Shown here: positions 1 to 40,940 of the stretch, in pieces | Numbering within the stretch: the stretch's first letter is position 1 | How the letters are laid out: each line of letters starts with the position of its first letter | Origin: Escherichia phage K30 | DNA: 40,940 nt | Direction: 5' to 3' (one strand) | Sequence record: NC_015719.1 | The notes under the pieces: model-generated | What the model was told of the DNA's origin: nothing | Databases searched by the model: none | The model's input: only the letters and a program-made list of their open reading frames with translations | Made by a program: the position numbers and the translations under genes

Positions 1-193
1 TCTCACAGTTTACACTTTTGGTTATCCCCCGGTACCCTCTAAGTTAGCCCAAAGTAACCATAGGCCACCCTAAACCTTCGGTTTAACCTTAGGTTGGACT
101 GTTGGGAACCTTGGGTGATACTATATGTAGTGGTTAGTGTGACCTTGGGATACTATATGTTGATCTCTCTGTATCCCTATCTGTTGGTACTCT

Positions 194-224
194 CTAAGTA
201 TCCACTAAGTATCCACTAAGTAAC
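194..224. repeat. Tandem 11-bp repeat CTAAGTATCCA (about 2.7 copies)
   Basis: Read directly: ctaagtatcca ctaagtatcca ctaagtaac; position is analogous to the short repeats next to the T7 left terminal repeat. Confidence 0.7.
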
Positions 225-334
225 AACCTGAGGTTAGACCTGAGGACATCCATCGACACTATACCTAAGGTTAACTATGCGTCTAACGTTTAGTTACTAT
301 AAGGCTATTGGTGACCATTGTCCATACACCAATC

Positions 335-357
335 AATTAGGTCACACTATAGGGAGA
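335..357 (+). promoter_or_regulatory. Phage RNAP promoter (phiOL-like), aattaggtcacactatagggaga
   Basis: Matches the 23-bp consensus shared by the other 12 promoters; +1 G at about 352. Confidence 0.8.
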
Positions 358-459
358 CACTTAAAGTATTACTAAGAGACCTTTACCATAAAACTACTAT
401 CACTATAGGTCTAACTATAAGACTAACTATAGGTCTAACTAAAAGTTTAACTTTAGGTG

Positions 460-488
460 TTGACATTCAGCTTACGCTATGAGACATT
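460..488 (+). promoter_or_regulatory. Candidate host sigma70 early promoter (T7 A1-like)
   Basis: TTGACA at 460-465, 17-bp spacer, weak -10 GACATT; aligns with the T7 A1 region from memory. Confidence 0.35.
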
Positions 489-593
489 AGCAACCGTTGA
501 GAGACACAACGTCACCAACAACCAGACAATACCGCGAGTTATCTGGTTAGACTGAAGGTCTCAAGTAGTCATCAACCGGACATACGAAAGTGG

Positions 594-622
594 TTGACTC
601 AACGATGAACAAGTAGTAAGAT
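594..622 (+). promoter_or_regulatory. Candidate host sigma70 early promoter (T7 A2/A3-like)
   Basis: TTGACT at 594-599, 17-bp spacer, -10 TAAGAT at 617-622; resembles T7 A3. Confidence 0.45.
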
Positions 623-723
623 GTACCACAGATTCACAGCAACGAAGTACCGCTACCTAGTAGCATCGCTCTTTAACAATATAGTTTGTGTCTTGATAGG
701 CTTACTCACAAAGGTGAACTATT

Positions 724-888
724 ATGACTAACGCACAACGTAAACGCTATGAAGCATTACAAGAGAAACTTGCTGTTGCTTATGCCGCTTGGCAAGCTAA
801 CACAGACAAGAGCAAACACGATAAACTTTACAGTAAAGTGGTTGCAATTAATGCTAAAATAGATAAACTTGTGAATAGTACCTTATAA
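724..888 (+). CDS. Hypothetical small early protein (54 aa, MTNAQRKRYEALQEKL...)
   Basis: ORF below the track threshold; ATG preceded by aaaggtga; lies downstream of the host-type promoters and is flanked by inverted repeats. Confidence 0.35.
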   Translation: MTNAQRKRYEALQEKLAVAYAAWQANTDKSKHDKLYSKVVAINAKIDKLVNSTL

Positions 889-1109
889 GATAGTTGCTGG
901 CACTAGCCGGCCTATCAAGGCACAAACCAAGCTCTTTAACAATTTGGATTAGTCGCTGATATGTATACCACCGCAATAGTGTTTAACTAGTGGTCACATT
1001 CAGGTCTCTGGCAAGGTACGCCCTGCCACCCTGATGGTTAGGCATTGCGCCTAATGAGAGTGACCATAATGATAACCACTAACTATCAATTAACTGAAGG
1101 ATATACACC

Positions 1110-1460
1110 ATGGAACGTAATGCTAACGCTTACTATGAACTTTTGGCAGCCACTGTTGAAGCATTCAACGAGCACATTCAGTACGATAAACTCACCGAGG
1201 ATGATGACTGGTATGATGCACTGCACGAGGTGGTAGACAGTCATGTTCCGCACTATTACCACGAGATTTTCACGGTGATGGCTGCCGATGGTATTGATCA
1301 CGAGTTCGATGACTCAGATCTCATTCCTGACACCAAGGATGTAAGCCGAATCTGTCAAGCACGCATCTATGAGGCACTCTATAATGACATATTGAACGAC
1401 TCTAGAGTCATCTGGTGTGAGCAGGGTGAAGATGATGAAGAGGACGACTATAATGATTAA
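1110..1460 (+). CDS. ocr: Ocr-like DNA-mimic anti-restriction protein (T7 gene 0.3)
   Basis: 116 aa, very acidic; recalled similarity to T7 Ocr (VPHYY..IF.VMA..GID.EF.DS.L.PDTKDV.RI.QARIYE); first gene after the early promoters. Confidence 0.85.
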   Translation: MERNANAYYELLAATVEAFNEHIQYDKLTEDDDWYDALHEVVDSHVPHYYHEIFTVMAADGIDHEFDDSDLIPDTKDVSRICQARIYEALYNDILNDSRVIWCEQGEDDEEDDYND

Positions 1461-1635
1461 GTATGGCATCACTCAGCAGGACATGCAGGAATACCGCAGC
1501 GCCTTTAAGACCGCTTGCGAGTGCACTGCTGGTATGCCTGAAGCAAAAGCCGACTGGTTCGGCTACTACATGGCCCAAATGGCCCAGACCTATCGCACAC
1601 GCAAGGTAATGTATGATAACCCTGTTCGTAATTAG
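1453..1635 (+). CDS. Hypothetical early protein (gene 0.4-0.6 class)
   Basis: ORF with GAGGA upstream of the ATG; overlaps the ocr stop; no recognised homolog. Confidence 0.4.
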   Translation: MIKYGITQQDMQEYRSAFKTACECTAGMPEAKADWFGYYMAQMAQTYRTRKVMYDNPVRN

Positions 1636-1810
1636 CGTATACGCCCTGATTGTCCTGTACTTTGTGCGGGACTTTCGCAAGGGTCTCAAAGTGCACAAAG
1701 CATCATTCAGTTACCTGAAGTGGGGCTTCTTGCCTCGCTTTACTGTACGGCTGCCTAATGGCCGCTTTAAGGCAAACAAAGTGGGGATATTCTATGTCGC
1801 AACATACTAA
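1613..1810 (+). CDS. Hypothetical small early protein with hydrophobic N-terminus
   Basis: 65-aa ORF; N-terminal ITLFVISVYALIVLYFV suggests a transmembrane helix; AAGG upstream. Confidence 0.3.
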   Translation: MITLFVISVYALIVLYFVRDFRKGLKVHKASFSYLKWGFLPRFTVRLPNGRFKANKVGIFYVATY

Positions 1811-2027
1811 CCTGAAGAAAGCATTCAAGATTGCACGGATGGCGATGGCGTACGGCGCCGGGGAGAGGCGCACAAAGAGAATACTCGCGGCAGGTGCTGG
1901 AAGATTGCCAGCTAGACAACGTAAATGGGTAATGCAGCAAGTATACACGGAGTTATATCACCCTCAGCGTATACCGGATGATTGTATATGGTCATCTGTG
2001 GGCTGGAAACGAGTAGTAATTAACTAA
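1794..2027 (+). CDS. Hypothetical basic early protein
   Basis: ORF track 1758..2027; internal ATG at 1794 has a better-placed purine-rich stretch; start is uncertain. Confidence 0.3.
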   Translation: MSQHTNLKKAFKIARMAMAYGAGERRTKRILAAGAGRLPARQRKWVMQQVYTELYHPQRIPDDCIWSSVGWKRVVIN

Positions 2028-2052
2028 CTAACTAACACAAGGAAACAACCTA

Positions 2053-3057
2053 ATGAACTACACCGACATGCAAGCACGCTTAGACGTCATCCGCAACCTG
2101 CCAATCTGTGAACTTGACAAGCGCCAGCCGCTGCTGGTATCACTCATCGCAAACATCGTGAACTACGAGACGTCTGACGGTGACGATACGGACAGCAATT
2201 GGGGTCTTGAAAGTCAGGGCTACTGGCAAACCTTGAAGATTAAGGCTAAAGACGCTGGGTTTAACCTGCTGGGTAATGGCCACTTCAGCGCGGCGTTTAA
2301 GCACGAGCTACTGCCGGGCAAGGTCATTAAGGTTGGCTTTAAGAAAGAAGACTCAGGGGCCGCCTATGTGGCTTTCTGTCGGATGCACCAAGGTCGGGTA
2401 GGGATACCTAATGTCTATCACGTAGCGCGTCACGCTGGCTGCTATACGGTGGTACTTGATGAGCTGGAACCATGTCAGCGCCGTGATAACCATAAGCACG
2501 ACCATTATGCAGACCTTGCGTATTACTTTGTCGAGGGAGAACCAGACCCAGAGGTATACGCGAAGGATGATCTACCATTCATCGAGACGTGCCAGATGAT
2601 TCGTAAGTTCTTCTACGGGATTGCATCATTTGATATGCATAGTGGCAACATTATGTTTACACCGGATGGTAAACCAGTGATTACCGACCCAGTGTCATTC
2701 TCAGCGGACCGGGACCGCAAGCCTTTCTCGCTGGAGCCTGAGGGCCTGCTCGCAGAGATTGAGCAGATAGCGCACGACAAGATGATTGAACGCTGTAAGC
2801 GTAACAAGGCCAAACGTGACCGTGACAGTACGCTGTGTCGTGCCCGTAGAGCAAACAACAAGGCCCGTAGAAACCGCGCTAAAGCAGCCGCGCGATGGCG
2901 GAAGGAGCGGGAAAAGCGTGTTGCCGAGCGCTTTAAGTATGACCTTGCGAAAATCGAGGAGCGCGTTCTAGCGTGGCAAGTGGGACCCGGCCTAGCAATA
3001 CAACAAGGCAAGCCGCTACCAATCGACAACTACCTTCAAGGTAGACTTATGGGTTAA
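2053..3057 (+). CDS. 0.7: Serine/threonine protein kinase, host shut-off (T7 gene 0.7)
   Basis: 334 aa; recalled strong similarity to T7 gp0.7 (LPICELDKRQ, AGF..LGNGHFSAA, KVGFKKEDSGAAY.AFCRM, FDMHSGNIMF); synteny. Confidence 0.9.
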   Translation: MNYTDMQARLDVIRNLPICELDKRQPLLVSLIANIVNYETSDGDDTDSNWGLESQGYWQTLKIKAKDAGFNLLGNGHFSAAFKHELLPGKVIKVGFKKEDSGAAYVAFCRMHQGRVGIPNVYHVARHAGCYTVVLDELEPCQRRDNHKHDHYADLAYYFVEGEPDPEVYAKDDLPFIETCQMIRKFFYGIASFDMHSGNIMFTPDGKPVITDPVSFSADRDRKPFSLEPEGLLAEIEQIAHDKMIERCKRNKAKRDRDSTLCRARRANNKARRNRAKAAARWRKEREKRVAERFKYDLAKIEERVLAWQVGPGLAIQQGKPLPIDNYLQGRLMG

Positions 3058-3070
3058 CGAGGTGTATCTT

Positions 3071-3094
3071 AGGTGCCTCCACCGCGAGGCACCT
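3071..3094 (+). promoter_or_regulatory. Perfect 9-bp stem-loop upstream of gene 1 (possible R1-type processing site)
   Basis: aggtgcctc / caccgc / gaggcacct read directly; no T-run follows, so not a classic intrinsic terminator. Confidence 0.35.
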
Positions 3095-3144
3095 ATAGAT
3101 AAACTTTATTCACCGCCAGTTTACTGGCACCAAAGAGGCACACA

Positions 3145-5865
3145 ATGAACGCATTAAACATTGCACGTAATGACTTCTCAGAGATTGAACTGGCCGCTAT
3201 TCCGTACAACATCCTCAGTGAGCACTACGGGGACAGACTGGCACGTGAGCAGTTAGCACTGGAGCACGAAGCGTACGAGCTGGGCGAACAGCGTTTCCTG
3301 AAGATGTTAGAACGTCAGGTTAAAGCTGGTGAGTTCGCCGACAACGTGGCCGCTAAGCCGCTGGTCTTAACGCTGCACCCACAGCTAACCAAACGCATCG
3401 ACGATTGGAAGGAGGAGCAAGCAAACGCTCGCGGCAAGAAGCCTCGCGCATACTACCCGATTAAGCACGGCGTTGCCTCAGAGTTAGCCCTTAGCATGGG
3501 AGCTGAGGTACTCAATGAGAAGCGTGGAGTGTCCAGTGAGGCTATCGCACTGCTGACCATTAAGGTCGTCTTAGGGACGCTCACAGACGCCTCTAAAGCC
3601 ACCATCCAGCAAGTATCCTCGCAGTTAGGCAAGGCGCTTGAGGATGAGGCCCGCTTCGGTCGTATCCGTGAGCAGGAGGCTTCCTACTTCAAGAAGAACG
3701 TAGCGGACCAGCTGGACAAGCGTGTGGGTCACGTGTACAAGAAGGCTTTCATGCAGGTCGTCGAGGCCGATATGATTTCCAAGGGGATGCTAGGCGGTGA
3801 CAACTGGTCCAGCTGGAAGACCGACGAGCAGATGCACGTTGGGACCAAGCTACTGGAACTACTCATTGAGGGCACTGGTCTGGTGGAAATGACCAAGAAC
3901 AAGATGGCCGATGGCTCTGACGATGTGACCAGCATGCAAATGGTCCAGCTGGCTCCAGCCTTCGTGGAACTACTGAGTAAACGAGCGGGAGCACTCGCAG
4001 GAATCAGCCCAATGTACCAACCGTGCGTAGTCCCTCCGAAACCTTGGGTTGAAACCGTGGGAGGTGGCTACTGGTCTGTAGGTCGTCGTCCGCTGGCACT
4101 GGTGCGTACCCACTCCAAGAAGGCACTGCGTCGCTACGAAGACGTTCACATGCCAGAGGTATACAAAGCGGTCAACCTCGCGCAGAACACACCGTGGAAG
4201 GTAAACAAGAAGGTACTGGCGGTAGTCAATGAGATTATCAACTGGAAGCACTGCCCGGTGGGTGACGTCCCAGCGATTGAACGCGAAGAGCTACCACCAC
4301 GCCCGGACGATATCGACACCAACGAGGTGGCACGTAAGGCTTGGCGCAAGGAGGCCGCAGCGGTTTACCGTAAGGACAAGGCCCGCCAGTCTCGCCGCTT
4401 GTCGATGGAGTTCATGGTCGCACAGGCCAACAAGTTCGCTAACCACAAGGCCATCTGGTTCCCGTACAACATGGACTGGCGTGGTCGTGTGTACGCTGTG
4501 AGCATGTTTAACCCACAGGGTAATGATATGACCAAGGGTATGCTGACATTGGCCAAAGGTAAGCCAATCGGTCTCGATGGGTTCTACTGGCTGAAGATTC
4601 ATGGTGCAAACTGTGCAGGCGTCGATAAGGTTCCTTTCCCTGAGCGCATCAAGTTCATCGAAGAGAACGAGGCCAACATTCTAGCGAGTGCAGCCGACCC
4701 GCTGAATAACACTTGGTGGACCCAGCAAGATTCACCGTTCTGTTTCTTAGCGTTCTGCTTTGAGTATGCAGGGGTAAAACATCACGGCCTGAATTATAAC
4801 TGTTCGCTGCCACTGGCGTTCGATGGGTCCTGCTCTGGGATTCAGCACTTCAGCGCAATGCTCCGCGATTCTATCGGTGGTCGTGCTGTTAACCTGCTGC
4901 CTTCTGATACCGTGCAGGATATCTACAAGATTGTTGCCGACAAGGTTAATGAGGTACTCCACCAGCACGTTATCAACGGGTCTCAGACGGTGGTCGAGCA
5001 GATTGCTGATAAGGAGACTGGTGAGTTCCGCGAGAAGGTAATGTTGGGCGAGTCTGTACTAGCTGCTCAATGGTTACAATACGGGGTGACCCGCAAGGTG
5101 ACCAAGCGTTCTGTCATGACGTTGGCGTATGGTTCCAAAGAGTTTGGCTTCCGCCAGCAAGTTCTGGAAGATACCATTCAGCCCGCTATCGACAATGGTG
5201 AGGGCCTGATGTTTACGCACCCTAACCAAGCGGCTGGCTACATGGCTAAGCTGATTTGGGACGCTGTGACCGTGACCGTAGTAGCCGCTGTCGAGGCGAT
5301 GAACTGGCTGAAGTCTGCTGCTAAACTGCTTGCCGCTGAAGTCAAGGATAAGAAGACCAAGGAGGTACTTCGTAAGCGTTGCGCAATCCACTGGGTAACA
5401 CCAGATGGCTTCCCAGTGTGGCAAGAGTACCGCAAGCAGAATCAAGCGCGCCTGAAGCTGGTCTTCCTAGGTCAAGCCAACGTTAAGATGACGTACAACA
5501 CCGGGAAGGACTCAGAGATTGACGCTCACAAGCAGGAATCTGGTATCGCTCCTAACTTTGTACACTCGCAAGACGGTAGTCACCTTCGCATGACCGTAGT
5601 ACATGCCAACGAGGTCTACGGGATTGACTCCTTCGCACTCATCCATGACTCCTTCGGGACCATTCCGGCAGACGCTGGGAATCTCTTTAAGGCAGTCCGT
5701 GAGACGATGGTAAAGACCTACGAGGACAACGATGTAATCGCTGACTTCTACAACCAGTTCGCTGACCAGCTGCACGAGTCTCAGCTTGACAAGATGCCAG
5801 CGGTACCAGCCAAAGGTGACCTTAATCTGCGTGATATCTTAGAGTCTGACTTTGCGTTTGCGTAA
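3145..5865 (+). CDS. 1: Single-subunit DNA-directed RNA polymerase (T7 gene 1)
   Basis: 906 aa; colinear recalled similarity to T7 RNAP across the whole length; C-terminal ...ILESDFAFA. Confidence 0.98.
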   Translation: MNALNIARNDFSEIELAAIPYNILSEHYGDRLAREQLALEHEAYELGEQRFLKMLERQVKAGEFADNVAAKPLVLTLHPQLTKRIDDWKEEQANARGKKPRAYYPIKHGVASELALSMGAEVLNEKRGVSSEAIALLTIKVVLGTLTDASKATIQQVSSQLGKALEDEARFGRIREQEASYFKKNVADQLDKRVGHVYKKAFMQVVEADMISKGMLGGDNWSSWKTDEQMHVGTKLLELLIEGTGLVEMTKNKMADGSDDVTSMQMVQLAPAFVELLSKRAGALAGISPMYQPCVVPPKPWVETVGGGYWSVGRRPLALVRTHSKKALRRYEDVHMPEVYKAVNLAQNTPWKVNKKVLAVVNEIINWKHCPVGDVPAIEREELPPRPDDIDTNEVARKAWRKEAAAVYRKDKARQSRRLSMEFMVAQANKFANHKAIWFPYNMDWRGRVYAVSMFNPQGNDMTKGMLTLAKGKPIGLDGFYWLKIHGANCAGVDKVPFPERIKFIEENEANILASAADPLNNTWWTQQDSPFCFLAFCFEYAGVKHHGLNYNCSLPLAFDGSCSGIQHFSAMLRDSIGGRAVNLLPSDTVQDIYKIVADKVNEVLHQHVINGSQTVVEQIADKETGEFREKVMLGESVLAAQWLQYGVTRKVTKRSVMTLAYGSKEFGFRQQVLEDTIQPAIDNGEGLMFTHPNQAAGYMAKLIWDAVTVTVVAAVEAMNWLKSAAKLLAAEVKDKKTKEVLRKRCAIHWVTPDGFPVWQEYRKQNQARLKLVFLGQANVKMTYNTGKDSEIDAHKQESGIAPNFVHSQDGSHLRMTVVHANEVYGIDSFALIHDSFGTIPADAGNLFKAVRETMVKTYEDNDVIADFYNQFADQLHESQLDKMPAVPAKGDLNLRDILESDFAFA

Positions 5866-5875
5866 GGTCTCAGGC

Positions 5876-5898
5876 AATTAGGGCACACTATAGGGAAC
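5876..5898 (+). promoter_or_regulatory. Phage RNAP promoter (phi1.1A-like), aattagggcacactatagggaac
   Basis: Consensus match; followed by AT-rich repeats of acttaaag. Confidence 0.85.
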
Positions 5899-5963
5899 CT
5901 TCGAACGACCGAGGTTTCCATTACTTAAAGTCTTAACTTAAAGAATACTTAAAGAGGCACACC

Positions 5964-6524
5964 ATGACTTACTCAATCGTTGTAACCATCTTGTTAATCA
6001 TCACCACAACGCTCTTCATTGTGAGTCTTCGCAATGCAATACGCAACGAAGAACTATTGGGGCGTTTGATTCAAGAAGCAAACTCCCAGCTTAGTGATGC
6101 GTCGACCAAGGTTCTTCGACTGACGGACAAGGCTAACTTCCTTGGTAAACAGGTGCGTTACTTAGAGAGTGAACTTGAGGAAGAAAAGCAGAAGGTGCTA
6201 GATGTGTACGAACTACGGAAGCGACAGCGGGACCGCATGAAGTTCCTGAGCAAGTCTCTTAAGGAAGCCCAAGATGAGCTGATGATGGTCTCTGACCTGA
6301 TTCACGTTAAGTTCACCGCTGTGTTACCTGATGGCACTCGCTCTAAGACTCTCTTTAAGTTAGGACTTGGACCTTGTGGTCTACACGTTAAGTCCCTTCG
6401 CTGGACTGAGCTAGACGACCGCTATCTGATAGACCAGCTGTGCACCAACGGCGAGCGCAAGCAGTTCACTTACTTTAAGAGCGAAGTAGTAGGGCGTATC
6501 GAGTTCCGCCACGGTAAGGTTTAA
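5964..6524 (+). CDS. Hypothetical membrane-anchored coiled-coil protein (gene 1.05 position)
   Basis: 186 aa; N-terminal hydrophobic helix, heptad-like charged stretch, about 80-aa C-terminal domain; AAAGAGG RBS; sits between two phage promoters. Confidence 0.6.
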   Translation: MTYSIVVTILLIITTTLFIVSLRNAIRNEELLGRLIQEANSQLSDASTKVLRLTDKANFLGKQVRYLESELEEEKQKVLDVYELRKRQRDRMKFLSKSLKEAQDELMMVSDLIHVKFTAVLPDGTRSKTLFKLGLGPCGLHVKSLRWTELDDRYLIDQLCTNGERKQFTYFKSEVVGRIEFRHGKV

Positions 6525-6545
6525 TTAGGGCACACTATCAGGAAC
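6523..6545 (+). promoter_or_regulatory. Variant phage promoter (phi1.1B-like), aattagggcacactatCAggaac
   Basis: Upstream half matches the consensus exactly; the initiation region is TATCAGG instead of TATAGGG. Confidence 0.55.
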
Positions 6546-6547
6546 AT

Positions 6548-6578
6548 ACTCAAGGTCATCGTTCGGTGGCCTTTATGA
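6548..6578 (+). promoter_or_regulatory. RNase III-type processing hairpin (R1.1-like)
   Basis: actcaaggtcatc-gttc-ggtggcctttatga: 9-bp stem with G:U pairs; same conserved flanks as T7 R1.1 (recalled). Confidence 0.6.
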
Positions 6579-6609
6579 ATGTCCCTAACAACCACTCAGG
6601 AGTAACACC

Positions 6610-6786
6610 ATGTATCAGAACACAATCAACTTTGAGCGCAAACGTGAACGTCAGCAGACTGAGGGTTATATCCCTAAGGGCCGCAAGTTGAACAAGACGA
6701 AGCGCGGTGGTGGCATGAAGGGTTCCTTCCGTAATGCGAAGGGCGACAGTGTTGTCAACCAAGAGAAATACTTCGTAGGAGCATAA
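6610..6786 (+). CDS. 1.1: Gene 1.1-like small basic protein
   Basis: 58 aa; shares KGRKLNKTKR with T7 gp1.1 (recalled); GGAG RBS; not in the ORF track because under 60 aa. Confidence 0.6.
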   Translation: MYQNTINFERKRERQQTEGYIPKGRKLNKTKRGGGMKGSFRNAKGDSVVNQEKYFVGA

Positions 6787-6789
6787 CAA

Positions 6790-7056
6790 ATGGCTGAGCA
6801 AACTAAATGGCTGTTCGATGGTAGCACTTCACAGTGGTCACGATTGGGCGCTACCGAACGAAGACTGACGGATGAGACGGGACTACATGTAATCATGACG
6901 TATATCCATTTCAACCGCACAGTTTTACTCTCCGTGTATGAACCAAGACCAGATTATGACGAGGTACTCATAGAGAAATCCTTCAGTCGCTGGTCGATTG
7001 ACTCAGCGTCAGACTGGCTGGCAAAACTCACAGCCGACTACTCAAGTTGGAAGTAA
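6790..7056 (+). CDS. 1.2: Gene 1.2-like protein (candidate host dGTPase inhibitor)
   Basis: 88 aa; position between 1.1 and ligase; weak recalled similarity at the C-terminus (..DW..K..WK). Confidence 0.55.
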   Translation: MAEQTKWLFDGSTSQWSRLGATERRLTDETGLHVIMTYIHFNRTVLLSVYEPRPDYDEVLIEKSFSRWSIDSASDWLAKLTADYSSWK

Positions 7057-7077
7057 TTAGGACACACTATAGGCAGA
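7055..7077 (+). promoter_or_regulatory. Phage RNAP promoter (phi1.3-like), aattaggacacactataggcaga
   Basis: Consensus match; overlaps the gene 1.2 stop. Confidence 0.8.
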
Positions 7078-7110
7078 CTCAAGGTCATCGGATTCCGGTG
7101 GCCTTTATGA
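7077..7110 (+). promoter_or_regulatory. RNase III-type processing hairpin (R1.3-like)
   Basis: actcaaggtcatcgg-att-ccggtggcctttatga; about 11-bp stem. Confidence 0.6.
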
Positions 7111-7156
7111 TTGCTTATTGCACACTAAATAAATACTACACTTCGGAGACATCATC

Positions 7157-8209
7157 ATGATGAACATTACGACTAATCCATATAAAGCCGTTTCATACGT
7201 ACGCTCTGCTATCGAGAAGGCGCTGGAGACTTCCGGTTACCTCATCGCGGACACTAAGCACGATGGTGTACGCGGGAACATTTGCGTAGACAACACGGCC
7301 AACGCAGCGTGGCTAAGCCGGGTCTCAAAGACCATTCCGGCCCTTGAGCACCTCAACGGTTTCGACCAGCGCTGGCAGCAGTTACTGAAAGATGACCGCT
7401 GGATTTTCCCGGATGGCTTCATGCTTGATGGTGAACTCATGGTCAAAGGTGTGGACTTCAACACTGGGTCTGGCCTGCTGCGTACCAAGTGGCTAAAGGC
7501 TACCAACTACGGGTTCGACTTCGGAGGTGTTCCACCACTGAAGGGTAGCAAGGTAGATTTCTGCCTCGACCCTAAGCAACTAAAAGTTGTTCTGTACGAT
7601 ATCATTCCGCTTGACATTATCGAATCCGGTGATGACTACAACGTGATGACCCTCCTCCGCCTTGAGCACGTCAAGGTAGCCTTACCAGTCCTGCAAGACC
7701 ACTTCCCTGAAGTTGAGTGGTGCCTCTCTGAGTCCCATGAAGTTTACGACATGGACGAACTCGATGCGCTGTACCGACAGAAACGAGGAGAAGGTCATGA
7801 AGGTCTGGTGGTTAAGGACCCTCAGGGTATATATAAGCGCGGTAAGAAGTCCGGCTGGTGGAAACTGAAGCCAGAGAATGAGGCTGACGGTGTAGTAGTT
7901 GGTCTCGTGTGGGGCACTCCCGGTAAGGCCAACGAGGGTAAAGTGATTGGCTTCGAGGTTCTCCTTGAGAGTGGTAGAGTGGTTAACGCTACGAACATCT
8001 CACAGGAACTTATGGATGAGTTCACCTCTCGCGTCAAGGAATACACTACCGAGTGTAATGCTAATGAAGCTGGCTGCTGGTATATGAACCCTTACGAGGG
8101 CTGGGCGTGCCAAATCAAGTACATGGAGGAGACTCCAGACGGTTCTCTGCGTCACCCATCGTTCGATAAATGGCGTGGTAGCGAGGCTGACCCAACCATC
8201 AAGATGTAA
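7157..8209 (+). CDS. 1.3: ATP-dependent DNA ligase (T7 gene 1.3)
   Basis: 350 aa; recalled strong similarity to T7 ligase including the adenylation motif region (IKYDGVRG in T7, TKHDGVRG here) and C-terminal ETPDGSLRHPSF. Confidence 0.95.
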   Translation: MMNITTNPYKAVSYVRSAIEKALETSGYLIADTKHDGVRGNICVDNTANAAWLSRVSKTIPALEHLNGFDQRWQQLLKDDRWIFPDGFMLDGELMVKGVDFNTGSGLLRTKWLKATNYGFDFGGVPPLKGSKVDFCLDPKQLKVVLYDIIPLDIIESGDDYNVMTLLRLEHVKVALPVLQDHFPEVEWCLSESHEVYDMDELDALYRQKRGEGHEGLVVKDPQGIYKRGKKSGWWKLKPENEADGVVVGLVWGTPGKANEGKVIGFEVLLESGRVVNATNISQELMDEFTSRVKEYTTECNANEAGCWYMNPYEGWACQIKYMEETPDGSLRHPSFDKWRGSEADPTIKM

Positions 8210-8230
8210 TTAGGACCCACTATAGGAGAC
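8208..8230 (+). promoter_or_regulatory. Phage RNAP promoter, aattaggacccactataggagac
   Basis: Consensus match; overlaps the ligase stop. Confidence 0.8.
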
Positions 8231-8235
8231 ACCAA

Positions 8236-8322
8236 ATGTCTATCGACCTAATTCTAATCATCGTGTTCATCCTCGCGGCTATCGTGTGGTCAATGAACGA
8301 CGAGCCACCTAAAGGAGCATAA
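8236..8322 (+). CDS. Hypothetical 28-aa hydrophobic peptide (MSIDLILIIVFILAAIVWSMNDEPPKGA)
   Basis: Short ORF immediately after a promoter, AGGAGA upstream; single predicted transmembrane segment. Confidence 0.3.
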   Translation: MSIDLILIIVFILAAIVWSMNDEPPKGA

Positions 8323-8325
8323 ACC

Positions 8326-8589
8326 ATGCGCTTACACTTCAATAAATCAAACGGTATCTTCTCGGTTCGCCGGGAAGACCGCAGCACTGTGGTAGCCTCC
8401 GAGCGCCACGGTAAGATTCCACGTATCGGAGACACCTTCGAGCTGGCTCCTCGCGTGCACATCTTGGTTACTCGCGGTCTCTACGAATTGGCTCAGACTA
8501 AGAGCCGTCCTTTCGTACCCGTAGTGGTAACCAAGTGGCCACGCCTTCGTCTATTCTGGGAGCGCATCAAGGAGGTCGTAAATGACTGA
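8326..8589 (+). CDS. 1.6: Gene 1.6-like protein
   Basis: 87 aa; recalled similarity to T7 gp1.6 (MFRLHYNKS...VRRADRS..ASER..KIP...RIKEV); AAAGGAG RBS. Confidence 0.7.
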   Translation: MRLHFNKSNGIFSVRREDRSTVVASERHGKIPRIGDTFELAPRVHILVTRGLYELAQTKSRPFVPVVVTKWPRLRLFWERIKEVVND

Positions 8590-9007
8590 ACATGAAATTC
8601 TAGTGGTGAACCTGCTGGTTGACCAGAATGCTGACCGCCCAGACTCCACGACGTGCTCTGATGGCGTAAAGTGCTACAAGGTAGCGTGCAAGGAGTGTCC
8701 GCTTAATGTCAAAGGAATGACCATTGGGAAGGTGCGTGCAATGCAGGACAGTAAGACTCCAGATGTAGACAATGGTGTCAAGCAGCCAAGTCACTATCAA
8801 CTGTTCGAAGGCGTCGAGGCCATCGAGGTTATTGCTCGAAGCATGACCCAAGAGATGTTCAAAGGGTACTGCCTTGGGAACATCCTCAAGTACCGACTCC
8901 GTGCTGGTAAGAAGTCCGAGCTGGCTACCTTAGAGAAAGACATGGCAAAGGCCGCTTTCTATCTGGAGCTGTATACCAAGCACAAAGGTCTGTGTTATGA
9001 CGCCTAG
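8582..9007 (+). CDS. 1.7: Nucleotide kinase (T7 gene 1.7)
   Basis: 141 aa; C-terminal half matches T7 gp1.7 from memory (PSHY.LF...EAIEVIARSMT.E.FKGYC.GNILKYRLRAGKKSELA.LEKD.AKA.FY.EL); shorter N-terminus than T7. Confidence 0.85.
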   Translation: MTEHEILVVNLLVDQNADRPDSTTCSDGVKCYKVACKECPLNVKGMTIGKVRAMQDSKTPDVDNGVKQPSHYQLFEGVEAIEVIARSMTQEMFKGYCLGNILKYRLRAGKKSELATLEKDMAKAAFYLELYTKHKGLCYDA

Positions 9008-9122
9008 TGAATGGGCAAGAAAGATGTACGAGAAGACGCTCGACCCTGCGTACATCACCATGTATAACATGTGGAAGGAGCGAGAAGATGCAAAAGTTCG
9101 TCGTAACGGTCGAGACAGCTAA
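8997..9122 (+). CDS. 1.8: Gene 1.8-like small protein
   Basis: 41 aa; SEWARKMYEKTLDPAYITMYNMWK resembles T7 gp1.8 SEWCRKMWEETFDDAYIKLYELWK (recalled). Confidence 0.5.
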   Translation: MTPSEWARKMYEKTLDPAYITMYNMWKEREDAKVRRNGRDS

Positions 9123-9237
9123 CGCATCGTATGAACTCCCGGTACACGCTGGGTCTCTTGAGGAGGCCCTCGAAGTTGCCGAGGCAGAGTACGAAGAGTT
9201 AGGCCAAGTGACTCGGGTACGCCCTGATAGTCATTAG
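9088..9237 (+). CDS. 2: Host RNA polymerase inhibitor (T7 gene 2)
   Basis: 49 aa from an internal ATG with AAGGAG RBS; LEEALEVAE...VTRVRP resembles T7 Gp2 (recalled). Confidence 0.7.
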   Translation: MQKFVVTVETANASYELPVHAGSLEEALEVAEAEYEELGQVTRVRPDSH

Positions 9238-9254
9238 GGCACACTATAGGGACA
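9232..9254 (+). promoter_or_regulatory. Phage RNAP promoter (phi2.5-like), cattagggcacactatagggaca
   Basis: Consensus match. Confidence 0.8.
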
Positions 9255-9296
9255 CAGGCTGTCCCTCTTTCTGTTATAAACCAAAGGAGATTCATC

Positions 9297-9992
9297 ATGG
9301 CATTCGCTAAGAAGAAGATTTACACCACCAAGATTGGTACCTGTGAGCCGTACGCTTACTTCAACAAGCCGGACTATGGCGGTGAGGGTTTTGAGAACCC
9401 ACGCGGTACCTACAAAGGTTCCGTAACGTTCAAGAACGAAGACTGTCAGGAGCTGGTAGACCTCATCGTTAAGACCCATGAGGAAAACTACGCTGCTCGT
9501 CTGGAAGCACATGAAGCGAACCCGCCGAAGGTTCAGAAGGGTAAGAAACCTCTGAAGCCGTATGAAGGCGACATGCCATTCTTCGACAATGGTGATGGTA
9601 CAACCACGTTCAACTTCAAGTGCTACGGTTCGTACGAGGACAAGAAAACCGGCGAGACCAAGAAGATTGTTCTGGGTGTAGTTGACGCCAAGGGCAAACG
9701 TATCCAAGATGTTCCAATTATTGGTGGTGGTTCCAAAGTGAAAATTCGCTTCTCTCTGGTACCGTATGGCTGGTCCGCTGTGGCTGGTGCTTCCGTTAAG
9801 TTGCAACTGGAAGGCGTAATGCTGGTCGAACTGGCTACCTTTGGTGGTGGCGAAGACGATTGGGCTGACGAAGCTGTAGAAGGTGGCTATGAAGCTGACG
9901 AATCTCGCAGCCGCAAACCTCAGGAAGACCCGGAAGACTGGTCTGGTGAGGAAGCGGATGAGGGCGAAGCTGAAGAAGACGATGACTTCTAA
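9297..9992 (+). CDS. 2.5: Single-stranded DNA-binding protein (T7 gene 2.5)
   Basis: 231 aa; recalled strong similarity to T7 gp2.5 (EPYAY..KPDYG, KPLKPYEGDMPFFDNGDGTTTF, VPIIGGGSK, acidic C-terminal tail ending DF). Confidence 0.95.
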   Translation: MAFAKKKIYTTKIGTCEPYAYFNKPDYGGEGFENPRGTYKGSVTFKNEDCQELVDLIVKTHEENYAARLEAHEANPPKVQKGKKPLKPYEGDMPFFDNGDGTTTFNFKCYGSYEDKKTGETKKIVLGVVDAKGKRIQDVPIIGGGSKVKIRFSLVPYGWSAVAGASVKLQLEGVMLVELATFGGGEDDWADEAVEGGYEADESRSRKPQEDPEDWSGEEADEGEAEEDDDF

Positions 9993-10441
9993 TGGCTGGC
10001 TACGGAGCCAAAGGGATTCGGAAGGTGGGTGCCTTCCGGTCTGGCCTTGAGGATAAGGTATCCAAGCAGTTAGAATCAAAGGGCGTCACGTTCGACTACG
10101 AATTGTGGCGCATCCCTTACGTTATTCCTGCGAGTGACCACCTTTACACTCCAGACTTCTTGTTACCTAACGGTATCTTCGTGGAGACTAAGGGTCTCTG
10201 GGAAGCCGAGGACCGCAAGAAGCACCTATTGATTCGCGAGCAATACCCGGAGTTAGACATCCGGTTAGTGTTCTCTTCGAGTCGCACTAAGATTTACAAA
10301 GGGTCACCAACCAGTTACGCTGAGTGGTGCGAGAAGCATAACATCTTGTTTGCCGACAAATTGATTCCCGTAGACTGGCTGAAGGAGCCGAAGCGTGATG
10401 TACCGTTCGGCAAGTTCAAACAGAAGAAAGGAGCAAAGTAA
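9992..10441 (+). CDS. 3: Endonuclease I, Holliday junction resolvase (T7 gene 3)
   Basis: 149 aa; N-terminal MAGYGAKGIRKVGAFRSGLEDKVSKQLESKG identical to recalled T7 gp3. Confidence 0.95.
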   Translation: MAGYGAKGIRKVGAFRSGLEDKVSKQLESKGVTFDYELWRIPYVIPASDHLYTPDFLLPNGIFVETKGLWEAEDRKKHLLIREQYPELDIRLVFSSSRTKIYKGSPTSYAEWCEKHNILFADKLIPVDWLKEPKRDVPFGKFKQKKGAK

Positions 10442-10443
10442 GT

Positions 10444-10899
10444 ATGGCTAAGGTTCAATTCACTAAGCGACAGGAGACCTCTCAGATTTTCGTTCACTGC
10501 TCAGCTACCAAGGCGACCATGAATATTGGCGTCCGTGAGATTCGCCAGTGGCACAAGGAGCAGGGCTGGCTGGACGTAGGGTATCACTTCATCATCCGCC
10601 GTGACGGTACCGTTGAGGTAGGTCGAGACCAAGATGCTGTAGGTTCACACGTCAAAGGCTACAACTCGACTTCGGTCGGCGTGTGTTTGGTGGGAGGTAT
10701 CGACGCCAAGGGCAACCCTGAGGCAAACTTCACTCCAGCCCAGATGCAGGCACTGCGTTCACTGTTGGTAGAACTGAAGGTGCAATACGATGGGGCTGTT
10801 CTGATGGCACACCACGATGTAGCACCTAAAGCCTGCCCGAGCTTCGACCTGAAGCGCTGGTGGGAGAAGAATGAACTGGTCACTTCAGACCGTGGGTAA
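10444..10899 (+). CDS. 3.5: Lysozyme / N-acetylmuramoyl-L-alanine amidase, RNAP inhibitor (T7 gene 3.5)
   Basis: 151 aa; recalled near-identity blocks with T7 lysozyme (IFVHCSATK, VREIRQWHKEQGWLDVGYHFII, AHH.VAPKACPSFDLKRWWEKNELVTSDRG). Confidence 0.95.
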   Translation: MAKVQFTKRQETSQIFVHCSATKATMNIGVREIRQWHKEQGWLDVGYHFIIRRDGTVEVGRDQDAVGSHVKGYNSTSVGVCLVGGIDAKGNPEANFTPAQMQALRSLLVELKVQYDGAVLMAHHDVAPKACPSFDLKRWWEKNELVTSDRG

Positions 10900-10900
10900 A

Positions 10901-10923
10901 CATTAGGGCACACTACAGGGAGA
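10901..10923 (+). promoter_or_regulatory. Variant phage promoter (phi4-like), cattagggcacactaCagggaga
   Basis: Consensus match except TACAGGG instead of TATAGGG. Confidence 0.6.
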
Positions 10924-10962
10924 CAATTACGTTTCCCTGTTGTCGCTTGAGGAGATTACTTT

Positions 10963-12897
<1,935 letters not shown>

Positions 12898-12907
12898 GAG
12901 AACCATC

Positions 12908-13117
12908 ATGTTTAAACTCATCGAAACTTTAGGCCGTCTGGTCATCGCGCTGTACATCCGTGAAGCCAAGGCACTGGACAAAGCGTCCAAGGTGGAAGCA
13001 GAAGCAGCCACTAAGCTGGCTAAGGCAGCCGACAAGGCACGTCAGGCATCTCTGGATGCAACCGCAGAGGCAGCGAAAGTTGCACTTAAAGCTCAGAAAC
13101 TTAAGGAGTTCTTCTAA
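12908..13117 (+). CDS. 4.3: Gene 4.3-like protein
   Basis: 69 aa; MFKLIETLGRLVIALY resembles the recalled T7 gp4.3 N-terminus; AGGAGA RBS. Confidence 0.6.
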   Translation: MFKLIETLGRLVIALYIREAKALDKASKVEAEAATKLAKAADKARQASLDATAEAAKVALKAQKLKEFF

Positions 13118-13425
13118 TGACTACCAAAGCTAAATTCCCCGGTAATACCATTCAGCTGTCCGACACTGTAGACCAGTGGGGCCGCAAGGTTCACATCAAC
13201 GTTCGCAACGACAAGGTTACTCTGGTCTACCGCTGGAAGGCTAAGAGCGATAATCGTGCACATACTCAGCGTGTGACACTTGACGATGTTCAAGCAGCTC
13301 GACTACTGGCCTCCGTGGCTGTCGCAGCGACTGTGGCGGTTGGTGAAGATAAGGTGCGTGAGGCTATCCTGAGTAAAGAGGTAGGCTCGACGGCAACCCG
13401 ACTGGCTGAAGCGTCAGAAGCCTAG
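13117..13425 (+). CDS. 4.5: Gene 4.5-like hypothetical protein
   Basis: 102 aa; TAATG overlap with 4.3; call is by position only. Confidence 0.5.
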   Translation: MTTKAKFPGNTIQLSDTVDQWGRKVHINVRNDKVTLVYRWKAKSDNRAHTQRVTLDDVQAARLLASVAVAATVAVGEDKVREAILSKEVGSTATRLAEASEA

Positions 13426-13431
13426 TGATAA

Positions 13432-13467
13432 ACTCAAGGTCATTACTATATGTAGTGGCCTTTATGA
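13432..13467 (+). promoter_or_regulatory. RNase III-type processing hairpin (R4.7-like)
   Basis: actcaaggtcattac-tatat-gtagtggcctttatga; about 11-bp stem. Confidence 0.6.
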
Positions 13468-13500
13468 TTATCATACACAACATATTGAGAGGACATAACC

Positions 13501-13884
13501 ATGCGTAAACCTGAAGAAATCCGTGCAGACATCGAGAAGCTGACCAAAGAGCTGGAAGCTATTAAGGTTCATGAGTCCAGACAGGTTGCTGCTGTTAACA
13601 TCCTGTATAACTTAGGTTGGAAACATGACAACCTTAAGGGTTGGCAGAAGCCTGCTCCGAAGTGTAGCGACTACAAGGCCCCGCTGAAGGCTGGAGAGCT
13701 TGCAACGTTGGAGAAGACTCATTGTATAGGATTATATATCCACAGCGTTGGCAACAAGTTCTCACAGGTGTCTCTCATACGCAACGTAAACATGCGTGGT
13801 GTAGATGTTCTGTCTAGCAGCTTTTTTGTAGAAAACAGTAAGTTGACCGTTCGTCCGCGTGAATACTTCATCGGGCGCCGGTAA
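13501..13884 (+). CDS. 4.7: Gene 4.7-like hypothetical protein
   Basis: 127 aa; GAGAGGA RBS; call is by position only. Confidence 0.5.
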   Translation: MRKPEEIRADIEKLTKELEAIKVHESRQVAAVNILYNLGWKHDNLKGWQKPAPKCSDYKAPLKAGELATLEKTHCIGLYIHSVGNKFSQVSLIRNVNMRGVDVLSSSFFVENSKLTVRPREYFIGRR

Positions 13885-13900
13885 TTAATAGGAGACCACT

Positions 13901-16018
13901 ATGTTAGTAACCGATATCGAGGCGAACAACCTCTTAGAGAAAGTCACTCAGTTCCACTGCGGGGTCATCTATGACTACAGCACGGACGAGTACGTATCGT
14001 ATCGACCTTGGGACTTCTCAGCGTATCTCGATGCGTTGGAAGCTGAGGTGGCTCGTGGTGGTCTCATTGTATTCCACAACGGTCACAAATATGATGCCCC
14101 AGTGTTAACCAAACTGGCCAAGCTCCAGTTAAACAGAGAGTTCCACCTGCCGCGTGAGAACGTAGTGGACACGTTGGTGCTCAGTCGTTTACTGTTTGCG
14201 AACATTAAAGACACCGACATGGCCCTACTGCGTTCCGGTAAGTTACCCGGTAAGCGCTTCGGGTCTCACGCTCTTGAGGCGTGGGGTTACCGCTTAGGCG
14301 AGATGAAGGGCGAGTACAAGGACGACTTCAAGAAGCTCCTTGAGGAACAGGGAGAGGATTACGTGGACGGCGCTGAGTGGATTAGCTTTAACGAGCCGAT
14401 GATGGACTATAACGTTCAGGACGTTGTGGTCACCAAGGCGCTCTTAGAGAAGCTACTTAGTGATAAGCACTACTTCCCGGATGGTGATATCCACTGGTGG
14501 GCGCACGATGCCGTGTCGTTTTGGGGCAACTCCTGTGAGGCCGTATGGCTGGAACACAGAGCCGCTTGGTTACTCGCTAAGCAGGAGCGCAACGGATTCC
14601 CGTTCAACACCAAGGCCATAGAGGAACTCTACGTTGAACTCGCGGGTCGTCGTTCTGAACTCCTTCAGACACTCACCGACACTTTCGGAACTTGGTATCA
14701 ACCTAAGGGCGGTACTGAGTTATTCCTACACCCTCGCACCGGTAAGCCTCTGGGTAAATACCCGCGAGTGAAGTACCCGAAGCAGGGTGGCATCTACAAG
14801 AAACCCAAGAACAAAGCTCAGCGTGAGGGACGTGAACCCTGTGAGCTGGACACTCGGGATTACGTAGAGGGCGCTCCGTATACACCAGTAGAGCACGTTG
14901 TGTTTAACCCAAGTAGTCGAGACCACATTGCTATCAAGCTGAAGGAAGCCGGATGGGTACCTACAGAGTTCACCGAAAAGGGTGCACCTAAGGTAGACGA
15001 CGAGGTCCTTGAGCATGTGCGTGTGGATGACCCTGAGAAGCAGCGCTGCATCGACCTAATCAAAGAGTACCTGATGGTACAGAAGCGTATCGGTCAGGCA
15101 GCTGAGGGAGACAAGGCGTGGCTTCGTTACGTTCAAGAGGATGGTAAAATTCATGGAAGTGTTAACCCTAATGGTGCAGTTACAGGGCGAGCAACGCATA
15201 GCTTCCCTAACCTTGGTCAAGTTCCGGGCGTTCGTTCGCCGTATGGTGAGCCTTGTCGAGCAGCGTTCGGCGCAGAGCATCACTTGGACGGACTTACCGG
15301 AAAGCCTTGGGTTCAAGCGGGTATCGACGCCAGTGGACTCGAACTCCGTTGTCTGGCACACTTCATGTCTAAGTACGACGGAGGGGCATATGCGGATGTT
15401 ATTCTCAACGGTGATATCCACACAGTCAACCAAACGGCGGCTGAGTTGCCAACACGTGATAACGCCAAGACATTCATCTACGGTTTCCTCTATGGTGCTG
15501 GAGACGAAAAGATTGGACAGATTGTGGGAGCAGGTAAGGAACGCGGAAAGGAACTCAAGAAGAAATTCCTTGAGAACACCCCAGCAATCGCAGCCCTGCG
15601 TGAAGGAATCCAACAGACCCTCGTCGAGTCATCCCGATGGGTCGCCGGAGAGCAGAAGGTCAAGTGGAAACGACGTTGGATTAAGGGACTGGATGGAAGA
15701 AAGGTACACGTACGGTCACCACATGCCGCGCTCAACACCCTCCTTCAGTCAGCGGGTGCACTCATTTGTAAGCTGTGGATTGTCGAGACTGAAGAGTTAC
15801 TTCTCAAAGCAGGCTTGAAACACGGCTGGGATGGGGACTTTGCGTACATGGCGTGGGTTCATGATGAAATTCAAGTAGCGTGTCGAACCCCAGAGATTGC
15901 ACAGCAGGTTATCGACACTGCGCAACAAGCTATGCGCAACGTTGGGGAACACTTTAAGTTCCGTTGCCGTCTGGATACAGAAGGTAAGATGGGTCCTAAC
16001 TGGGCCGTATGTCACTAA
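13901..16018 (+). CDS. 5: DNA polymerase (T7 gene 5)
   Basis: 705 aa; recalled extensive identity with T7 gp5 (DIEAN.LLE, HNGHKYD, YGFLYGAGDEKIG, C-terminal GKMGPNWA.CH). Confidence 0.98.
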   Translation: MLVTDIEANNLLEKVTQFHCGVIYDYSTDEYVSYRPWDFSAYLDALEAEVARGGLIVFHNGHKYDAPVLTKLAKLQLNREFHLPRENVVDTLVLSRLLFANIKDTDMALLRSGKLPGKRFGSHALEAWGYRLGEMKGEYKDDFKKLLEEQGEDYVDGAEWISFNEPMMDYNVQDVVVTKALLEKLLSDKHYFPDGDIHWWAHDAVSFWGNSCEAVWLEHRAAWLLAKQERNGFPFNTKAIEELYVELAGRRSELLQTLTDTFGTWYQPKGGTELFLHPRTGKPLGKYPRVKYPKQGGIYKKPKNKAQREGREPCELDTRDYVEGAPYTPVEHVVFNPSSRDHIAIKLKEAGWVPTEFTEKGAPKVDDEVLEHVRVDDPEKQRCIDLIKEYLMVQKRIGQAAEGDKAWLRYVQEDGKIHGSVNPNGAVTGRATHSFPNLGQVPGVRSPYGEPCRAAFGAEHHLDGLTGKPWVQAGIDASGLELRCLAHFMSKYDGGAYADVILNGDIHTVNQTAAELPTRDNAKTFIYGFLYGAGDEKIGQIVGAGKERGKELKKKFLENTPAIAALREGIQQTLVESSRWVAGEQKVKWKRRWIKGLDGRKVHVRSPHAALNTLLQSAGALICKLWIVETEELLLKAGLKHGWDGDFAYMAWVHDEIQVACRTPEIAQQVIDTAQQAMRNVGEHFKFRCRLDTEGKMGPNWAVCH

Positions 16019-16036
16019 TAATACAGGAGATTTACC

Positions 16037-16339
16037 ATGGCTATTACCAAACGTTTTAAAGTTACTTTCGAAGTGACCACCGTAATTGACAGCGAAGCTG
16101 AGAAGAACCTAAGCGAGTCCGTTCTGCGTATTGCACATATGGTTTCCAAAGGTGAGAAGGTGGACAGCTTCAAGCTGGGTTTCCTTGAGGCAGCACTCAA
16201 TGGTGGACCTGACGAAGCAGCTACGTACTGTATCCGACATGGTCTACGTTCATTGGTCAAAGAGGCCTATAACGACCTTTCGTTTAACGAGAAGAAACTT
16301 ATGCGATTCTCCCCGGCAACCGTGAGGGTAACCAAGTGA
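16037..16339 (+). CDS. 5.5: Gene 5.5 protein (H-NS-binding in T7)
   Basis: 100 aa; recalled similarity to T7 gp5.5 (TKRFKV.F.VT.VIDS, RFSPATVR). Confidence 0.8.
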   Translation: MAITKRFKVTFEVTTVIDSEAEKNLSESVLRIAHMVSKGEKVDSFKLGFLEAALNGGPDEAATYCIRHGLRSLVKEAYNDLSFNEKKLMRFSPATVRVTK

Positions 16340-16545
16340 GTGAGTACCTCAAAGTTCTGGCGGCCCTCAAGGGCTGCCCTAAGTCCTTCCAGTCGAACTA
16401 CGTGCGGAACAACGCTACGTTAGTCGCGGAGGCCGCTTCCCGTGGTCACATTTCGTGTCTGACCATGAGTGGTCGTAATGGCGGCGCTTGGGAAATTACC
16501 AGTGCCGGAGTGAGATTCCTTAAGAAACACGGGGGTTGTTTATGA
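16336..16545 (+). CDS. 5.7: Gene 5.7 protein
   Basis: 69 aa; GTG start overlapping the 5.5 stop; recalled near-identity with T7 gp5.7 (CPK.FQSNYVRNNA.LVAEAASRGHISCLT.SGRNGGAWEIT). Confidence 0.8.
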   Translation: MSEYLKVLAALKGCPKSFQSNYVRNNATLVAEAASRGHISCLTMSGRNGGAWEITSAGVRFLKKHGGCL

Positions 16546-16706
16546 GTAACGTCACCATTAGTTCAGACCGCCTTAAATACTTAGAGAGTCGGGACGAAAT
16601 CCTGAGCGCTCTTGAGGCAGGCGGCGTAGATAACTGGGAGTGGTACTCAGAGTCGTTGCAGAAAGCAGGGCTTCTGGATGACGATGAGGAGGAAGACGAT
16701 GAGTAA
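16542..16706 (+). CDS. 5.9: Gene 5.9-like small acidic protein (candidate RecBCD inhibitor)
   Basis: 54 aa, acidic C-terminus; position between 5.7 and 6; call is by synteny. Confidence 0.5.
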   Translation: MSNVTISSDRLKYLESRDEILSALEAGGVDNWEWYSESLQKAGLLDDDEEEDDE

Positions 16707-17604
16707 GCACACATTGTTATCCTTCAGAGACTACCGGGCAACCCAGAAGATTGCCAAAGGTGTCCTTGTGATGGATGGTGACTGGTTGGTATTTCAAGCT
16801 ATGAGTGCCGCTGAGTTCGATGCCTCTTGGGAGGAGGAGATTTGGCACCGCTGCTGTGACCATGCTAAGGCTCGCGAGATTCTGGAGAACTCCATTAAGT
16901 CCTACAAGGGCCGCAAGAAGGCATGGAAGAATGCTGATGTAGTCCTCGCGTTCACTGACCGTGTCAACTGGCGTAAGCTGCTGGTGGACCCAACGTACAA
17001 AGAGAACCGCGCAGTCGTTAAGAAGCCTGTGGGTTACTACGAGTTCCTAGAGTCTGTCTTCGAGACCTACACGTGTGTCCTTGAGCCTCAGCTCGAGGGT
17101 GATGACGTGATGGGTATCATCGGGTCTGGCCCTCTCGTGTACAACTATGAGAAGGCTGTACTGGTCGCCTGTGACAAGGACTTTAAGACAGTCCCGGATT
17201 GCGACTTCCTGTGGTGTACGACTGGTAACATCCTCGTGCAGACGCAGGAGACCGCTGACTACTGGCATCTCTTCCAGACTATCAAGGGAGACATCACCGA
17301 TGGTTACGGTGGGATTCCCGGATGGGGCGATACCGCTGAGGACTTCCTCAAGGAACCATTCATTGTGGAGCCTGTAACATCCGTACTGAAGTCTGGTAAG
17401 AACAAAGGCCAAGAGGTAACCAAGTGGGTGAAACGCGCTCCTGAGCCGGGAGAGACGCTCTGGGACTGCATTAAGTCCATTGGTGCCAAAGCAGGGATGA
17501 CCGAAGAGGAAGTAATCAAGCAGGGCCAGATGGCTCGAATCCTCCGTTCTGATGAGTACAACATCGAGACTGGGGAGATTACTCTATGGCAACCGGGCAG
17601 CTGA
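16699..17604 (+). CDS. 6: 5'-3' exonuclease (T7 gene 6)
   Basis: Recalled long identity blocks with T7 gp6 (GILVMDGDWLVFQAMSAAEFDASWEEEIWHRCCDHAKAR); start taken at the ATG with AGGAGG RBS rather than the upstream ATG at 16678. Confidence 0.95.
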   Translation: MSKHTLLSFRDYRATQKIAKGVLVMDGDWLVFQAMSAAEFDASWEEEIWHRCCDHAKAREILENSIKSYKGRKKAWKNADVVLAFTDRVNWRKLLVDPTYKENRAVVKKPVGYYEFLESVFETYTCVLEPQLEGDDVMGIIGSGPLVYNYEKAVLVACDKDFKTVPDCDFLWCTTGNILVQTQETADYWHLFQTIKGDITDGYGGIPGWGDTAEDFLKEPFIVEPVTSVLKSGKNKGQEVTKWVKRAPEPGETLWDCIKSIGAKAGMTEEEVIKQGQMARILRSDEYNIETGEITLWQPGS

Positions 17605-17621
17605 TTCTTATTGTCCTGACC

Positions 17622-17696
17622 ATGGGCTTAGTCGCTCGTGGTCTCTGGATGTTGGTCTTAATTATCAAGCAGATAGTTGAGCATAAAATAGAGTGA
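17622..17696 (+). CDS. Possible 24-aa hydrophobic peptide (gene 6.3 position)
   Basis: Short ORF after gene 6; no clear RBS. Confidence 0.15.
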   Translation: MGLVARGLWMLVLIIKQIVEHKIE

Positions 17697-17697
17697 T

Positions 17698-17746
17698 AAA
17701 CTCATGGGCACAATTAGGACCCACTATAGGGAAGTGCCCATTATGA
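17698..17746 (+). promoter_or_regulatory. RNase III-type hairpin enclosing a phage promoter (R6.5/phi6.5-like)
   Basis: 8-bp stem atgggcac (17704-17711) / gtgcccat (17734-17741) brackets the promoter core; flanks aaactca...ttatga are those of the hairpin family. Confidence 0.55.
17712..17734 (+). promoter_or_regulatory. Phage RNAP promoter (phi6.5-like), aattaggacccactatagggaag
   Basis: Consensus match. Confidence 0.8.
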
Positions 17747-17781
17747 TTATTACTTAAAGATTACTTAAAGAGGAGACTCAA

Positions 17782-18018
17782 ATGTTAAAACCTATAGAGC
17801 ACATCCTTAACAATCCTAATGACCTTCCTGACGTACCGCGAGCTGTCAAGGAGTACCTACAGTCTCGCTTCAATGCCGACTTCCTGTATCAGTCAGAGGT
17901 CCGTAAGCTACGTGAGGCTGGCCACAGTGAGGAGTTCATCTCCGGGGTACTGTATGGTCACTACATGGCTTCTCGTGTCCTTGATGAGATGGAGGGCCGT
18001 CAGCGTGCACTTGAATAA
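17782..18018 (+). CDS. 6.5: Gene 6.5-like hypothetical protein
   Basis: 78 aa; AAGAGGAG RBS; call is by position. Confidence 0.6.
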   Translation: MLKPIEHILNNPNDLPDVPRAVKEYLQSRFNADFLYQSEVRKLREAGHSEEFISGVLYGHYMASRVLDEMEGRQRALE

Positions 18019-18029
18019 GGAGATTGATT

Positions 18030-18251
18030 ATGTGTTTCTCACCTAAGATGAAAGCACCTAAGGTCGACACGACGACTGTCCCTGAGCCAGCGCCACTCAC
18101 TGAGGAACCTAAGGGTATCCAGTATGGTGGCGACGAGGATTCAAACAGCACAACTCCTGAGGTGTCAGGGCGTAAGTCACTCAAGGTGACCAAGACGACC
18201 GAGCCTACAGGGTCCAGTACTAAAATTCGCAAGTCAGCTTTAGGAGGCTAA
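18030..18251 (+). CDS. 6.7: Gene 6.7 virion protein
   Basis: Recalled similarity to T7 gp6.7 (MCFSPK.K.PK.DT, EPAPLT, EVSGRK.LKV, IRKSA.GG); ATG at 18030 with TAAGGAG RBS. Confidence 0.8.
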   Translation: MCFSPKMKAPKVDTTTVPEPAPLTEEPKGIQYGGDEDSNSTTPEVSGRKSLKVTKTTEPTGSSTKIRKSALGG

Positions 18252-18252
18252 C

Positions 18253-18513
18253 ATGGGACTGTTCAAGAAGATTAAGAAGGCCGTCAAGAAGGTAATCAAG
18301 GCACCACTCAAAGCTGTTGGTCTGGCAGCAGATGCACCAAACGTACAGACAGCCGCTGAGACACCCGTGGCAGTACCTCAGGAGCCACCGAAAGAGGTCG
18401 TGGAGGATGTTGAGTCTTCAGCAGACACTGAGTCTGGTAAGAAGAAAACTCGTGCGTCCGGTAAGAAATCCCTCTCGGTTTCCCGAAGCTCGGGCGGTGG
18501 GATTAACCTGTAA
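18253..18513 (+). CDS. 7.3: Gene 7.3 virion protein
   Basis: 86 aa; recalled similarity to T7 gp7.3 (KKAVKKV, C-terminal GKKSLSV.RSSGGGIN). Confidence 0.8.
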   Translation: MGLFKKIKKAVKKVIKAPLKAVGLAADAPNVQTAAETPVAVPQEPPKEVVEDVESSADTESGKKKTRASGKKSLSVSRSSGGGINL

Positions 18514-18524
18514 GGAGGTGACCT

Positions 18525-20132
18525 GTGGCAGAAGTTAAACTCGAAGGCTTCGCAGAGGAGGGAGCCAAGGCGGTGTATGACCGTCTGAAGAACGACCGAC
18601 AACCCTACGAGACACGAGCAGAGTCCTGTGCGCAGTACACGATTCCCTCACTGTTCCCTAAGGACTCCGATAACGCATCAACCGATTATACGACTCCGTG
18701 GCAATCCGTAGGTGCACGTGGCCTGAACAACCTAGCGTCCAAGCTGATGCTGGCACTGTTCCCGATGCAGTCATGGATGAAGTTGACCATTAGTGAATAC
18801 GAAGCTAAGAACCTTCTGGGTGACGCTGAGGGTCTAGCTAAGGTCGATGAAGGTCTCTCGATGGTAGAGCGAATCATCATGAACTACATCGAGTCCAACA
18901 GTTACCGAGTGACTCTCTTTGAGTGCTTGAAGCAACTGTGTGTGGCAGGGAACGCGCTGCTGTACTTACCGGAGCCTGAGGGTTATACCCCGATGAAGCT
19001 CTATCGCCTGAACTCATATGTGGTCCAGCGAGATGCTTTCGGTAACGTACTACAGATTGTCACTCTCGACAAGATTGCGTTCAACGCTCTACCTGAGGAT
19101 GTCCGCAGCCAAGTTGAAGCAGCCCAAGGTGAGCAGAAGGAAGACGCTGAGATTGATGTCTACACCCACGTTTACCTTAACGAAGCCGGAGATGGTTACT
19201 CGAAGTACGAAGAGGTTGCCGAAGAGGTGGTGCCGGGCAGTGAAGCTGAGTATCCGCTCGAAGAGTGTCCGTACATTCCGGTCCGCATGGTCCGTATAGA
19301 TGGTGAATCTTACGGTCGTTCCTACGTGGAAGAGTATCTGGGCGACCTTAAGTCCCTAGAGAACCTCCAAGAGTCTATCGTTAAGATGGCCATGATTACC
19401 GCTAAGGTTATCGGTCTGGTAGACCCGGCAGGTATCACTCAGGTTCGCCGACTCACGGCAGCACAGTCTGGTGCGTTCGTACCGGGCCGTAAGCAGGACA
19501 TTGAGTTTCTCCAGCTGGAGAAGTCTGGTGACTTTACCGTAGCGAAGAACGTAAGCGACACCATTGAGGCTCGCCTCTCGTATGCCTTTATGCTCAACAG
19601 TGCGGTACAACGTACAGGTGAGCGAGTCACAGCTGAAGAGATTCGGTATGTGGCGTCAGAGCTGGAAGATACCCTTGGTGGTGTATACTCGATTCTCTCA
19701 CAGGAACTCCAGCTGCCTCTGGTAAGAGTGCTCTTGAAGCAACTACAAGCCACGCAGCAAATCCCGGAGTTACCTAAAGAGGCCGTCGAGCCAACTATCA
19801 GCACTGGCCTTGAGGCTATCGGACGTGGTCAGGACCTTGACAAGCTGGAGCGGTGCATTGCCGCATGGTCAGCTCTTAAGGCCCTCGAAGGTGATGATGA
19901 CCTCAACTTGGCTAACCTCAAGTTACGCATCGCTAACGCTATCGGACTTGACACGGCTGGTATGCTACTTACTCAGGAAGAGAAGAACGCCCTTATGGCA
20001 CAACAAGGCGCTCAGATTGCTACACAGCAAGGGGCCGCAGCGTTGGGTCAAGGGATGGCTGCACAGGCTACTGCAAGTCCTGAAGCGATGGCAGCGGCTG
20101 CTGACTCGGTAGGTATGCAACCGGGCATGTAA
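18525..20132 (+). CDS. 8: Portal (head-tail connector) protein (T7 gene 8)
   Basis: 535 aa; recalled extensive identity with T7 gp8; GTG start with AAGGAGGTGA RBS. Confidence 0.97.
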   Translation: MAEVKLEGFAEEGAKAVYDRLKNDRQPYETRAESCAQYTIPSLFPKDSDNASTDYTTPWQSVGARGLNNLASKLMLALFPMQSWMKLTISEYEAKNLLGDAEGLAKVDEGLSMVERIIMNYIESNSYRVTLFECLKQLCVAGNALLYLPEPEGYTPMKLYRLNSYVVQRDAFGNVLQIVTLDKIAFNALPEDVRSQVEAAQGEQKEDAEIDVYTHVYLNEAGDGYSKYEEVAEEVVPGSEAEYPLEECPYIPVRMVRIDGESYGRSYVEEYLGDLKSLENLQESIVKMAMITAKVIGLVDPAGITQVRRLTAAQSGAFVPGRKQDIEFLQLEKSGDFTVAKNVSDTIEARLSYAFMLNSAVQRTGERVTAEEIRYVASELEDTLGGVYSILSQELQLPLVRVLLKQLQATQQIPELPKEAVEPTISTGLEAIGRGQDLDKLERCIAAWSALKALEGDDDLNLANLKLRIANAIGLDTAGMLLTQEEKNALMAQQGAQIATQQGAAALGQGMAAQATASPEAMAAAADSVGMQPGM

Positions 20133-20153
20133 TTAGGGCACACTATAGGGAGA
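20131..20153 (+). promoter_or_regulatory. Phage RNAP promoter (phi9-like), aattagggcacactatagggaga, with 5' leader hairpin
   Basis: Consensus match; transcript begins gggagacc-gctt-ggtttccc (8-bp stem). Confidence 0.85.
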
Positions 20154-20195
20154 CCGCTTGGTTTCCCTCTTAGTCTTAACTTTAAGGAGATTGAA

Positions 20196-21152
20196 ATGGC
20201 TGGTGAATCTAACGCAGACGTATACGCATCCTTCGGTGTTAACAGTGCTGTACTGACTGGTAGTACACCTGAGGAGCACCAAGAAAACATGTTGGCTCTT
20301 GATGTTGCTGCCCGTGATGGCGATGATGCAATCGAGCTGAACACCAACAGTGATGACCCGTATGGCTCCGATGTGGACCAGTTCGGTGAACCTGAAGAGG
20401 GCCGTATGCAGGTCCGTATCTCCGCTGACGGTGATGACCCTGAAGAAGAGTCTACCGAAGAAGAACAGCAGGGTGACGAAGAGAGTAAGTCGGAGGAAGT
20501 AGCCGATGACGATGACGATGGTGAACCTGAAGAGTTCAAACCTATTGGTGAAACTCCGGCTGACATCAACGAAGCCTCTCAGCAGCTGGAAGAACACGAA
20601 GCTGGCTTTAACGACATGGTTGCCACTGCAATCGAACGCGGTCTCTCACAGGATGCTGTGACCCGTATTCAGCAGGAGTACCAGAACGAAGACAGTTTGT
20701 CCGATGAGTCTTACCGAGAGCTGGCCGAGGCTGGCTACAGTAAGGCATTCGTCGATGCGTACATTCGCGGTCAGGAAGCTCTGGTCAACCAGTACGTAGA
20801 GAAAGTGATGGACTTCGTAGGAGGCCGTGAGCGCTTCCAGCAGGTATACAGCCACATGCAGACCAATAACCCTGAGGGTGCCGAGGCGCTTATCAAGGCT
20901 TTTGAGTCTCGTGATGTAGCCACCATGAAGACGATTCTGAACCTAGCGGGACAGTCTCGTGATAAAACCTTTGGTAAGAAAGCAGAGCGCTCTATTGCCA
21001 AACGTGCAACCCCAGCGAAACCTGTGGCCCGTAAGGCTGTGGGCTTTGAGTCTCAAGCTGAGATGATTAAGGCGATGTCCGACCCGCGCTACCGTACTGA
21101 CTCTAAGTATCGTCGTGAAGTAGAGCAAAAGGTAATCGACTCTAAGTTTTAA
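20196..21152 (+). CDS. 9: Capsid assembly (scaffolding) protein (T7 gene 9)
   Basis: 318 aa, acidic; recalled similarity to T7 gp9 at both termini (ESNADVYASFGVNSAV; AMSDPRYRTD..YRR.VEQKVIDS.F). Confidence 0.95.
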   Translation: MAGESNADVYASFGVNSAVLTGSTPEEHQENMLALDVAARDGDDAIELNTNSDDPYGSDVDQFGEPEEGRMQVRISADGDDPEEESTEEEQQGDEESKSEEVADDDDDGEPEEFKPIGETPADINEASQQLEEHEAGFNDMVATAIERGLSQDAVTRIQQEYQNEDSLSDESYRELAEAGYSKAFVDAYIRGQEALVNQYVEKVMDFVGGRERFQQVYSHMQTNNPEGAEALIKAFESRDVATMKTILNLAGQSRDKTFGKKAERSIAKRATPAKPVARKAVGFESQAEMIKAMSDPRYRTDSKYRREVEQKVIDSKF

Positions 21153-21173
21153 TTAGGGCCCACTATAGGGAGA
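21151..21173 (+). promoter_or_regulatory. Phage RNAP promoter (phi10-like), aattagggcccactatagggaga
   Basis: Consensus match; about 165 nt upstream of the gene 10 ATG. Confidence 0.85.
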
Positions 21174-21332
21174 CACATCCGGTTCTACTGTAATGTAGAG
21201 TTTGTGCTCCCTTCGAGTTACACAATGAGTATCACCTCGTTTCAAGTAGTACCTCAACAGCTTGGCAACGATAGGCCCGTTTGGTCAGCGTAGTGACTAA
21301 TTCTATACTTAAACAACATAAGGAGATTCAAC

Positions 21333-22367
21333 ATGGCTAACATGCAAGGTGGACAGCAGCTCGGTACTAACCAAGGTAAAGGTCAATCCGCAGCAGACAA
21401 GCTGGCGCTATTCCTGAAAGTATTTGGCGGTGAAGTACTGACCGCATTCGCTCGTACCTCTGTGACCGCCAACCGTCACATGCAGCGTCAAATCAGCTCC
21501 GGTAAGTCCGCACAGTTCCCTGTGATTGGTCGCACCAAGGCTGCTTACCTGCAACCGGGCGAGTCTCTGGATGACAAACGTAAAGACATCAAGCACACAG
21601 AGAAGACCATTAACATTGACGGACTGCTGACTGCTGACGTGCTGATCTACGACATCGAAGACGCGATGAACCACTACGACGTGCGCTCCGAGTACACCTC
21701 TCAGATTGGTGAGTCTCTGGCGATGGCGGCTGATGGTGCGGTTCTGGCAGAACTAGCTGGTCTGATTAACTTGGCGGATGGCGTCAACGAGAACATCGCT
21801 GGTCTGGGCAAACCGTCCCTGCTGGAAGTTGGCGCTAAGGCTGACCTTACCGACCCTGTCAAACTGGGCCAAGCGGTTATCGCACAGCTGACCATTGCTC
21901 GTGCAGCTCTGACCAAGAACTACGTCCCGGCTAACGACCGTACGTTCTACACCACTCCAGACGTGTACTCTGCGATTCTGGCGGCTCTGATGCCTAACGC
22001 TGCGAACTATGCGGCTCTGATTGACCCTGAGCGTGGTTCTATCCGTAACGTGATGGGCTTCGAGGTTGTGGAAGTTCCGCACCTGACTGCTGGTGGTGCT
22101 GGCGATGACCGCCCGGAAGAAGGCACAGATGCGTCCAACCAGAAGCACGCCTTCCCGGCAACTGGTGGTAAGGTTAACAAAGAGAACGTTGTGGGCCTGT
22201 TCCAGCACCGTTCCGCTGTCGGCACCGTTAAGTTGAAAGATCTGGCTCTGGAGCGTGCTCGCCGTGCTGAGTATCAGGCTGACCAGATTATTGCTAAGTA
22301 CGCGATGGGTCACGGCGGTCTGCGTCCAGAATCTGCTGGTGCACTGGTTTTCAAAGCGGGGGCTTAA
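21333..22367 (+). CDS. 10: Major capsid protein 10A (T7 gene 10)
   Basis: 344 aa; recalled extensive identity with T7 gp10A (GGQQ.GTNQGKG, KLALFLKVFGGEVLTAFARTSVT, ADQIIAKYAMGHGGLRPE). Confidence 0.98.
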   Translation: MANMQGGQQLGTNQGKGQSAADKLALFLKVFGGEVLTAFARTSVTANRHMQRQISSGKSAQFPVIGRTKAAYLQPGESLDDKRKDIKHTEKTINIDGLLTADVLIYDIEDAMNHYDVRSEYTSQIGESLAMAADGAVLAELAGLINLADGVNENIAGLGKPSLLEVGAKADLTDPVKLGQAVIAQLTIARAALTKNYVPANDRTFYTTPDVYSAILAALMPNAANYAALIDPERGSIRNVMGFEVVEVPHLTAGGAGDDRPEEGTDASNQKHAFPATGGKVNKENVVGLFQHRSAVGTVKLKDLALERARRAEYQADQIIAKYAMGHGGLRPESAGALVFKAGA

Positions 22368-22504
22368 GAGTAGAAGCCTTTAGTGTGAACGTTGAGAGCG
22401 AAGCGGAGACTACCGTAGAGGCAGTCGCTGAAGTAACTCTAACGCCTCAGCAGAAGGCCGCTATCACACGTGCACGAAATAAGGCACTTAAGTCTCAGGA
22501 ATAA
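21333..22504 (+). CDS. 10B: Minor capsid protein 10B (predicted -1 frameshift product)
   Basis: ggttttc near the 10A stop (about 22346-22352); the -1 frame stays open for 52 codons to TAA at 22502-22504 (checked codon by codon). Confidence 0.55.
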
Positions 22505-22513
22505 TAAGCCAAA

Positions 22514-22551
22514 CCCCTTGGGGACCACTCACGGTCTCTGAGGGGTTTTTT
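22514..22551 (+). terminator. T-phi-like terminator for phage RNAP
   Basis: ccccttggggacc-actcac-ggtctctgagggg followed by tttttt; resembles T7 T-phi (AACCCCTTGGGG...GAGGGGTTTTTTG) from memory. Confidence 0.8.
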
Positions 22552-22568
22552 CGTTAGGAGCTTACAAT

Positions 22569-23147
22569 ATGAACATGCAAGATGCTTACTTTGGGTCTGC
22601 CGCTGAGCTGGATGCTATCAACGAGATGCTCGCAGCCATCGGTGAATCCCCAGTGACCACCCTTGATGAAGATGGTAGTGCAGACGTAGCGAATGCTCGT
22701 CGTATCCTCAACAGGATTAACCGCCAGATTCAATCGAAGGGTTGGGCCTTCAACATCAATGAGTCGGCCACACTGACCCCTGATGCCAGCACTGGGCTTA
22801 TCCCATTCCGTCCGGCCTACCTGTCCATCCTTGGTGGCCAGTACGTTAACCGTGGTGGCTGGGTGTACGATAAGTCGACCGACAGTGACACGTTCTCTGG
22901 ACCAATCACAGTGACTCTTATTACCCTTCAGGATTACGACGAGATGCCTGAATGTTTCCGCCAGTGGATTGTCACCAAGGCCAGCCGTCAGTTCAACTCT
23001 CGGTTCTTCGGAGCTGAGGACGTAGAGAACTCTCTGGCACAGGAAGAGATGGAAGCACGGATGGCGTGCAACGAGTACGAGATGGACTTCGGGCAATACA
23101 ACATGCTTGACGGTGACGCATACGTACAGGGTCTCATCGGTCGTTAA
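22569..23147 (+). CDS. 11: Tail tubular protein A (T7 gene 11)
   Basis: 192 aa; recalled similarity to T7 gp11 ([55 protein letters not shown]). Confidence 0.95.
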
Positions 23148-23169
23148 TCAGAAACTTAAGGAGGACCAA

Positions 23170-25545
23170 ATGGCTCTCGTATCACAATCAATCAAGAACC
23201 TCAAGGGAGGCATTAGCCAGCAGCCTGAAATCCTACGGTACCCAGAACAGGGTTCGATTCAGGTCAACGGTTGGTCCTCCGAGACTGAGGGTCTCCAGAA
23301 GCGACCGCCGATGGTGTTCATCAAGTCCTTAGGAGACCGTGGGTACCTTGGGGAAGACCCGTACGTTCACCTCATCAACCGCGATGAGTACGAGCAGTAT
23401 TATGCTGTGTTCACAGGGAATGACGTTCGGGTATTCGACCTGTCCGGATACGAGTATCAGGTCCGAGGTGACCGCTCGTACGTGACAGTTAATAACCCTA
23501 AGGATAACTTGCGGATGGTCACCGTGGCTGACTACACGTTCATCGTGAACCGTACCCGACAGGTCCGTGAGAACCAGAACGTGACCAACAATGGTACCTT
23601 CAGGGATAACGTGGATGGCATCATTAACGTTCGTGGTGGTCAGTATGGTCGTAAGCTGGAAGTGAACATTAATGGCGTCTGGGTAAGCCACCAGCTTCCA
23701 CCCGGAGACAACGCCAAGGATGACCCGCCGAAGGTTGACGCACAGGCTATCGCTGAGGCCCTAGCGGTTCTTCTCCGCACAGCCCACCCTACGTGGACGT
23801 TCAACGTTGGAACAGGGTTCATTCACTGTATCGCCCCAGCTAACACCACTCTGGATGTGTTCGAAACGAAGGATGGCTACGCCGACCAGTTAATCAACCC
23901 AGTAACCCATTACGTCCAGAGCTTCTCTAAGTTGCCACTGAACGCCCCCGATGGATACATGGTGAAGATTGTTGGGGACACGTCCAAGACCGCCGACCAG
24001 TATTACGTTAAGTACGACAAGAGTCAGAAGGTCTGGAAGGAAACCGTTGGTTGGAACATCTCGGTAGGGTTGGAGTACCACACAATGCCTTGGACGCTTG
24101 TCCGAGCTTCTGATGGTAACTTTGACCTTGGGTATCATGAGTGGAAGGACCGCCGAGCTGGCGATGATGATACCAACCCTCAGCCATCCTTTGTGAACTC
24201 AACTATAACCGACGTGTTCTTCTTCAGGAACCGCTTAGGGTTCATCTCTGGGGAGAACATCGTGATGTCCCGGACCAGTAAATACTTCGAGTTCTACCCA
24301 CCGTCAGTGGCCAATTACACGGATGATGACCCACTAGATGTTGCCGTAAGTCATAACCGGGTGTCGGTCATTAAGTACGCTGTGAGCTTCGCTGAGGAGC
24401 TTCTACTGTGGTCTGATGAGGCACAGTTCGTCCTGTCGGCCAACGGTGTGTTATCCGCTAAGACAGCACAACTGGACCTGACCACCCAGTTCGATGTGTC
24501 AGACCGTGCACGGCCTTACGGTATCGGTAGGAACATCTACTATGCGTCTCCTCGCAGCTCCTTTACGTCCATCATGCGTTACTACGCGGTACAGGATGTA
24601 AGCTCTGTGAAGAACGCAGAGGACATGACAGCTCACGTCCCTAACTACATTCCGAACGGTGTGTACAGCATCAACGGGTCTGGTACGGAGAACTTCGCGT
24701 GTGTACTCACCAAGGGTGCCCCTAGCAAGGTGTTCATCTACAAGTTCCTCTACATGGACGAGAACATTCGGCAGCAGTCATGGTCACACTGGGACTTCGG
24801 GGATGGTGTGGAGGTGGTGGCCGCAAACTGTATCAACTCAACGATGTACCTACTGATGCGGAACGCCTACAACGTGTGGATAGCTGCGGTGGACTTCAAG
24901 AAGAACTCTACGGACTTCCCGTTCGAGCCTTACAGGTTCCACGTGGACGCCAAGCGGTCGTATCACATCTCAGAGACTGCGTATGACATCGAGACTAACC
25001 AGACGGTAGTGAACGTCAAGGACATCTACGGTGCATCGTTCTCGAAGGGTACAGTGGCAATCTGCGAGAGTGATGGGAAAATCACTACGTATGAGCCGAT
25101 GGGTGACTCTTGGAACTCAACCCCAGACATTCGTATTAGCGGTGACATTGCTGGTAAGGATATCGTCATTGGGTTCCTGTATGACTTCCAGTATGTGTTC
25201 AGTCGCTTCCTCATCAAGCAGGAGCAGAACGATGGCACAACGTCCACAGAGGATGCAGGACGCTTACAGCTTCGTAGAGCATGGGTGAACTATCAGGACA
25301 CTGGTGCGTTCACTGTGAGCGTCAATAATGGTAGCCGTGAGTTCAACTATCTGGTCAACGCCAGAGTAGGTTCTACCGGTCTACGTCTGGGACAGAAGGC
25401 AACAACCACTGGTCAGTATCGTTTCCCGGTGACAGGTAACGCTCTGTATCAGAAGGTGTCCCTGAGTTCCTTCAATGCTTCCCCGGTGTCAATCATTGGG
25501 TGCGGCTGGGAGGGTAACTACAGTAGACGCGCCAACGGTATTTAA
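23170..25545 (+). CDS. 12: Tail tubular protein B (T7 gene 12)
   Basis: Recalled similarity to T7 gp12 from MAL.SQSIKNLKGGISQQP to GCGWEGNY.RR; start at ATG 23170 with AAGGAGGA RBS, not the track start 23107. Confidence 0.95.
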   Translation: MALVSQSIKNLKGGISQQPEILRYPEQGSIQVNGWSSETEGLQKRPPMVFIKSLGDRGYLGEDPYVHLINRDEYEQYYAVFTGNDVRVFDLSGYEYQVRGDRSYVTVNNPKDNLRMVTVADYTFIVNRTRQVRENQNVTNNGTFRDNVDGIINVRGGQYGRKLEVNINGVWVSHQLPPGDNAKDDPPKVDAQAIAEALAVLLRTAHPTWTFNVGTGFIHCIAPANTTLDVFETKDGYADQLINPVTHYVQSFSKLPLNAPDGYMVKIVGDTSKTADQYYVKYDKSQKVWKETVGWNISVGLEYHTMPWTLVRASDGNFDLGYHEWKDRRAGDDDTNPQPSFVNSTITDVFFFRNRLGFISGENIVMSRTSKYFEFYPPSVANYTDDDPLDVAVSHNRVSVIKYAVSFAEELLLWSDEAQFVLSANGVLSAKTAQLDLTTQFDVSDRARPYGIGRNIYYASPRSSFTSIMRYYAVQDVSSVKNAEDMTAHVPNYIPNGVYSINGSGTENFACVLTKGAPSKVFIYKFLYMDENIRQQSWSHWDFGDGVEVVAANCINSTMYLLMRNAYNVWIAAVDFKKNSTDFPFEPYRFHVDAKRSYHISETAYDIETNQTVVNVKDIYGASFSKGTVAICESDGKITTYEPMGDSWNSTPDIRISGDIAGKDIVIGFLYDFQYVFSRFLIKQEQNDGTTSTEDAGRLQLRRAWVNYQDTGAFTVSVNNGSREFNYLVNARVGSTGLRLGQKATTTGQYRFPVTGNALYQKVSLSSFNASPVSIIGCGWEGNYSRRANGI

Positions 25546-25570
25546 CTGAAGGAATCCTTATGGTGTGCTC

Positions 25571-25593
25571 AATTAGGGCACACTATAGGGAGA
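25571..25593 (+). promoter_or_regulatory. Phage RNAP promoter (phi13-like), aattagggcacactatagggaga
   Basis: Exact consensus match. Confidence 0.85.
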
Positions 25594-25617
25594 CCACACT
25601 AAGAGGGGACTTAAAGC

Positions 25618-26028
25618 ATGTACATTAGAAACACTGTAAGTAATGACTTCGAGTTATTCATCCCGGCCTACCATGACGTACTTGAGGCACAGGCCATGGG
25701 TATAGAACCATCGTTCCCAGCGGTTACTGAGTGTGTCACGTTAGACCACGATGGTTTTCCTTTGGCTATAGGTGGACACTGCGGAGACCAGTGCTGGTTC
25801 GTCACGAGCGACCAAGTGTGGAGACTCGACAGGGCTGGCAAGCTGGAGTTCCGTGAGAGAATCATGGAGTACAGGGACATGTTATTAAATGTTTACCCAT
25901 CCCTGTGGAACTTCGTATGGGTCGGTAATGGTCCCCACAAGCGGTTCCTTAAGTCCATCGGTGCTGTATTCCACGAGGAGTACACTCAGGGTGGGAAGTT
26001 CCAACTGTTCACCATAACGAGGAGGTAA
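25618..26028 (+). CDS. 13: Internal virion protein A (T7 gene 13 position)
   Basis: 136 aa; own promoter, AGAGGGGA RBS; called by synteny between genes 12 and 14. Confidence 0.7.
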   Translation: MYIRNTVSNDFELFIPAYHDVLEAQAMGIEPSFPAVTECVTLDHDGFPLAIGGHCGDQCWFVTSDQVWRLDRAGKLEFRERIMEYRDMLLNVYPSLWNFVWVGNGPHKRFLKSIGAVFHEEYTQGGKFQLFTITRR

Positions 26029-26030
26029 CT

Positions 26031-26621
26031 ATGTGCTGGATGGCAGCTATTCCTATTGCAATGACAGCAGTACAAGCTATCGGTCAGTCACGCAATGAAG
26101 CCAAGATGATTGGCCTCCAGAATGACCAGATGCGACGACAGTCTGTCCAGATGATTAAAGAGTCAAACATTCAGAACGCCAACGCCAGCCTTGAGCAGAA
26201 GCAGAAGCTGGAAGAAGCCAGTGCGGACTTAACCACTAAGAATCTCAATAAGGTTCAGGCCATGGGTACAATCCGTGCAGCAATCGGAGAGGGAAACCTT
26301 GAGGGAGCCAGTATGGACCGTATCAGTCGAATCGAGGAGGGCAAGTTCATTCGGGAGGCCAACGCGGTCACCGATAACTACCGTCGAGATTATGCGTCAC
26401 TGTTCGCTCAGCAGCTCGGTAACTCAGAGTCGACTATTGACCAAGTTAAGTCCATGCAGAAAGCTGAGGCCAAAGGTAAATCCAAACTGGAACAGGTCCT
26501 TGACCCGCTGGCAATGATGGGTTCACAGGCAGCATCCGCATATGTTGACGGGAAATTCGACAGCAAGTCCACCAAGGCCCCAATCAGTCAGGCCAAAGGC
26601 ACCAAGGTAGGAGGTAAGTAA
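26031..26621 (+). CDS. 14: Internal virion protein B (T7 gene 14)
   Basis: 196 aa; recalled similarity to T7 gp14 (MCW.AAIPIA, IRAAIGE..LEG.SMDRI.R, FIREAN.VT.NYRRDY...FAQQLG). Confidence 0.9.
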   Translation: MCWMAAIPIAMTAVQAIGQSRNEAKMIGLQNDQMRRQSVQMIKESNIQNANASLEQKQKLEEASADLTTKNLNKVQAMGTIRAAIGEGNLEGASMDRISRIEEGKFIREANAVTDNYRRDYASLFAQQLGNSESTIDQVKSMQKAEAKGKSKLEQVLDPLAMMGSQAASAYVDGKFDSKSTKAPISQAKGTKVGGK

Positions 26622-28876
26622 TGGCTAGTAAATTAGAACAAGCGTTGGGCCAACTACCGCAGCCCGGGTCTACCCGCATCCGTGGCGGCTCAGCGTCCAT
26701 GCAGTATCGCCCAGTAACCATTCAACAGGAAGGTTTCCGGCAGTCCAACCTAGTACAGTCCTTGGCGAAGTTTGGGGCAGCGATGGGTGAAGCAGTAGAT
26801 GCTTACGACAAGCGCCAGCGCGATAAGGCTGAGGAGCGGTCCGATGAGATTATCCGTAAGTTGACCCCAGAGCAACGTCGTGAGGCAATCAAGAACGGGA
26901 CCCTGCTGTATCAAGATGACCCATACGCTATGGAGGCCCTACGGTTCAAGACTGGACGTAACGCTGCGTTCCTCATCGACGACGAAGTAGCGCAGAAGGT
27001 TCAGAGCGGTGAGTTCCGCACTCGTGCTGAGATGGAAGAGTACCGTCACAAACGGTTGACCGAAGGAGCCAACGAGTTCGCCGAACAGTTTATGATTAAC
27101 CCTGAGGACTCTGAGTTCCAGAGAGGGTTCAACGCAAACATAACCGAGCGCAACATCTCACTGTACGGTAAGCACGATGTGTTCCTGAGTGAGCAGGCCC
27201 AGAAGGGTGCCATACTGGCCTCGAAGGTTGAGCTGTCAGGCGTGCTCAAAGACCCTGCCGTTCTGGCCCGTCCAGAGTCGGGTGAGTTCTTCCAGCGCTA
27301 CATCGACAACGCACTTAAGACTGGGAGTATCCCTAGCGACGCTCAGGCACAGCAGGTCATCATTGGGTCACTTAATGACGTCATTCAGCGTCCGGGTGCT
27401 ACCAACTTCCTCCAGAGCCTTGAAGGACGACCAGTAACCCTTAATGGGAAGACAACGACCTATAAGGAACTGATGGGAGAGGAGCAATGGAACGCCCTGA
27501 TGGTAAAGGCCCAGTCAACTCAGTTCGACAATGACGCTAAGTTGTCCGAAGGTTTCCGACTCGGGATTACCAGCGCGTTGAACCAAGATGATACCAGCAA
27601 GGGCTGGGAGATGCTTCAGGGTGCCAAGGCTGAACTTGACCGCCTACAACCCGGCGAGCAGATGACCCCAGAGCGTGAGCGTTTGATTCAAGCTGAGGAG
27701 CAGATGCAGACCCGTTTCCGTCAGGAGGCCCAAGCAGCAGCTAAGGAGATGGACAAACGTCAGAAGACTATTAACAAGAATCAGGTCATTGACCAGCAGT
27801 TCACCAAGCGTATCAGCGGTCAGTACGTATCCACCAGCTACAAGGACATGCCGACCAATGAGAACACTGGTGAGTTCACTCACAGTGACATGGTGAACTA
27901 TGCCAATGGTAAGCTGGCTGAGATTGACCAGATGCAGCTCACGGAGCAACAGAAGGACCGCATGAAGCTGAGCTACCTACGGGCAGACTCAGAGGGTGGA
28001 GCCTTCCGAACCGCTGTGGGACAGATGGTAACCGACGCTGGGTCTGAATGGTCTGCCGCTGTGATTAATGGTAAGTTACCAGAGGACACCACGGCGTTGA
28101 ACAAACTGCGCACCATGCGTAACACCGACCCGGACCTCTTCGCTGCGCTGTACCCAGACAAGGCTGACTTATTCCTGACGATGGACATGATGGATAAGCA
28201 GGGAATCGACCCGCAGATTCTTATCGACGCTGACCGTTCCCGCCGTAGTCTCACCAAAGAGATGCAGTACGAGGACGATAAGGCGTGGGCGTCCCTGAAG
28301 AACAACTCAGAGTCTCCTGAGCTGTCCCGTATTCCAGCCAGTCTGGATGGTATGGCCCGTAAGATTTACGACAGCGTCAAGTACCGGACAGGTAACAGCG
28401 ACATGGCGATGCAGCAGGTAGACAAATTCCTCAAGGAATCCACTGTGACTTTCAAAGGCGATGACGTGGATGGTGATACCATTGGCATTATCCCTAAGAA
28501 CATCCTACAGGTAAGTGATGACCCTAAGAGCTGGGAGCAGGGCCGAGACATCCTCGAAGAAGCCCGTAAGGGAATAATCGCGGCTAACCCTTGGGTGACC
28601 AACAAGCAGCTGACGATGTACCAGCAGGGTGACTCTATCTACATGATGGACACCACTGGGACTGTACGCATCCGCTACGACAAGGAGCTACTGACTCGGA
28701 CCTATCAGGAACAGCAGCAGCGACTGGCCAAGGAAGCTGAAGAGAAGGCACTGAAGGAAGCAACCAAGCGTGCACCTATCGCCGCAGCCACTAAGGCCCG
28801 TAAGGCCGCTGGTGAGCGTGTCCGTTCGAAACGTAAAGCCACTCCGAAGTTCATCTATGGAGGTGGTGACCAATAA
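26621..28876 (+). CDS. 15: Internal virion protein C (T7 gene 15)
   Basis: 751 aa; synteny and size match T7 gp15; TAATG overlap with gene 14. Confidence 0.9.
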   Translation: MASKLEQALGQLPQPGSTRIRGGSASMQYRPVTIQQEGFRQSNLVQSLAKFGAAMGEAVDAYDKRQRDKAEERSDEIIRKLTPEQRREAIKNGTLLYQDDPYAMEALRFKTGRNAAFLIDDEVAQKVQSGEFRTRAEMEEYRHKRLTEGANEFAEQFMINPEDSEFQRGFNANITERNISLYGKHDVFLSEQAQKGAILASKVELSGVLKDPAVLARPESGEFFQRYIDNALKTGSIPSDAQAQQVIIGSLNDVIQRPGATNFLQSLEGRPVTLNGKTTTYKELMGEEQWNALMVKAQSTQFDNDAKLSEGFRLGITSALNQDDTSKGWEMLQGAKAELDRLQPGEQMTPERERLIQAEEQMQTRFRQEAQAAAKEMDKRQKTINKNQVIDQQFTKRISGQYVSTSYKDMPTNENTGEFTHSDMVNYANGKLAEIDQMQLTEQQKDRMKLSYLRADSEGGAFRTAVGQMVTDAGSEWSAAVINGKLPEDTTALNKLRTMRNTDPDLFAALYPDKADLFLTMDMMDKQGIDPQILIDADRSRRSLTKEMQYEDDKAWASLKNNSESPELSRIPASLDGMARKIYDSVKYRTGNSDMAMQQVDKFLKESTVTFKGDDVDGDTIGIIPKNILQVSDDPKSWEQGRDILEEARKGIIAANPWVTNKQLTMYQQGDSIYMMDTTGTVRIRYDKELLTRTYQEQQQRLAKEAEEKALKEATKRAPIAAATKARKAAGERVRSKRKATPKFIYGGGDQ

Positions 28877-28892
28877 CCATTAAGGAGACAAC

Positions 28893-31800
28893 ATGAGCTA
28901 CGATAAGTCCAAACCTAGCGATTACGATGGCATCTTCCAGAAGGCAGCAGACTCTCATGGGGTCTCCTATGACCTCCTGCGTAAGTTATCGTTTAACGAA
29001 TCATCCTTCAAACCTAAGGCCGTCTCTAAGACTGGACCTAAGGGCATCATGCAGTTCACCCGCAACACGGCCCGAGCTATGGGCCTTAACGTGACAGATA
29101 GTGACGACGATGGGCGATACAACCCAGAGTTAGCTATTGACGCTGGCGCTAAGCTACTTGCTAGTCTCGTTAAGAAGTACAATGGGGATGAACTTAAAGC
29201 GGCCCTAGCGTACAACCAAGGGGAAGGACCAGCGGGTGCTCCCCAGCTTCAAGCTTATGATAATGGAGACTTCGGGTCTATCTCGGAGGAAGGACGTAAC
29301 TATATGCGCAAGTTGCTGGACGTGGCCAAGAGTCCTCGCTCTGGCGCTCTGGAAGAGTTCGGTGGTATCACCCCAAAGGGTAAAGGGATTCCCGCAGAGG
29401 ATGCCTTCAAGGGCATCTCCAATGCTGGCAAGGTAGGTACCGAACTGCCGGAGTCCCATGGGTTCGACGTTGAGGGTGTAGCTCAGGAAGCACCCAACAC
29501 TCCATACGCTAAGGACTTCTGGGAGAAGACCGGGACGACTATTGAAGAGTACAACTCTCGGTCTACCTTCTTCGGGTTCAGTGATGCTGCAAGTGCTGAG
29601 CTTCAAAACTCTACGCTTGGTATAGCCTTCCGTGCAGCACGAGCTGATGATGGATATGATGTGTTCAAGGACACAATGACCCCGACTCGCTGGAACTCAT
29701 ACGCTCCATCCAAGGAGGACTTACAGAAGCTGCGCGACTCCGGGTTACCTCCGAGTTACTACGGTGTGGTGACTGGTGGTGACGGTGAGAACTGGGACTC
29801 ACTCATTAAGCTGGCCAAGGATAACTTCGAGGCTGACCAACGTGCCGCTGAGGCTGGAACTGGCGCGAAACTCGCTGCTGGTATCGTTGGTGCTGGTGTA
29901 GACCCGCTCAGCTATGTTCCTCTGGTCGGTGTGGCCGGGAAGGGACTCAAGGTGGTCAATAAGGCCTTGCGTGTAGGCGCACAGGCTGGAGCACTCAACG
30001 TTGCCTCTGAGGGAATCCGTACGTCTATCGCTGGCGGTGAGGCTCACTACGCTGATGCAGCACTAGGTGGGTTACTGTTCGGCGCAGGAATGTCGGCTCT
30101 CAGTGATGCTGTGGCCGCTGGTATCCGTAAGGCACGTGGAGTCGACTCTGTGAACGAGTTCGCTGGCCCAGCATTACGAATGGAAGCACGAGAGACTGCC
30201 ATCAACACTGGTGGTCACGACACCTCGACGCTACCTCCAGAGAATTTCTCGTTCGAGCAGAGTCACAGAGGTGTTCCATTTGCTGACCACCCGACCGAAG
30301 AGGGAGCAGTGGTTCTGGCCAATGGTTCCATCCTGAGCGATACCAACCCGCTTAACCCAAGGACTCAACGTGACTTCGCAGAGATTGACCCAGAGCGTGC
30401 AGCTCCCGGTATCAAACTAGGTGGGTTCACTGAGATTGGCCTGAAGACCTTAGGGTCCAAGGATGCTGGTGTTCGTGCAATCGCTCAGGACCTCGTGCGC
30501 TCACCTACAGGGATGCAATCAGGGTCTAGCGGTAAGTTCGGTGCGACAGCTTCGGATATCCACGAGCGACTCCATGCGACTGACCAACGGATGTATAACC
30601 AACTGTATGACGCTGTTGACCGTGCCATGAAGGACCCAGAGTTCTCCGTAGGTGAGCAGAAGATGTCACGCAGAGCCATCCGTCAGGAAGTCTACAAGCG
30701 TGCTGCCTTGGCGATTGAGCGCCCAGAGTTACAGGCTGATTTGACCAAAGGTGAACGTGAGGTGATGGACCTGCTGAAAGAGCACTTCGACACCAAGCGT
30801 GAACTTATGGAGCAGCCGGGTATCTTTGGTAACGCTGACGCCGTGAGCGTCTTCCCCGGCAGTCGTCACAAGGGAACCTACGTACCTAACGTGTACGACA
30901 GGGGAGCTAAGGAGCTGATGACTCAGAAACTGGGTGGACCTGAAGGACTACAACAGGCTATCGCGCAGAGCTGGCTTACCAGTTACCGAGTGAGACCTGA
31001 GGTCAAGGCGCGCGTCGATGAGTACCTTATGGAACTAAACGGCTACAAGTCGGTTGACCAAGTGACACCTGAGGTGGTCCAGAAGCACGCTATGGATAAG
31101 GCGTATGGTATCAGCCACACCGAGGACTTCACAGCATCCAGTGTCATTGATGACAACATCACAGGTCTGGTAGGTATTGAGAACAACTCATTCCTTGAAG
31201 CCCGTAACATGTTTGATAGTGATATCCCGGTTACCTTACCGGATGGGTCAACCTTCAGTGTCAACGACCTGCGGGACTTCGACATGTCACGGATTATCCC
31301 AGCGTACGACCGTCGAGTTAACGGTGATATCTCCATAATGGGAGGTAGTGGTAAGACCACGAAGCAGCTCAAGGATGAAATCATGGCGTTAGACAAACGG
31401 GCCGAACGTAAGGGACAGCTTAAGGGTGAAGTGGAAGCACTGAAGGATACCGTTAAGATTCTCACTGGACGTGCTCGACGCAACAATGACACAGCCTTCG
31501 AGACAGCTATGCGTTCCCTGAATGACCTAGCGTTCTTCGCTAAGAACTTCTATATGGGTCCACAGAACCTCACCGAGATTGCTGGGATGCTGGCTAAGGG
31601 TAACGTCAAGGCGATGCTCCACGGTATCCCAACGCTGCGAGACCTTGCCACCAGAACCTCTCCGGTGTCCGGTAGTGAACTCCGTGAACTACATGGGGCG
31701 CTGTTCGGTAAGGAACTCGACCAGTTAATACGTCCGGGACGTGAGGACATCGTACAGCGAATCCGTGAGGCTTCCGATACCAGTGGAGCCATGTCGTCAG

Positions 31801-32858
31801 TCATTGGCACCATCAAGTTTGGTACTCAGGAGCTGTCAGCCCGTTCTCCTTGGACCAAGATGCTTAATGGTACGGCTAACTACATTCTGGACACTGCCCG
31901 TCAGGGTGTGCTAGGTGATGTGGCTGGTGCTGCCCTCGGTGGCAAGGGTTCCAAGTTTGGCAAAGAGAACTTCCTTAAAGCTGCCTCTATTAGTCCTGAG
32001 CAGTGGAAGGGAATCAAGCAGCTTTTTGTCGACCATGCGACTCGTGATGCTAACGGTCAGTTCTCCATCAAGGACAAGAAGGCTTTCAGTCAGGACCCGA
32101 GGGCGATGGACCTGTGGCGTCTTGCTGATAAGGTTGCCGATGAAACCATGCTGAGACCACACAAGGTATCCCAGCAGGATTCCAAGGCATACGGTGCTGG
32201 TGTTAAGATGGCTATGCAGTTCAAGAACTTCACCATCAAATCACTAAACGCCAAGTTCATTCGGTCCTTCTATGAGGGTTACAAGAACAACCGTGCTATC
32301 GACATGGCGTTGACCCACGTGTTGTCTCTTGGTATCGCCGGGACTTACTTTGCGATGCAGGCCCACGTGAAGGCTTACGGTCTCCAAGAGTCTCAGCGTA
32401 AGGACTACCTGAAGAAAGCCTTGAACCCGACCATGCTGGGATACGCAGCGTTGACTCGAAGTTCCCACACTGGTGCCCCGCTGTCCATCGTCTCGATGAT
32501 TGCTGGTGCCGCTGGGTTCCAAGACGCCAACATGCTGCGTTCCACCATCTTACCGAAGGAGGAACAGTTCCAGAAGAAAGACGGAGCGTCCAAAGGTCGC
32601 GCTGAGTCGAGCAATCTTGCGGGTAACTTGGGGTCTCAGGTTCCAGCGCTAGGTTACGTAGGGAACGTTATTGCGACCGCTAAGAACGCCTACGGTGTTG
32701 CTACAGCTCCCAACAAGCCGACCGAGCGTGACTACATGACTGGCCTGATGAACTCCACCAAAGAGCTTGTGCCTAATGACCCACTGACCCAACAGCTCAT
32801 CATGAAAATTTATGAGGCTAACGGGGTCACCATCAAGCAGCAGCCGAAGCCTAACTAA
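28893..32858 (+). CDS. 16: Internal virion protein D with N-terminal lytic transglycosylase domain (T7 gene 16)
   Basis: 1321 aa; N-terminus carries a soluble-lytic-transglycosylase-like block (GPKGIMQFTRNTARAMG...ALAYNQGEG); synteny. Confidence 0.95.
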   Translation: MSYDKSKPSDYDGIFQKAADSHGVSYDLLRKLSFNESSFKPKAVSKTGPKGIMQFTRNTARAMGLNVTDSDDDGRYNPELAIDAGAKLLASLVKKYNGDELKAALAYNQGEGPAGAPQLQAYDNGDFGSISEEGRNYMRKLLDVAKSPRSGALEEFGGITPKGKGIPAEDAFKGISNAGKVGTELPESHGFDVEGVAQEAPNTPYAKDFWEKTGTTIEEYNSRSTFFGFSDAASAELQNSTLGIAFRAARADDGYDVFKDTMTPTRWNSYAPSKEDLQKLRDSGLPPSYYGVVTGGDGENWDSLIKLAKDNFEADQRAAEAGTGAKLAAGIVGAGVDPLSYVPLVGVAGKGLKVVNKALRVGAQAGALNVASEGIRTSIAGGEAHYADAALGGLLFGAGMSALSDAVAAGIRKARGVDSVNEFAGPALRMEARETAINTGGHDTSTLPPENFSFEQSHRGVPFADHPTEEGAVVLANGSILSDTNPLNPRTQRDFAEIDPERAAPGIKLGGFTEIGLKTLGSKDAGVRAIAQDLVRSPTGMQSGSSGKFGATASDIHERLHATDQRMYNQLYDAVDRAMKDPEFSVGEQKMSRRAIRQEVYKRAALAIERPELQADLTKGEREVMDLLKEHFDTKRELMEQPGIFGNADAVSVFPGSRHKGTYVPNVYDRGAKELMTQKLGGPEGLQQAIAQSWLTSYRVRPEVKARVDEYLMELNGYKSVDQVTPEVVQKHAMDKAYGISHTEDFTASSVIDDNITGLVGIENNSFLEARNMFDSDIPVTLPDGSTFSVNDLRDFDMSRIIPAYDRRVNGDISIMGGSGKTTKQLKDEIMALDKRAERKGQLKGEVEALKDTVKILTGRARRNNDTAFETAMRSLNDLAFFAKNFYMGPQNLTEIAGMLAKGNVKAMLHGIPTLRDLATRTSPVSGSELRELHGALFGKELDQLIRPGREDIVQRIREASDTSGAMSSVIGTIKFGTQELSARSPWTKMLNGTANYILDTARQGVLGDVAGAALGGKGSKFGKENFLKAASISPEQWKGIKQLFVDHATRDANGQFSIKDKKAFSQDPRAMDLWRLADKVADETMLRPHKVSQQDSKAYGAGVKMAMQFKNFTIKSLNAKFIRSFYEGYKNNRAIDMALTHVLSLGIAGTYFAMQAHVKAYGLQESQRKDYLKKALNPTMLGYAALTRSSHTGAPLSIVSMIAGAAGFQDANMLRSTILPKEEQFQKKDGASKGRAESSNLAGNLGSQVPALGYVGNVIATAKNAYGVATAPNKPTERDYMTGLMNSTKELVPNDPLTQQLIMKIYEANGVTIKQQPKPN

Positions 32859-32879
32859 TTAGGACACACTATAGGGAGA
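32857..32879 (+). promoter_or_regulatory. Phage RNAP promoter (phi17-like), aattaggacacactatagggaga, with 5' leader hairpin
   Basis: Consensus match; transcript begins gggagacc-gatt-ggtttccc. Confidence 0.85.
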
Positions 32880-32919
32880 CCGATTGGTTTCCCTCCTCAT
32901 TCAACTAAAGGAGGTCACA

Positions 32920-35631
32920 ATGGACCAAGACATTAAAACAGTCATTCAGTACCCAGTAGGGGCCACTGAGTTCGACATCCCGTTCGACTACCTGTCCCGC
33001 AAGTTTGTCCGTGTGTCGCTGGTGACAGGCGACAACCGAAGACTGCTGAGTAACATCACTGAGTACCGCTACGTGTCTAAGACCAGAGTGAAGCTCCTTG
33101 TGGAGACCGCTGGGTTCGACCGTGTGGAAATCCGTAGGTTCACCTCGGCATCTGAGCGAATCGTTGACTTCAGTGATGGCTCGGTTCTCCGTGCGGCTGA
33201 CCTTAACGTGTCTCAGATACAGTCGGCACATATCGCAGAGGAAGCACGTGATGCGGCACTTATGGCAATGCCTCAGGATGATGTCGGTAACCTTGATGCA
33301 CGTAACCGTAGAATCGTGCGGCTGGCACCGGGCATTGATAGTACAGATGCAATCAATAAGAACCAACTGGACACCACCTTAGGTGAGGCTGGTGGTATTC
33401 TGTCACAAGTCAAGGATACCCAGAAGGACATTCAGAACTACATTCAGAAGTTCGGCGATGACACCGCTATGGTTCGTGGAGTAAATTGGGTGTATAACGG
33501 TGGGTCTGCCATTGGTGGAGAGACCTCCTTTATCATCGACAAGTCAGCGCCAGTGTTCGCCGTACCATACATTGAGGTAAACGGAAGCCGTCAGTTCCGA
33601 GACTGGCAGTACGAGTATGACCCTGCAACCAAGCGTGTCACTCTGGTTAAACCTCTGGAGGCTGGAGACTTTGTTGTATGCCTCACTACCGAGAATAAGT
33701 TACCTTTAGAAGACCTGCTGGCTAGTACAGGAGGTGCCGATTCCATTGGTAAGGCTGGAGGTGGTACAGTTCAGGATGGTCTGGATGCAACGATACATGG
33801 TACTGATGTCCACCGAGACACTGTGACTCCCGGTAAACTGGACACACTCCTTGTGTACAATGGGACCAACGCTGGGCGCGACCTACGTGGCCATGAGTTC
33901 GTAATGCCCCACGGCACATTCTCCGCGACTCGCATCTTGAGAACTCGTGGTATCTCAGCGGCTGAATCTAAGTACACTGGGTTCACTTGGCGCGGACAGG
34001 GTAGTTCGTTCACCAAGTTGGTCCACCCTGCGACTGGTGGTCAGGGTGATATTGCATTCATGGACTACCTGAAGGATGTTACGATGTCTGGGTTCATGAT
34101 GGACAACACCGCGCTAGGTCAGGGGACTTCCAATCAGGATACCCGTAACGGTCAGTTCTGGATTCGACATTCGGTTGACTCCTACTTCGACGACCTGCGC
34201 TTCGCTGGTGCTGACGCCCTTACGTTCTGTCTGGACCACTGTAAGAACATCTACTCGACAAACCTCAAGGTAGACTATCAGCTGCGCTATCCGACTGGTA
34301 CAGGTAAGTCCCCGCTAATAGTTGGTGACTACTCGGAGCAGTGCATGTTCATCGGCGGCTACGTTAAGACCGTGTCACCTGACGGAACCATAAAGTATGC
34401 TGGTGACCTCGCAGATAACGACCAAGCGGATGATACCAAATGGGCGTTCATTAACCTGTACGGATTGACGTTTGAACAGAAGCCTAACTCTAACGCCTGT
34501 ATGTGGCAAGAAGGGGAGGGTGCACCATCCAACGCTCACTTCATCGGTATGAACTACATCAACAACGGTGTAGGTCATGGTGTGTCTGAGAAAGCTGTGG
34601 GTACTGACATCGGGTCTACCTTCCGTCAGGCTCAGGTTCGTGCTGTGTGGAACCGTGCTGAGTACATCTCAATCGGCAGTCACTTCATTAACAACGATGC
34701 CAAGTATCCTGCTGGCACTGGTGGCGCAGGTACTGCGGCTGCTGGTGGTGTTCATAATGACAACGCCAAGTTCACCTCTCTGGTTGGTGACTACTTCCGT
34801 GGTAACTTCGCGGATTATACAGACTACACAGGGGCATCTGGTGTTAACCCGGAGAACTCAACCCACATCACCAACGCAAAGTTGACATCCATCATTCGTA
34901 CATCGTCCTCCAGTACCTCTCAGCATTTAGCCATTGTGAACTGCCAGTTAACTTCTGCGGGTCGTATTAGCGGCGGCGGTAACGGGAGACTCCACGTGTC
35001 CGTTGTGGCATCTCACTGCGTCGGGCCTCTGGGGCAGTTTGGTCACGGACAGTCCGAGACGTACCTTGACGTCATAAACTCTACGTTCACTGCCGCTGGT
35101 AGCACTGAGGCTATGATTACCCAGTCAGGTGTTGGTAATATCTCGTTCGCTAACTCCACGTTCCGTGATTATATCCGTGTGGTAGATGGCTCGCATACCC
35201 GTGTTACCTTCCGTAACTGTACGTTCTACACTTGTACTTTCACTGAGGACGACCGAAAAGCTCGCTACGTTAACTGCCGATTTATCTCGTGCACTGACGC
35301 TCCAGACTCCTTCGGCCTCAACTTTGCGGCAGACTCTCTGGACCGCCCTAGCTCACTTCGAGTTAACGTAACGTTAACTGCTGGCGGCAGCTATACGTTC
35401 CCGGCTTGGGTACTTCAGGGTCGTGGTGCTTACTTCATCAACGTGGGTGGTAATGGTGCCAACCTTCCTGCCTGCGCTGGTATCATTGGTAAGAGTAGCG
35501 CGACTGGTAGTGGTGTATGGACCCCTCAGTGGGAAAGCACTCCTAGTAGTATTGTTGTATCTTGGCCATCCAACGGATACATTACTGTTACGGCCACAAC
35601 TGCTGGCAACTACACAATCGGCGTCCACTAA
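32920..35631 (+). CDS. 17: Tail fibre / tailspike with T7 gp17-like N-terminal anchor and beta-helix (depolymerase-like) C-terminal region
   Basis: N-terminal 150 aa resemble T7 gp17 ([48 protein letters not shown]); C-terminus has repetitive N.TF / NCTFYTCTF segments typical of parallel beta-helix enzymes; start at ATG 32920 with AAGGAGGT RBS. Confidence 0.9.
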
Positions 35632-35644
35632 TAAGGAGAACCAC

Positions 35645-37198
35645 ATGTTAGACAAATTGAATCAGCCGAAAGGCTCAACCATTGGTGTGCTCAAGGATGG
35701 GCGCACCACCCAAGAGGCCATTGACGAACTCACTAATGATGTAACAGGAAGTATCACAACTACCCGGTATGCATCGAGTGCTTCCCAGGCGCTGTTCCCG
35801 AAGCTCATTGACAAGATGACTGCGTATCGGCATGGTGTCTCTGGATTCCAAGACAAGTTTCGAATCTACGGGTATGGCTCCTCTGTAGGCAATGGGGCAA
35901 CGATTGGTGGAAACTCCTCGCCAAATACCCCAGTAGCAAAATTCTTTGAGCACTTCCAGAGGACGGTCAACAAGGCTGGAATCTACCCATTCGAATACTC
36001 GAACAAGTCGGTGGATGGTTCCAACATCAACGATTTCCTCAACCGGGAGTGGCCTGCGACTGTCGCCACTGGTGTCTTCCCGGACCTAGCGGTTTTCGCT
36101 TACGGTATGAATGACTTCCCCTCGGCGCAGTATAATGCTGGGATGACCTTCGGGGCCAACGGTTTCAAACAGAGACTTCGCAATGCAATACAGAAGGTTC
36201 GAGACGCTGGCGGAGATGTAGTTCTCCTGACCACCCCACACCCAAACATTGAGGAATACTCGTGGGAACTCCCGTCAAGTATAGACATGGTGTGGCCCCA
36301 GTTTGCTGCCAAACCCGTGGCTGGTGACGTTCTTATTCCACCAGTGTCACAATCAAATGTGTCCTTCGACTTCATGGGCAAACGCATCACTCAGGGTGTT
36401 CGCTTCCTGAGAGGTAACGATGCGATGCGTGAGGTTGCTGTGGAGATGGGTTGCGTCTTGATTGACGTTGAGAAATACTGGTTCGAGGCCGTTGGTAAGT
36501 ATGGGAACGTACTACTGTTCGACCGCGTGCCAGCAATGCAGACAGTGCACCCTAACCTACTGGGTCACCAGCAGTCGTACTGGCGGGCAATCGAAGAGTT
36601 CTTCAACAATGTGGATTCCTCTGGATGGATTGCTCCAGACGCTAAGTTGAACCAGACGCTGGATGTTGGCGGTAACGCCCTGAACCCCGCGAAGATGGAA
36701 GCTGATGTCGACCTTCAGGCCAACGGCATCCGTCAGCGTGCATTCGTGCGCCGGGATAAGTCTGGCCGTGTCATGGAGGAGCTGACGCAGGACAGCAGGG
36801 TCAAGCGCACATCCTACACGGTGTCAGACCCTACAGTATCAGCTCCGGGATATAGCCTAACATGGGACGAGTGGTTTACCCGCACCAAGGGATTATTCAC
36901 CAGTGGGGAGACTTTGGGCATCCCTGTAAATAACCGCACCGAAGGTCGACTATTAGTCACAGCGTGGATTTCAGGCCAGACTGGCTGGACCCAGCTTGAG
37001 GACTACTTAGTCTCTAACCGTGAGGGTGTTGTATTGGTCTCCAAGATTGGCTCTTTAGATAATACTCCACCGGCTGGTGGTACAGGGACCAACGGTCAGC
37101 GCCTGTTCACCGTGTCCACCTCTGCGAACAATGTCGTGGTTAATATCCTATCGGATAACGCCACTGTGAAGTTCAAACTGGACACCTTTGGGGCATAA
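35645..37198 (+). CDS. Second receptor-binding protein candidate with SGNH/GDSL-hydrolase-like motifs (putative esterase tailspike)
   Basis: 517 aa from ATG 35645 with TAAGGAGAA RBS; motifs YGYGSS, YGMNDF, VHPNLLGH in the order expected for an SGNH fold; sits between gene 17 and the holin. Confidence 0.6.
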   Translation: MLDKLNQPKGSTIGVLKDGRTTQEAIDELTNDVTGSITTTRYASSASQALFPKLIDKMTAYRHGVSGFQDKFRIYGYGSSVGNGATIGGNSSPNTPVAKFFEHFQRTVNKAGIYPFEYSNKSVDGSNINDFLNREWPATVATGVFPDLAVFAYGMNDFPSAQYNAGMTFGANGFKQRLRNAIQKVRDAGGDVVLLTTPHPNIEEYSWELPSSIDMVWPQFAAKPVAGDVLIPPVSQSNVSFDFMGKRITQGVRFLRGNDAMREVAVEMGCVLIDVEKYWFEAVGKYGNVLLFDRVPAMQTVHPNLLGHQQSYWRAIEEFFNNVDSSGWIAPDAKLNQTLDVGGNALNPAKMEADVDLQANGIRQRAFVRRDKSGRVMEELTQDSRVKRTSYTVSDPTVSAPGYSLTWDEWFTRTKGLFTSGETLGIPVNNRTEGRLLVTAWISGQTGWTQLEDYLVSNREGVVLVSKIGSLDNTPPAGGTGTNGQRLFTVSTSANNVVVNILSDNATVKFKLDTFGA

Positions 37199-37207
37199 GG
37201 AGGTACC

Positions 37208-37411
37208 ATGTTGTCCCTAGACTTCAACAACGAAGTTATCAAGGCGGCTCCCATTGCGGGGGTCGCTGGGGCTGACGGTGTAGCGAGGCTCTTCTGGGGC
37301 CTCTCACTCAACGAGTGGTTCTACGTCGCGGCAATCGCCTACACAGTGGTTCAGATTGGTGCCAAGGTAGTCGACAAAATCATTGACTGGAAGAAAGCAA
37401 ATAAGGAGTAA
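37208..37411 (+). CDS. 17.5: Class II holin (T7 gene 17.5)
   Basis: 67 aa; recalled near-identity to T7 gp17.5 (MLSLDFNNE.IKAAPI, LSLNEWFYVAAIAYTVVQIGAKVVDK.IDWKKANKE). Confidence 0.9.
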   Translation: MLSLDFNNEVIKAAPIAGVAGADGVARLFWGLSLNEWFYVAAIAYTVVQIGAKVVDKIIDWKKANKE

Positions 37412-37414
37412 CAT

Positions 37415-37672
37415 ATGGACCTGATTAAGTTCCTCGAAATGTTAGACACTGAGATGGCTCAGCAGATGCTCATGGACCTGAAGAATCCAGAGAAGCGGAC
37501 CCCTCAGTTGTACAACGCCATTGGTAAACTACTGGAGCGTCACAAGTTCCAAATCTCTAAGCTAACCCCTGACGTTAACATCTTGGGTGGACTGGCTGAG
37601 GGTCTGGAGGCTTACAACTCCAAGGTGGGTGCTGATGGTCTTACAGACGACGATACGTTCACCCTACAGTGA
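37415..37672 (+). CDS. 18: Terminase small subunit (T7 gene 18)
   Basis: 85 aa; recalled similarity to T7 gp18 (FLEMLDT.MAQ.ML.DL, PQLYNAI.KLL.RHKFQI.KL.PDV.ILGGLA, GLTDDD..TLQ). Confidence 0.9.
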   Translation: MDLIKFLEMLDTEMAQQMLMDLKNPEKRTPQLYNAIGKLLERHKFQISKLTPDVNILGGLAEGLEAYNSKVGADGLTDDDTFTLQ

Positions 37673-37675
37673 TAT

Positions 37676-37709
37676 ACTCAAGGTACTACTATATGTAGTG
37701 CCTTTATGA
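37676..37709 (+). promoter_or_regulatory. RNase III-type processing hairpin (R18.5-like)
   Basis: actcaaggtactac-tatat-gtagtgcctttatga; about 10-bp stem. Confidence 0.6.
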
Positions 37710-37768
37710 ATGTCATTGCACTACGCTAGGCGTTCCTACGTGAAATCTGAGAAACAACGGGAGGCATT

Positions 37769-38215
37769 ATGCTGGGGTTCACAAAGAGAATCGTCCCGTA
37801 TCTTGTGGCTATCATGGTGTTTGCCTTCGGGTGGCACTTGGGTTCGCAATCTACGGACGCTAAATGGAAGGAGGTAGTACAGAATGAGTACGTTTCGAAG
37901 CAAACAGCTAGAGTTCAAACTCAAGCAGCACTTGATGAGATATCGGCTAAGTACCAAGCAGACCTTGAGGGGCTGGAGGGCAGCACTGATAGGATTATTG
38001 CTGATTTGCGTAGCGACAATAAGCGGCTGCGCGTTAGAGTCAAACCTACCAGTGTCGCCGCAGGACCAGACGGTCGATGCCTCGTTGATGGTTCCGTCGA
38101 ACTACACGAAGCAACTGCTCGAAGTCTTATCGCAATAACCCAGAAGGCCGACCTCAAAGAGAAGGCCCTACAGGACACTATTCGTAAGCTACAGCGGAAA
38201 GGAGGTGAACATTGA
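37769..38215 (+). CDS. 18.5: Rz-like i-spanin (T7 gene 18.5)
   Basis: 148 aa; N-terminal TM segment; recalled similarity to T7 gp18.5 ([43 protein letters not shown]). Confidence 0.9.
37884..38138 (+). CDS. 18.7: Rz1-like o-spanin lipoprotein, embedded in gene 18.5 (T7 gene 18.7)
   Basis: 84 aa in the +1 frame inside 18.5; lipobox ...[11 protein letters not shown]; recalled similarity to T7 gp18.7. Confidence 0.8.
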   Translation: MSTFRSKQLEFKLKQHLMRYRLSTKQTLRGWRAALIGLLLICVATISGCALESNLPVSPQDQTVDASLMVPSNYTKQLLEVLSQ

Positions 38216-39969
38216 GTAACTCTCAGCAAGCCAAGAACGCCTTAATCATTGCACAACTGAAGGGTGACTTTGTCGCCTTTCTCTTCGTGCTCTGGAAGGC
38301 CCTGAATCTGCCGGAACCAACCAAGTGTCAAATCGACATGGCTAAATGTCTGGCAGACCCAAAGAACAAGAAGTTTATCCTTCAGGCTTTCCGTGGTATC
38401 GGGAAGTCGTTCATCACGTGTGCGTTCGTTGTGTGGACCCTGTGGCGTGACCCTCAGTTAAAGATACTGATTGTCTCAGCCTCAAAGGAACGTGCGGACG
38501 CTAACTCCATCTTCATTAAGAACATCATCGACTTGTTGCCTTTCCTGAGTGAGCTTAAACCTCGCCCCGGTCAGCGTGACTCCGTGATTAGTTTTGATGT
38601 AGGCCCTGCCAAGCCAGACCACAGCCCGTCAGTTAAGTCTGTAGGTATTACGGGTCAGCTTACTGGTAGCCGTGCCGATATCATCATTGCAGATGACGTG
38701 GAGATTCCCGGTAACTCTGCAACTCAAGGTTCTCGTGAGAAACTCTGGACGTTGGTTCAGGAGTTCGCCGCGCTGTTGAAACCTCTACCGACTAGCCGTG
38801 TTATCTATCTGGGTACCCCTCAGACCGAGATGACGCTCTACAAGGAACTTGAGGACAACCGTGGTTACTCTACAATTATCTGGCCAGCACAGTATCCTCG
38901 CTCCAAAGAGGAAGACCTGTACTATGGCGACCGACTGGCTCCTATGCTCCGTAGCGAGTACGATGAGGACAAAGAGGGTCTCGCCAGTCAGCCAACAGAC
39001 CCGGTGCGGTTCGACTCTATGGACCTTCAGGAGCGTGAGGTGGAGTACGGCAAGGCTGGCTATACGCTTCAGTTCATGCTCAACCCAAACCTCAGTGACG
39101 CCGAGAAGTACCCTCTACGCCTCCGTGACGCTATCGTGTGCAGTCTACAGGTAGACAAGGCCCCAATGCACTACCAGTGGTTACCTAACCGTCAGAACCG
39201 CAATGAGGAGCTTCCTAACGTGGGTATGAAGGGTGACGAGATTTACTCCTTCCATACGGCCTCAAGTAACACTGGTGCGTATCAAGGTAAGATTCTGGTC
39301 ATTGACCCAAGCGGTCGTGGTAAGGATGAGACTGGCTGGTGCGTATTGTATACCCTCAACGGTTACATCTACTTGATGGACGCTGGTGGTACTCGTGGTT
39401 ACGAGGAGAAGTCCCTTGAGTTCCTCGCCAAGAAGGCCAAACAGTGGCAGGTTCAGACTGTGGTCTTCGAGAGTAACTTCGGTGACGGTATGTTCGGTAA
39501 TGTGTTCCAGCCTGTTCTCCTGAAGCATCACCCAGCGCAACTCGAAGAGATTCGTGCTCGTGGTATGAAAGAGGTCCGCATCTGCGATACCCTTGAGCCT
39601 GTACTGGCAAGTCACCGCTTGGTCATCCGTGATGAGGTAATCCGACAGGACTACCAGACGGCACGTGATGCAGACGGTAAGCACGCTCTGAAGTACAGCC
39701 TGTTCTACCAGATGACCCGTATGAGCCGTGAGAAGGGAGCTGTGGCACATGATGACCGACTTGATGCATTAGCATTGGGTGTTGAGTTCCTACGCTCTAC
39801 GATGCAGCAGGACGCTGTGAAGATAGAGGCTGAGGTACTTCAGGAGTTCTTGGAGCACCACATGGAGAAACCTCTGAGTAATATCTCACAGTTCAGAACC
39901 ACCAGCAGTAACGGTGTGGACATCCGGTGGGAAGACGATGGGGATGACTCTATGTTCATCGCATGGTAA
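38212..39969 (+). CDS. 19: Terminase large subunit (T7 gene 19)
   Basis: 585 aa; recalled extensive identity to T7 gp19 ([70 protein letters not shown]); TTG start with AAAGGAGGTGA RBS. Confidence 0.97.
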
Positions 39970-40049
39970 CTATGCAGGGATTGTGCATAAGGATTCATTG
40001 GGCCACGGAAGGCTGCTTTGGGGAAACTCCATGTATAACAGACACTTGG

Positions 40050-40072
40050 AATTAGGACCCACTATAGGGAGA
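40050..40072 (+). promoter_or_regulatory. Phage RNAP promoter (phiOR-like), aattaggacccactatagggaga
   Basis: Consensus match, downstream of gene 19 as in T7. Confidence 0.85.
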
Positions 40073-40213
40073 GACCACTCAAAGATTACTATAAGACAAC
40101 TTAAAGATTCATTCATATAGTTATTCACTTTAAGTCTCCTTACAGATAGAGGGTAGTGATGATAATATCACCCTCTCACTCTAAGACACTAAGAGCCAAC
40201 ATAAGGAGGACCT

Positions 40214-40363
40214 ATGCGCTTATTGTTAACCTTACTGCGCCATAGGACTACTTGGCGATTTCTGCTGGTACTTGCTGGTGCCCTTGGGGCTTCACTGGTT
40301 ACTCAGCAGCAACTCGGTGGACTGGAGACTCTCGTGTGCTCTCTACTCACTTGTAGCGATTAG
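40214..40363 (+). CDS. 19.5: Gene 19.5-like small hydrophobic protein (49 aa)
   Basis: TAAGGAGGA RBS; MRLLLTLLRH...LVLAGALGASLV is hydrophobic; positioned after phiOR like T7 gene 19.5. Confidence 0.45.
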   Translation: MRLLLTLLRHRTTWRFLLVLAGALGASLVTQQQLGGLETLVCSLLTCSD

Positions 40364-40540
40364 GGTCTTCCTGACGCGCTAGGGATTCCGTAGTGATGCT
40401 TATCAGCATACACCACTCCATCCCTCTATAGTCAATACTTAAAGTTAACCTTAGGTGATTCACTGGGTCTACCTACGGGTCTATGCACTGACCTGAGGAT
40501 TACCTGAGGTTACCTTTAAGAATATTACATAAAGTTCTGA

Positions 40541-40940
40541 GTGTATATCTCACAGTTTACACTTTTGGTTATCCCCCGGTACCCTCTAAGTTAGCCCAAA
40601 GTAACCATAGGCCACCCTAAACCTTCGGTTTAACCTTAGGTTGGACTGTTGGGAACCTTGGGTGATACTATATGTAGTGGTTAGTGTGACCTTGGGATAC
40701 TATATGTTGATCTCTCTGTATCCCTATCTGTTGGTACTCTCTAAGTATCCACTAAGTATCCACTAAGTAACAACCTGAGGTTAGACCTGAGGACATCCAT
40801 CGACACTATACCTAAGGTTAACTATGCGTCTAACGTTTAGTTACTATAAGGCTATTGGTGACCATTGTCCATACACCAATCAATTAGGTCACACTATAGG
40901 GAGACACTTAAAGTATTACTAAGAGACCTTTACCATAAAA
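40541..40940. repeat. Right copy of 400-bp direct repeat (includes a second copy of the phiOL-like promoter at about 40875-40897)
   Basis: Identical to positions 1-400 by direct reading. Confidence 0.8.

Follow-up and report, generated by a model that had tools for sequence, protein, structure and literature searches.

The polymerase/promoter pair of Klebsiella phage K11 has been a laboratory reagent for decades. The K11 genome carries 13 annotated phage promoters, phiOL to phiOR, and this set, taken from the RefSeq annotation (NC_011043) and from published promoter mapping in K11, served as the reference for the comparisons below. A T7 RNA polymerase (RNAP) with the substitutions 748K/756N/758K is cognate to promoters with GGGCC at -12 to -8, and its orthogonality to wild-type T7 was found experimentally to exceed 200-fold (PMC11880802). 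The RNAP of phage vB_KpnP_IME321 ('KpnP') transcribes in vitro from CAATTAGGGCACACTATAGGGAAC, with AATTAGGGCACACTATAGGGA as the minimal promoter and a G at +1 (PMC12272871).

The window analysed here (the whole stretch of DNA, 40,940 nucleotides of Escherichia phage K30) contains 13 motifs that are almost certainly the phage-specific promoters of a Przondovirus, that is, a K11/KP32-like Klebsiella phage of the T7 group, read by the phage's own RNAP. The K11-type assignment of the preliminary description was borne out, as the 13 sites corresponded one to one, and in the same order, to the 13 annotated K11 promoters. Because of this one-for-one match the promoter set must be regarded as real but ordinary; it was already known, and nothing in it is novel. 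Beyond a correct annotation of the window as a K11/KP32-class Przondovirus the significance is small, consisting of a predicted transcription map (with two host promoters for the early region, 13 phage promoters and a single Tphi terminator) and of guidance on the choice of promoter sequence for users of the phage or its RNAP in in vitro transcription.

Phage promoters in the window

The sites, named after their K11 or T7 equivalents, were as follows (positions within the window).

335..357, plus strand: phiOL, AATTAGGTCACACTATAGGGAGA; predicted +1 G at 352; orthologous to phiOL of K11 at record position 479 (1 mismatch)
5876..5898, plus strand: phi1.05; 11 nt past the RNAP stop codon; predicted +1 at 5893; identical to K11 phi1.05 (23/23 nt)
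6523..6545, plus strand: phi1.1, degenerate, AATTAGGGCACACTATCAGGAAC; shares bases with the gene 1.05 stop codon (TAA); -1 is C, and the predicted +1, at 6540, is A
7055..7077, plus strand: phi1.3; starts with GGCAGA; lies before the ligase gene; identical to K11 phi1.3 (23/23 nt); predicted +1 at 7072
8208..8230, plus strand: phi1.6, degenerate, AATTAGGACCCACTATAGGAGAC; GGAGAC start (GG, not GGG); overlaps the ligase TAA stop; predicted +1 at 8225
9232..9254, plus strand: phi2.5; CATTAGG...GGGACA; overlaps the end of gene 2; 1 mismatch to K11 phi2.5
10901..10923, plus strand: phi4 (position of T7 phi3.8); after gene 3.5; identical (23/23 nt) to the promoter that the K11 record places at 10908
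17712..17734, plus strand: phi6.5; identical to K11 phi6.5 (23/23 nt)
20131..20153, plus strand: phi9, a perfect match to the consensus; overlap with the stop codon of gene 8; predicted +1 at 20148
21151..21173, plus strand: phi10; GGGCC at -12 to -8; upstream of the major capsid gene; 1 mismatch to K11 phi10
25571..25593, plus strand: phi13, perfect consensus; from the pattern match and the K11 comparison
32857..32879, plus strand: phi17; precedes the tail-fibre gene; overlap with the stop codon of gene 16
40050..40072, plus strand: phiOR; 81 nt past the terminase gene; identical to K11 phiOR (23/23 nt)
40882..40904, plus strand: duplicate of phiOL; lies in the terminal redundancy (393 bp)

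The 13 sites listed in the preliminary description were all recovered by pattern search and site inspection, at the same coordinates and exclusively on the plus strand. Searching with AATTAGGRCMCACTATAGGGAGA at up to 3 mismatches produced 12 matches, all on the plus strand (0 expected from 100 dinucleotide shuffles), with 0 to 2 mismatches at 335, 5876, 7055, 9232, 10901, 17712, 20131, 21151, 25571, 32857 and 40050. The twelfth match, at 40882, was absent from the earlier list and is not independent of the site at 335, since positions 1-393 recur without change at 40548-40940. With a weight matrix derived from the 11 strong sites, the 14 sites (40882 included) scored 23.5 to 40.7 bits, and no further site above 8 bits was found on either strand of the window (best of 50 shuffles, 12.7 bits). 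The single minus-strand match to the 13-mer core, at 37659 (CACTGTAGGGTGA, 2 mismatches), was rejected, being at chance level (0.96 expected) and without the upstream motif half. The window also lacks the T3/K1F-like site AATTAACCCACACTATTGGGAAC found ahead of gene 4.3 in KP32 and KpV289.

The K11-class consensus AATTAGGGCACACTATAGGGAGA (-17 to +6, with GG(G/A)C(A/C) at -12 to -8) was matched with at most 2 mismatches by 11 of the 13 sites, and GG-N-C-(A/C) was present at -12 to -8 in all 13. The overall motif given earlier stood, except that its (G/A) at -10 omits the T of phiOL (G in seven sites, A in five, T in one). Measured site-to-gene distances agreed with the earlier statement that the motifs always lie before genes: 12 of the 13 began within a range from 5 nt before to 81 nt past the end of the preceding gene, with the next start codon 30 to 165 nt downstream of the site start, and seven overlapped the preceding stop codon. 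No site reached further into a gene than its stop codon, the others being intergenic.

Across the 23 nt, nine of the 13 sites were identical to their K11 counterparts and four differed by 1 or 2 nt, phiOL having T at -10 where K11 has A. Number (13), order, genomic positions, recognition loops and Tphi are the same in the window and in K11 (NC_011043; RNAP X53238), while the two genomes share only about 79% intergenomic similarity: gene 0.3 is Ocr-like in the window, whereas the K11 product is annotated as a SAM-dependent methyltransferase, and the receptor-binding genes at 33529-37195 are without a K11 match. The same promoter set was found in KP32, K5-2, Adeo, VLCpiA3d and IME321, and the promoter used in vitro by the IME321 enzyme corresponds to window positions 5875-5898, and is identical to phi1.05. 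In the literature search the literal 23-mer was without a match, while a 19-mer was matched.

The RNA polymerase and the predicted course of transcription

The polymerase, its recognition loops and the remaining transcription signals were located as follows.

3145..5865, plus strand: gene 1, single-subunit RNAP, 906 aa; Pfam RNA_pol and RPOL_N; PDB 1CEZ match
3412..3459, plus strand: AT-rich recognition loop of the RNAP, aa 90-105, EEQANARGKKPRAYYP; identical to K11, unlike T7 and T3
5416..5538, plus strand: RNAP specificity loop, residues 758-798; T7 R746/N748/R756/Q758 correspond to R769/K771/N779/K781
460..496, plus strand: predicted early host (sigma-70) promoter; ortholog of an annotated K11 promoter (33/37 nt; record positions 581-617)
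594..630, plus strand: predicted early host (sigma-70) promoter; ortholog of an annotated K11 promoter (37/37 nt; record positions 715-751); also detected in the sigma-70 scan
22511..22548, plus strand: Tphi-type terminator separating genes 10 and 11, a hairpin with a T run after it; 38/38 nt identical to the annotated K11 terminator

The gene 1 product is a T7-like single-subunit enzyme by its Pfam domains (RNA_pol, PF00940, E-value 1.9e-111; RPOL_N, PF14700, 2.6e-20) and by a full-length match of residues 1-906 to PDB 1CEZ. As noted in the preliminary description, it has the length of the K11 RNAP (906 aa), to which it is 98.2% identical, compared with 75% for T7 and T3. All 41 residues of the specificity loop were identical in K11, KP32, K5-2, Adeo, VLCpiA3d and IME321, and the residues at T7 positions 746/748/756/758 were those of the K11-type loop (R/K/N/K). 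K771, N779 and K781 form a 'KNK' triad where T7 has NRQ (N748/R756/Q758) and T3 has D at 748. This is the triad of the engineered T7 enzyme (PMC11880802), whose cognate promoter bases at -12 to -8 are also those of phi10 in the window, although that enzyme is a T7 scaffold with three substitutions and the one encoded here is native K11-class. The IME321 RNAP, from a different isolate and species, was 98.7% identical to the window RNAP and had the same loop.

By analogy with these relatives, host RNA polymerase would transcribe the early region from the sigma-70 promoters at about 460 and 594, leading to synthesis of the gene 1 RNAP. This enzyme would then bind the 23-bp sites, the AT-rich recognition loop contacting -17 to -13 (AATTA) and the specificity loop reading -12 to -7 in the major groove through R769, K771, N779 and K781, after which the conserved CACTATA segment would be melted and initiation would fall on the G that lies 17 nt into the motif. 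From phi1.05 to phi6.5, which are off consensus like T7 class II promoters, the middle genes would be transcribed rightward, and the late genes would be driven by phi9, phi10, phi13 and phi17, near-perfect in consensus like T7 class III. The hairpin at 22511-22548, homologous to T7 Tphi, would end part of this transcription. Generic sigma-70 and terminator scans did not exceed shuffle expectation, their only useful output being Tphi and one of the early promoters; a search for tRNA genes in the window was negative. The predicted phi9 transcript opens with a 5' hairpin.

Degenerate sites and other readings of the motifs

The two sites with low scores, phi1.1 at 6523 (deviating at -1/+1) and phi1.6 at 8208 (deviating at +3), could be weak or inactive. 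A stronger form of this view, in which only the 11 strong sites are functional and these two are decayed, non-initiating relics, would account for their 25.3 and 23.5 bits relative to at least 34 bits for the other sites, for the C at -1 and A at +1 in 6523, and for the third G missing in 8208. It is nevertheless unlikely. Both variants are nearly or exactly base-identical in K11, KP32, K5-2, Adeo and IME321, with the 6523 variant CAGGAAC kept in all five, and both phi1.1 and phi1.6 are annotated promoters in K11, the latter identical to the 8208 site at 23/23 nt. The T7 class II promoters deviate likewise, as phi1.6 of T7 starts with GGAGACAC, the start found at 8208, and phi2.5 reads T and A at -1 and +1, respectively. 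In addition, the recognition part from -17 to -2 is intact at both sites.

That the motifs are ordinary T7-, T3- or SP6-class promoters, with no distinct K11 type, is highly improbable. The 23-bp architecture from -17 to +6 is common to the window and the T7 class II/III promoters (NC_001604), T7 also having the -7 to +6 core CACTATAGGGAGA, and where -10 is A, a site departs from the T7 consensus at only 4 bases. However, at up to 2 mismatches no site in the window fitted the consensus of T7, T3 or SP6, and the window consensus, described at the outset as distinct from those of T7 and T3, indeed differed from T7 at -17, -15, -12, -10 and -8, from T3 at -12, -11, -10, -8 and -2, and from SP6 at seven positions. 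For the T7 class (TAATACGACTCACTATAGGGAGA, CGACT at -12 to -8) this amounts to five deviating consensus positions; for the T3 class (AATTAACCCTCACTAAAGGGAGA, ACCCT at -12 to -8 and A at -2) and the SP6 class (ATTTAGGTGACACTATAGAAGAA) there was no site even at 4 mismatches or fewer. The K/N/K residues of the window RNAP also argue against a T7 or T3 class, given the more than 200-fold orthogonality to T7 of the KNK/GGGCC pair (PMC11880802). The layout resembles that of T7: the window sites occupy the T7 positions OL, 1.1A/1.05, 1.1B/1.1, 1.3, 1.6, 2.5, 3.8/4, 6.5, 9, 10, 13, 17 and OR, early-middle promoters are off consensus and late ones on consensus in both, and Tphi follows gene 10. T7 has 17 promoters, and for phi1.5, phi4c, phi4.3 and phi4.7 the weight-matrix scan gave no counterpart above 8 bits on either strand of the window.

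There is similarly very little probability that the repeats are dispersed elements of another kind, for example hot spots of recombination or signals for packaging or replication. A few T7 promoters (phiOL, phi1.1A/B and phiOR) do double as replication or packaging sites, but the strict plus orientation, the intergenic placement before every gene block, the homology to promoters that have been used in experiments, and the presence of a matching polymerase all speak for promoters.

Placement in Przondovirus and its two promoter classes

The best genome-wide matches were Klebsiella Przondovirus phages, in agreement with the earlier proposal of a K11-like Klebsiella phage. The closest, VLCpiA3d, was 94.8% identical over 94% of the first 25 kb, on which ground identity of the window with a genome matched in this search was rejected. 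The T7-like gene order was syntenic in the window. In ICTV practice the genus threshold is roughly 70% nucleotide similarity; aligned fraction times identity was 75 to 86 against K11, KP32, K5-2, KpV289, IL33 and IME321, which places the window within the genus. KpV289 had the highest overall intergenomic similarity among the genomes compared (85.8), and the receptor-binding genes of the window were KpV289-like.

Przondovirus holds two promoter/polymerase classes, that of K11/KP32, to which the window belongs, and the equally common one of KpV289. Promoters of the KpV289 class (AATTAGGTAGCACTATAGGGAGA) share with the window the 13 positions and the flanking motif outside -10 to -8, but read TAG at -10 to -8 (TAT in phiOL) where the window has (G/A/T)C(A/C). 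The KpV289-class specificity loop, HKRDQ...VFMTYN(R/K)GDTK, departs from the window loop at 9 residues, one of them the F aligned with T7 Q758. Despite the KpV289-like receptor-binding genes and overall similarity, it is scarcely conceivable that the window itself belongs to the KpV289 promoter class (KNF loop) and not to the K11 type, as TAG or TAT at -10 to -8 occurred in none of the 13 sites, all of which have N-C-(A/C), and the loop is that of K11, with K781 in place of F.

RNAP loop type tracked promoter type in all 10 genomes compared: the K11 class combines the K/N/K triad with GG(G/A)C(A/C), the KpV289 class combines K/N/F with GGTAG, and no mixing was seen. Polymerases of the two classes are approximately 97% identical, with the 9 differing loop residues clustered. 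No description of the TAG promoter class was found in the literature searched, and the clean two-class split of Przondovirus is the sole mildly useful by-product of the analysis. Tentatively, and with somewhat less than even likelihood, both pairs may be functionally orthogonal, in which case transcriptional incompatibility would act as a barrier among Klebsiella phages that co-infect or recombine, and synthetic biology would gain a ready-made orthogonal pair. Read in terms of two such pairs, the window would be a K11-class genome with KpV289-like receptor-binding genes.

Promoter sites and their counterparts in K11

A pattern search of the whole window for AATTAGGRCMCACTATAGGGAGA, allowing up to three mismatches, returned 12 matches, all on the plus strand, and the same pattern had no match in 100 dinucleotide-preserving shuffles. 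Eleven of the matches (0 to 2 mismatches each) were sites named in a preliminary description, which had claimed 13 promoters of K11 type, unlike those of T7 and T3; its two other sites, 6523 (AATTAGGGCACACTATCAGGAAC) and 8208 (AATTAGGACCCACTATAGGAGAC), were found at the coordinates noted there and were more degenerate than the 11 strong sites (sites are named by their first base, position -17). The twelfth match, at 40882, was absent from that list and is a second copy of the site at 335, not an independent one, because the segment 1-393 recurs exactly at the right end of the window. A log-odds matrix trained on the 11 strong sites was then used to scan both strands, with 50 shuffled sequences as control. 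The 14 sites scored 23.5 to 40.7 bits, compared to 12.7 bits for the best of the 50 shuffles, and nothing else in the window scored above 8 bits on either strand; the repertoire therefore consists of exactly 13 unique sites, the number given in that description, and the pattern is far beyond chance.

Predicted promoters in order along the window (first base of the motif), with any overlapped stop codon and any predicted leader carrying a 5' hairpin
phiOL, 335
phi1.05, 5876; leader 5893-5937
phi1.1, 6523; stop codon 6522-6524; leader 6540-6584
phi1.3, 7055; stop codon 7054-7056; leader 7072-7116
phi1.6, 8208; stop codon 8207-8209
phi2.5, 9232; stop codon 9235-9237; leader 9249-9293
phi4 (at the position of T7 phi3.8), 10901; leader 10918-10962
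phi6.5, 17712
phi9, 20131; stop codon 20130-20132; leader 20148-20192
phi10, 21151; stop codon 21150-21152; leader 21168-21212
phi13, 25571
phi17, 32857; stop codon 32856-32858; leader 32874-32918
phiOR, 40050

Positions -16 to -11, -9 and -7 to -3 were invariant in the 13 sites, while position -10 was G in seven, A in five and T in one, and position -8 was A in nine and C in four. The -12 to -8 variants among the window promoters were GGGCA, GGACA, GGGCC, GGACC and GGTCA. The consensus differed from that of T7 at -17, -15, -12, -10 and -8, from that of T3 at -12, -11, -10, -8 and -2, and from that of SP6 at seven positions, and no window site lay within two mismatches of any of these three consensuses. 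The motif is thus distinct from those of T7 and T3, as had been proposed, with five consensus positions differing from each. The sole minus-strand match of the 13-mer core, CACTGTAGGGTGA, lies at 37659-37671 with two mismatches; it was rejected as a promoter, being at chance level and lacking the upstream half of the motif.

The RefSeq record of Klebsiella phage K11 (NC_011043) carries 13 annotated 'promoter' features, phiOL through phiOR. When these 23-mers were extracted and matched in order to the window sites, nine pairs were identical over 23 nt and four differed by 1 to 2 nt, which confirms the K11-type assignment. Both degenerate sites deviate alike in K11 (-1C/+1A in phi1.1, a GGAGAC start in phi1.6), and the two variants also recur in KP32, K5-2, Adeo and IME321; T7 phi1.6 has the same GGAGACAC start as its counterpart in the window. 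The results also agree with AATTAGGGCACACTATAGGGAGA, which we take to be the published K11 promoter consensus. The promoters predicted here belong to the usual transcription system of a well-known group of phages, annotated before, and there is therefore nothing new in the set.

RNA polymerase and promoter classes within Przondovirus

The ORF at 3145-5865 encodes a 906-aa protein with Pfam RNA_pol and RPOL_N domains, and its whole length matches T7 RNA polymerase (RNAP) structures, 1CEZ among them. Its identity to K11 RNAP, likewise of 906 aa, is 98.2%, in line with the K11-like polymerase of that length described initially; its identity to the T7 and T3 enzymes is 75%. The T7 enzyme is shorter, the window RNAP having insertions of 20 aa and 3 aa in the N-terminal domain. 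Neither the specificity loop (aa 758-798) nor the region of the AT-rich recognition loop (aa 90-105) differs from its K11 equivalent, and both are unlike those of T7 and T3. R769, K771, N779 and K781 of the window enzyme occupy the positions of T7 R746, N748, R756 and Q758, which make base-specific contacts in the T7 RNAP-promoter structure (PMC11880802). By covariation, residue 746 is linked with -7, 748 with -11/-10, 756 with -10/-9, and 757/758 with -8 (PMC11880802). An engineered T7 RNAP with 748K/756N/758K ('KNK'), the same triad as in the window enzyme, is experimentally cognate to GGGCC at -12 to -8, a pair whose orthogonality to wild-type T7 exceeds 200-fold (PMC11880802). The RNAP of Klebsiella phage vB_KpnP_IME321, 98.7% identical to that of the window and with the same loop, uses CAATTAGGGCACACTATAGGGAAC as a promoter, of which the minimal form is AATTAGGGCACACTATAGGGA, with G at +1 (PMC12272871); the promoter used is identical to window 5875-5898.

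Scanning relatives with the window promoter matrix showed that KpV289 has promoters at the same 13 positions, with TAG at -10 to -8 (AATTAGGTAGCACTATAGGGAGA; TAT in phiOL). Its RNAP is approximately 97% identical to that of the window, and of the 26 residues that differ, 9 are clustered within T7-equivalent residues 740-767, K781F at the position of Q758 being one of them. The same pairing of loop and promoter type as in KpV289 was found in IL33 and Oda. The K11 class thus combines a K/N/K triad with GG(G/A/T)C(A/C) at -12 to -8, and the KpV289 class a K/N/F triad with GGTAG. At 95% identity or more, the KpV289-type loop was present in 232 records of the phage collection and the K11-type loop in 147. 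An IMG/VR scan for the TAG motif gave 82 stretches (664 kb in total) with 185 promoter-like sites, 174 with TAG, 10 with TAT and 1 with TGG, none of the 185 being of K11 type. Loop type tracked promoter type in all 10 genomes examined. Przondovirus falls into two classes, with no mixing of the two in these genomes or in the 664 kb of contigs of the TAG class. This split is a useful internal control, because it makes 'K11-type' a real category that can be tested inside the genus, and both loop and promoters put the window in the K11 class. The TAG motif was not found in the literature searched, and may be covered in material outside that search. Upstream of gene 4.3, KP32 (12856-12878) and KpV289 (12873-12895) carry AATTAACCCACACTATTGGGAAC, a site absent from the window; its bases at -12 to -8, ACCCA, belong to another polymerase class, where they pair with D/R/A residues (PMC11880802).

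Transcription map

A gene map was made from the ORF list and synteny with K11. Each site except phiOL starts within a range from 5 nt before to 81 nt past the point where the gene ahead of it ends, and the next start codon lies 30 to 165 nt downstream of the site start, so that the placement of these 12 sites before genes, as claimed, is upheld. At seven promoters the motif overlaps the stop codon of the gene ahead of it: six motifs take their first two A's from the end of a TAA, and in phi2.5 a TAG sits within CATTAGG. A full GGGAGA start is present in phiOR and in the late promoters phi9, phi10, phi13 and phi17, while early-middle promoters depart from the consensus near the start site, as they do in T7. 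T7 has 17 promoters, of which phi1.5, phi4c, phi4.3 and phi4.7 are without a window counterpart.

Other transcription signals in the window
460-496, sigma-70 promoter conserved with one annotated in K11 (33/37 nt)
594-630, sigma-70 promoter conserved with one annotated in K11 (37/37 nt)
22511-22548, terminator between genes 10 and 11 (16-bp hairpin, then TTTTTT), identical to the annotated K11 terminator (38/38 nt) and homologous to T7 Tphi

In 8 of the 13 predicted transcripts, a 5'-terminal hairpin includes or abuts +1, resembling the stem-loop of the T7 phi10 leader. The phi1.1 and phi1.3 leaders have a common hairpin, CTCAAGGTCATCG...GGTGGCCTTTATGA, at the location of the annotated RNase III sites R1.1 and R1.3 of T3. 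Over 40 nt, the phi9 region shares 95% identity with that of phi17.

Genome ends and affiliation

The window starts with TCTCACAGTTTA, the left terminus of K11, KP32, K5-2, KpV289 and Adeo. Its terminal redundancy is an exact 393 bp (1-393 and 40548-40940), whereas the annotated direct terminal repeats of relatives measure 177 to 182 bp (K11 180, K5-2 177, KpV289 179, Adeo 182, Oda 181). The end of the K11 repeat and its concatemer-junction sequence align to window position 177, and the right ends of relatives to about 40725. The surplus 216 bp, which hold the second phiOL copy at 40882, mean either that the record runs too far or that the repeat is genuinely longer.

Both halves of the window matched hundreds of Klebsiella Przondovirus phages by megablast. 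The closest was VLCpiA3d (94.8% identity over 94% of the first 25 kb), and the best match to the right 16 kb was about 92% over 90%. Aligned fraction times identity was 78.6 for K11, 78.0 for KP32, 85.8 for KpV289 and 47.1 for T7, which places the window in the genus of K11 but not in the species of any record compared. In the August 2025 phage collection, no genome-wide identity reached 95%, and by the usual 95% criterion the window would count as a Przondovirus species of its own. With K11 and KP32 compared at the nucleotide level and the genome-wide best matches being Klebsiella Przondovirus, the proposal of a K11-like Klebsiella phage stands, and the preliminary interpretation is right on every point that could be tested (promoters of K11 type that differ from those of T7 and T3, a 906-aa K11-like RNAP, a Klebsiella phage).

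Early-region and receptor-binding genes
724-888, 54-aa ORF (phrog_16783) upstream of gene 0.3
1110-1460, gene 0.3, Ocr-like anti-restriction (phrog_2568)
32920-35631, receptor-binding protein (903 aa), full-length match to a PHROG tail-fibre family
35642-37198, receptor-binding protein (518 aa), full-length match to a PHROG tail-fibre family

The segment 33529-37195 has no blastn match in K11, and the receptor-binding genes are covered by KpV289 and KpV766; the genome therefore couples a transcription system of the K11 class to host-range genes like those of KpV289. At the left end, the segment 638-930, containing the 54-aa ORF, has no match in K11. The product of gene 0.3 is Ocr-like, as in T7, while in K11, KP32 and KpV289 it is instead annotated as a SAM-dependent methyltransferase.

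What the first reader, a model, noticed from the sequence alone, without database searches (positions are those of the whole stretch)
226..245. ACCTGAGG motif pairs flank the terminal repeat on both sides
ACCTGAGG occurs twice at 226-245 just right of the left repeat and twice at 40491-40509 just left of the right repeat copy. The 11-bp tandem CTAAGTATCCA lies next to the left pair. T7 has analogous short repeats bordering its terminal repeat that are implicated in concatemer processing and packaging.
Basis: partly seen in the sequence, partly recalled or inferred. Interest (0 to 1): 0.4.

Follow-up and report, generated by a model that had tools for sequence, protein, structure and literature searches.

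The report
Short repeats flanking phage terminal repeat
The ACCTGAGG pairs are real and sit at conserved places beside the terminal repeat of this T7-like Klebsiella phage. They are its version of the short repeat arrays long known in phage T7, so the finding is a sound but largely expected feature whose packaging role remains unproven.

Summary
It is about 44-fold denser in the non-coding genome-end DNA than elsewhere. One correction: the window's exact end repeat is 393 bp (1-393 = 40548-40940), so the left pair lies inside it and recurs at 40773/40785. Relatives with mapped or annotated ends have 180-183-bp repeats ending just before ATCTGTT (window 179-185). The true repeat is therefore probably 1-178 and the pairs do flank it.

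The window is a K11/KP32-type Klebsiella phage (Przondovirus). In about 50 distinct relatives both right-hand CCTGAGG cores are invariant at -57/-46 from the repeat start, while neighbouring bases vary. The left side is a variable array of 0-4 CCTGAGG copies at 12-14-bp spacing.

Other T7-group clades carry a different heptamer at the same places, mostly the same one on both flanks: CCTAAAG, CTATCAG, CCTTATG, CCTAATG or CCTTGAG.

This matches the T7/T3 flanking short-repeat arrays. The likeliest role is redundant docking sites for the DNA-maturation and packaging machinery. That role is inferred, and T7 insertion data suggest single sites are dispensable. Verdict: new member of a known kind, modest interest.

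The parts
226..233 (+). Left ACCTGAGG copy 1. It is the first 8 bp of the 11-mer ACCTGAGGTTA, which is shared exactly with the right flank.
238..245 (+). Left ACCTGAGG copy 2, 12 bp start-to-start from copy 1.
263..270 (+). ACCTAAGG, a variant unit of the same left array (family CCT[GTA]AG[GA]).
194..222 (+). 11-bp tandem CTAAGTATCCA x2.6. This is a window-specific expansion of the first post-junction unit (relatives have one TTAAGTATCC). It pushes the first CCTGAGG core to +48, the largest offset among 53 distinct relatives.
179..185 (+). ATCTGTT, the class II pause/termination signal of T7-type RNA polymerase ('CJ'). It follows the inferred repeat end ...GTATCCCT directly.
   Evidence: annotated in K11; signal described in 10.1101/2021.01.11.426313
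1..178 (.). Inferred true left terminal repeat (TCTCACAG...GTATCCCT).
   Evidence: homology to mapped or annotated 180-183-bp repeats
40548..40725 (.). Inferred true right terminal repeat copy.
40726..40940 (.). Extra copy of 179-393 beyond the inferred repeat. It contains the duplicate motif pair (40773-40780, 40785-40792) and a second phiOL. Probably over-extension from assembly or annotation, so 40364-40940 reads like a concatemer junction.
   Evidence: (other records end 177-182 bp after the repeat start, or at arbitrary lengths)
40491..40498 (+). Right ACCTGAGG copy 1, at -57 from the repeat start.
40502..40509 (+). Right ACCTGAGG copy 2, at -46 from the repeat start and 11 bp after copy 1.
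40448..40455 (+). ACCTTAGG variant unit in the right flank. It pairs with right copy 2 in the predicted hairpin.
40512..40547 (+). Pre-repeat block ACCTTTAAGAAT...AAGTTCTGAGTGTATA, conserved across all T7-group clades sampled. Candidate left-end cleavage signal.
40435..40523 (.). Imperfect inverted repeat: arms 40435-40466 and 40492-40523, 78% complementary, 25-nt spacer. It includes the right pair.
   Evidence: present in K11; no equivalent fold in T7 or T3
40050..40072 (+). K11-type phage promoter (phiOR position). It would drive transcription through the right pair and the repeat into ATCTGTT.
335..357 (+). K11-type phage promoter (phiOL position).

Best explanation
The ACCTGAGG pairs are the przondovirus form of the short direct-repeat arrays that flank the terminal repeat (TR) in T7-group phages.

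**Layout.** In a replicating concatemer the order is: phiOR promoter, gene 19.5, right-flank pair, conserved pre-TR block, TR, ATCTGTT pause site, left-flank array, phiOL promoter. Each clade uses its own heptamer, here CCTGAGG. The copies sit on the same strand, about one helical turn apart (11-14 bp), on both sides of the TR.

**Proposed role (inferred).** The copies act as partly redundant docking sites for the maturation and packaging complex: small terminase gp18 and large terminase gp19, recruited with the phage RNA polymerase paused at ATCTGTT. The invariant right-hand pair plus the adjacent conserved block would mark where packaging of a genome's right end is set up and where the left-end cut is placed. 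The copy-number-variable left array would be an accessory or termination-side element.

**Shown versus inferred.** Shown here: the anatomy, the positional conservation and the clade-wise co-variation of the two flanks. Inferred: which protein binds, and any effect on cutting, repeat duplication or packaging.
For: - **Identity of the phage.** K11-type promoters occur at 9 or more sites. The relatives are Klebsiella przondoviruses. T7-type gp18 and gp19 are present (PF11123, PF22530).
- **Right pair.** CCTGAGG x2 sits at -57/-46 in every przondovirus junction fetched. In 50 distinct right flanks, 14 of 14 core columns are invariant against 126 of 170 other columns (Fisher P 0.018). The 3-nt spacer and the 4 nt upstream vary.
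- **Left array.** In 53 distinct left flanks CCTGAGG occurs 0-4 times and the wider family 1-6 times. Spacing is mostly 12-14 bp and the array starts 23-48 bp after the TR. The unit consensus is (A/C)nACCTGAGGTnAn(A/C).
- **Co-variation between clades.** The heptamer most repeated in the left flank is also repeated in that clade's own right flank in five of nine clade representatives: T7 (CCTAAAG), L029 (CTATCAG), L038 (CCTTATG), L111 (CCTAATG) and L043/L126 (CCTTGAG). T3 also has CCTAAAG repeated on both sides, and the window has CCTGAGG twice on each side. Shared 7-mers between a clade's own left and right flanks total 66, against a permutation mean of 27.7 (0 of 20,000 permutations reach 66).
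- **Conservation of the right flank.** It is 95-99% identical in more than 200 phages, while the first 12 kb of the genome and the left end are about 80-94% identical.
- **Literature.** T7 packaging needs pacB/pacC, with gp18 recognising pacB (PMC9860248). [quoted passage not shown] A class II signal lies at the CJ.
Against: - No binding or functional data exist for these motifs.
- A T7 insertion screen found most genome-end loci non-essential, except positions 142 and 162 (PMC11482910). Single repeats are therefore probably dispensable in T7.
- The left copy number drops to 0 exact CCTGAGG in 2 of 53 distinct relatives (K5 is one example), although variant units remain.
- gp18 is 72-80% identical across clades that carry different heptamers, so there is no obvious co-variation with the protein.
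- The whole right flank is highly conserved, so the extra invariance of the cores is only modestly significant (P 0.018).
- Only five of eleven clade representatives show a clear pair at the right-hand slot; others have one copy or none.
- If the true TR were 393 bp, the left pair would be internal to it.
Confidence: 0.5

Rival explanations
1. The repeats are by-products of replication slippage or tandem duplication in non-coding end DNA. They have no sequence-specific function and persist because the region tolerates them.
For: - Copy number and offsets of the left array vary freely among close relatives.
- The window has its own 11-bp tandem, and other clades show 24-bp and 33-bp tandem expansions.
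- Most T7 end loci tolerate insertions.
Against: - The right-hand cores are invariant in 50 distinct sequences while adjacent bases vary.
- The same clade-specific heptamer recurs on both sides of the TR in several clades. Slippage within one array does not explain this.
- Identical 11-mers in direct orientation on either side of an essential element would be a deletion risk if they were useless (inference).
Confidence: 0.2
2. The right pair matters as DNA structure rather than as a protein site. It forms one arm of a hairpin or cruciform that serves as an intermediate or primer for duplicating the terminal repeat.
For: - There is an imperfect inverted repeat at 40435-40466 / 40492-40523 (78% complementary). 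As single-stranded DNA it folds at -15.3 kcal/mol, z -3.1, with 1 of 200 shuffles as good. K11 gives the same result.
- A 'hairpin' end on T7 concatemers has been reported; I saw only the title of Chung, Nardone and Hinkle 1990 in reference lists.
- CCTNAGG is nearly palindromic.
Against: - The equivalent stretches of T7 and T3 do not fold better than shuffles (z -0.8 and -0.3), and no comparable inverted repeat is found there.
- There is no variation within przondoviruses with which to test compensatory changes.
- It does not explain the left array.
Confidence: 0.12
3. The repeats serve replication or transcription at the genome ends. They could be auxiliary elements of the phiOL/phiOR-associated origins, primase or helicase loading sites, or modulators of RNA polymerase pausing downstream of ATCTGTT.
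For: - The arrays lie between the pause site and phiOL on the left, and downstream of phiOR on the right.
- GGGTCTA x2 (GGGTC is a T7 primase recognition sequence, from my own knowledge) lies next to the right pair.
- T7 packaging plasmids are described as needing the phiOR origin plus the junction.
Against: - The heptamer itself contains no primase trinucleotide.
- The motif changes between clades whose replication proteins are conserved.
- There is no direct evidence.
Confidence: 0.1

Closest known systems
Short direct-repeat arrays bordering the T7 and T3 terminal repeats (CCTAAAG-type units; I recall them from Dunn and Studier 1983 and the T3 literature as 'SRL/SRR', and could not retrieve those papers here)
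   Same: - Non-coding location immediately on both sides of the TR.
- Same strand, 7-8-bp core and 11-14-bp period.
- The left array starts a few tens of bp after ATCTGTT.
- The right pair sits directly upstream of the conserved CCTTTAAGAAT...TCTGAGTG block.

All of this was verified on the T7 and T3 sequences.
   Different: - The core is CCTGAGG (with CCTTAGG and CCTGAGA variants) instead of CCTAAAG.
- The window has only two exact copies per side.
- The window has an extra 11-bp tandem of its own.
T3/T7 packaging signals pacB (terminase binding) and pacC (cleavage), from Fujisawa and Hinkle laboratory work as summarised in PMC9860248
   Same: Cis-acting elements in the concatemer junction region. 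The right pair plus the conserved block lie where such signals are expected, and the main T3-versus-T7 sequence difference in that stretch is the pair itself.
   Different: The mapped coordinates of pacB and pacC were not available to me. No binding or transduction data exist for ACCTGAGG, so equivalence is a hypothesis.
T7 concatemer-junction (CJ) class II pause signal ATCTGTT
   Same: It is present at the homologous place (179-185), directly after the inferred TR end, as in T7, T3 and K11.
   Different: It is a neighbour of the motif, not the motif itself. The ACCTGAGG pair starts 41 bp downstream of it.
Repeated small-terminase sites of other phages (lambda cosB R-elements and cosQ; SPP1 pacL/pacR boxes), from my own knowledge
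   Same: Arrays of short direct repeats near or on both sides of the terminase cut site, bound by an oligomeric small terminase.
   Different: The sequences and proteins are unrelated. T7-type maturation must also duplicate the repeat. This is an analogy only.

Membership tests
T7-group TR-flanking short-repeat arrays | Lies in non-coding DNA directly adjoining the terminal repeat on both sides of the concatemer junction | tested here: met
   With the TR taken as 1-178, the left pair is at +48/+60 and the right pair at -57/-46. The first gene starts near 724 and gene 19.5 ends at 40363. This is not met if the window's 393-bp repeat is taken at face value.
T7-group TR-flanking short-repeat arrays | Several direct copies of a 7-8-bp core, same strand, roughly one helical turn apart | tested here: met
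   Spacing is 12 bp on the left and 11 bp on the right, and all copies are on the + strand. Relatives have up to 4 exact and 6 family copies at 12-14-bp spacing.
T7-group TR-flanking short-repeat arrays | Positional correspondence with the T7/T3 arrays | tested here: met
   Anchored comparison of right flanks and of left flanks after ATCTGTT.
T7-group TR-flanking short-repeat arrays | Conserved in relatives next to experimentally mapped ends | tested here: met
   K11 (TR 180 bp), Saitama (181 bp) and Adeo (182 bp); primer-walked repeats of 180-183 bp.
pacB-type terminase recognition site | Bound by gp18/gp19; required for packaging of junction plasmids; cloned copy interferes with phage growth | not testable with these tools
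   Only the general description was available. The T7 insertion screen suggests end loci are mostly dispensable one at a time.
Genuine direct terminal repeat of 393 bp (as the window is laid out) | Repeat boundaries coincide with physical genome ends | tested here: inconclusive
   - The sequence repeat is exact over 393 bp.
- Seven other przondovirus records end 177-182 bp after the repeat start, and four others at arbitrary lengths.
- Mapped repeats are 180-183 bp.
- The only similar claim (K5, 392 bp) rests on a 454 assembly without end mapping.
- ATCTGTT sits at 179.
Restriction-site (CCTNAGG) avoidance or use | Site depleted in the genome, or confined to special places | tested here: not met
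   CCTNAGG occurs 38 times against 11.3 expected. Internal sites are mostly in-frame CCT-(G/A)AG-G codon pairs.

The most novel reading that the evidence does not exclude
The clade-specific heptamers on both sides of the terminal repeat form a packaging 'address code'. The terminase of each T7-group clade would read its own heptamer: CCTGAGG in przondoviruses; CCTAAAG, CTATCAG, CCTTATG, CCTAATG or CCTTGAG elsewhere. The right-hand pair would be the specificity part of pacB. Motif turnover would then set which co-infecting phage's DNA is packaged, and swapping the heptamers could retarget transducing particles.
Probability: 0.2. Interest if true: 0.6.

Novelty: new member of a known kind. Interest (0 to 1): 0.35.

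Why it matters
- **Record quality.** The finding fixes where the real genome ends of this phage probably are: a 178-bp repeat, not 393 bp. It also flags a likely over-extended repeat in this record and in phage K5.
- **Design targets.** It gives a concrete map of the cis-elements around the concatemer junction of Klebsiella T7-like phages, which are widely used as therapy candidates and as chassis for transducing particles. The right-hand pair plus the conserved 36-bp block are the obvious pieces to keep, or to test, when designing packaging plasmids.
- **Wider question.** Each T7-group clade has its own heptamer, mostly shared by both flanks. This simple, testable regularity bears on the old open question of what the T7 flanking repeats are for.

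Tried and rejected
- **Restriction-site idea.** CCTGAGG fits CCTNAGG, the Bsu36I/Eco81I-type site. Rejected: the site is over-represented, not avoided, and the internal copies are explained by codon pairs.
- **Structured RNA.** No Rfam family matches anywhere in the window.
- **Hairpin as a general feature.** A significant fold exists only in przondoviruses, not in T7 or T3. Kept as a minor rival.
- **gp18/gp19 co-variation with the heptamer.** The proteins are 67-83% identical across clades and any signal is confounded by phylogeny, so this is uninformative. No solved structure matches gp18 by sequence.
- **Literature.** A search for CCTAAAG returned only noise. Searching 'SRL/SRR' found nothing. 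The key 1983-1997 T7/T3 papers are not held, so statements about them rest on my memory or on citing papers.
- **Second IMG/VR scan.** Only the T7-like loci were used.
- **The window's own record.** It is not in the phage collection; the best match is VLCpiA3d at 93.9%. I could not read its annotation.

Full report
**What the window is.** The sequence starts TCTCACAG like T7. It carries K11-type phage promoters (AATTAGGGCACACTATAGGGAGA) at nine or more places. It encodes T7-type small and large terminase (PF11123, PF22530). Its closest relatives are Klebsiella przondoviruses of the K11/KP32 group. It is IMG/VR contig IMGVR_UViG_651703039_000001, 40,940 bp. The identical record is not in the phage collection searched; the best match is 93.9%.

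**Checking the observation.** ACCTGAGG occurs exactly where stated: 226, 238, 40491 and 40502. It also occurs at 40773 and 40785, and four times inside genes.
- The window has 10 matches against 1.83 expected, and no shuffle reaches 10.
- In the non-coding junction DNA the motif is 44-fold denser than elsewhere (4 in 907 bp against 4 in 39,640 bp; P 2.7e-6). The looser forms CCTNAGG and ACCTNNGG are 11-fold and 17-fold denser.
- The 11-bp tandem is real: 194-222, 2.6 copies.

The weak point is the repeat boundary. The window's exact repeat is 1-393 = 40548-40940 and runs to the window end. As the window is laid out, the left pair is therefore inside the repeat.

**Where the terminal repeat (TR) really ends.**
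- K11, annotated by a T7 laboratory, has a 180-bp repeat followed by a 'concatemeric junction' feature at 180-188.
- Saitama and Adeo have 181 and 182 bp.
- Primer walking and Sanger sequencing gave 180-183 bp for ten przondoviruses (10.1101/2023.03.09.531871).
- Seven other przondovirus records in IMG/VR stop 177-182 bp after the repeat start. Four others stop at arbitrary lengths (239, 329, 335, 570), which suggests assembly overlaps.
- Only K5 has a comparable figure, 392 bp. Its paper describes 454 assembly with no end mapping.
- In the window, the sequence ...CTCTCTGTATCCCT|ATCTGTT at 165-185 matches the T7, T3 and K11 repeat ends. ATCTGTT is the class II pause signal of T7 RNA polymerase, known at the T7 concatemer junction.

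I conclude, by homology, that the true repeat is 1-178 and that 40726-40940 is an over-extension. On this reading 40364-40940 reads as a concatemer junction. It cannot be proved from sequence alone.

**Right-hand pair.** In every przondovirus junction fetched, CCTGAGG x2 lies at -57 and -46 from the repeat start. The fetched set comprised GenBank records and about 60 IMG/VR loci. Among 50 distinct 184-nt right flanks, all 14 core columns are invariant, against 126 of 170 other columns (Fisher P 0.018). The middle base of the 3-nt spacer and the four bases upstream vary. The whole right flank is unusually conserved: 95-99% identity in more than 200 phages, against 80-94% for the left end and the first 12 kb.

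**Left-hand pair.** The pair is part of a variable array. In 53 distinct przondovirus left flanks:
- CCTGAGG occurs 0-4 times (mode 2-3).
- The family CCT[GTA]AG[GA] occurs 1-6 times (mode 4).
- Spacing is mostly 12-14 bp, and the first core lies 23-48 bp after the repeat end.
- The unit consensus is (A/C)nACCTGAGGTnAn(A/C).

The window has the largest offset (48) because of its private 11-bp duplication.

**Comparison across the T7 group.** I anchored the right flanks at the repeat start. The last ~37 bp (CCTTTAAGAAT...ACAnAAAAATCTGAGTGnnTA) are shared by all clades. The 25-30 bp just upstream hold clade-specific direct repeats:

| Clade | Right-flank repeat |
|---|---|
| Przondovirus | ACCTGAGG-N3-ACCTGAGG |
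| T3 type | ACCTAAAG-N5-GCCTAAAG |
| T7 type | GCCT(A/G)NGG-AGTY-CCTAKAG |
| L028 type | CATTAGGT x2 |
| L029 type | CTATCAGT x2 |
| Some other clades | one copy or none |

In most clades with both flanks available, the left flank repeats that clade's own heptamer: CCTAAAG (T7, T3), CTATCAG (L029), CCTTATG (L024, L037, L038, L202), CCTAATG (L111) and CCTTGAG (L043/L126). L195 and L197 show no clear shared heptamer. With nine clade representatives, the 7-mers shared between a clade's own left and right flanks total 66, against a permutation mean of 27.7 (0 of 20,000 permutations). The ~12-13-bp period is the same in T7.

In T7 that architecture is long known (my recollection of Dunn and Studier 1983; the sequence facts were re-verified here).

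**Mechanism.** Steps taken from papers:
- T7 packaging uses pacB/pacC, with gp18 recognising pacB and gp19 cutting.
- Junction plasmids need phiOR plus the junction and its surroundings.

From these and the anatomy I infer the following. The heptamer copies, spaced about one helical turn apart on both sides of the repeat, are redundant docking sites that help the terminase complex assemble on the junction and place the cuts at the repeat boundaries. The invariant right pair, next to the universal pre-repeat block, is the best candidate for a specificity element, because it is also the main difference between T3 and T7 in that stretch. The left array would be accessory.

Evidence against a strict requirement:
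- Most T7 genome-end loci tolerate barcode insertions, except positions 142 and 162 at the repeat end.
- Left copy number is free to vary.
- gp18 is 72-80% identical across clades with different heptamers.

**Rivals.**
- Neutral slippage explains the copy-number changes but not the invariance or the left-right sharing.
- A structural role gains some support from a 32-nt imperfect inverted repeat that includes the right pair (single-stranded fold z -3.1 in the window and in K11). T7 and T3 show nothing comparable.
- Roles in replication or transcription are possible but unsupported.
- A restriction-site reading is rejected.
- No Rfam family matches.

**Verdict.** This is a real, positionally conserved feature. 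It is a new member of a known kind (the T7-group flanking short repeats) with a different core motif, and its function is inferred rather than shown. The most useful by-products are the corrected repeat boundary and the clade-by-clade heptamer regularity.

Noticed in passing
window 1-393 and 40548-40940; L015/L016 (K5): The window's end repeat is 393 bp and K5's is 392 bp, ending at homologous positions just after ACCATAAA. Mapped przondovirus repeats are 180-183 bp. The K5 value comes from a 454 assembly without end mapping. Both records are probably over-extended.
   Followed up: yes
window 402-458: A 12-bp array, ACTATAGGTCTA x4.8 (also readable as 24 bp x2.4), lies just downstream of phiOL. 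The unit resembles the phage promoter core CACTATAGG. K5 and Adeo have a shorter version.
   Followed up: partly
window 40465-40471 and 40477-40483: GGGTCTA is repeated 12 bp apart next to the right pair. GGGTC is a T7 primase recognition sequence (my own knowledge). GGTCT-type repeats also recur in the right flanks of other clades.
   Followed up: no
window 40435-40466 / 40492-40523: A 32-nt imperfect inverted repeat (78% complementary, 25-nt spacer) includes the right pair and the CCTTTAAG box. The single-stranded DNA fold is -15.3 kcal/mol, z -3.1. The same fold appears in K11, but T7 and T3 have no equivalent.
   Followed up: yes
window 324-296 (- strand): A leftward sigma-70-like promoter, TGGACA-17-TATAGT (10 of 12 matches). 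It recalls the leftward A0 promoter annotated near the left ends of T7 and T3.
   Followed up: no
whole window: CCTNAGG occurs 38 times against 11.3 expected from shuffles. Internal sites are mostly in-frame CCT-(G/A)AG-G codon pairs (Pro-Glu or Pro-Lys), with a cluster of seven between 18057 and 19098. This looks like coding bias rather than a signal.
   Followed up: partly
window 40040-40547 versus 1-12000: The phiOR-gene 19.5-right flank stretch is 95-99% identical in more than 200 Klebsiella phages. The left end and the early genes are only about 80-94% identical. This is one of the most constrained parts of the genome.
   Followed up: partly
L101 (IMGVR_UViG_3300045988_001073): A przondovirus contig in which the 13 bp CCCTATCTGTTGG (repeat end plus pause site) are missing, between ...CTCTGTGTG and CCTCTTTAAGT. 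It is either an assembly error or a natural variant lacking the CJ signal.
   Followed up: no
L201 and L119 left flanks: Other T7-group clades have long tandem expansions right after the junction: a 24-bp unit GGAACCACTGAGTATCATT(G/A)A... repeated many times, and a 33-bp unit x4 containing CCTTATG. This region is prone to array expansion.
   Followed up: no
window 117-128 / 149-160 and 108-115 / 142-149: Inside the terminal repeat, GATACTATATGT and ACCTTGGG each occur twice, 32-34 bp apart, so the repeat itself is built from short repeated units.
   Followed up: no

What the first reader, a model, noticed from the sequence alone, without database searches (positions are those of the whole stretch)
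668..943. Small early ORF bracketed by an 18-bp inverted repeat and a 13-bp direct repeat
gtttgtgtcttgataggc (684-701) is the reverse complement, with one mismatch, of gcctatcaaggcacaaac (910-927). gctctttaacaat occurs directly at 668-680 and 931-943. Together they bracket the 54-codon ORF at 724-888. In RNA this could form a long-range stem sequestering the ORF or a processing site; in DNA it resembles the footprint of an invertible or inserted cassette.
Basis: seen in the sequence. Interest (0 to 1): 0.55.

Follow-up and report, generated by a model that had tools for sequence, protein, structure and literature searches.

The report
rRNA-style mobile early-gene cassette
The two repeats are the working parts of a small plug-in gene unit built like a miniature ribosomal-RNA operon: two copies of the host's boxA anti-termination signal and a long-range RNA helix enclose a tiny early gene, and this Klebsiella phage acquired the unit from a different phage group.

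Summary
Both repeats are real and at the stated coordinates. The 13-bp direct repeat GCTCTTTAACAAT is an exact copy of the E. coli rrn boxA, the NusB/S10 anti-termination signal. T7 carries one copy in its early leader, and boxA is reported to act there. The 18-nt inverted repeat is the two strands of a long-range RNA helix. The layout (boxA, 3 nt, 5′ strand, cargo, 3′ strand, 3 nt, boxA) matches that of the 16S leader-trailer helix in rrnH. The closest relatives have one boxA and lack the 263-bp unit, while the same unit is about 95% identical in E. coli K1E-type phages of another subfamily. The same frame encloses at least 18 unrelated small ORFs in SP6-, K1E-, PhiM1- and T7-type phages. Most likely it is an anti-terminated early-gene cassette that is excised by RNase III and moves by recombination at boxA. 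RNase III cleavage and Nus binding are inferred, not shown. I found no prior description, but the key SP6 and K1-5 papers were not readable.

The parts
594..622 (+). Sigma-70 promoter-like site (TTGACT, 17 nt, TAAGAT), probably the last early host-RNAP promoter. It would place boxA #1 about 40 nt into the transcript.
   Evidence: Consensus scan only. The resemblance of its -10 hexamer to T7 A2 is from my memory.
652..664 (+). Small hairpin GCTAC-CTA-GTAGC, 3 nt upstream of boxA #1, in the position that boxB occupies in rrn leaders.
   Evidence: Fold. KP32i196 has GCTAG...CTAGC at the same place. This is weak evidence.
668..680 (+). boxA #1 (GCTCTTTAACAAT), the left copy of the direct repeat.
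   Evidence: Identical to the E. coli rrnH leader boxA (L006 329-341). Fits the consensus GYTCTTTAANA (PMC5725501). T7 has the same 13-mer at 813-825, and boxA mutations in T7 have a phenotype (PMC3709561).
684..702 (+). 5' (leader) strand of the long-range helix, starting 3 nt after boxA #1.
   Evidence: ΔG -34.2 against a shuffled-arm mean of -21.8; covariation.
711..723 (+). Conserved translation-initiation region of the frame (AAGGTGAACTATT before the ATG).
   Evidence: The AAGGTnAnnTATC-ATG motif recurs in units with unrelated cargo.
724..888 (+). Cargo ORF of 54 aa (ortholog of K1E gp2.8). Predicted to be a two-helix hairpin; function unknown.
   Evidence: tblastn finds 21 records, 19 of them Escherichia/Vectrevirus (K1E-type) phages and 2 Klebsiella phages; phrog_16783, unknown function; pLDDT 93.9; no significant Pfam hit and no PADLOC hit.
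896..911 (+). Small 3' hairpin GCTGGC-ACTA-GCCGGC, abutting the right arm and overlapping it by 2 nt.
   Evidence: Present in nearly all units, with the stem flipped or wobble-paired (GCCAGC/GCTGGC, GCTGGC/GCCAGC, GCTGGC/GCTGGC).
909..927 (+). 3' (trailer) strand of the long-range helix, ending 3 nt before boxA #2.
931..943 (+). boxA #2, the right copy of the direct repeat. It corresponds to the single boxA of phages that lack the cassette.
   Evidence: Alignment with the empty sites in VLCpiA3d and KP32i196.
681..943 (+). The 263-bp segment present here but absent from most relatives (equivalently 668-930).
   Evidence: About 95% identical to K1E-type phages over window 668-957.
990..1067 (+). 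Local hairpin after the terminal boxA (GTGGTCAC...GTGACCAT), in the position of the T7 R0.3 RNase III site upstream of gene 0.3.
   Evidence: Fold (z = -1.2, not significant on its own). One compensatory pair relative to KP32i196 in alignment A1. The assignment as an R0.3 analogue is inferred.
1110..1460 (+). Ocr-like gene 0.3, the first conserved early gene (context only).
   Evidence: annotations of relatives.

Best explanation
The segment is a self-contained early-gene cassette that copies the logic of a ribosomal RNA operon. Host RNA polymerase starts at the early promoters and transcribes boxA #1. Shown: this sequence is identical to the rrn boxA. Inferred: NusB/S10 and the other Nus factors assemble on it, making the polymerase fast and Rho-resistant and holding the boxA-proximal RNA at the RNA exit channel. 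The 5' strand of a helix follows 3 nt later. The small gene with its own ribosome-binding site loops out, and when the 3' strand emerges it pairs with the tethered 5' strand. Shown: a 19-bp helix here (up to 22 complementary positions in relatives), maintained by compensatory evolution at the RNA level. Inferred: RNase III cuts this helix, as it cuts the 16S and 23S leader-trailer helices and the T7 R0.3 site. That would release a monocistronic mRNA whose ends are protected by the residual helix and the adjacent 3' hairpin. boxA #2, 3 nt after the helix, then serves the rest of the early operon. The cassette is not native to this lineage. It was acquired from an SP6/K1E-type phage by recombination within the boxA(+NTGG) sequence that both phage groups share, and that is why boxA appears as a direct repeat flanking the insert.
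For: boxA identity: exact match to the rrnH leader boxA and to the published consensus. T7 has one copy in its early leader, and boxA mutations there make Gp2 dispensable. RNA helix: in 22 units, 93.2% of cells are paired against 80.6% in shuffles (0 of 500 shuffles reach the observed value) and 25-44% when partners are slid; 14 of 20 pairs change on both sides. The inner 17 pairs give 348 Watson-Crick, 22 G·U, 1 A·C and 3 other cells. The helix is in the MFE fold of 20 of 20 units. Geometry: the 13-mer, then 3 nt, then the 5' strand, the same as in rrnH; in the 11 units of the first survey that are followed by a boxA, the 3' strand ends exactly 3 nt before it. General grammar: in the SP6/K1E-, PhiM1- and several T7-type loci examined, every boxA that precedes another boxA has a long-range partner with ΔG -33 to -53 (shuffled arms average about -22, best -31), whereas the last boxA before ocr or gene 3 has none. 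Mechanistic precedent: boxA-anchored looping is proposed to promote leader-trailer helix formation (PMC10250234), and a stably assembled rrnTAC raises co-transcriptional RNase III cleavage from 12% to 56% (preprint 10.64898/2026.03.17.712431). Acquisition: empty sites with one boxA in VLCpiA3d and KP32i196. Only 2 Klebsiella records encode the ORF, out of about 357 Klebsiella records that match the flanks. The unit is 94-96% identical to Vectrevirus over window 668-957 only. The frame is found in 148 phage records and encloses 18 unrelated cargos in 20 units.
Against: No experiment here shows Nus-factor binding, anti-termination or RNase III cleavage at these positions. The window's helix is 19 bp, because a spacer mutation (ATA instead of CTG) removes 2-3 basal pairs present in relatives; this is slightly short of the roughly 22 bp of a classical RNase III substrate. 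An internal boxA is not obligatory: Bas104 has a unit with no second boxA, and L032 has two units in tandem with none between them. In T7, R0.3 lies just downstream of the single boxA, so on my reading cleavage there detaches boxA from the early transcript, which argues against a strict need to reload. Rfam has no matching family. The z-score of the whole 291-nt fold is only -2.7.
Confidence: 0.6

Rival explanations
1. The helix is real and selected in RNA, but its job is not RNase III processing. Pairing the 5' and 3' ends of the small mRNA could protect it from RNase E and 3' exonucleases, insulate its folding and translation from neighbouring sequence, or tune its translation. The boxA copies act only in anti-termination.
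For: Covariation proves pairing but not cleavage. The window's helix is only 19 bp. The conserved apical core GATAGGC/GCCTATC and the recurrent U·G wobble could be a binding site for some other factor. Internal boxA copies are dispensable in Bas104 and L032.
Against: From general knowledge, near-perfect dsRNA of about two helical turns is normally cut by E. coli RNase III. The same position after boxA is occupied by the rrn leader-trailer helix and, in T7, by R0.3 (and my own knowledge of T7).
Confidence: 0.2
2. The boxA copies act as Nus-dependent repressors rather than anti-terminators, as described for the suhB 5' UTR, where BoxA-bound Nus factors repress expression of the downstream gene.
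For: BoxA-mediated repression of a downstream gene is documented, and many putative boxA sites lie within 50 nt of start codons (PMC5725501). Here boxA #1 lies 56 nt upstream of the ATG.
Against: In T7 the homologous element is described as an anti-termination element whose loss reduces harmful host-RNAP transcription. The SD is separated from boxA by the 19-nt helix strand. boxA is also retained where no ORF follows closely, as at the terminal copies.
Confidence: 0.07
3. It is a DNA-level mobile element (MITE- or IS-like). The 18-bp arms would be terminal inverted repeats bound by a transposase, and the 13-bp direct repeat would be a target-site duplication.
For: It superficially has the anatomy of terminal inverted repeats plus a flanking direct repeat. 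There is presence/absence polymorphism with a single-copy 'target' at empty sites.
Against: The flanking repeat is boxA in all boxA-flanked units, not a site-specific variable duplication. The arms keep complementarity while their sequence changes, and non-Watson-Crick cells are G·U 22 to A·C 1, which only makes sense for sense-strand RNA. Adjacent units share one boxA, and units exist with no flanking repeat. The Bas104 junction lies in a chance 8-bp homology. No transposase is associated, as the cargos are 36-95 aa ORFs.
Confidence: 0.03
4. It is an invertible DNA switch: a site-specific invertase would flip the ORF between the inverted repeats.
For: Only the presence of inverted repeats flanking a short segment.
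Against: The ORF is co-oriented with boxA and the downstream genes in all ~30 units examined. No invertase is annotated near the unit in any relative examined. The arms evolve as RNA pairs.
Confidence: 0.01

Closest known systems
E. coli rrn operon leader: boxA plus the 16S leader-trailer helix (RNase III processing stem) and the rrnTAC
   Same: The boxA 13-mer is identical, and the 5' helix strand starts 3 nt after it. Complementary strands flank the cargo, the helix exceeds 17 bp and is maintained by covariation including wobble pairs. A further boxA follows the 3' strand, as in the 16S-23S spacer.
   Different: The cargo is a 165-nt protein-coding ORF with its own SD, not a 1.5-kb structural RNA. 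The helix is 19-22 bp rather than 25-40 bp. There is no recognisable boxC (UCUGUGUGGG) and only a doubtful boxB-like hairpin. It is phage-encoded and horizontally mobile. RNase III cleavage and Nus binding were not tested.
T7 early-leader boxA followed by the R0.3 RNase III site
   Same: The same 13-mer lies downstream of the early host promoters and upstream of gene 0.3. boxA is followed within a few nucleotides by a structured RNA. T7 boxA has genetic support. boxA #2 in the window is the direct counterpart.
   Different: T7 has a single boxA and a local hairpin. Here boxA is duplicated, and the structure after the first copy is a split, long-range helix that encloses a whole gene.
PeSL mobile regulatory cassettes of T4-type phages (PMC2839356, PMC4122927)
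   Same: Short conserved regulatory motifs flank small ORFs of unknown function in a hyperplastic early region. Insertion, deletion and replacement differences between relatives have their junctions in the motifs.
   Different: A PeSL is an early promoter plus a terminator stem-loop acting as one local motif. Here the motif is boxA plus the two halves of a helix that pair across the cargo. Mini-circles were not tested. The phage family is different (Autographiviridae).
Lambda nut sites (boxA-boxB with N protein)
   Same: A phage uses a boxA RNA element to recruit host Nus factors to host RNA polymerase.
   Different: The boxA here is of the rrn type, not the lambda type. There is no N protein and no boxB-N interaction. 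The element is coupled to a long-range helix.
Integron gene cassettes and MITE-like elements
   Same: There is a promoterless small ORF bounded by an imperfect inverted repeat, arrays of units with varied cargo, and presence/absence polymorphism.
   Different: No integrase, attC or transposase is present. The repeats are selected as RNA pairs. Movement appears to be by homologous or microhomology recombination at boxA.

Membership tests
rrn-type boxA (NusB/NusE-binding anti-termination element) | Sequence matches the gamma-proteobacterial consensus GYTCTTTAANA | tested here: met
   Both copies are GCTCTTTAACAAT, identical to the rrnH leader boxA.
rrn-type boxA (NusB/NusE-binding anti-termination element) | Lies on the sense strand of a transcript made by host RNA polymerase, downstream of a sigma-70 promoter | tested here: inconclusive
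   A promoter-like site lies at 594-622 on the + strand, and the position is homologous to T7 boxA, which lies after promoter A3. The support is a consensus match and homology only; transcription starts were not mapped.
rrn-type boxA (NusB/NusE-binding anti-termination element) | Binds NusB/NusE and confers Rho-resistant, faster elongation | not testable with these tools
   The only support is the reported T7 genetics.
Leader-trailer helix (RNase III processing stem) of the rrn type | Complementary strands of more than 17 bp flanking the cargo | tested here: met
   The helix is 19 bp in the window and up to 22 complementary positions in relatives.
Leader-trailer helix (RNase III processing stem) of the rrn type | Pairing maintained by covariation, including Watson-Crick/wobble interchange | tested here: met
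   14 of 20 pairs change on both sides, and 0 of 500 shuffles reach the observed values. G·U to A·C is 22 to 1.
Leader-trailer helix (RNase III processing stem) of the rrn type | The 5' strand lies immediately downstream of boxA, so that it can be tethered at the polymerase | tested here: met
   The gap is 3 nt here and in rrnH. The boxA-to-arm register is the same in 17 of 21 units. Exceptions are Bas104 (11 nt after the 12-nt boxA match) and the second L032 unit.
Leader-trailer helix (RNase III processing stem) of the rrn type | Contains boxC (UCUGUGUGGG) in the 5' strand | tested here: not met
   The left arm GTTTGTGTCTTGATAGGC shares only a UGUGU run with boxC. The conserved core here is GATAGGC.
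Leader-trailer helix (RNase III processing stem) of the rrn type | Cleaved on both strands by RNase III | not testable with these tools
   Inferred from helix length and from analogy with rrn and T7 R0.3.
Transposable element with terminal inverted repeats and a target-site duplication | The flanking direct repeat differs from one insertion site to another | tested here: not met
   The flank is boxA wherever a flanking repeat exists, is shared between adjacent units, and is absent in Bas104 and L032.
Transposable element with terminal inverted repeats and a target-site duplication | The arms are conserved as a DNA sequence recognised by a transposase, with no strand bias in mismatches | tested here: not met
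   The arm sequences diverge while staying complementary, and mismatches are G·U on the sense strand 22 to 1.
Invertible DNA segment | Both orientations occur, and an invertase gene is associated | tested here: not met
   Only one orientation is seen in all units. No recombinase is annotated nearby in relatives. The window was not scanned exhaustively for one.
PeSL-type mobile regulatory cassette | A conserved regulatory motif flanks variable ORFs, with indel junctions inside the motif | tested here: met
   18 cargo families occur in 20 units, and the junctions lie at boxA.
PeSL-type mobile regulatory cassette | The motif is a sigma-70 early promoter plus a terminator stem-loop | tested here: not met
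   No terminator-like site occurs in window 1-1500, and there is no promoter inside the frame. The motif is boxA plus a split helix.
Intrinsic terminator or attenuator | A GC-rich hairpin followed by a U tract | tested here: not met
   0 terminator-like sites in window 1-1500.

The most novel reading that the evidence does not exclude
The early regions of SP6/K1E-, PhiM1- and some T7-type phages are assembled from interchangeable 'mini-rrn' units. In each unit the host rRNA anti-termination complex, loaded on boxA, tethers the 5' strand of a helix, loops out a small host-takeover gene and promotes its co-transcriptional excision by RNase III. This would be the first natural use of rrnTAC-mediated RNA looping on messenger RNAs. 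The conserved frames would also act as recombination linkers that trade ORFan genes across phage subfamilies, making them an Autographiviridae counterpart of T4 PeSLs.
Probability: 0.4. Interest if true: 0.8.

Novelty: new variant of a known kind. Interest (0 to 1): 0.68.

Why it matters
boxA-tethered RNA looping that helps a distant helix form and be cut by RNase III has so far been studied only on rRNA. A 2026 preprint explicitly asks whether such looping is used more widely. These phage units look like natural examples on mRNAs, and they are minimal: the loop is about 250 nt, against about 1,500 nt in rrn. They exist in well-studied, genetically tractable phages such as SP6 and K1E, which makes the model directly testable. 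The finding also explains how small early genes of unknown function spread between distantly related Autographiviridae. That matters for annotating and engineering therapeutic Klebsiella and E. coli phages, because cassettes can be swapped or lost at boxA. It also offers a ready-made insulated expression frame for inserting payload genes into the early region.

Tried and rejected
- **Rfam:** a scan of window 1-4000 at E ≤ 10 gave only far-sub-threshold noise.
- **Terminators:** the terminator scan found none.
- **Cargo function:** PHROG families are all 'unknown'. Pfam gave only sub-threshold hits and PADLOC none. The AlphaFold model is a confident but generic two-helix hairpin, and Foldseek against viral structures found only the ortholog.
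- **Gapless arm search:** my first gapless 18-mer partner search missed the bulged second arm family. I replaced it with duplexfold plus shuffled-arm controls. An earlier version of that script timed out.
- **Junction scan:** CCTATC-N12-16-boxA returned 6 unrelated loci with background pairing of 16 of 22, which I discarded.
- **Literature:** searches for boxA together with SP6, K1-5, K1E, T7-like or Autographiviridae found only the T7 Gp2 paper. Scholl 2004, Dobbins 2004 and Savalia 2010 are not held, so prior description there cannot be excluded. The GenBank records of SP6 and K1-5 annotate none of these features.
- **Other inverted repeat:** the pair at 5928/6352 has one arm inside a coding region and no boxA, so it is not a second unit.
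- **Strict reload model:** I considered and dropped the idea that every helix must be followed by a new boxA, because Bas104, L032 and T7 itself contradict it.

Full report
**What the window is.** The 40,940-bp window is a complete genome of a T7-like phage. Its left end matches Klebsiella phages of the genus Przondovirus (the KP32/K11 group). The best overall match over the first 1.5 kb is VLCpiA3d at 91%. The first conserved gene is an Ocr-like gene 0.3 at 1110-1460, followed by a kinase-like gene at 2053-3057, which I take to be gene 0.7. The finding therefore lies in the untranslated leader of the early operon, which in this phage group is transcribed by host RNA polymerase. A sigma-70-like promoter (TTGACT, 17 nt, TAAGAT) lies at 594-622.

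- The arms 684-701 and 910-927 are complementary at 17 of 18 positions.
- The 13-mer GCTCTTTAACAAT is exact at 668-680 and 931-943.
- ORF 724-888 (54 aa) lies between them, with AAGGTG seven nucleotides upstream of the ATG.
- The single mismatch is T691 opposite G920, which is a U·G wobble in sense-strand RNA.
- The MFE fold of 660-950 contains the arms as a 19-bp helix.
- Only one other inverted repeat of similar quality exists within 500 nt anywhere in the genome.

**The direct repeat is boxA.**
- The 13-mer is identical to the boxA of the E. coli rrnH leader (L006 329-341).
- It fits the published γ-proteobacterial consensus GYTCTTTAANA (PMC5725501).
- T7 has the same 13-mer once, at 813-825, between promoter A3 and gene 0.3.
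- This T7 'boxA anti-termination element' has genetic support: mutations in it make the host-RNAP inhibitor Gp2 dispensable (Savalia et al. 2010, as reported in PMC3709561).

So the direct repeat is two copies of a known functional element, not an anonymous footprint.

**The geometry copies the rrn leader.** In rrnH the 13-mer is followed after 3 nt by TCAGACAATCTGTGTG. Its complement CACACAGATTGTCTGA lies just 3' of 16S. This pair is the leader-trailer helix that RNase III cleaves (PMC10250234). In the window the 13-mer is followed after 3 nt by the left arm, and the right arm ends 3 nt before the second boxA.

**The segment is an insertion that came from another phage group.**
- VLCpiA3d and KP32 isolate 196 align across the site with one boxA and a clean 263-bp gap.
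- About 357 Klebsiella phage records match the flanks. Only two of them, K74PH129C2 and P3a, encode the ORF.
- Window 668-957, which runs from the first boxA to 14 nt past the second, is 94-96% identical to E. coli phages of the genus Vectrevirus (K1E gene 2.8 and relatives; subfamily Molineuxvirinae). The sequences on either side match only Przondovirus.
- The crossover points therefore lie in boxA and the few bases after it (NTGG), which both groups share.

**The frame is a family with exchangeable cargo.**
- In K1E, genes 2.5 and 2.8 are two adjacent units that share the boxA between them.
- Pattern searches in IMG/VR and BLAST of the 59-nt left frame against sequenced phages found the frame in 148 records, from phages of E. 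coli, Pectobacterium, Klebsiella, Salmonella, Edwardsiella, Lelliottia, Kosakonia and Proteus. Representatives I fetched belong to Molineuxvirinae, Corkvirinae and Studiervirinae.
- The conserved parts are boxA, 3 nt, the left arm, a 5' UTR ending in AAGGTnAnnTATC-ATG, then after the stop codon a small GCTGGC-N4-GCCAGC hairpin and the right arm.
- The enclosed ORFs are 36-95 aa and fall into 18 unrelated clusters among 20 units. They belong to different PHROGs, all of unknown function.
- In two units the ORF has decayed while the frame is intact.

**The helix is selected as RNA.**
- On an alignment of 22 units anchored on the conserved core, 93.2% of cells form standard pairs. Shuffles give 80.6% (0 of 500 reach the observed value) and slid registers give 25-44%.
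- 14 of 20 pairs show changes on both sides, for example CTTG/CAAG, CGTG/CACG, AGTG/CACT and CTCG/CGAG.
- Among the 17 inner pairs there are 348 Watson-Crick, 22 G·U, 1 A·C and 3 other cells. Such asymmetry is expected only if the sense-strand RNA is what pairs. A DNA cruciform or a protein-bound terminal repeat would show no such bias.
- The helix appears in the MFE structure of all 20 units despite their unrelated cargo.

**The grammar is general.** I compared the 32 nt after each boxA with the next 1.2-1.5 kb.
- Every boxA that precedes another boxA has a long-range partner, with ΔG from -33 to -53 kcal/mol. Shuffled arms average about -22, and the best reaches -31.
- The 3' strand of that partner lies close upstream of the next boxA: exactly 3 nt in the single-gene units of the first survey, and up to about 30 nt in the multi-gene units.
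- The last boxA before ocr or gene 3 has no such partner and is followed by a local hairpin. This group includes T7's only boxA, the empty-site boxA of Przondovirus and the window's boxA #2.
- A second arm family (...GTATGCCG / CGGCATAC...) brackets blocks of two to four genes in the same way.
- SP6-type early regions therefore read as promoter, boxA, then a series of helix-bracketed units each usually followed by boxA, then a hairpin and gene 3.

**Mechanism: what is shown and what is inferred.**
- Shown: the sequence identity of boxA, the existence and RNA-level selection of the helix, the rrn-like geometry, and the insertion polymorphism with a cross-subfamily origin.
- Inferred: Nus factors load on boxA; the tethered 5' strand captures the 3' strand as it emerges; RNase III then cuts the helix and releases a small mRNA with paired ends and a 3' hairpin.
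- Published rrn work supports the inference. boxA-anchored looping is the current model for leader-trailer helix formation, and a helix of more than 17 bp is required (PMC10250234). In a reconstituted system a stably assembled rrnTAC raises co-transcriptional RNase III cleavage of the long-range helix from 12% to 56% (preprint 10.64898/2026.03.17.712431).

**What weakens a strict version of the model.**
- Bas104, a T7-type phage, has a unit inserted 11 nt after its single boxA. Its right junction lies in TAGCTCTT, and no second boxA is created.
- L032 has two units in tandem with no boxA between them.
- In T7, R0.3 lies just downstream of the single boxA, so cleavage there would detach boxA from the rest of the early transcript.
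- These cases show that a boxA after every helix is usual but not obligatory. They also show that acquisition proceeds by recombination at short homologies rather than by a precise transposition.

**Rival readings.**
- A transposon with terminal repeats and a target duplication is contradicted by the constant flank, the covariation, the G·U bias and the shared boxA between units.
- An invertible switch is contradicted by the single orientation seen in all units.
- A terminator is excluded by the lack of a U tract.
- The serious alternative keeps the helix but assigns it a role other than RNase III cleavage, such as mRNA end protection, folding insulation or translation control. Only experiments can separate these.

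**The cargo protein.** It is predicted with high confidence to be a two-helix hairpin (pLDDT 93.9). It has no informative relatives, so its function is unknown. Its position suggests an early host-interaction factor, but nothing here tests that.

**Novelty.** boxA in T7, the rrn leader-trailer helix, and regulatory-motif-mediated gene shuffling (T4 PeSLs, PMC2839356) are each known. I did not find the combination described: phage mRNAs packaged as boxA-plus-split-helix units, arrayed in SP6-type early regions and exchanged across subfamilies. It was absent from the searchable literature and from the SP6 and K1-5 GenBank records. The original SP6 and K1-5 genome papers and the T7 boxA paper could not be read, so this absence is provisional. 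I rate it a new variant of a known kind, with interest 0.68.

Noticed in passing
window 5928-5944 and 6352-6368: This is the only other inverted repeat of comparable quality in the genome (17 nt, 94%). The left arm lies in the 5' UTR just after a phage-promoter-like sequence (5880-5899), and the right arm lies inside the 186-aa ORF 5964-6524. There is no boxA. It is probably unrelated to the cassette.
   Followed up: partly
window 339-361 and 402-449: There is a phage-RNA-polymerase promoter-like sequence (AATTAGGTCACACTATAGGGAGACAC) upstream of the early promoters, followed by three to four tandem 12-mers resembling ACTATAGGTCTA that repeat the promoter core. Late phage-polymerase transcripts would also cross the cassette, without Nus factors.
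   Followed up: no
window 652-664: A small hairpin GCTAC-CTA-GTAGC lies 3 nt upstream of boxA #1, in the place boxB occupies in rrn leaders. KP32i196 has GCTAG...CTAGC at the same place, which may be covariation.
   Followed up: partly
L021 1467-1495 and L010 1233-1260, compared with L006 2341-2370: The sequence after the terminal boxA of K1-5-type phages (GCTCTTTAACAATTTGGATAAAGCTTC) resembles the E. coli 16S-23S spacer boxA region (GCTCTTTAAAAATCTGGATCAAGCTGA) well beyond boxA itself. This suggests mimicry of, or descent from, the host spacer element.
   Followed up: no
L024 (Escherichia phage Bas104) 1501-1830: A helix-bracketed unit with a 68-aa ORF is inserted into an otherwise T7-identical leader, 11 nt after the only boxA. 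The right junction lies in TAGCTCTT, and no second boxA is present.
   Followed up: yes
L032 762-1386: Two family-1 units lie in tandem, separated by only 3 nt with no boxA between them. The first has a compensatory change in the otherwise invariant core (GATAGAC/GTCTATC).
   Followed up: partly
L012 935-1193 and L019 1986-2307: These units have a truncated or frameshifted cargo ORF (a 37-aa ORF plus about 90 nt of untranslated tail in one, and a late start in the other), while boxA, the arms and the hairpin are intact. The frame appears to outlive its cargo.
   Followed up: no
window 1031-1056; L001 949-1287; L003 1177-1647: The region between the terminal boxA and gene 0.3 is itself variable among Przondovirus. 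There is a 23-nt hairpin arm present or absent within the R0.3-like structure, an extra 113-aa ORF in VLCpiA3d, and a SAM-dependent methyltransferase annotated directly downstream of the cassette in K74PH129C2, where the window has ocr.
   Followed up: no
L002 1719-1931 (K1E gene 2.5): The 70-aa cargo of the neighbouring K1E unit ends in a helix-turn-helix-like motif (SKATGYRWLK). The Pfam HTH_23 hit has E = 0.011, which is below the curated cutoff.
   Followed up: partly

What the first reader, a model, noticed from the sequence alone, without database searches (positions are those of the whole stretch)
724..2027. Left-end cluster of small, overlapping early ORFs with no recognisable function
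Four small ORFs (724-888, 1453-1635, 1613-1810, 1794-2027) sit alongside ocr in the region transcribed by host RNA polymerase. This is where T7-like phages place host-takeover and anti-defence genes, and only ocr and the 0.7 kinase are recognisable. The rest are candidates for new anti-defence or host-interaction functions.
Basis: inference. Interest (0 to 1): 0.5.

Follow-up and report, generated by a model that had tools for sequence, protein, structure and literature searches.

The report
Early accessory genes of phage K30
The four small ORFs beside ocr at the left end of this T7-like phage (Escherichia phage K30) are real, conserved early genes: one belongs to the family of T7 gp0.4, which blocks host cell division; two are the still uncharacterised T3/K11 genes 0.6 and 0.65; and one is a small gene cassette picked up from SP6-like coliphages. 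This is ordinary for the phage group, but three of the four still have no known function.

Summary
ORFs A (724-888), B (1453-1635), C (1613-1810) and D (1794-2027) all have Shine-Dalgarno sequences. All show purifying selection in the named frame only (pN/pS 0.2-0.4, against 0.87 or more in the other frames). All recur in related phages. The window is Escherichia phage K30, a Przondovirus.

- B is recognisable. It belongs to the T7 gp0.4 family (Pfam PF26807 Phage_T7_GP04), sits in the same slot after ocr, and keeps the residues T7 Gp0.4 needs to inhibit FtsZ. It has a 12-residue insertion between the two predicted helices. It most likely blocks host cell division.
- C is the T3 gp0.6 / K11 "0.6A" family: a membrane anchor plus a very basic, nearly invariant beta domain. 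It is found in 728 phage records and its function is unknown.
- D is a longer version of T3 gp0.65: a basic three-helix protein of unknown function.
- A is 96% identical to K1E gp2.8. It lies in a 263-bp cassette bounded by two rrn-type boxA sequences. Related phages carry one boxA and no cassette.

The parts
335..357 (+). Phage-RNAP promoter-like sequence AATTAGGTCACACTATAGGGAGA, counterpart of K11 phiOL. Context only.
   Evidence: Read from the sequence. K11 phiOL is annotated at 479-501, and K11 439-758 aligns to window 296-637.
594..622 (+). Sigma-70-type early promoter-like site (TTGACT, 17 nt, TAAGAT). It is the counterpart of the second annotated host-RNAP promoter of K11 and lies upstream of all four ORFs.
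   Evidence: Consensus scan. The K11 'host RNAP promoter' at 715-751 maps here through the 86.6% alignment. A TTGACA at 457-462 lies where the first K11 host promoter maps.
668..678 (+). boxA copy 1 (GCTCTTTAACA). This is the resident rrn-type antitermination box of the early leader and forms the left boundary of the ORF A cassette.
   Evidence: Perfect match to the consensus GYTCTTTAANA (PMC5725501). These are the only two matches in the 40.9-kb window, both on the + strand.
683..930 (+). Inserted segment absent from related Przondovirus genomes. Together with one boxA copy it forms a 263-bp cassette.
   Evidence: VLCpiA3d, phi1_146048, KP32_196 and K11 align up to window 682 and resume at 931, with a single boxA. 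Window 668-957 is 94.5% identical to K1E 1975-2264 (alignment).
724..888 (+). ORF A: 54 aa, basic (pI 9.8). Member of the K1E gp2.8 family (phrog_16783). Function unknown.
889..916 (+). Stem-loop GAUAG..GCUGGC-ACUA-GCCGGC-CUAUC directly after ORF A and 14 nt before boxA 2. The hairpin-plus-boxA arrangement is rrn-like. It is not followed by a U run.
   Evidence: RNA fold of 886-945: -16.2 kcal/mol, z -2.1. The same unit is repeated in K1E.
931..941 (+). boxA copy 2 (GCTCTTTAACA), the right boundary of the cassette.
1110..1460 (+). ocr (gene 0.3). Context only; its stop overlaps the start of B.
   Evidence: Pfam PF08684 E 1e-28, and 48% identity to T7 gp0.3.
1453..1635 (+). ORF B: 60 aa. Member of the gp0.4 family (phrog_5058 / Pfam Phage_T7_GP04) and predicted FtsZ-binding inhibitor of cell division. 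It carries a 12-residue insertion between the two predicted helices.
1613..1810 (+). ORF C: 65 aa. Member of the T3 gp0.6 / K11 gp0.6A family (phrog_2385). It has an N-terminal transmembrane helix and a basic four-stranded beta domain. Function unknown.
1794..2027 (+). ORF D: 77 aa, pI 11.0. Long form of the T3 gp0.65 family (phrog_23914, related to phrog_10380). It has three helices and a C-terminal beta hairpin. Function unknown.
2021..2036 (+). TAAC x4, giving stop codons in all three frames. This marks the end of the overlapping ocr-B-C-D run, ahead of the kinase gene (2053-3057).
   Evidence: Read from the sequence.

Best explanation
The region is the accessory part of the class I (early, host-RNAP-transcribed) operon of Escherichia phage K30, a K11/KP32-like relative of T7. 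It is a mosaic of interchangeable small genes.

Shown:
- All four ORFs are conserved protein-coding genes.
- ocr, B, C and D form one overlapping run, consistent with translational coupling, and the run ends in an all-frame stop block.
- B is the positional and sequence counterpart of T7 gene 0.4.
- C and D are the counterparts of T3 genes 0.6 and 0.65.
- A lies in a 263-bp cassette bounded by two boxA sequences. The cassette is nearly identical to the gene 2.8 cassette of SP6-like E. coli K1 phages.

Inferred:
- B folds as a helical hairpin. Through the conserved hydrophobic face (M11, F18, F36, M40, M43, Y47, which align with T7 V15, V22, W28, M32, L35, Y39) it binds monomeric FtsZ at the polymerisation surface. 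This stops Z-ring assembly, so the infected cell cannot divide.
- C is anchored in the inner membrane by residues 2-18, with its basic beta domain in the cytoplasm. It probably acts on an envelope-associated host target. It occupies exactly the slot that T7 fills with the membrane protein gp0.5 and the MreB-targeting gp0.6.
- D is a small basic three-helix protein. It always accompanies C and probably binds a nucleic acid or a host protein.
- A arrived by recombination at the boxA/hairpin repeats during co-infection of E. coli with a Vectrevirus. Its function is unknown.
For: Coding status: pN/pS and SD sequences.

Identity of the phage.

B belongs to the gp0.4 family:
- 50% identity to K11 gp0.4.
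- T7 gp0.4 hits B's PHROG family at E 9e-5, and K11 gp0.4 hits T7's PHROG family at 2e-4.
- Profile-profile hhalign gives E 1.7e-4 over 39 columns, against 0.12-0.78 for control pairs. The score of 23.4 compares with a maximum of 15.4 in 200 column shuffles.
- The precomputed Pfam family PF26807 Phage_T7_GP04 is on both T7-type proteins and the 60-aa type that is 87-90% identical to B, at 'weak' level.
- Locus L072 carries a K11-type allele in the 0.4 slot of a T7-like genome.
- The residues invariant across all alleles (G5, T7, M40, Y47) include T7 M32 and Y39. All six positions whose substitution abolishes T7 Gp0.4 toxicity stay hydrophobic or aromatic.
- The T7 mechanism is taken from PMC13423816.

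C:
- 92% identity to K11 gp0.6A and 65% to T3 gp0.6.
- 31 invariant columns.
- AF2 predicts a helix at 2-22 plus four strands, pLDDT 73. The best 17-residue hydropathy window scores 2.65 at residue 2, and the soluble part has pI 11.1.
- C and T7 0.5/0.6A never co-occur: 65 loci against 13, with none carrying both.
- T7 Gp0.6 targets MreB (PMC6965359).

D:
- Reciprocal PHROG hits, and hhalign E 7e-12 over the first 43 columns.
- AF2 pLDDT 86.6.
- In every locus with complete context D accompanies C (30 of 31; the exception, L038, is cut off at its end).

A and its cassette. A second boxA-bounded indel, K1E gene 2.5, is absent from L091.
Against: - There is no expression or functional data for any of the four proteins in this phage or its genus.
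- The link from B to T7 gp0.4 is remote: 23% identity, hhalign probability only 49%, and the Pfam hit is flagged weak. B itself did not hit the T7 PHROG family directly.
- B has a 12-residue insertion with two cysteines and a different, basic C-terminus, so its target or mode of binding could have shifted.
- The mutual exclusivity of C and T7 0.5/0.6 is confounded by phylogeny.
- The direction and mechanism of the ORF A transfer are inferred from distribution: about 17 Vectrevirus records against 3 Przondovirus genomes including this window.
Confidence: 0.7

Rival explanations
1. One reading: all four are novel anti-defence genes that inhibit restriction or other immune systems, as ocr does.
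For: They sit in the earliest-expressed region next to ocr. The slots are highly variable between related phages: A is present in only three Przondovirus genomes, D or the 0.65 type is present, swapped or absent, and gp0.4 comes in five or more alleles. Such variability is typical of accessory counter-defence loci. A, C and D have no assigned function.
Against: B belongs to a family whose characterised member is a host-takeover protein that inhibits FtsZ. That member is a trigger of immunity (CapRel-Ebc), not an inhibitor of it. No similarity to any known anti-defence protein was found, and no defence-related context exists. C is nearly invariant across 728 phages of at least ten host genera. 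That fits a conserved housekeeping target better than a strain-specific defence system.
Confidence: 0.2
2. B is a gp0.4 homologue that has changed target. The 12-residue Cys-containing insertion and the basic C-terminus give it a function other than FtsZ inhibition.
For: There is an insertion between the two helices, and the C-terminus differs (YRTRKVMYDNPVRN against YENNKAIALESAE). B has pI 8.6 against 4.7 for T7 gp0.4. None of the six T7 residues needed for CapRel activation is kept. Within the allele the insertion is under strong purifying selection (pN/pS 0.09), so it is functional.
Against: The six FtsZ-contact positions are conserved in character, and M32, L35 and Y39 are almost invariant across every allele, long or short. 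The insertion falls in the loop, away from those positions. Part of the C-terminal conservation is explained by dual coding with the start of gene C (pS 0 in codons 53-60).
Confidence: 0.2
3. C and D are made partly as one protein by ribosomal frameshifting, like the proposed 0.6A/0.6B pairs of T7 and phiYeO3-12. On this view D is not an independent gene.
For: The best BFVD structural match of the D model is the 'putative 0.6B protein' of phiYeO3-12, at 38% identity over 55 columns. The D frame is open for 75 nt upstream of its ATG in 26 of 30 loci. Database proteins that fuse C and D exist, such as P0179.
Against: D has its own conserved SD and ATG. The upstream extension is closed 9-12 nt before the ATG in L042 and in T3-like L087. 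Its sequence varies where C has synonymous changes. No slippery site was identified. P0179 looks like an indel artefact or mutant.
Confidence: 0.08
4. Some or all of the ORFs are chance open frames in a transcribed leader and are not translated.
For: They are very short (54-77 aa). A has only 19 variable sites to judge from. No expression data are available.
Against: Purifying selection is frame-specific for all four. All have SD sequences and maintained reading frames across dozens to hundreds of genomes, and overlaps are conserved.
Confidence: 0.03

Closest known systems
T7 gp0.4 (Pfam PF26807 Phage_T7_GP04), the FtsZ-sequestering inhibitor of cell division
   Same: B occupies the same slot directly after gene 0.3 and is of similar size. 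It shares the YGLTxQ N-terminal motif and the MAQLxxxY second-helix motif. The FtsZ-contact positions are conserved in character. The profile match is significant against shuffles.
   Different: Only about 23% identity. B has a 12-residue insertion (TACECTAGMPEA region) between the helices, a basic rather than acidic C-terminus, and none of the CapRel-Ebc-activating residues. FtsZ binding has not been tested.
K11 gp0.4 and the other Przondovirus gp0.4 alleles (phrog_5058)
   Same: B shares their family, slot and conserved C-terminal YRTRKVMY(D/G)NPVRN, which overlaps the start of the next gene.
   Different: K11 has the 48-aa short form. The window has one of two 60-aa long forms. The central third differs between alleles.
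T3 gp0.6 / K11 'gp0.6A' / phiYeO3-12 gp0.6 (phrog_2385)
   Same: C shares 65-92% identity with these proteins, the same length, the same transmembrane helix, and the same position before 0.65/0.7.
   Different: Nothing material; C is a plain member. The family has no known function and no Pfam entry.
T7 gp0.5 and gp0.6A/B (gp0.6 reported to target MreB)
   Same: They occupy the same slot between 0.4 and 0.7 and never co-occur with C. T7 gp0.5 is a membrane protein and gp0.6 is basic, features that C combines in one chain.
   Different: No detectable sequence relationship (hhalign E 0.028 and 0.28; BLAST found nothing). The K11 label '0.6A' is positional, not a statement of homology.
T3 gp0.65 (phrog_10380)
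   Same: The N-terminal 43 residues of D align at profile E 7e-12. D shares the MAYGA(S/G)..TKRIL..ARQ motif and the same position, with a start that overlaps the end of gene 0.6.
   Different: D is 77 aa against 55-56 aa. Its third helix differs, and it has about 22 extra C-terminal residues predicted as a beta hairpin.
K1E gp2.8 (Vectrevirus, phrog_16783)
   Same: A is 96% identical in protein and 94.5% in DNA over 291 bp including both flanks. In both phages it lies just upstream of the ocr-like gene.
   Different: The host genome is a T7-like Przondovirus rather than an SP6-like Vectrevirus. The family is tiny, with four 90% clusters in 5.8 billion proteins.
rrn-type boxA antitermination sites of E. 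coli and of the T7/T3 early leader
   Same: Both copies match the consensus GYTCTTTAANA exactly, lie on the transcribed strand downstream of the early promoters, and are each preceded by a hairpin.
   Different: The window has two copies where 69 of 80 related loci have one. Here the copies also mark the ends of an inserted gene cassette. Nus-factor binding is untested.

Membership tests
T7 gp0.4 family (Pfam PF26807 Phage_T7_GP04) | Significant sequence or profile match to the family | tested here: met
   Cross-family PHROG hits at 9e-5 and 2e-4. hhalign E 1.7e-4, score 23.4 against a shuffle maximum of 15.4. PF26807 is precomputed on proteins 87-90% identical to B, flagged 'weak'. The local Pfam copy lacks this model, so B itself could not be scored against it.
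T7 gp0.4 family (Pfam PF26807 Phage_T7_GP04) | Gene located directly downstream of gene 0.3 in the early operon | tested here: met
   The B start overlaps the ocr stop. T7 0.4 starts at the last base of 0.3. L072 shows a K11-type allele in a T7-like 0.4 slot.
T7 gp0.4 family (Pfam PF26807 Phage_T7_GP04) | Residues required for FtsZ inhibition in T7 Gp0.4 (V15, V22, W28, M32, L35, Y39) | tested here: met
   The aligned residues in B are M11, F18, F36, M40, M43 and Y47. M and Y are invariant and L is nearly invariant across all alleles. The substitutions are conservative, not identical.
T7 gp0.4 family (Pfam PF26807 Phage_T7_GP04) | Fold of two antiparallel alpha-helices of about 50 aa | not tested
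T7 gp0.4 family (Pfam PF26807 Phage_T7_GP04) | Binds FtsZ monomers and blocks division, and is toxic when over-expressed | not testable with these tools
   Needs wet-lab work or complex modelling. The mechanism is known only for T7.
T3 gp0.6 / K11 gp0.6A family (phrog_2385) | Full-length sequence match, N-terminal transmembrane helix, position before 0.65/0.7 | tested here: met
   phrog_2385 E 5e-29. 92% and 65% identity. TM helix (TMD noted for gene 0.6 in PMC4283147). Position.
T7 gp0.6A/B (MreB-targeting protein, phrog_8393) | Sequence or profile similarity to T7 gp0.6A | tested here: not met
   No BLAST hit for C. hhalign C against the T7 0.6A profile gives E 0.028 over 13 columns, probability 1.8%. 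Different PHROG families.
T3 gp0.65 family (phrog_10380) | Sequence match and position after gene 0.6 with an overlapping start | tested here: met
   BLAST E 7e-7. Reciprocal PHROG hits at 4.6e-7 and 8e-6. hhalign E 7e-12 over columns 1-43. The C-terminal 30 residues have no counterpart.
K1E gp2.8 family (phrog_16783) | Full-length sequence match | tested here: met
   phrog_16783 E 2.5e-40. 96% identity to K1E gp2.8.
rrn-type boxA (Nus-factor loading site) | Match to GYTCTTTAANA on the transcribed strand downstream of a host promoter | tested here: met
   Perfect matches at 668 and 931, and none elsewhere in the window. From the pattern's degeneracy, about 0.006 matches would be expected per 3 kb; this figure is my own calculation.
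rrn-type boxA (Nus-factor loading site) | Binding of NusB/NusE and antitermination | not testable with these tools
That the T7/T3 early leader carries a boxA is recalled from the T7 literature. Only the sequences themselves were checked (T7 813, T3 781).
Known anti-defence or defence-related protein families | Similarity to any catalogued family | tested here: not met
   No hits for A-D in PADLOC, Pfam or NCBIfam. PHROGs places all four under 'unknown function'. No dedicated anti-defence library was available.

The most novel reading that the evidence does not exclude
The hairpin-plus-boxA units of the early leader may act as portable recombination boundaries. They would let small early genes move as cassettes between distantly related Autographiviridae: SP6-like Vectrevirus and T7-like Przondovirus sharing E. 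coli or Klebsiella hosts. ORF A would be one such mobile accessory gene with a host-specific counter-defence or takeover role. In parallel, the membrane-anchored C, with its constant companion D, would be an unrecognised functional replacement for T7 gp0.5/gp0.6 that acts on the envelope or cytoskeleton. The discrete gp0.4 alleles would then represent alternative surfaces that keep FtsZ binding while escaping guard-type sensors such as CapRel.
Probability: 0.25. Interest if true: 0.55.

Novelty: new member of a known kind. Interest (0 to 1): 0.3.

Why it matters
Public records annotate all four genes, and hundreds of their homologues in therapeutic-candidate Klebsiella phages, only as hypothetical proteins.

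Recognising the 0.4-slot gene of Przondovirus as a gp0.4-type FtsZ inhibitor gives it a testable function. It also matters for immunity: T7 Gp0.4 bound to FtsZ is the trigger of the CapRel-Ebc defence system, and the K30/Klebsiella alleles differ at exactly the positions that CapRel-Ebc needs.

C is one of the most widely conserved uncharacterised early proteins of T3/K11-like phages, present in 728 records, so a function found for it would apply broadly.

The boxA-bounded cassette gives a concrete picture of how the left-end accessory region gains genes. None of this is a new kind of system.

Tried and rejected
- Pfam, NCBIfam and PADLOC scans of A-D found nothing above noise. The local Pfam copy lacks PF26807, so T7 gp0.4 itself scores nothing there.
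- Profile search of solved structures: for D only de novo helical barrels (a composition artefact); for C nothing.
- Foldseek against BFVD for D gave no hit at E 0.001 or better. The top hit is its own relative, phiYeO3-12 '0.6B'.
- The afdb50 fold library was unavailable.
- An exhaustive profile search with C found only 11 representatives among 1.84 billion proteins, all of the same small-protein family.
- A search with A found only four clusters, all at 87% identity or more. A was also compared with the gp0.4, 0.6A, C and D profiles, giving E 0.05-0.56.
- Paralogy of B and D, suggested by the shared AMAYGA motif, was rejected as an overall relationship (hhalign E 0.12). The motif is nevertheless a real recombination point (chimera P0165).
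- The idea of ongoing diversifying selection in the middle of gp0.4 was rejected. Within alleles pN/pS is 0.04-0.09 there, so the variation is between discrete alleles.
- Rfam found nothing in 1-3300.
- The fold of 943-1109, the expected RNase III site region, is not significantly stable (z -1.6).
- Literature searches found no functional study of gp0.6, gp0.65 or gp2.8, and no paper on boxA in SP6-like phages.
Full report
**What the window is.** The left 3.2 kb matches Klebsiella Przondovirus genomes, which are T7 relatives of the K11/KP32 type. The closest is VLCpiA3d at 92.9%. ORFs A, C and D are exact matches to EnPhK30_gp01, gp04 and gp05 of Escherichia phage K30, on a contig of 40,940 bp, the length of the window. 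IMG/VR holds the same contig (L009). The host is therefore E. coli with a K30 capsule. This matters below.

**Checking the observation.** The four ORFs are at the stated coordinates.
- Each ATG has an SD-like sequence 5-9 nt upstream. The alternative ATG of D at 1758 has none.
- B starts 8 nt before the ocr stop, C starts 23 nt before the B stop, and D starts 17 nt before the C stop.
- The run ends in TAACTAACTAACTAAC, which gives stops in all three frames, just before the kinase gene.
- I fetched 80 related loci with the kinase as bait and located homologues of each ORF in them.
- Nei-Gojobori counts show purifying selection only in the annotated frames: B 0.41 and 0.39, C 0.20, D 0.31 and 0.27. 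The shifted frames give 1.05-3.47.
- Within the window-like allele of B the ratio is 0.08-0.14. Synonymous change falls to zero in the eight codons that overlap gene C.
- For A only six sequences exist. They give 19 variable sites split 4/4/11 by codon position and pN/pS 0.40, against 1.56 and 0.87 in the other frames.

The ORFs are genes, not chance frames. I have no expression data.

**Transcription context.**
- K11's annotated phiOL and second host-RNAP promoter map onto window 335-357 and 594-622. A TTGACA at 457-462 lies where the first host promoter maps.
- Two perfect matches to the boxA consensus GYTCTTTAANA (PMC5725501) lie at 668 and 931. They are the only matches in the whole window.

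**ORF B is a gp0.4.**
- B is 50% identical to K11 gp0.4 apart from a 12-residue insertion.
- T7 gp0.4 scores E 9e-5 against B's PHROG family over almost its full length. K11 gp0.4 scores 2e-4 against the T7 gp0.4 PHROG.
- A profile of 41 Przondovirus sequences aligns to a profile of 12 T7-type sequences at E 1.7e-4 over 39 columns, with one 12-column gap. Control pairs give 0.12-0.78.
- In 200 column shuffles of the T7 profile the best score was 15.4, against 23.4 for the real pair.
- In the large protein collection, both T7-type proteins and 60-residue proteins 87-90% identical to B carry the precomputed Pfam family PF26807, named Phage_T7_GP04. For the long type the hit is flagged weak.
- The gene sits in the same place, directly after gene 0.3. 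Locus L072, a T7-like genome with T7-type 0.5 and 0.6, carries a K11-type allele in that slot.

T7 Gp0.4 is a 51-residue pair of antiparallel helices. It binds the synergy-loop face of monomeric FtsZ (Kd 382 nM) and prevents polymerisation. Substitutions V15A, V22A, W28A/L, M32A, L35A/P and Y39A abolish its toxicity (PMC13423816). In the family alignment these positions correspond to M11, F18, F36, M40, M43 and Y47 of B. M40 and Y47 are invariant and L43 nearly invariant over all alleles.

The six residues T7 Gp0.4 needs to activate the CapRel-Ebc defence protein are not conserved. Those residues are A12, T14, L16, S19, R23 and K36.

My reading is that B is an FtsZ-binding inhibitor of division, with probability about 0.6. 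The homology is shown; the mechanism is inferred. Phage K30's host has the same FtsZ as T7's host.

**Alleles of gp0.4.** In Przondovirus the family comes as at least five discrete alleles. Two are 60-residue forms with the loop insertion and three are 48-residue forms. The N-terminal YG(L/I)TxQ and the C-terminal MAQLAQTYRTRKVMY are conserved, and the middle differs. Each allele is itself under strong purifying selection. This looks like allele replacement rather than continuous diversification.

**ORF C is T3 gp0.6.**
- C is 92% identical to K11 'gp0.6A' and 65% to T3 gp0.6. It belongs to phrog_2385.
- tblastn finds the family in 728 phage records infecting Klebsiella, Escherichia, Salmonella, Pectobacterium, Yersinia, Erwinia, Citrobacter, Enterobacter and Serratia. 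All are annotated as hypothetical or 'putative transmembrane protein'.
- Thirty-one of 65 columns are invariant across the sampled genera.
- An exhaustive profile search of 1.84 billion representatives found only 11, all of them the same small protein. There is no Pfam family for it.
- AlphaFold2 (pLDDT 73) predicts a helix at 2-22 followed by a four-stranded antiparallel sheet.
- The first 18 residues are strongly hydrophobic. The rest has 11 K+R against one acidic residue, pI 11.1. By the positive-inside rule the domain should face the cytoplasm.
- The K11 label '0.6A' is positional only. C shows no relationship to T7 gp0.6A or gp0.5.
- C and T7 0.5/0.6A are perfectly exclusive in the slot between 0.4 and 0.7: 65 loci against 13, none with both. 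Both combinations with either gp0.4 type occur.
- T7 Gp0.6 is reported to target MreB (PMC6965359).

C may be a functional alternative acting at the membrane. That is a guess at about 0.15-0.2.

**ORF D is a long gp0.65.**
- D matches T3 gp0.65 at E 7e-7, with reciprocal PHROG hits. The profile comparison gives E 7e-12 over the first 43 columns.
- Invariant residues are M1, A14, M18, Y20, G21, A40, R41 and L54.
- The 77-residue form occurs in 78 phage records. In the 80 loci, 14 have the long form, 17 have the 56-residue T3-like form and the rest have neither. Every locus with complete context that has either form also has C.
- AlphaFold2 gives a confident model (pLDDT 86.6) of three helices (3-19, 24-34, 40-55) and a terminal hairpin.
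- D is very basic (pI 11.0).

I can say only that it looks like a small nucleic-acid-binding or protein-binding module.

**A possible C-D fusion.** The best viral structural match to D is the 'putative 0.6B' of phiYeO3-12, a proposed 0.6-0.65 frameshift fusion. The D frame is open 75 nt upstream in most loci, but it is closed within 9-12 nt in L042 and in T3-like L087. I therefore treat a fusion product as unlikely.

**ORF A is a borrowed cassette.**
- A is 96% identical to gp2.8 of E. coli phage K1E. It is found in about 17 Vectrevirus (SP6-like) records and otherwise only in Klebsiella phages K74PH129C2 and P3a.
- The whole protein universe holds four clusters, all at 87% identity or more.
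- Related Przondovirus genomes run straight from window 682 to 931 with a single boxA. The window has boxA, a 45-nt leader, ORF A, a hairpin, a conserved spacer and a second boxA. Window 668-957 is 94.5% identical in DNA to K1E 1975-2264.
- Of the 80 T7-like loci, 69 have one boxA, 10 have none and only the window has two. Vectrevirus genomes have three.
- In K1E the segment between its second and third boxA (gene 2.5) is missing from the otherwise collinear contig L091. That is a second indel bounded the same way.
- The hairpin after ORF A (889-916, -16.2 kcal/mol, z -2.1), followed by boxA, resembles the hairpin-boxA order of rrn leaders.

I infer that the repeated hairpin/boxA units supply the homology for cassette exchange, and that K30 acquired ORF A from a Vectrevirus in a shared E. 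coli host. The function of A, a 54-residue basic protein, is unknown.

**Verdict.** C and D remain members of known but uncharacterised families. Novelty: new members of known kinds. Interest: modest, 0.3.

Noticed in passing
protein P0165 (metagenomic contig, 40,635 bp); compare window 1453-1515 and 1857-2027: A natural chimera. Residues 1-21 are K11-type gp0.4, joined at the shared AMAYGA motif to residues 22-77 of the D family. This implies recombination between genes 0.4 and D that deleted gene C. Overall B-D paralogy is not supported (hhalign E 0.12).
   Followed up: partly
K1E locus L007 1663-1975 against L091 2445: K1E gene 2.5 lies between two boxA copies and is absent from an otherwise collinear Vectrevirus contig. 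This is a second boxA-bounded indel. Vectrevirus early regions carry three boxA units, each preceded by a hairpin.
   Followed up: partly
window 1110-1460, and loci L006 (K11) and L008 (K74PH129C2): The gene 0.3 slot alternates between ocr and a T3-type SAM lyase among closely related Przondovirus genomes. The window's ocr is also 78% identical in DNA to K1E gene 3 over 332 nt.
   Followed up: no
L001 (VLCpiA3d) 943-1293, corresponding to window ~1097: The closest relative has its own 350-bp insertion with a 112-aa hypothetical ORF directly upstream of ocr, at a different point from the ORF A cassette.
   Followed up: no
window 2021-2036: TAAC repeated four times gives stop codons in all three frames between D and the kinase gene.
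   Followed up: no
loci L010, L020, L025, L048, L054, L056 (IMG/VR): A variant junction. Here gp0.4 has a long alternative C-terminal tail (..NATPSRNHSAPGIFAHPYGVRERLS) and gene C has a different N-terminus (MPLPLVIIALLGYS..). This suggests a frameshifted or rearranged 0.4/0.6 overlap that is nevertheless maintained in several genomes.
   Followed up: no
window 1719-1793: The reading frame of D is open 75 nt upstream of its ATG inside gene C in 26 of 30 loci. phiYeO3-12 has an annotated 'putative 0.6B' fusion. No slippery site was seen, and the frame is closed in two loci.
   Followed up: partly
window 943-1109: The leader between boxA 2 and ocr contains a long imperfect stem (GUGGUCAC...GUGACCAU) with an internal hairpin, at the spot where T3 has the RNase III site R0.3. 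The fold is not significantly more stable than shuffles (z -1.6).
   Followed up: partly
tool libraries: The local Pfam-A copy lacks PF26807 (Phage_T7_GP04), PF27024 (Phage_T7_kinase) and PF23780 (S-AdoMet_lyase). The precomputed tables carry all three, so a 'no Pfam hit' from the local scan is not evidence of absence for these phage families.
   Followed up: yes

Follow-up and report, generated by a model that had tools for sequence, protein, structure and literature searches.

The analysis of the window (i.e., the whole stretch of DNA under study, 40,940 nucleotides) revealed that it constitutes the complete genome of a Przondovirus of the Klebsiella KP32/K11 group, and it is very likely that positions 1110-16706 represent the class I/II (early and DNA-metabolism) block of such KP32/K11-like, T7-family Klebsiella podophages, with the usual host-takeover genes. 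The assignment to Przondovirus is based on the identity with phage VLCpiA3d (94.6% with the left 20 kb of the window), on the gene order of K11 and KP32, on the 98% identity with the K11 RNA polymerase, and on the occurrence of K11-type promoters at equivalent positions; promoters of this type were found throughout the window. K11, KP32, and VLCpiA3d match it both in gene order and in gene-by-gene identity, and 330 records, mostly from Klebsiella phages, cover at least 80% of the left 20 kb used as query. All the listed open reading frames were found, on the + strand, and the right half of the window contains only standard structural genes. The gene block is an ordinary one, whose annotation is already carried by its relatives. 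According to the T7/K11 paradigm, the early genes would be transcribed by the host RNA polymerase and the remaining ones, from K11-type promoters, by the K11-type phage enzyme, whose gene is the following:

3145..5865, + strand: phage RNA polymerase (gene 1), by homology to K11 (98.2% identity), T7 (73.5%), and T3 (73.4%)

The preliminary description of this DNA had reported a number of counterparts of T7 proteins directed against the host and its defences. Four of them are clear (48-79% identity, with Pfam or PHROG matches), and their labels were upheld by BLAST together with Pfam or PHROGs:

1110..1460, + strand: Ocr (gp0.3), DNA-mimic anti-restriction protein, 116 aa (T7 homology, Pfam, PHROG)
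2053..3057, + strand: gp0.7 Ser/Thr protein kinase/host shut-off protein, 334 aa (homology, PHROG)
9088..9237, + strand: Gp2, host RNA polymerase inhibitor, 49 aa (homology, Pfam)
10444..10899, + strand: gp3.5 lysozyme/amidase (79.5% identity to T7 gp3.5)

Ocr shares 47.7% identity with T7 gp0.3 (E 1e-32), matches PF08684 at 100 bits and PHROG 2568, and is strongly acidic (33 acidic and 6 basic residues, pI 4.05). The kinase is 49.9% identical to T7 gp0.7 over its full length and 85.6% identical to that of K11 (PHROG 2828, E 1.6e-169). Gp2, read as 49 aa from an ATG start rather than as the longer GTG ORF, shares 52% identity with T7 Gp2 and 98% with that of K11, matches PF16857 at 62 bits, and keeps the VTRVRP motif; the lysozyme retains the FVHCSAT and AHH.VAPKACPSF segments of T7 gp3.5. 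By analogy with the T7 homologues, Ocr would act as a DNA mimic against Type I restriction-modification and BREX, gp0.7 as a kinase and host shut-off protein, and Gp2 as a block of the host RNA polymerase, while gp3.5 would be an amidase also regulating the phage RNA polymerase.

The list given in the preliminary description did not include the homologues of 0.4, 4.5, 5.5, and 5.7:

1453..1635, + strand: gp0.4-like small protein, 60 aa (VLCpiA3d, K11, and PHROG matches)
13117..13425, + strand: gp4.5 homologue (56% identity to T7 gp4.5; PF17574, 87.6 bits)
16037..16339, + strand: gp5.5 homologue, family annotation H-NS inhibitor (PF11247, PHROG 1452)
16336..16545, + strand: gp5.7 homologue (79.7% identity to T7 gp5.7)

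The gp0.4-like ORF overlaps the end of ocr, and its product is 98% identical to VLCpiA3d gp03 and 50% identical to K11 gp0.4; it falls in PHROG 5058, as T7 gp0.4 does (E 9e-5), and the two proteins are linked by PHROG 5058/7202 cross-hits. The Pfam name of the family matched by the gp4.5 homologue is 'inhibitor of toxin/antitoxin system', and the gp5.5 homologue matches PF11247 at 35 bits, with identities of 45% to T3, 35% to K11, and 31% to T7. On the basis of the T7 homologues, these four proteins may represent further host-takeover factors.

A more complex picture emerged for the ORF previously described as 1.2-like:

6790..7056, + strand: Klebsiella-type Gp1.2 homologue, 88 aa (K11 gp1.2, profile and fold match)

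This protein shares 70% identity with K11 gp1.2 and belongs to PHROG 6515, and it gave no BLAST match to T7 Gp1.2 and no Pfam PF10922 match at E<=1. However, the hhalign comparison between its family and a 42-sequence T7-type family yielded a probability of 96.6% (E 5.9e-10, 62 columns), the match running to a C-terminal WK common to both groups, and the merged alignment of the two families is colinear from end to end. Its AF2 model has an alpha-beta-beta-beta-alpha topology, as has the NMR structure of T7 Gp1.2 (PMC9478638). When the model was searched against the PDB with Foldseek, T7 Gp1.2 chains ranked first (7u65_G) and third (7u66_G), with TM values of 0.61-0.66. The AF2 input alignment contained T7-type sequences, with a possible bias of the model towards the T7 fold, and the family HMM found no match among PDB chains. 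Profiles and model together indicate that the protein should be regarded as a true but distant homologue of Gp1.2, sharing its fold, and most likely it would still bind a host dNTP triphosphohydrolase.

It is known that T7 Gp1.2 inserts a Gly2-Arg3 plug into the Dgt active site, where the G2 amino group and R3 block catalysis (PMC9478638). These two residues are not conserved in the protein of the window, in which W7 occupies the R3 column after a 4-residue extension. Since the plug is missing, the mode of inhibition, and even the target, appear uncertain, and the dGTPase-inhibitor label needs caution; the relationship to T7 Gp1.2 holds only at the profile and fold level, and the function cannot be safely deduced from it. 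It is even possible, although somewhat doubtful, that the protein has the Gp1.2 fold but that dGTPase inhibition was lost or never present, the conserved N-terminus (LFDGSTSQWSRLG) serving another partner. This would agree with the presence of MAEQTKW in place of the plug on which inhibition by T7 Gp1.2 depends, with the deletion of the 4-residue DxDVL region, with the failure of PF10922 to match, and with the narrow range of the family, in which all sequences are Klebsiella-phage-like and identity never falls below 60%. Moreover, in the experimental evolution of another Klebsiella phage, a deletion took out the annotated dGTPase-inhibitor gene, which the authors considered dispensable on the available hosts (bioRxiv 10.1101/2024.10.29.620800). 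On the other hand, the strong profile- and fold-level homology, the conservation of the slot between 1.1 and 1.3, and the alignment of L-F-D-G-S with the T7 contact residues L4-Y5-S6-G7-N8, whose glycine is near-invariant in both groups, speak for a retained Dgt-directed role, and Klebsiella encodes a Dgt orthologue.

The second label calling for revision concerns the small acidic protein encoded between 5.7 and gene 6:

16542..16706, + strand: acidic protein in the 5.9 slot, GGVDNWEWY group of PF25708, 54 aa from ATG (PF25708, PHROG 6234)
16699..17604, + strand: gene 6 exonuclease (97% identity to K11 gp6)

The start of the 5.9-slot ORF overlaps 5.7 and its stop overlaps gene 6, whose likely start is at 16699 (the alignment with K11 gp6 begins with residue 2, at 16705). 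The protein contains 17 acidic and 4 basic residues, and its AF2 model consists of a helix (8-26), a GG break, a second helix (29-41), and a disordered acidic tail. The 5.9-like label is correct as far as the T7 gp5.9 slot, size, charge, and Pfam family are concerned. It might therefore be asked whether the protein is a T7 gp5.9 orthologue, i.e., a dimeric coiled-coil DNA mimic that blocks the RecBCD DNA-binding site, which we consider rather unlikely. The two proteins are of similar length (54 vs 52 aa) and pI (4.05 vs 4.08), both pass PF25708, 'Phage T7 gp5.9 RecBCD inhibitor' (63 bits for the protein of the window, 27.8 for T7 gp5.9, with a cut-off of 24.5), and in some relatives the protein is annotated as 'host RecBCD nuclease inhibitor'. 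At the N-terminus, V-T-I-(S/P) is also common to both (hhalign probability 39%, 15 columns), and in gp5.9 this region forms the beta-sheet bracing the dimer (PMC9836394). Nevertheless, pairwise alignment with T7 gp5.9 found nothing, and neither pairwise nor profile searches detected similarity beyond the VTI segment; a profile built from 50 sequences of the 5.9-slot family gave T7 gp5.9 a score of 1.8 bits, and the reverse search gave at most 6.6 bits. PDB sequences gave no match at E<=10, and none of the solved gp5.9 structures came up as a structural match. The PHROGs differ (6234 vs 9014 for T7 gp5.9), T7 gp5.9 lacks the GGVDNWEWY motif, and the two predicted helices broken at GG contrast with the single long coiled-coil helix of gp5.9. 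For the RecBCD-inhibitor label in Klebsiella phages, the literature search returned only genome-description papers. Since the independent profiles of the two groups miss each other, homology with T7 gp5.9 cannot be established on sequence grounds, and RecBCD inhibition is a putative function.

The idea of a separate family of small acidic phage proteins, merged with gp5.9 by Pfam and directed to another broadly conserved host target, or offering a general DNA-mimic surface that is not RecBCD-specific, falls just short of being probable. In addition to the lack of cross-detection, GGVDNWEWY is invariant in 50 diverse homologues, and the family extends over 121 phage records with a wide host spread, including Pseudomonas Pakpunavirus, Acinetobacter, and Xanthomonas phages, as well as phages of Bacillus and Streptomyces, hosts that have AddAB or AdnAB in place of RecBCD. 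Furthermore, in Przondovirus the 5.9 slot can hold proteins that are unrelated to one another: the K11 orf27 type occurs in 73 Klebsiella records, against 62 for that of VLCpiA3d gp25 and 29 for that of the window. However, Pfam curators place the family with gp5.9, and DNA mimics typically have such an acidic tail and low pI. Even in the distant Xanthomonas Pradovirus MUD8-T1, the exonuclease gene is immediately preceded by that of a homologue, a synteny that fits a role in DNA-end metabolism. Most likely, the 5.9-slot protein would inhibit, in the manner of a DNA mimic, a host factor that processes DNA ends or binds DNA.

As regards the genes reported as missing, the region from the lysozyme stop (10899) to the start of gene 4 (11079) contains only a K11-type promoter and a hydrophobic ORF:

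10901..10923, + strand: phi3.8-equivalent phage promoter, CATTAGGGCACACTACAGGGAGA, with the same sequence as the K11 promoter at K11 10908-10930
10963..11082, + strand: conserved 39-aa hydrophobic peptide gene, single-pass membrane type (PHROG 13077, E 2e-24)
11079..12809, + strand: primase/helicase (gene 4; identity 98.4% to K11, 72% to T7)
13901..16018, + strand: DNA polymerase (gene 5; 85% identity to T7)

The absence of an HNH gene at the 3.8 position was confirmed, since the tblastn search of the whole window with T7 gp2.8, 3.8, 5.3, and 7.7, T3 gp5.3, and KP32 HNH gp09 gave nothing significant; the best E-value in this check (0.01, T3 gp5.3) fell on the wrong strand, inside gene 4. Gene 5 is directly followed by 5.5, with no 5.3 HNH gene between them, and T7 gp5.3 gave no match in the window. 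The lack of the HNH genes 2.8, 3.8, 5.3, and 7.7 is attributed to homing endonucleases being optional and mobile. The 39-aa peptide does not sit there instead of the endonuclease, as had been stated, but belongs to a resident gene: phages Amrap and SH-Kp 152234 have both, with the HNH gene (79% identical to T7 gp3.8 in Amrap) located between the peptide ORF, kept upstream, and gene 4. The ORF is very short, has no Pfam match, and is unannotated in some records, so that it might have arisen by chance in the leader that separates gene 4 from the phage promoter, without being a gene. This is very improbable in view of the PHROG match and of its full-length conservation in 296/297 matching phage records, despite a protein identity of 55-95%. 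The ORF also has a Shine-Dalgarno sequence (GAGGAG) and overlaps by ATGA with gene 4, to which it is predicted to be translationally coupled.

The absence of gene 7 was likewise confirmed by the adjacency of its flanking genes:

18030..18513, + strand: genes 6.7 (18030-18251; 97% identity to K11 gp6.7) and 7.3 (18253-18513; 93% identity to K11 gp7.3)

The end of 6.7 (18251) and the start of 7.3 (18253) leave no room for it, and T7 gp7 had no significant tblastn match in the whole window. Nearly all the homologues of gene 7 that were found came from phages of Escherichia, Yersinia, and Salmonella, and none from the Klebsiella phages examined. The two absences had been proposed to help in placing the phage relative to the T7 and T3 lineages; they say little on this point, because the 3.8 HNH gene varies within the genus and T3, K11, KP32, and VLCpiA3d lack gene 7 too (as well as an HNH gene at the 3.8 position).

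The remaining genes of the block are the following:

1613..1810, + strand: gp0.6-like protein, 65 aa (K11, T3, and PHROG matches)
1794..2027, + strand: gp0.65-like protein, 77 aa from an internal ATG (PHROG 23914, T3)
5964..6524, + strand: gp1.05 'fusion protein', 186 aa (K11 homology, Pfam)
6610..6786, + strand: gp1.1, 58 aa (PF08200, 35 bits; 96.6% identity to K11 gp1.1)
7157..8209, + strand: DNA ligase (gene 1.3; identity 67.7% to T7, 82% to K11)
8582..9007, + strand: gp1.7 nucleotide-kinase homologue, 141 aa (T7 homology; PF11753, 82 bits)

The gp0.6-like protein is 92% identical to K11 gp0.6A and 65% identical to T3 gp0.6 (PHROG 2385), with no similarity to T7 gp0.6A. Residues 13-89 of the gp0.65-like ORF cover the full 77-position profile of PHROG 23914, and the match to T3 gp0.65 has an E-value of 4e-5. 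The gp1.7 homologue has a shorter N-terminus than that of T7, being 54% identical to residues 42-195 of T7 gp1.7. In gp1.05 (81% identity to K11 gp1.05), a hydrophobic N-terminus is followed by a middle part with weak coiled-coil-type Pfam matches and then by the T3 1.05 domain (PF25755, 90.6 bits, residues 112-182); VLCpiA3d differs in carrying no annotated gene at this position.

The left 20 kb of the window matched 1087 phage records, with a query coverage of at least 80% in 330 of them, and the best match was Klebsiella phage VLCpiA3d (Przondovirus), at 94.6% DNA identity. Every plus-strand ORF of the window was compared with the proteins annotated in the left halves of VLCpiA3d, T7, T3, KP32, and K11 using BLASTP/tblastn, which was sufficient for most genes and blind to T7 for the 1.2-like and 5.9-slot proteins. 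The window is colinear with K11 in gene order, its RNA polymerase shares 98.2% identity with that of K11 and about 73.5% with those of both T7 and T3, and K11-type promoters are located at equivalent intergenic positions (335, 5876, 6523, 7055, 8208, 9232, 10901, 17712, 20131, and further on), in places common to the window and the K11/KP32/VLCpiA3d group; the region 1110-16706 can thus be regarded as the class I/II block of genes in a phage of the KP32/K11 type. The relative order of the genes from 0.3 to 8 is the same in VLCpiA3d, K11, and KP32 (Przondovirus, Autographiviridae), all of them lacking gene 7, and the identity with K11 ranges from 97 to 99.6% for RNA polymerase and the products of genes 2.5, 3, 4, and 6, and is 95.8% for DNA polymerase. 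The preliminary description was right in its overall reading, namely, a member of the T7 family that has the usual set of host-takeover genes and lacks HNH genes. Such a gene set is ordinary for the genus and has already been annotated in relatives, and most of what follows is routine genome annotation; the points of some value are a Klebsiella-type 1.2 protein that is a real Gp1.2 homologue devoid of the known inhibitory plug and the unsupported gp5.9 label of a protein family. The features concerned are the following:

1110-1460, plus strand, Ocr (gene 0.3)
1453-1635, plus strand, 0.4-like gene
2053-3057, plus strand, 0.7 kinase
6790-7056, plus strand, 1.2-like ORF (88 aa)
9088-9237, plus strand, Gp2
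10444-10899, plus strand, lysozyme/amidase (gene 3.5)
10963-11082, plus strand, 39-aa hydrophobic peptide ORF
16037-16339, plus strand, gp5.5
16542-16706, plus strand, 5.9-slot ORF (54 aa)

The Ocr, kinase, Gp2, and lysozyme genes recognized in the preliminary description are all homologues of T7 genes, as revealed by BLAST and by Pfam/PHROG matches. Ocr is 47.7% identical to T7 gp0.3 and matches PF08684 with 100 bits (cut-off 25); the two proteins share this domain, their length, their place as first early gene, and their charge (33 D/E and 6 K/R, pI 4.05, versus 34 and 6, pI 4.05, in T7), and differ in the sequence of the C-terminal acidic tail. The kinase aligns with T7 gp0.7 from end to end, with 49.9% identity in 359 alignment columns, and falls in PHROG 2828 (E 1.6e-169); a Pfam scan of this protein returned no matching model. 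Gp2, encoded by an ATG-initiated ORF of 49 aa, shares 52% identity with its T7 counterpart, matches PF16857 with 62 bits (cut-off 27), and has the same C-terminal V-T-R-V-R-P segment. The lysozyme/amidase is 79.5% identical to T7 gp3.5, and its His/Cys segments (FVHCSAT and AHH.VAPKACPSF) are kept. An NCBIfam scan of ten early proteins gave no useful match.

Some other genes had been overlooked, namely, a 0.4-like gene, gp4.5, gp5.5, and gp5.7. The first one encodes 60 aa and shares 8 nt with the 3' end of ocr; the T7 type and the K11/window type of gp0.4 match each other's PHROGs at E ~1e-4, and T7 gp0.4 is cited as an FtsZ inhibitor (PMC7617805). The gp4.5 protein matches PF17574 (87.6 bits), and gp5.7 is 80% identical to that of T7. 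The gp5.5 protein (PF11247) is closer to T3 (45% identity) than to K11 (35%) or KP32 (34%), whereas both its neighbours, gene 5 and 5.7, share about 96% identity with K11, which suggests a local mosaic exchange. As for T3 itself, it resembles the window in lacking genes 7, 7.7, 3.8, and 2.8 and in harboring relatives of 0.6, 0.65, and 1.05; unlike the window, it possesses a SAM hydrolase-type 0.3, an HNH gene at 5.3, a small 3.7 ORF of another kind, and a true gp5.9.

Two slots are variable among the close relatives. The 0.3 slot is occupied by Ocr in the window and VLCpiA3d, its occupant in K11 and KP32 being a SAM hydrolase-type protein; among the Klebsiella phage records, Ocr is the less common allele (126, versus 287 matching the K11 SAM hydrolase-type protein). 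The 5.9 slot harbors a different gene in each of the window, K11 (68 aa), VLCpiA3d (127 aa), and KP32, those of the first three being unrelated to one another; in KP32, a PD-(D/E)XK gene immediately follows gene 5 and precedes 5.5. The window, K11, and VLCpiA3d types are represented in 29, 73, and 62 Klebsiella records, respectively. The phage under investigation carries the Ocr allele, not the commoner SAM hydrolase type, and one of at least three interchangeable 5.9-slot genes. For phage therapy and for the prediction of host range, it is useful to know the actual anti-defence gene content of a Klebsiella phage.

As claimed, no HNH gene occupies the 3.8 position: just 179 bases separate gene 3.5 from gene 4 and accommodate a promoter and the 39-aa ORF, and no credible match was obtained when T7 gp2.8, 3.8, 5.3, 7, and 7.7, T3 gp5.3, and the KP32 HNH protein were searched against the whole window with tblastn. 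Only structural genes fit in the right half of the genome, and the HNH gene that follows the ligase gene in KP32 has no counterpart at that place in the window. The 39-aa ORF is located 3' of the phi3.8-equivalent promoter, is preceded by the ribosome-binding site GAGGAG, and shares an ATGA with the start of gene 4. It belongs to PHROG 13077 and is full-length in 296 of the 297 matching records (289 of them from Klebsiella phages), with an identity of 55-95%; it is, therefore, a resident gene. It had been proposed that this peptide sits there instead of the HNH endonuclease. The idea that it has replaced the HNH gene is ruled out by two relatives, Amrap (L006 1620-1985) and SH-Kp 152234 (L007 1617-1982), where a 121-aa HNH gene lies between the 39-aa ORF and gene 4, so that the two coexist. 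About 87 records contain a copy with 90% identity or more to that of Amrap. The Amrap HNH protein shares 79% identity with T7 gp3.8, exceeding the identity that most small early proteins show with T7, which is in line with the homing endonuclease having recently spread between genera by horizontal transfer. The HNH gene at 3.8 is an optional mobile insert, whose absence carries no lineage signal.

Gene 7 is missing as well, as previously claimed: gene 6.7 ends at 18251 and gene 7.3 starts at 18253, no homologous gp7 ORF existing between them, and the best tblastn match of T7 gp7 in the whole window (E 0.5) lies elsewhere than at the 6.7/7.3 junction. Homologues of T7 gene 7 were retrieved in 206 records, foremost from Escherichia, Yersinia, and Salmonella phages, Klebsiella not being among the organism names listed. 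The two absences had been considered helpful in placing the phage relative to the T7 and T3 lineages. Such a placement is to be rejected, given that 3.8 varies within the genus and that gene 7 is absent from four of the four related phages examined (T3, K11, KP32, and VLCpiA3d).

The 1.2-like ORF, whose product is 70% identical to K11 gp1.2, required a more sensitive comparison. No BLAST similarity to T7 or T3 gp1.2 was found, and PF10922, in which T7 and T3 score 206.8 and 49 bits, respectively, was not matched at E<=1; moreover, the protein falls in PHROG 6515 and the T7 and T3 ones in PHROG 2949. Its own family is narrow, comprising 59 clusters, every one at least 60% identical and Klebsiella-phage-like, and the profile of this family retrieved no relevant match in a PDB sequence search. 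T7 and T3 gp1.2 were used to seed an exhaustive profile search, from which 44 matches with E<=0.001 were obtained; 40 were taken as T7-type relatives, and some of these appear to be bridge sequences, such as P0200, ending ...YEPRGS...AAAYESWK. When the Klebsiella type was aligned by hhalign to a 42-sequence T7-type alignment, a probability of 96.6% was obtained (E 5.9e-10, 62 columns, up to the shared C-terminal W-K), and the merged alignment is colinear from end to end. The AlphaFold2 model (pLDDT 74) predicts a helix (14-30), three strands (33-39, 44-52, and 57-66), and a second helix (70-87), that is, the same succession as in the NMR structure of T7 Gp1.2 (PMC9478638). The best Foldseek match of this model in the PDB is the T7 Gp1.2 chain of the Dgt complex (7u65_G), with 7u66_G in third place (TM 0.61-0.66). 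The possibility that the ORF is unrelated to the T7 protein, which the preliminary description had taken into account, is contradicted by these data: the profile-profile match, the colinear alignment, the predicted fold, and the PDB match together identify the protein as a genuine distant homologue of Gp1.2, of a Klebsiella type.

The comparison with T7 Gp1.2 (PDB 2MDP, 7U65-7U66; PF10922) reveals a shared position between 1.1 and 1.3, a similar length (85-88 aa), an alpha-beta3-alpha fold, a C-terminal W-L...W-K, and an L-(Y/F)-x-G segment; identity is as low as about 19%, and the DxDVL loop is four residues shorter in the window protein. T7 Gp1.2 has been reported to insert its N-terminus in the active site of Dgt, the triphosphate being displaced there by the Arg3 side chain together with the free Gly2 amino group (PMC9478638). 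The N-terminus of the window protein (MAEQTKWLFDGST) starts with MAEQTKW, so that, after a four-residue N-terminal extension, W7 is aligned to T7 Arg3, and the segment L-F-D-G-S to the contact residues L4-Y5-S6-G7-N8. As judged from this alignment, the known inhibitory plug (Gly2-Arg3) has been lost in the Klebsiella-type protein. Hence, the kinship implied by the 1.2-like label stands, while the mechanism of inhibition does not carry over cleanly, and naming the protein a dGTPase inhibitor goes beyond the sequence evidence.

A different picture emerges for the 5.9-slot protein, for which the label 5.9-like turned out to be positional and compositional only, homology to T7 gp5.9 having been detected by neither BLAST, nor hhalign, nor HMMs. 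The ORF encodes an acidic protein (pI 4.05), whose start overlaps the stop of 5.7 (ATGA) and whose stop overlaps the probable start of gene 6 at 16699. The protein matches PF25708 ("Phage T7 gp5.9 RecBCD inhibitor") with 63.1 bits (cut-off 24.5) and belongs to PHROG 6234; T7 gp5.9 reaches only 27.8 bits, against the same cut-off, and falls in another PHROG (9014). The homologues of the window protein, referred to as the GGVDNWEWY family, form 92 clusters and share an invariant L..L.AGGVDNWEWY motif that is absent from T7 gp5.9, whose own family is narrow (12 clusters, half of them without a PF25708 call). The Pfam model named after T7 gp5.9 is dominated by GGVDNWEWY-type proteins, and T7 gp5.9 itself barely passes.

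Pairwise BLAST and local alignment between the two proteins gave nothing. The hhalign probability of the 5.9-slot family was 1% versus the single T7 gp5.9 and 39% versus its family, with just 13-15 N-terminal columns around V-T-I involved (15 in the comparison with the family); cross-HMM searches between the two families revealed no link (scores <=6.6 bits), and the gp5.9 chain was not found at E<=10 when the PDB was searched with the 5.9-slot family profile. In the AlphaFold2 monomer (pLDDT 78), two helices are predicted (8-26 and 29-41), interrupted at the invariant G27-G28 and followed by an acidic tail without order; the solved gp5.9 is a long parallel coiled coil with N-terminal beta-sheet bracing (PMC9836394). 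Foldseek with the 54-aa model gave no match in the PDB and its own family only in BFVD, a result of little weight for so small a protein. What the two proteins have in common is the slot, size, acidity, N-terminal V-T-I segment, and PF25708 name; the helical body shows no detectable similarity, the PHROGs differ, and the window protein has the invariant motif and a predicted GG helix break.

The host range of this family is also much wider than that of T7 gp5.9, which is a DNA mimic inhibiting RecBCD and MukBEF. The 121 phage records in which it was found include 75 from Pseudomonas (many of them Pakpunavirus), 29 from Klebsiella, 6 from Bacillus, 4 from Acinetobacter, 3 from Xanthomonas, and 1 from Streptomyces. 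It is known that Bacillus and Streptomyces possess AddAB or AdnAB in place of RecBCD. Since gp5.9 has been reported to be specific to RecBCD (PMC9836394), the presence of the family in phages of these hosts argues against a strictly RecBCD-directed function. In the distant Xanthomonas Pradovirus MUD8-T1, a homologue is located immediately upstream of the exonuclease gene, which makes a tie to DNA-end metabolism plausible; the neighbouring genes in Pakpunavirus and in one Bacillus phage are uninformative, all of them being hypothetical. A literature search for the RecBCD-inhibitor label in Klebsiella phages returned only genome-description papers with annotation-level mentions.

The "gp5.9/RecBCD inhibitor" label of the GGVDNWEWY family is thus backed by neither detectable homology nor experiment. 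Annotation pipelines propagate it (as "RecBCD nuclease inhibitor"), together with the "dGTPase inhibitor" label of the Klebsiella-type 1.2 protein, and both labels exceed the sequence evidence. It is conceivable, at somewhat less than even odds in our opinion, that this is a widespread family of small acidic proteins (shared by Autographiviridae, Pakpunavirus, and Bacillus, Acinetobacter, and Streptomyces phages) that has been mislabelled, is not homologous to gp5.9, and has a different or broader host target and that, likewise, the Klebsiella-type Gp1.2 may have swapped the Arg plug for a new N-terminus hitting a different dNTPase.

Some additional features of the window can be mentioned. The first 393 bases (1-393) are exactly repeated at 40548-40940, giving a unique genome length of 40,547 bases; the repeat, which contains a copy of a phage promoter (335-357 and 40882-40904), represents an assembly overlap or, alternatively, a direct terminal repeat exceeding that of K11 (180 bp) in length. 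Upstream of ocr, a conserved 54-aa ORF (724-888; PHROG 16783, E 2.5e-40) is found, in place of which VLCpiA3d harbors a 112-aa helix-turn-helix protein (Pfam HTH_23) without a counterpart in the window. The gp1.05 "fusion protein" (5964-6524, 186 aa) consists of a hydrophobic N-terminus, a middle part with weak coiled-coil-type Pfam matches, and the T3 1.05 domain (PF25755) at the C-terminus. K11 and KP32 also possess this protein, and VLCpiA3d, the closest relative, has no annotated gene at that position. Lastly, the homologue of the gp1.7 nucleotide kinase (8582-9007) is only 141 aa long and is aligned to residues 42-195 of T7 gp1.7, its length varying also among the relatives (161 aa in K11, 143 aa in KP32, and 118 aa in VLCpiA3d).

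What the first reader, a model, noticed from the sequence alone, without database searches (positions are those of the whole stretch)
2027..2046. taactaactaactaa puts stop codons in all three forward frames before the kinase gene
Immediately upstream of gene 0.7 the tetramer TAAC is repeated, giving TAA in every forward frame. This terminates any upstream readthrough translation before the kinase RBS.
Basis: seen in the sequence. Interest (0 to 1): 0.2.

Follow-up and report, generated by a model that had tools for sequence, protein, structure and literature searches.

The report
Variable TAAC repeat at a gene end
The four TAAC repeats just before this Klebsiella phage's kinase gene are a real but ordinary slippage-prone microsatellite: one TAA is the stop codon of the small gene upstream, the copy number runs from one to four in related phages, and nothing shows the three-frame stops were selected.

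Summary
The repeat is real but was placed 6 nt too far right. (TAAC)x4 lies at 2021-2036. An imperfect TAAT (2017-2020) and a TAG (2014) precede it. It is the only period-4 repeat with at least 3 copies in the genome, and 0 of 300 simulated genomes reached 4 copies.

The window is a complete KP32-like Klebsiella phage (Przondovirus). ORF 2053-3057 is the gp0.7-type kinase.

TAA 2025-2027 is the stop codon of a conserved 77-aa gene (1794-2027, phrog_23914). The other TAAs fall in the two other frames. Translation that read through TAA 2025 in frame would meet no further stop until TGA 2109, inside the kinase gene.

Among 31 junction variants that carry the same upstream gene, the perfect tract is 4 to 16 nt long. 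The closest relative has exactly one unit fewer. Only 7 of 31 contain TAACTAACTAA. The 33 variants with a different sequence upstream of the kinase have no tract longer than 5 nt.

Three-frame stop clusters within 20 nt occur 15 times in this genome, mostly at gene ends. The conserved parts are the Asn-TAA gene end and the kinase ribosome-binding site. Between them lies a hypervariable spacer with very little G.

Verdict: a replication-slippage microsatellite seeded on AAC-TAA. The three-frame (in fact six-frame) stop is a geometric by-product. Low interest.

The parts
1613..1810 (+). Small gene of 65 aa (phrog_2385, function unknown). Its last 17 nt overlap the start of the next gene.
   Evidence: ORF, translation, phrog_2385 at E 4.7e-29. 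Annotated as a CDS in relatives.
1794..2027 (+). Small gene of 77 aa (phrog_23914, function unknown). Its stop codon lies inside the TAAC repeat. It is an optional module, present in only part of the related phages.
   Evidence: Full-length match 1-77/77 to phrog_23914 at E 1.5e-49. There are 29 distinct intact 234-nt alleles with no internal stop or indel, and variable columns by codon position are 28/21/41. Annotated as a CDS with the same end in relatives. An SD-like GGGGA lies upstream of ATG 1794.
2014..2020 (+). TAGTAAT: out-of-frame TAG (2014) and TAA (2017) inside the last codons (gta gta att) of the 77-aa gene, with TAAT as an imperfect fifth repeat unit.
   Evidence: The TAG in GAGTAGCA is nearly invariant in relatives because it lies in the conserved K-R-V-A coding sequence.
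2021..2036 (+). Perfect (TAAC)x4 microsatellite, with TAA at 2021, 2025, 2029 and 2033.
   Evidence: Copy number varies from 1 to 4 in relatives.
2025..2027 (+). TAA, the true stop codon of the 77-aa gene and the only stop in that frame until TGA 2109.
   Evidence: The position is invariant (N* or D*) in all 31 variants.
2037..2052 (+). Kinase translation-initiation region, ACAAGGAAACAACCTA, with the Shine-Dalgarno AAGGAA at 2039-2044, 8 nt before the ATG.
   Evidence: [T/C]AAGGAAACAACC[T/A]A-ATG is conserved across nearly all Przondovirus junction variants, whatever lies upstream.
2053..3057 (+). gp0.7-type serine/threonine protein kinase gene (334 aa).
   Evidence: phrog_2828 at E 1.6e-169. 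Annotated as serine-threonine kinase in relatives. 50% identical to the T7-length contig L067; T7 itself annotates gene 0.7 as serine-threonine kinase at 2021-3100.

Best explanation
The tract is a short microsatellite produced by replication slippage. It was seeded on the Asn-stop end (…ACT AAC TAA) of an optional 77-aa early gene. It lies at the start of the short, G-poor, hypervariable spacer before the kinase ribosome-binding site. Shown: one TAA (2025-2027) is that gene's stop codon. Shown: copy number differs by whole 4-nt units between close relatives that share conserved flanks. Follows from geometry: a 4-nt unit containing TAA puts a stop in every forward frame once about 3 units are present, and its complement TTAG does the same on the other strand. 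Inferred: the extra TAAs have no dedicated role. Their practical effects are to keep the tract non-coding and to move the upstream termination site 4 nt further from the kinase start per unit (21 nt in the closest relative, 25 nt here). Ribosomes finishing the 77-aa gene are released 12 nt before the kinase Shine-Dalgarno, in an unstructured leader. The kinase is then translated from its own conserved ribosome-binding site.
For: Position and frames are. The tract is the only period-4 repeat with at least 3 copies in the genome, and 0 of 300 simulations reach 4 copies. TAA 2025 ends a gene that matches phrog_23914 over its full length, and the same end is annotated in relatives. The ORF is intact in 29 alleles. 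Among 31 same-gene junction variants, perfect tract lengths are 4 nt (9 variants), 7 nt (13), 8 nt (2), 11 nt (2), 12 nt (3) and 16 nt (2). The closest relative, VLCpiA3d (94% identity over 1500-2600), has …CTAACTAACTAACATAAGG, which is exactly one unit fewer than the window. A second set of variants with a different, longer spacer shows a 2/3/4-copy series between identical flanks: phi1_066006, K11PH164C1 and L032. The relative frame of the two genes takes all three values, and stop-to-ATG spacing runs from 21 to 38 nt. The flanks are conserved and the spacer is hypervariable, with (CA)n runs as well. No RNA structure is predicted (z = 0.09, tract unpaired in the centroid). There is no Rfam match, no sigma-70 promoter or terminator pattern on the + strand at the site, and no phage promoter between 357 and 5878.
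Against: From the upstream stop codon to the kinase ATG, 9 of 28 variants close all three frames, against 1.6 expected when each spacer is shuffled (0 of 2000 shuffles reach 9). So the spacer is richer in stops than its composition predicts. The variants are related by descent. The surplus traces to three sources: TAAC units; a second stop 8 nt after the gene end (ACCAC-TAA/TGA/TAG) that resembles the gene end of phages lacking the 77-aa gene; and the TAA of the TAAGGA Shine-Dalgarno. Weak selection for stops is therefore not excluded. Slippage itself was not observed; it is inferred from whole-unit differences.
Confidence: 0.8

Rival explanations
1. One reading: a selected three-frame translation insulator. 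The repeat is kept because it stops ribosomes arriving in any frame before they reach and occlude the kinase ribosome-binding site.
For: All three frames are closed within 11 nt. Over the last 50 nt before the ATG, 24 of 31 same-gene variants close all three frames. Spacers are richer in stops than composition-shuffled spacers, 9 of 28 against 1.6. The same sequence, TAACTAACTAA, appears at the 5' end of knockout primers named 'stopup…', apparently as an added stop tag (PMC2752462).
Against: Only 7 of 31 same-gene variants have the tract-encoded three-frame stop, and copy number runs from 1 to 4. The 33 variants with a different upstream sequence have no tract longer than 5 nt, and 28 of all 64 variants leave at least one frame open in the last 50 nt. 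Much of the three-frame closure in relatives relies on a TAG that lies inside conserved coding sequence (GAG TAG CA, coding R-V-A). When the last 24 nt of the gene are included, the observed 23 of 28 is close to the shuffled 20.6. Only one frame has a recognised gene entering the junction. In-frame readthrough is not caught until 2109. Comparable clusters occur 15 times in the genome, mostly at gene ends.
Confidence: 0.08
2. Leader composition is what is selected. The spacer before the kinase Shine-Dalgarno must be G-poor, A/C-rich and unstructured, serving as a standby or S1-binding platform with no competing SD-like sites. TAAC repeats are one of many acceptable fillers, as are the (CA)n runs in relatives. 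Copy number may fine-tune the spacing between the termination site and the ribosome-binding site.
For: Across 64 junction variants, positions -40 to -15 average 5% G, 42% A, 35% C and 17% T, while the sequence itself is hypervariable. The genome as a whole is 27% G. The tract is unpaired in the centroid fold and shows no excess structure. A/U-rich and CA-rich leaders are known to enhance translation in E. coli; I cite this from my own knowledge and did not test it.
Against: There is no direct test of translation. Low G could be partly inherited from shared ancestry of the spacers. This reading adds to the slippage origin rather than competing with it.
Confidence: 0.35
3. Pure chance, or a sequencing, assembly or cloning artefact such as an engineered stop cassette.
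For: The tract is short (16 nt). TAACTAACTAA also occurs in engineered primers, apparently as a stop tag.
Against: 0 of 300 simulated genomes contain a four-copy tetranucleotide repeat. The same tract, with 2 to 4 copies, occurs at the same site in independently sequenced natural phages and in metagenome and virome contigs.
Confidence: 0.02

Closest known systems
Simple-sequence repeats (microsatellites) that vary by replication slippage
   Same: Perfect head-to-tail copies of a 4-nt unit. Whole-unit copy-number differences (1 to 4) between close relatives with conserved flanks. Accompanied by (CA)n runs in the same spacer.
   Different: Very short, with at most 4 copies seen. The tract begins 4 nt before a stop codon, so changes in copy number at 2 or more copies alter neither the upstream protein nor the kinase.
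Engineered three-frame translation terminators (TAACTAACTAA-type stop tags or linkers)
   Same: Identical sequence and identical geometric property: TAA in each forward frame. TAACTAACTAA sits at the 5' end of knockout primers named 'stopup…' in PMC2752462; the paper's passage shown does not state its purpose.
   Different: The phage tract is natural and variable. One of its TAAs is an ordinary gene stop, and the three-frame property is not conserved among relatives.
Tandem in-frame stop codons that back up a leaky primary stop
   Same: Several stop codons clustered at a gene end.
   Different: The extra stops are all out of frame. The next in-frame stop is 27 codons downstream, at 2109, so the tract gives no backup against readthrough.
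Phage T7 early region, gene 0.6A/0.6B to 0.7 junction
   Same: Small genes of unknown function directly before the 0.7 kinase gene in the early operon. A short A/C-rich spacer with TAA-containing sequence (…ctcaTAAcgaacaTAAaggacacaatgcaATG).
   Different: T7 has no TAAC repeat. The 77-aa protein shows no similarity to the frame-shifted part of T7 0.6B (no alignment at E up to 100).
Contingency loci (phase-variable repeats in bacteria and phages)
   Same: A slippage-prone repeat whose unit is not a multiple of 3, next to genes.
   Different: The repeat does not interrupt a reading frame or a promoter spacer. No on/off switch can be derived from the sequence.

Membership tests
Slippage-type microsatellite (SSR/VNTR) | At least 3 perfect head-to-tail copies of a 1-6 nt unit, more than composition predicts | tested here: met
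   (TAAC)x4 at 2021-2036. 0 of 300 Markov simulations have 4 copies, and simulations average 0.51 three-copy tracts per genome.
Slippage-type microsatellite (SSR/VNTR) | Copy number differs by whole units among close relatives with conserved flanks | tested here: met
   Window 4 copies against VLCpiA3d and K16PH164C3 with 3. L032 with 4, K11PH164C1 with 3 and phi1_066006 with 2 share identical flanks.
Slippage-type microsatellite (SSR/VNTR) | Observed instability within a population or during passage | not testable with these tools
   Needs deep sequencing of phage stocks or serial passage.
Selected three-frame translational stop element | Stop codons in all three forward frames within a short span before the downstream ribosome-binding site | tested here: met
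   TAA at 2021, 2025 and 2029 covers the three frames in 11 nt, 10 nt before the SD.
Selected three-frame translational stop element | The three-frame property is conserved in relatives beyond what gene stops, SD sequence and composition give | tested here: not met
   7 of 31 same-gene variants have TAACTAACTAA. 9 of 28 close three frames between the stop and the ATG. 28 of 64 variants leave a frame open in the last 50 nt. With the last 24 nt of the gene included, 23 of 28 observed against 20.6 shuffled.
Selected three-frame translational stop element | Translation actually arrives in more than one frame | tested here: inconclusive
   Only the 77-aa gene's frame carries a recognised gene into the junction. 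The other + ORF of 30 aa or more between 1810 and 2027 is a 33-aa TTG ORF at 1831-1932. Ribosome profiling would be needed.
Tandem in-frame stop codons (readthrough backup) | A second stop in the same frame within a few codons of the primary stop | tested here: not met
   The next in-frame stop after TAA 2025 is TGA 2109, 27 codons later.
Phase-variable contingency repeat | The repeat lies inside a coding frame or promoter spacer, so copy-number change switches a gene on or off | tested here: not met
   The tract starts at the third base of the antepenultimate codon. Any copy number of 2 or more gives the same …N-stop. No sigma-70 or phage promoter lies at the site.
Structured RNA element (RNase III site, terminator, Rfam family) | Stable or conserved secondary structure, or a match to a covariance model | tested here: not met
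   Fold z-score 0.09 with the tract unpaired. No Rfam hit at E up to 1 in 1-6000. No terminator pattern on the + strand.

The most novel reading that the evidence does not exclude
The (TAAC)n tract, together with the (CA)n runs in relatives, could be a selected tuning knob. Slippage would change, in 4-nt steps, the distance between the termination site of the upstream gene and the kinase ribosome-binding site. That would adjust reinitiation or standby binding, and so the dose of the host-shutoff kinase, giving the phage population heritable and reversible variation in early-gene expression.
Probability: 0.04. Interest if true: 0.35.

Novelty: already known. Interest (0 to 1): 0.07.

Why it matters
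It matters little. The useful result is a corrected annotation. One TAA of the repeat is the stop codon of a conserved 77-aa early gene that several deposited relatives leave unannotated. The repeat is also a small copy-number-variable marker at a mosaic junction of Klebsiella Przondoviruses. The case is a caution that any 4-nt repeat containing TAA closes all frames automatically, so that property alone is not evidence of design. If the tuning-knob reading were true, it would be a modest example of repeat-mediated expression tuning in a lytic phage.

Tried and rejected
- **Promoter or terminator at the site.** None on the + strand. No phage promoter lies between 357 and 5878.
- **RNase III site or structured RNA.** The fold is no better than shuffles, and there is no Rfam match.
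- **T7 0.6A/0.6B-style frameshift.** This would have made multi-frame stops meaningful. The 77-aa protein has no detectable similarity to the shifted part of T7 0.6B. It also has its own ATG and an SD-like GGGGA.
- **Metagenome scan with the 16-mer GGCTGGAAACGAGTAG.** Only 4 of the loci it returned carried this junction, and none added a new variant.
- **Scan of viral contigs for TAACTAACTAACTAA.** Considered and not run. The tract closes all six frames, so every natural occurrence must be non-coding, and its position at gene ends would say nothing about function.
- **Engineered origin.** Rejected, because independently sequenced natural relatives share the tract.

Full report
**What the window is.** The region 1500-2600 matches 415 phage records, 368 of them Klebsiella phages. 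The best match is Klebsiella phage VLCpiA3d (Przondovirus, Autographiviridae) at 94.4% identity. The window is identical to a 40,940-nt IMG/VR contig (L002). Its first 393 nt recur exactly at its right end, so it is a complete KP32-like genome of the T7 supergroup. ORF 2053-3057 (334 aa) is the gp0.7-type serine/threonine kinase. It matches phrog_2828 at E 1.6e-169 and is 50% identical to the T7-length contig L067. T7 itself annotates gene 0.7 as a kinase at 2021-3100.

**Check of the observation.**
- The quoted 15-mer taactaactaactaa lies at 2021-2035, not 2027-2046.
- The perfect (TAAC)x4 is 2021-2036. It is preceded by TAAT (2017-2020) and a TAG at 2014. Tandem Repeats Finder reports 2017-2036 as 5 copies.
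- Forward stops, by position mod 3: frame 1 has TAG 2014, TAA 2017 and TAA 2029. Frame 2 has TAA 2021 and TAA 2033. Frame 0 has TAA 2025 only.
The complement (TTAG units) closes all three reverse frames too.
- As a repeat it is not chance. It is the only period-4 repeat with at least 3 copies in the genome, and none of 300 first-order Markov simulations gave a 4-copy tract.

TAA 2025-2027 is a genuine stop codon. ORF 1758-2027 contains an internal ATG at 1794, preceded by GGGGA. The 77-aa product from 1794 matches phrog_23914 end to end (1-77 of 77, E 1.5e-49). Seven of the GenBank relatives I fetched annotate the same 234-nt CDS ending at the equivalent position, and an eighth annotates a shorter version with the same end. 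Others, including VLCpiA3d, leave it unannotated. In 29 distinct alleles the ORF is intact with no indel, and third codon positions vary most, 28/21/41. The gene overlaps the end of the preceding 65-aa gene (1613-1810, phrog_2385) by 17 nt.

I collected the junction from 80 IMG/VR loci found with the kinase protein, from loci found with a 16-mer at the upstream gene's end, and from 21 GenBank phages. This gave 64 distinct 80-nt sequences upstream of the kinase ATG.
- The sequence is conserved only from [T/C]AAGGAAACAACC[T/A]A-ATG onward. Upstream of that, several unrelated sequences occur, so this is a mosaic junction.
- 31 variants carry the same 77-aa gene. In all of them the gene ends …W-K-R-V-x-x-N/D-stop at the same position.
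- Behind that stop, the perfect tract is 4 nt in 9 variants, 7 nt in 13, 8 nt in 2, 11 nt in 2, 12 nt in 3 and 16 nt in 2.
- The closest relatives, VLCpiA3d and K16PH164C3, have exactly one unit fewer than the window between the same flanks.
- A second set of variants with a longer spacer shows a 2/3/4-copy series (phi1_066006, K11PH164C1, L032).
- The 33 variants with a different upstream sequence have no tract longer than 5 nt.
- Stop-to-ATG spacing runs from 21 to 38 nt, and the relative frame of the two genes takes all three values.

This pattern of conserved flanks, whole-unit differences and neighbouring (CA)n runs of variable length is what replication slippage leaves behind.

**Is the three-frame property selected?** The evidence is mostly negative.
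- Only 7 of 31 same-gene variants contain TAACTAACTAA.
- In the last 40 nt before the ATG, 24 of 64 variants close all three frames. In the last 50 nt, 36 of 64 do.
- Within this genome, three-frame stop clusters within 20 nt occur 15 times on the + strand, and 3 are within 11 nt. Ten of the 15 have an ORF of my rough call ending in them. Several arise simply from phage promoter starts, TAATTAGG….
- One result points the other way. From the upstream stop to the ATG, 9 of 28 variants close all three frames, against 1.6 in spacer shuffles.
- The variants are not independent, and the surplus has identifiable sources. One is the TAAC units themselves. Another is the TAA of the TAAGGA Shine-Dalgarno; TAAGGAGGT is the full complement of the 16S rRNA 3' end, which I state from established knowledge.
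- The third source is a second stop 8 nt after the gene end (ACCAC-TAA/TGA/TAG-CACAC). It resembles the gene end plus spacer of phages that lack the 77-aa gene (ACCCAT-TGA-CACAC).
- When the last 24 nt of the gene are included, the observed 23 of 28 is close to the shuffled 20.6.
- The tract cannot catch true readthrough. The upstream gene's frame has a single stop, and suppression of it would give a 27-codon extension ending at TGA 2109, inside the kinase gene.
- Only that frame carries a recognised gene into the junction.

**Other functions examined.** No sigma-70 promoter or terminator pattern lies on the + strand at the site. No phage promoter lies between 357 and 5878. RNA folding is no better than shuffles, and the tract is unpaired. 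There is no Rfam hit. The 77-aa protein is unrelated to the shifted part of T7 0.6B, so no T7-like frameshift product needs multi-frame stops.

**What does look constrained.** Spacer composition looks constrained. Across the 64 variants, positions -40 to -15 are 5% G, 42% A, 35% C and 17% T, against 27% G genome-wide. This fits an unstructured leader before the kinase ribosome-binding site. TAAC and CA repeats are both compatible with that composition and both prone to slippage. This step is inference.

**Likely origin (inferred).** In relatives the gene ends GCAACTAACTAA. That differs at 2 of 12 positions from the end of the preceding gene in the same genomes, GCAACGCACTAA. The 77-aa module seems to have been joined at a short gene-end motif. 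The resulting ACTAACTAA already held two CTAA/TAAC units, and slippage then expanded them to 3 and 4.

**Comparison with known things.** The sequence TAACTAACTAA also appears at the 5' end of knockout primers named 'stopup…' in PMC2752462, apparently as an added three-frame stop tag. That is a resemblance in form only. The tract is a member of the ordinary class of slippage-type simple-sequence repeats. It fails the tests for tandem in-frame stops, for a phase-variable contingency locus, and for a conserved three-frame insulator.

**Verdict.** Selection for insulation is not supported. The feature is ordinary and of low interest.

Noticed in passing
window 1-393 and 40548-40940: The first 393 nt recur exactly at the right end (offset 40547, 0 mismatches). 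This is a direct terminal repeat, long for a T7-like phage, or else assembly redundancy. It contains a phage-promoter-like site at 337-357 and again at 40884-40904.
   Followed up: partly
window 402-458: A tandem array of about 4.8 copies of ACTATAGGTCTA (also read as period 24) just inside the left end, resembling truncated promoter cores.
   Followed up: no
window 1990-2052 and the equivalent site in L003-L081: The segment before the kinase ribosome-binding site is a mosaic hot spot. There are 64 distinct 80-nt upstream variants with several unrelated upstream sequences. Conservation starts only at [T/C]AAGGAAACAACC. The spacer is about 5% G and carries (CA)n runs of variable length.
   Followed up: partly
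window 1796-1810 versus 2013-2027; relatives: The last 12 nt of the 77-aa gene in relatives (GCAACTAACTAA) nearly duplicate the last 12 nt of the preceding gene (GCAACGCACTAA). The spacer behind it resembles the gene end of phages that lack the module. This suggests the module was inserted by recombination at a short gene-end motif.
   Followed up: partly
window 1794-2027: The 77-aa gene (phrog_23914) is not annotated in several deposited relatives, for example VLCpiA3d, K42PH8, M1-DAzarov and Rappa3, although the ORF is intact there.
   Followed up: yes
window 337, 5878, 7057, 9234, 10903, 17714, 20133, 21153, 25573, 32859, 40052, 40884: Twelve matches, all on the + strand, to a phage-RNA-polymerase promoter consensus TTAGGRCMCACTATAGGGAGA (0 expected by chance). 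Their TAATTAGG starts create three-frame stop clusters at several gene ends.
   Followed up: partly
window 2037-2044: The window has ACAAGGAA where most relatives have ATAAGGAA. It therefore lacks the Shine-Dalgarno-associated TAA that closes one frame in most relatives.
   Followed up: yes
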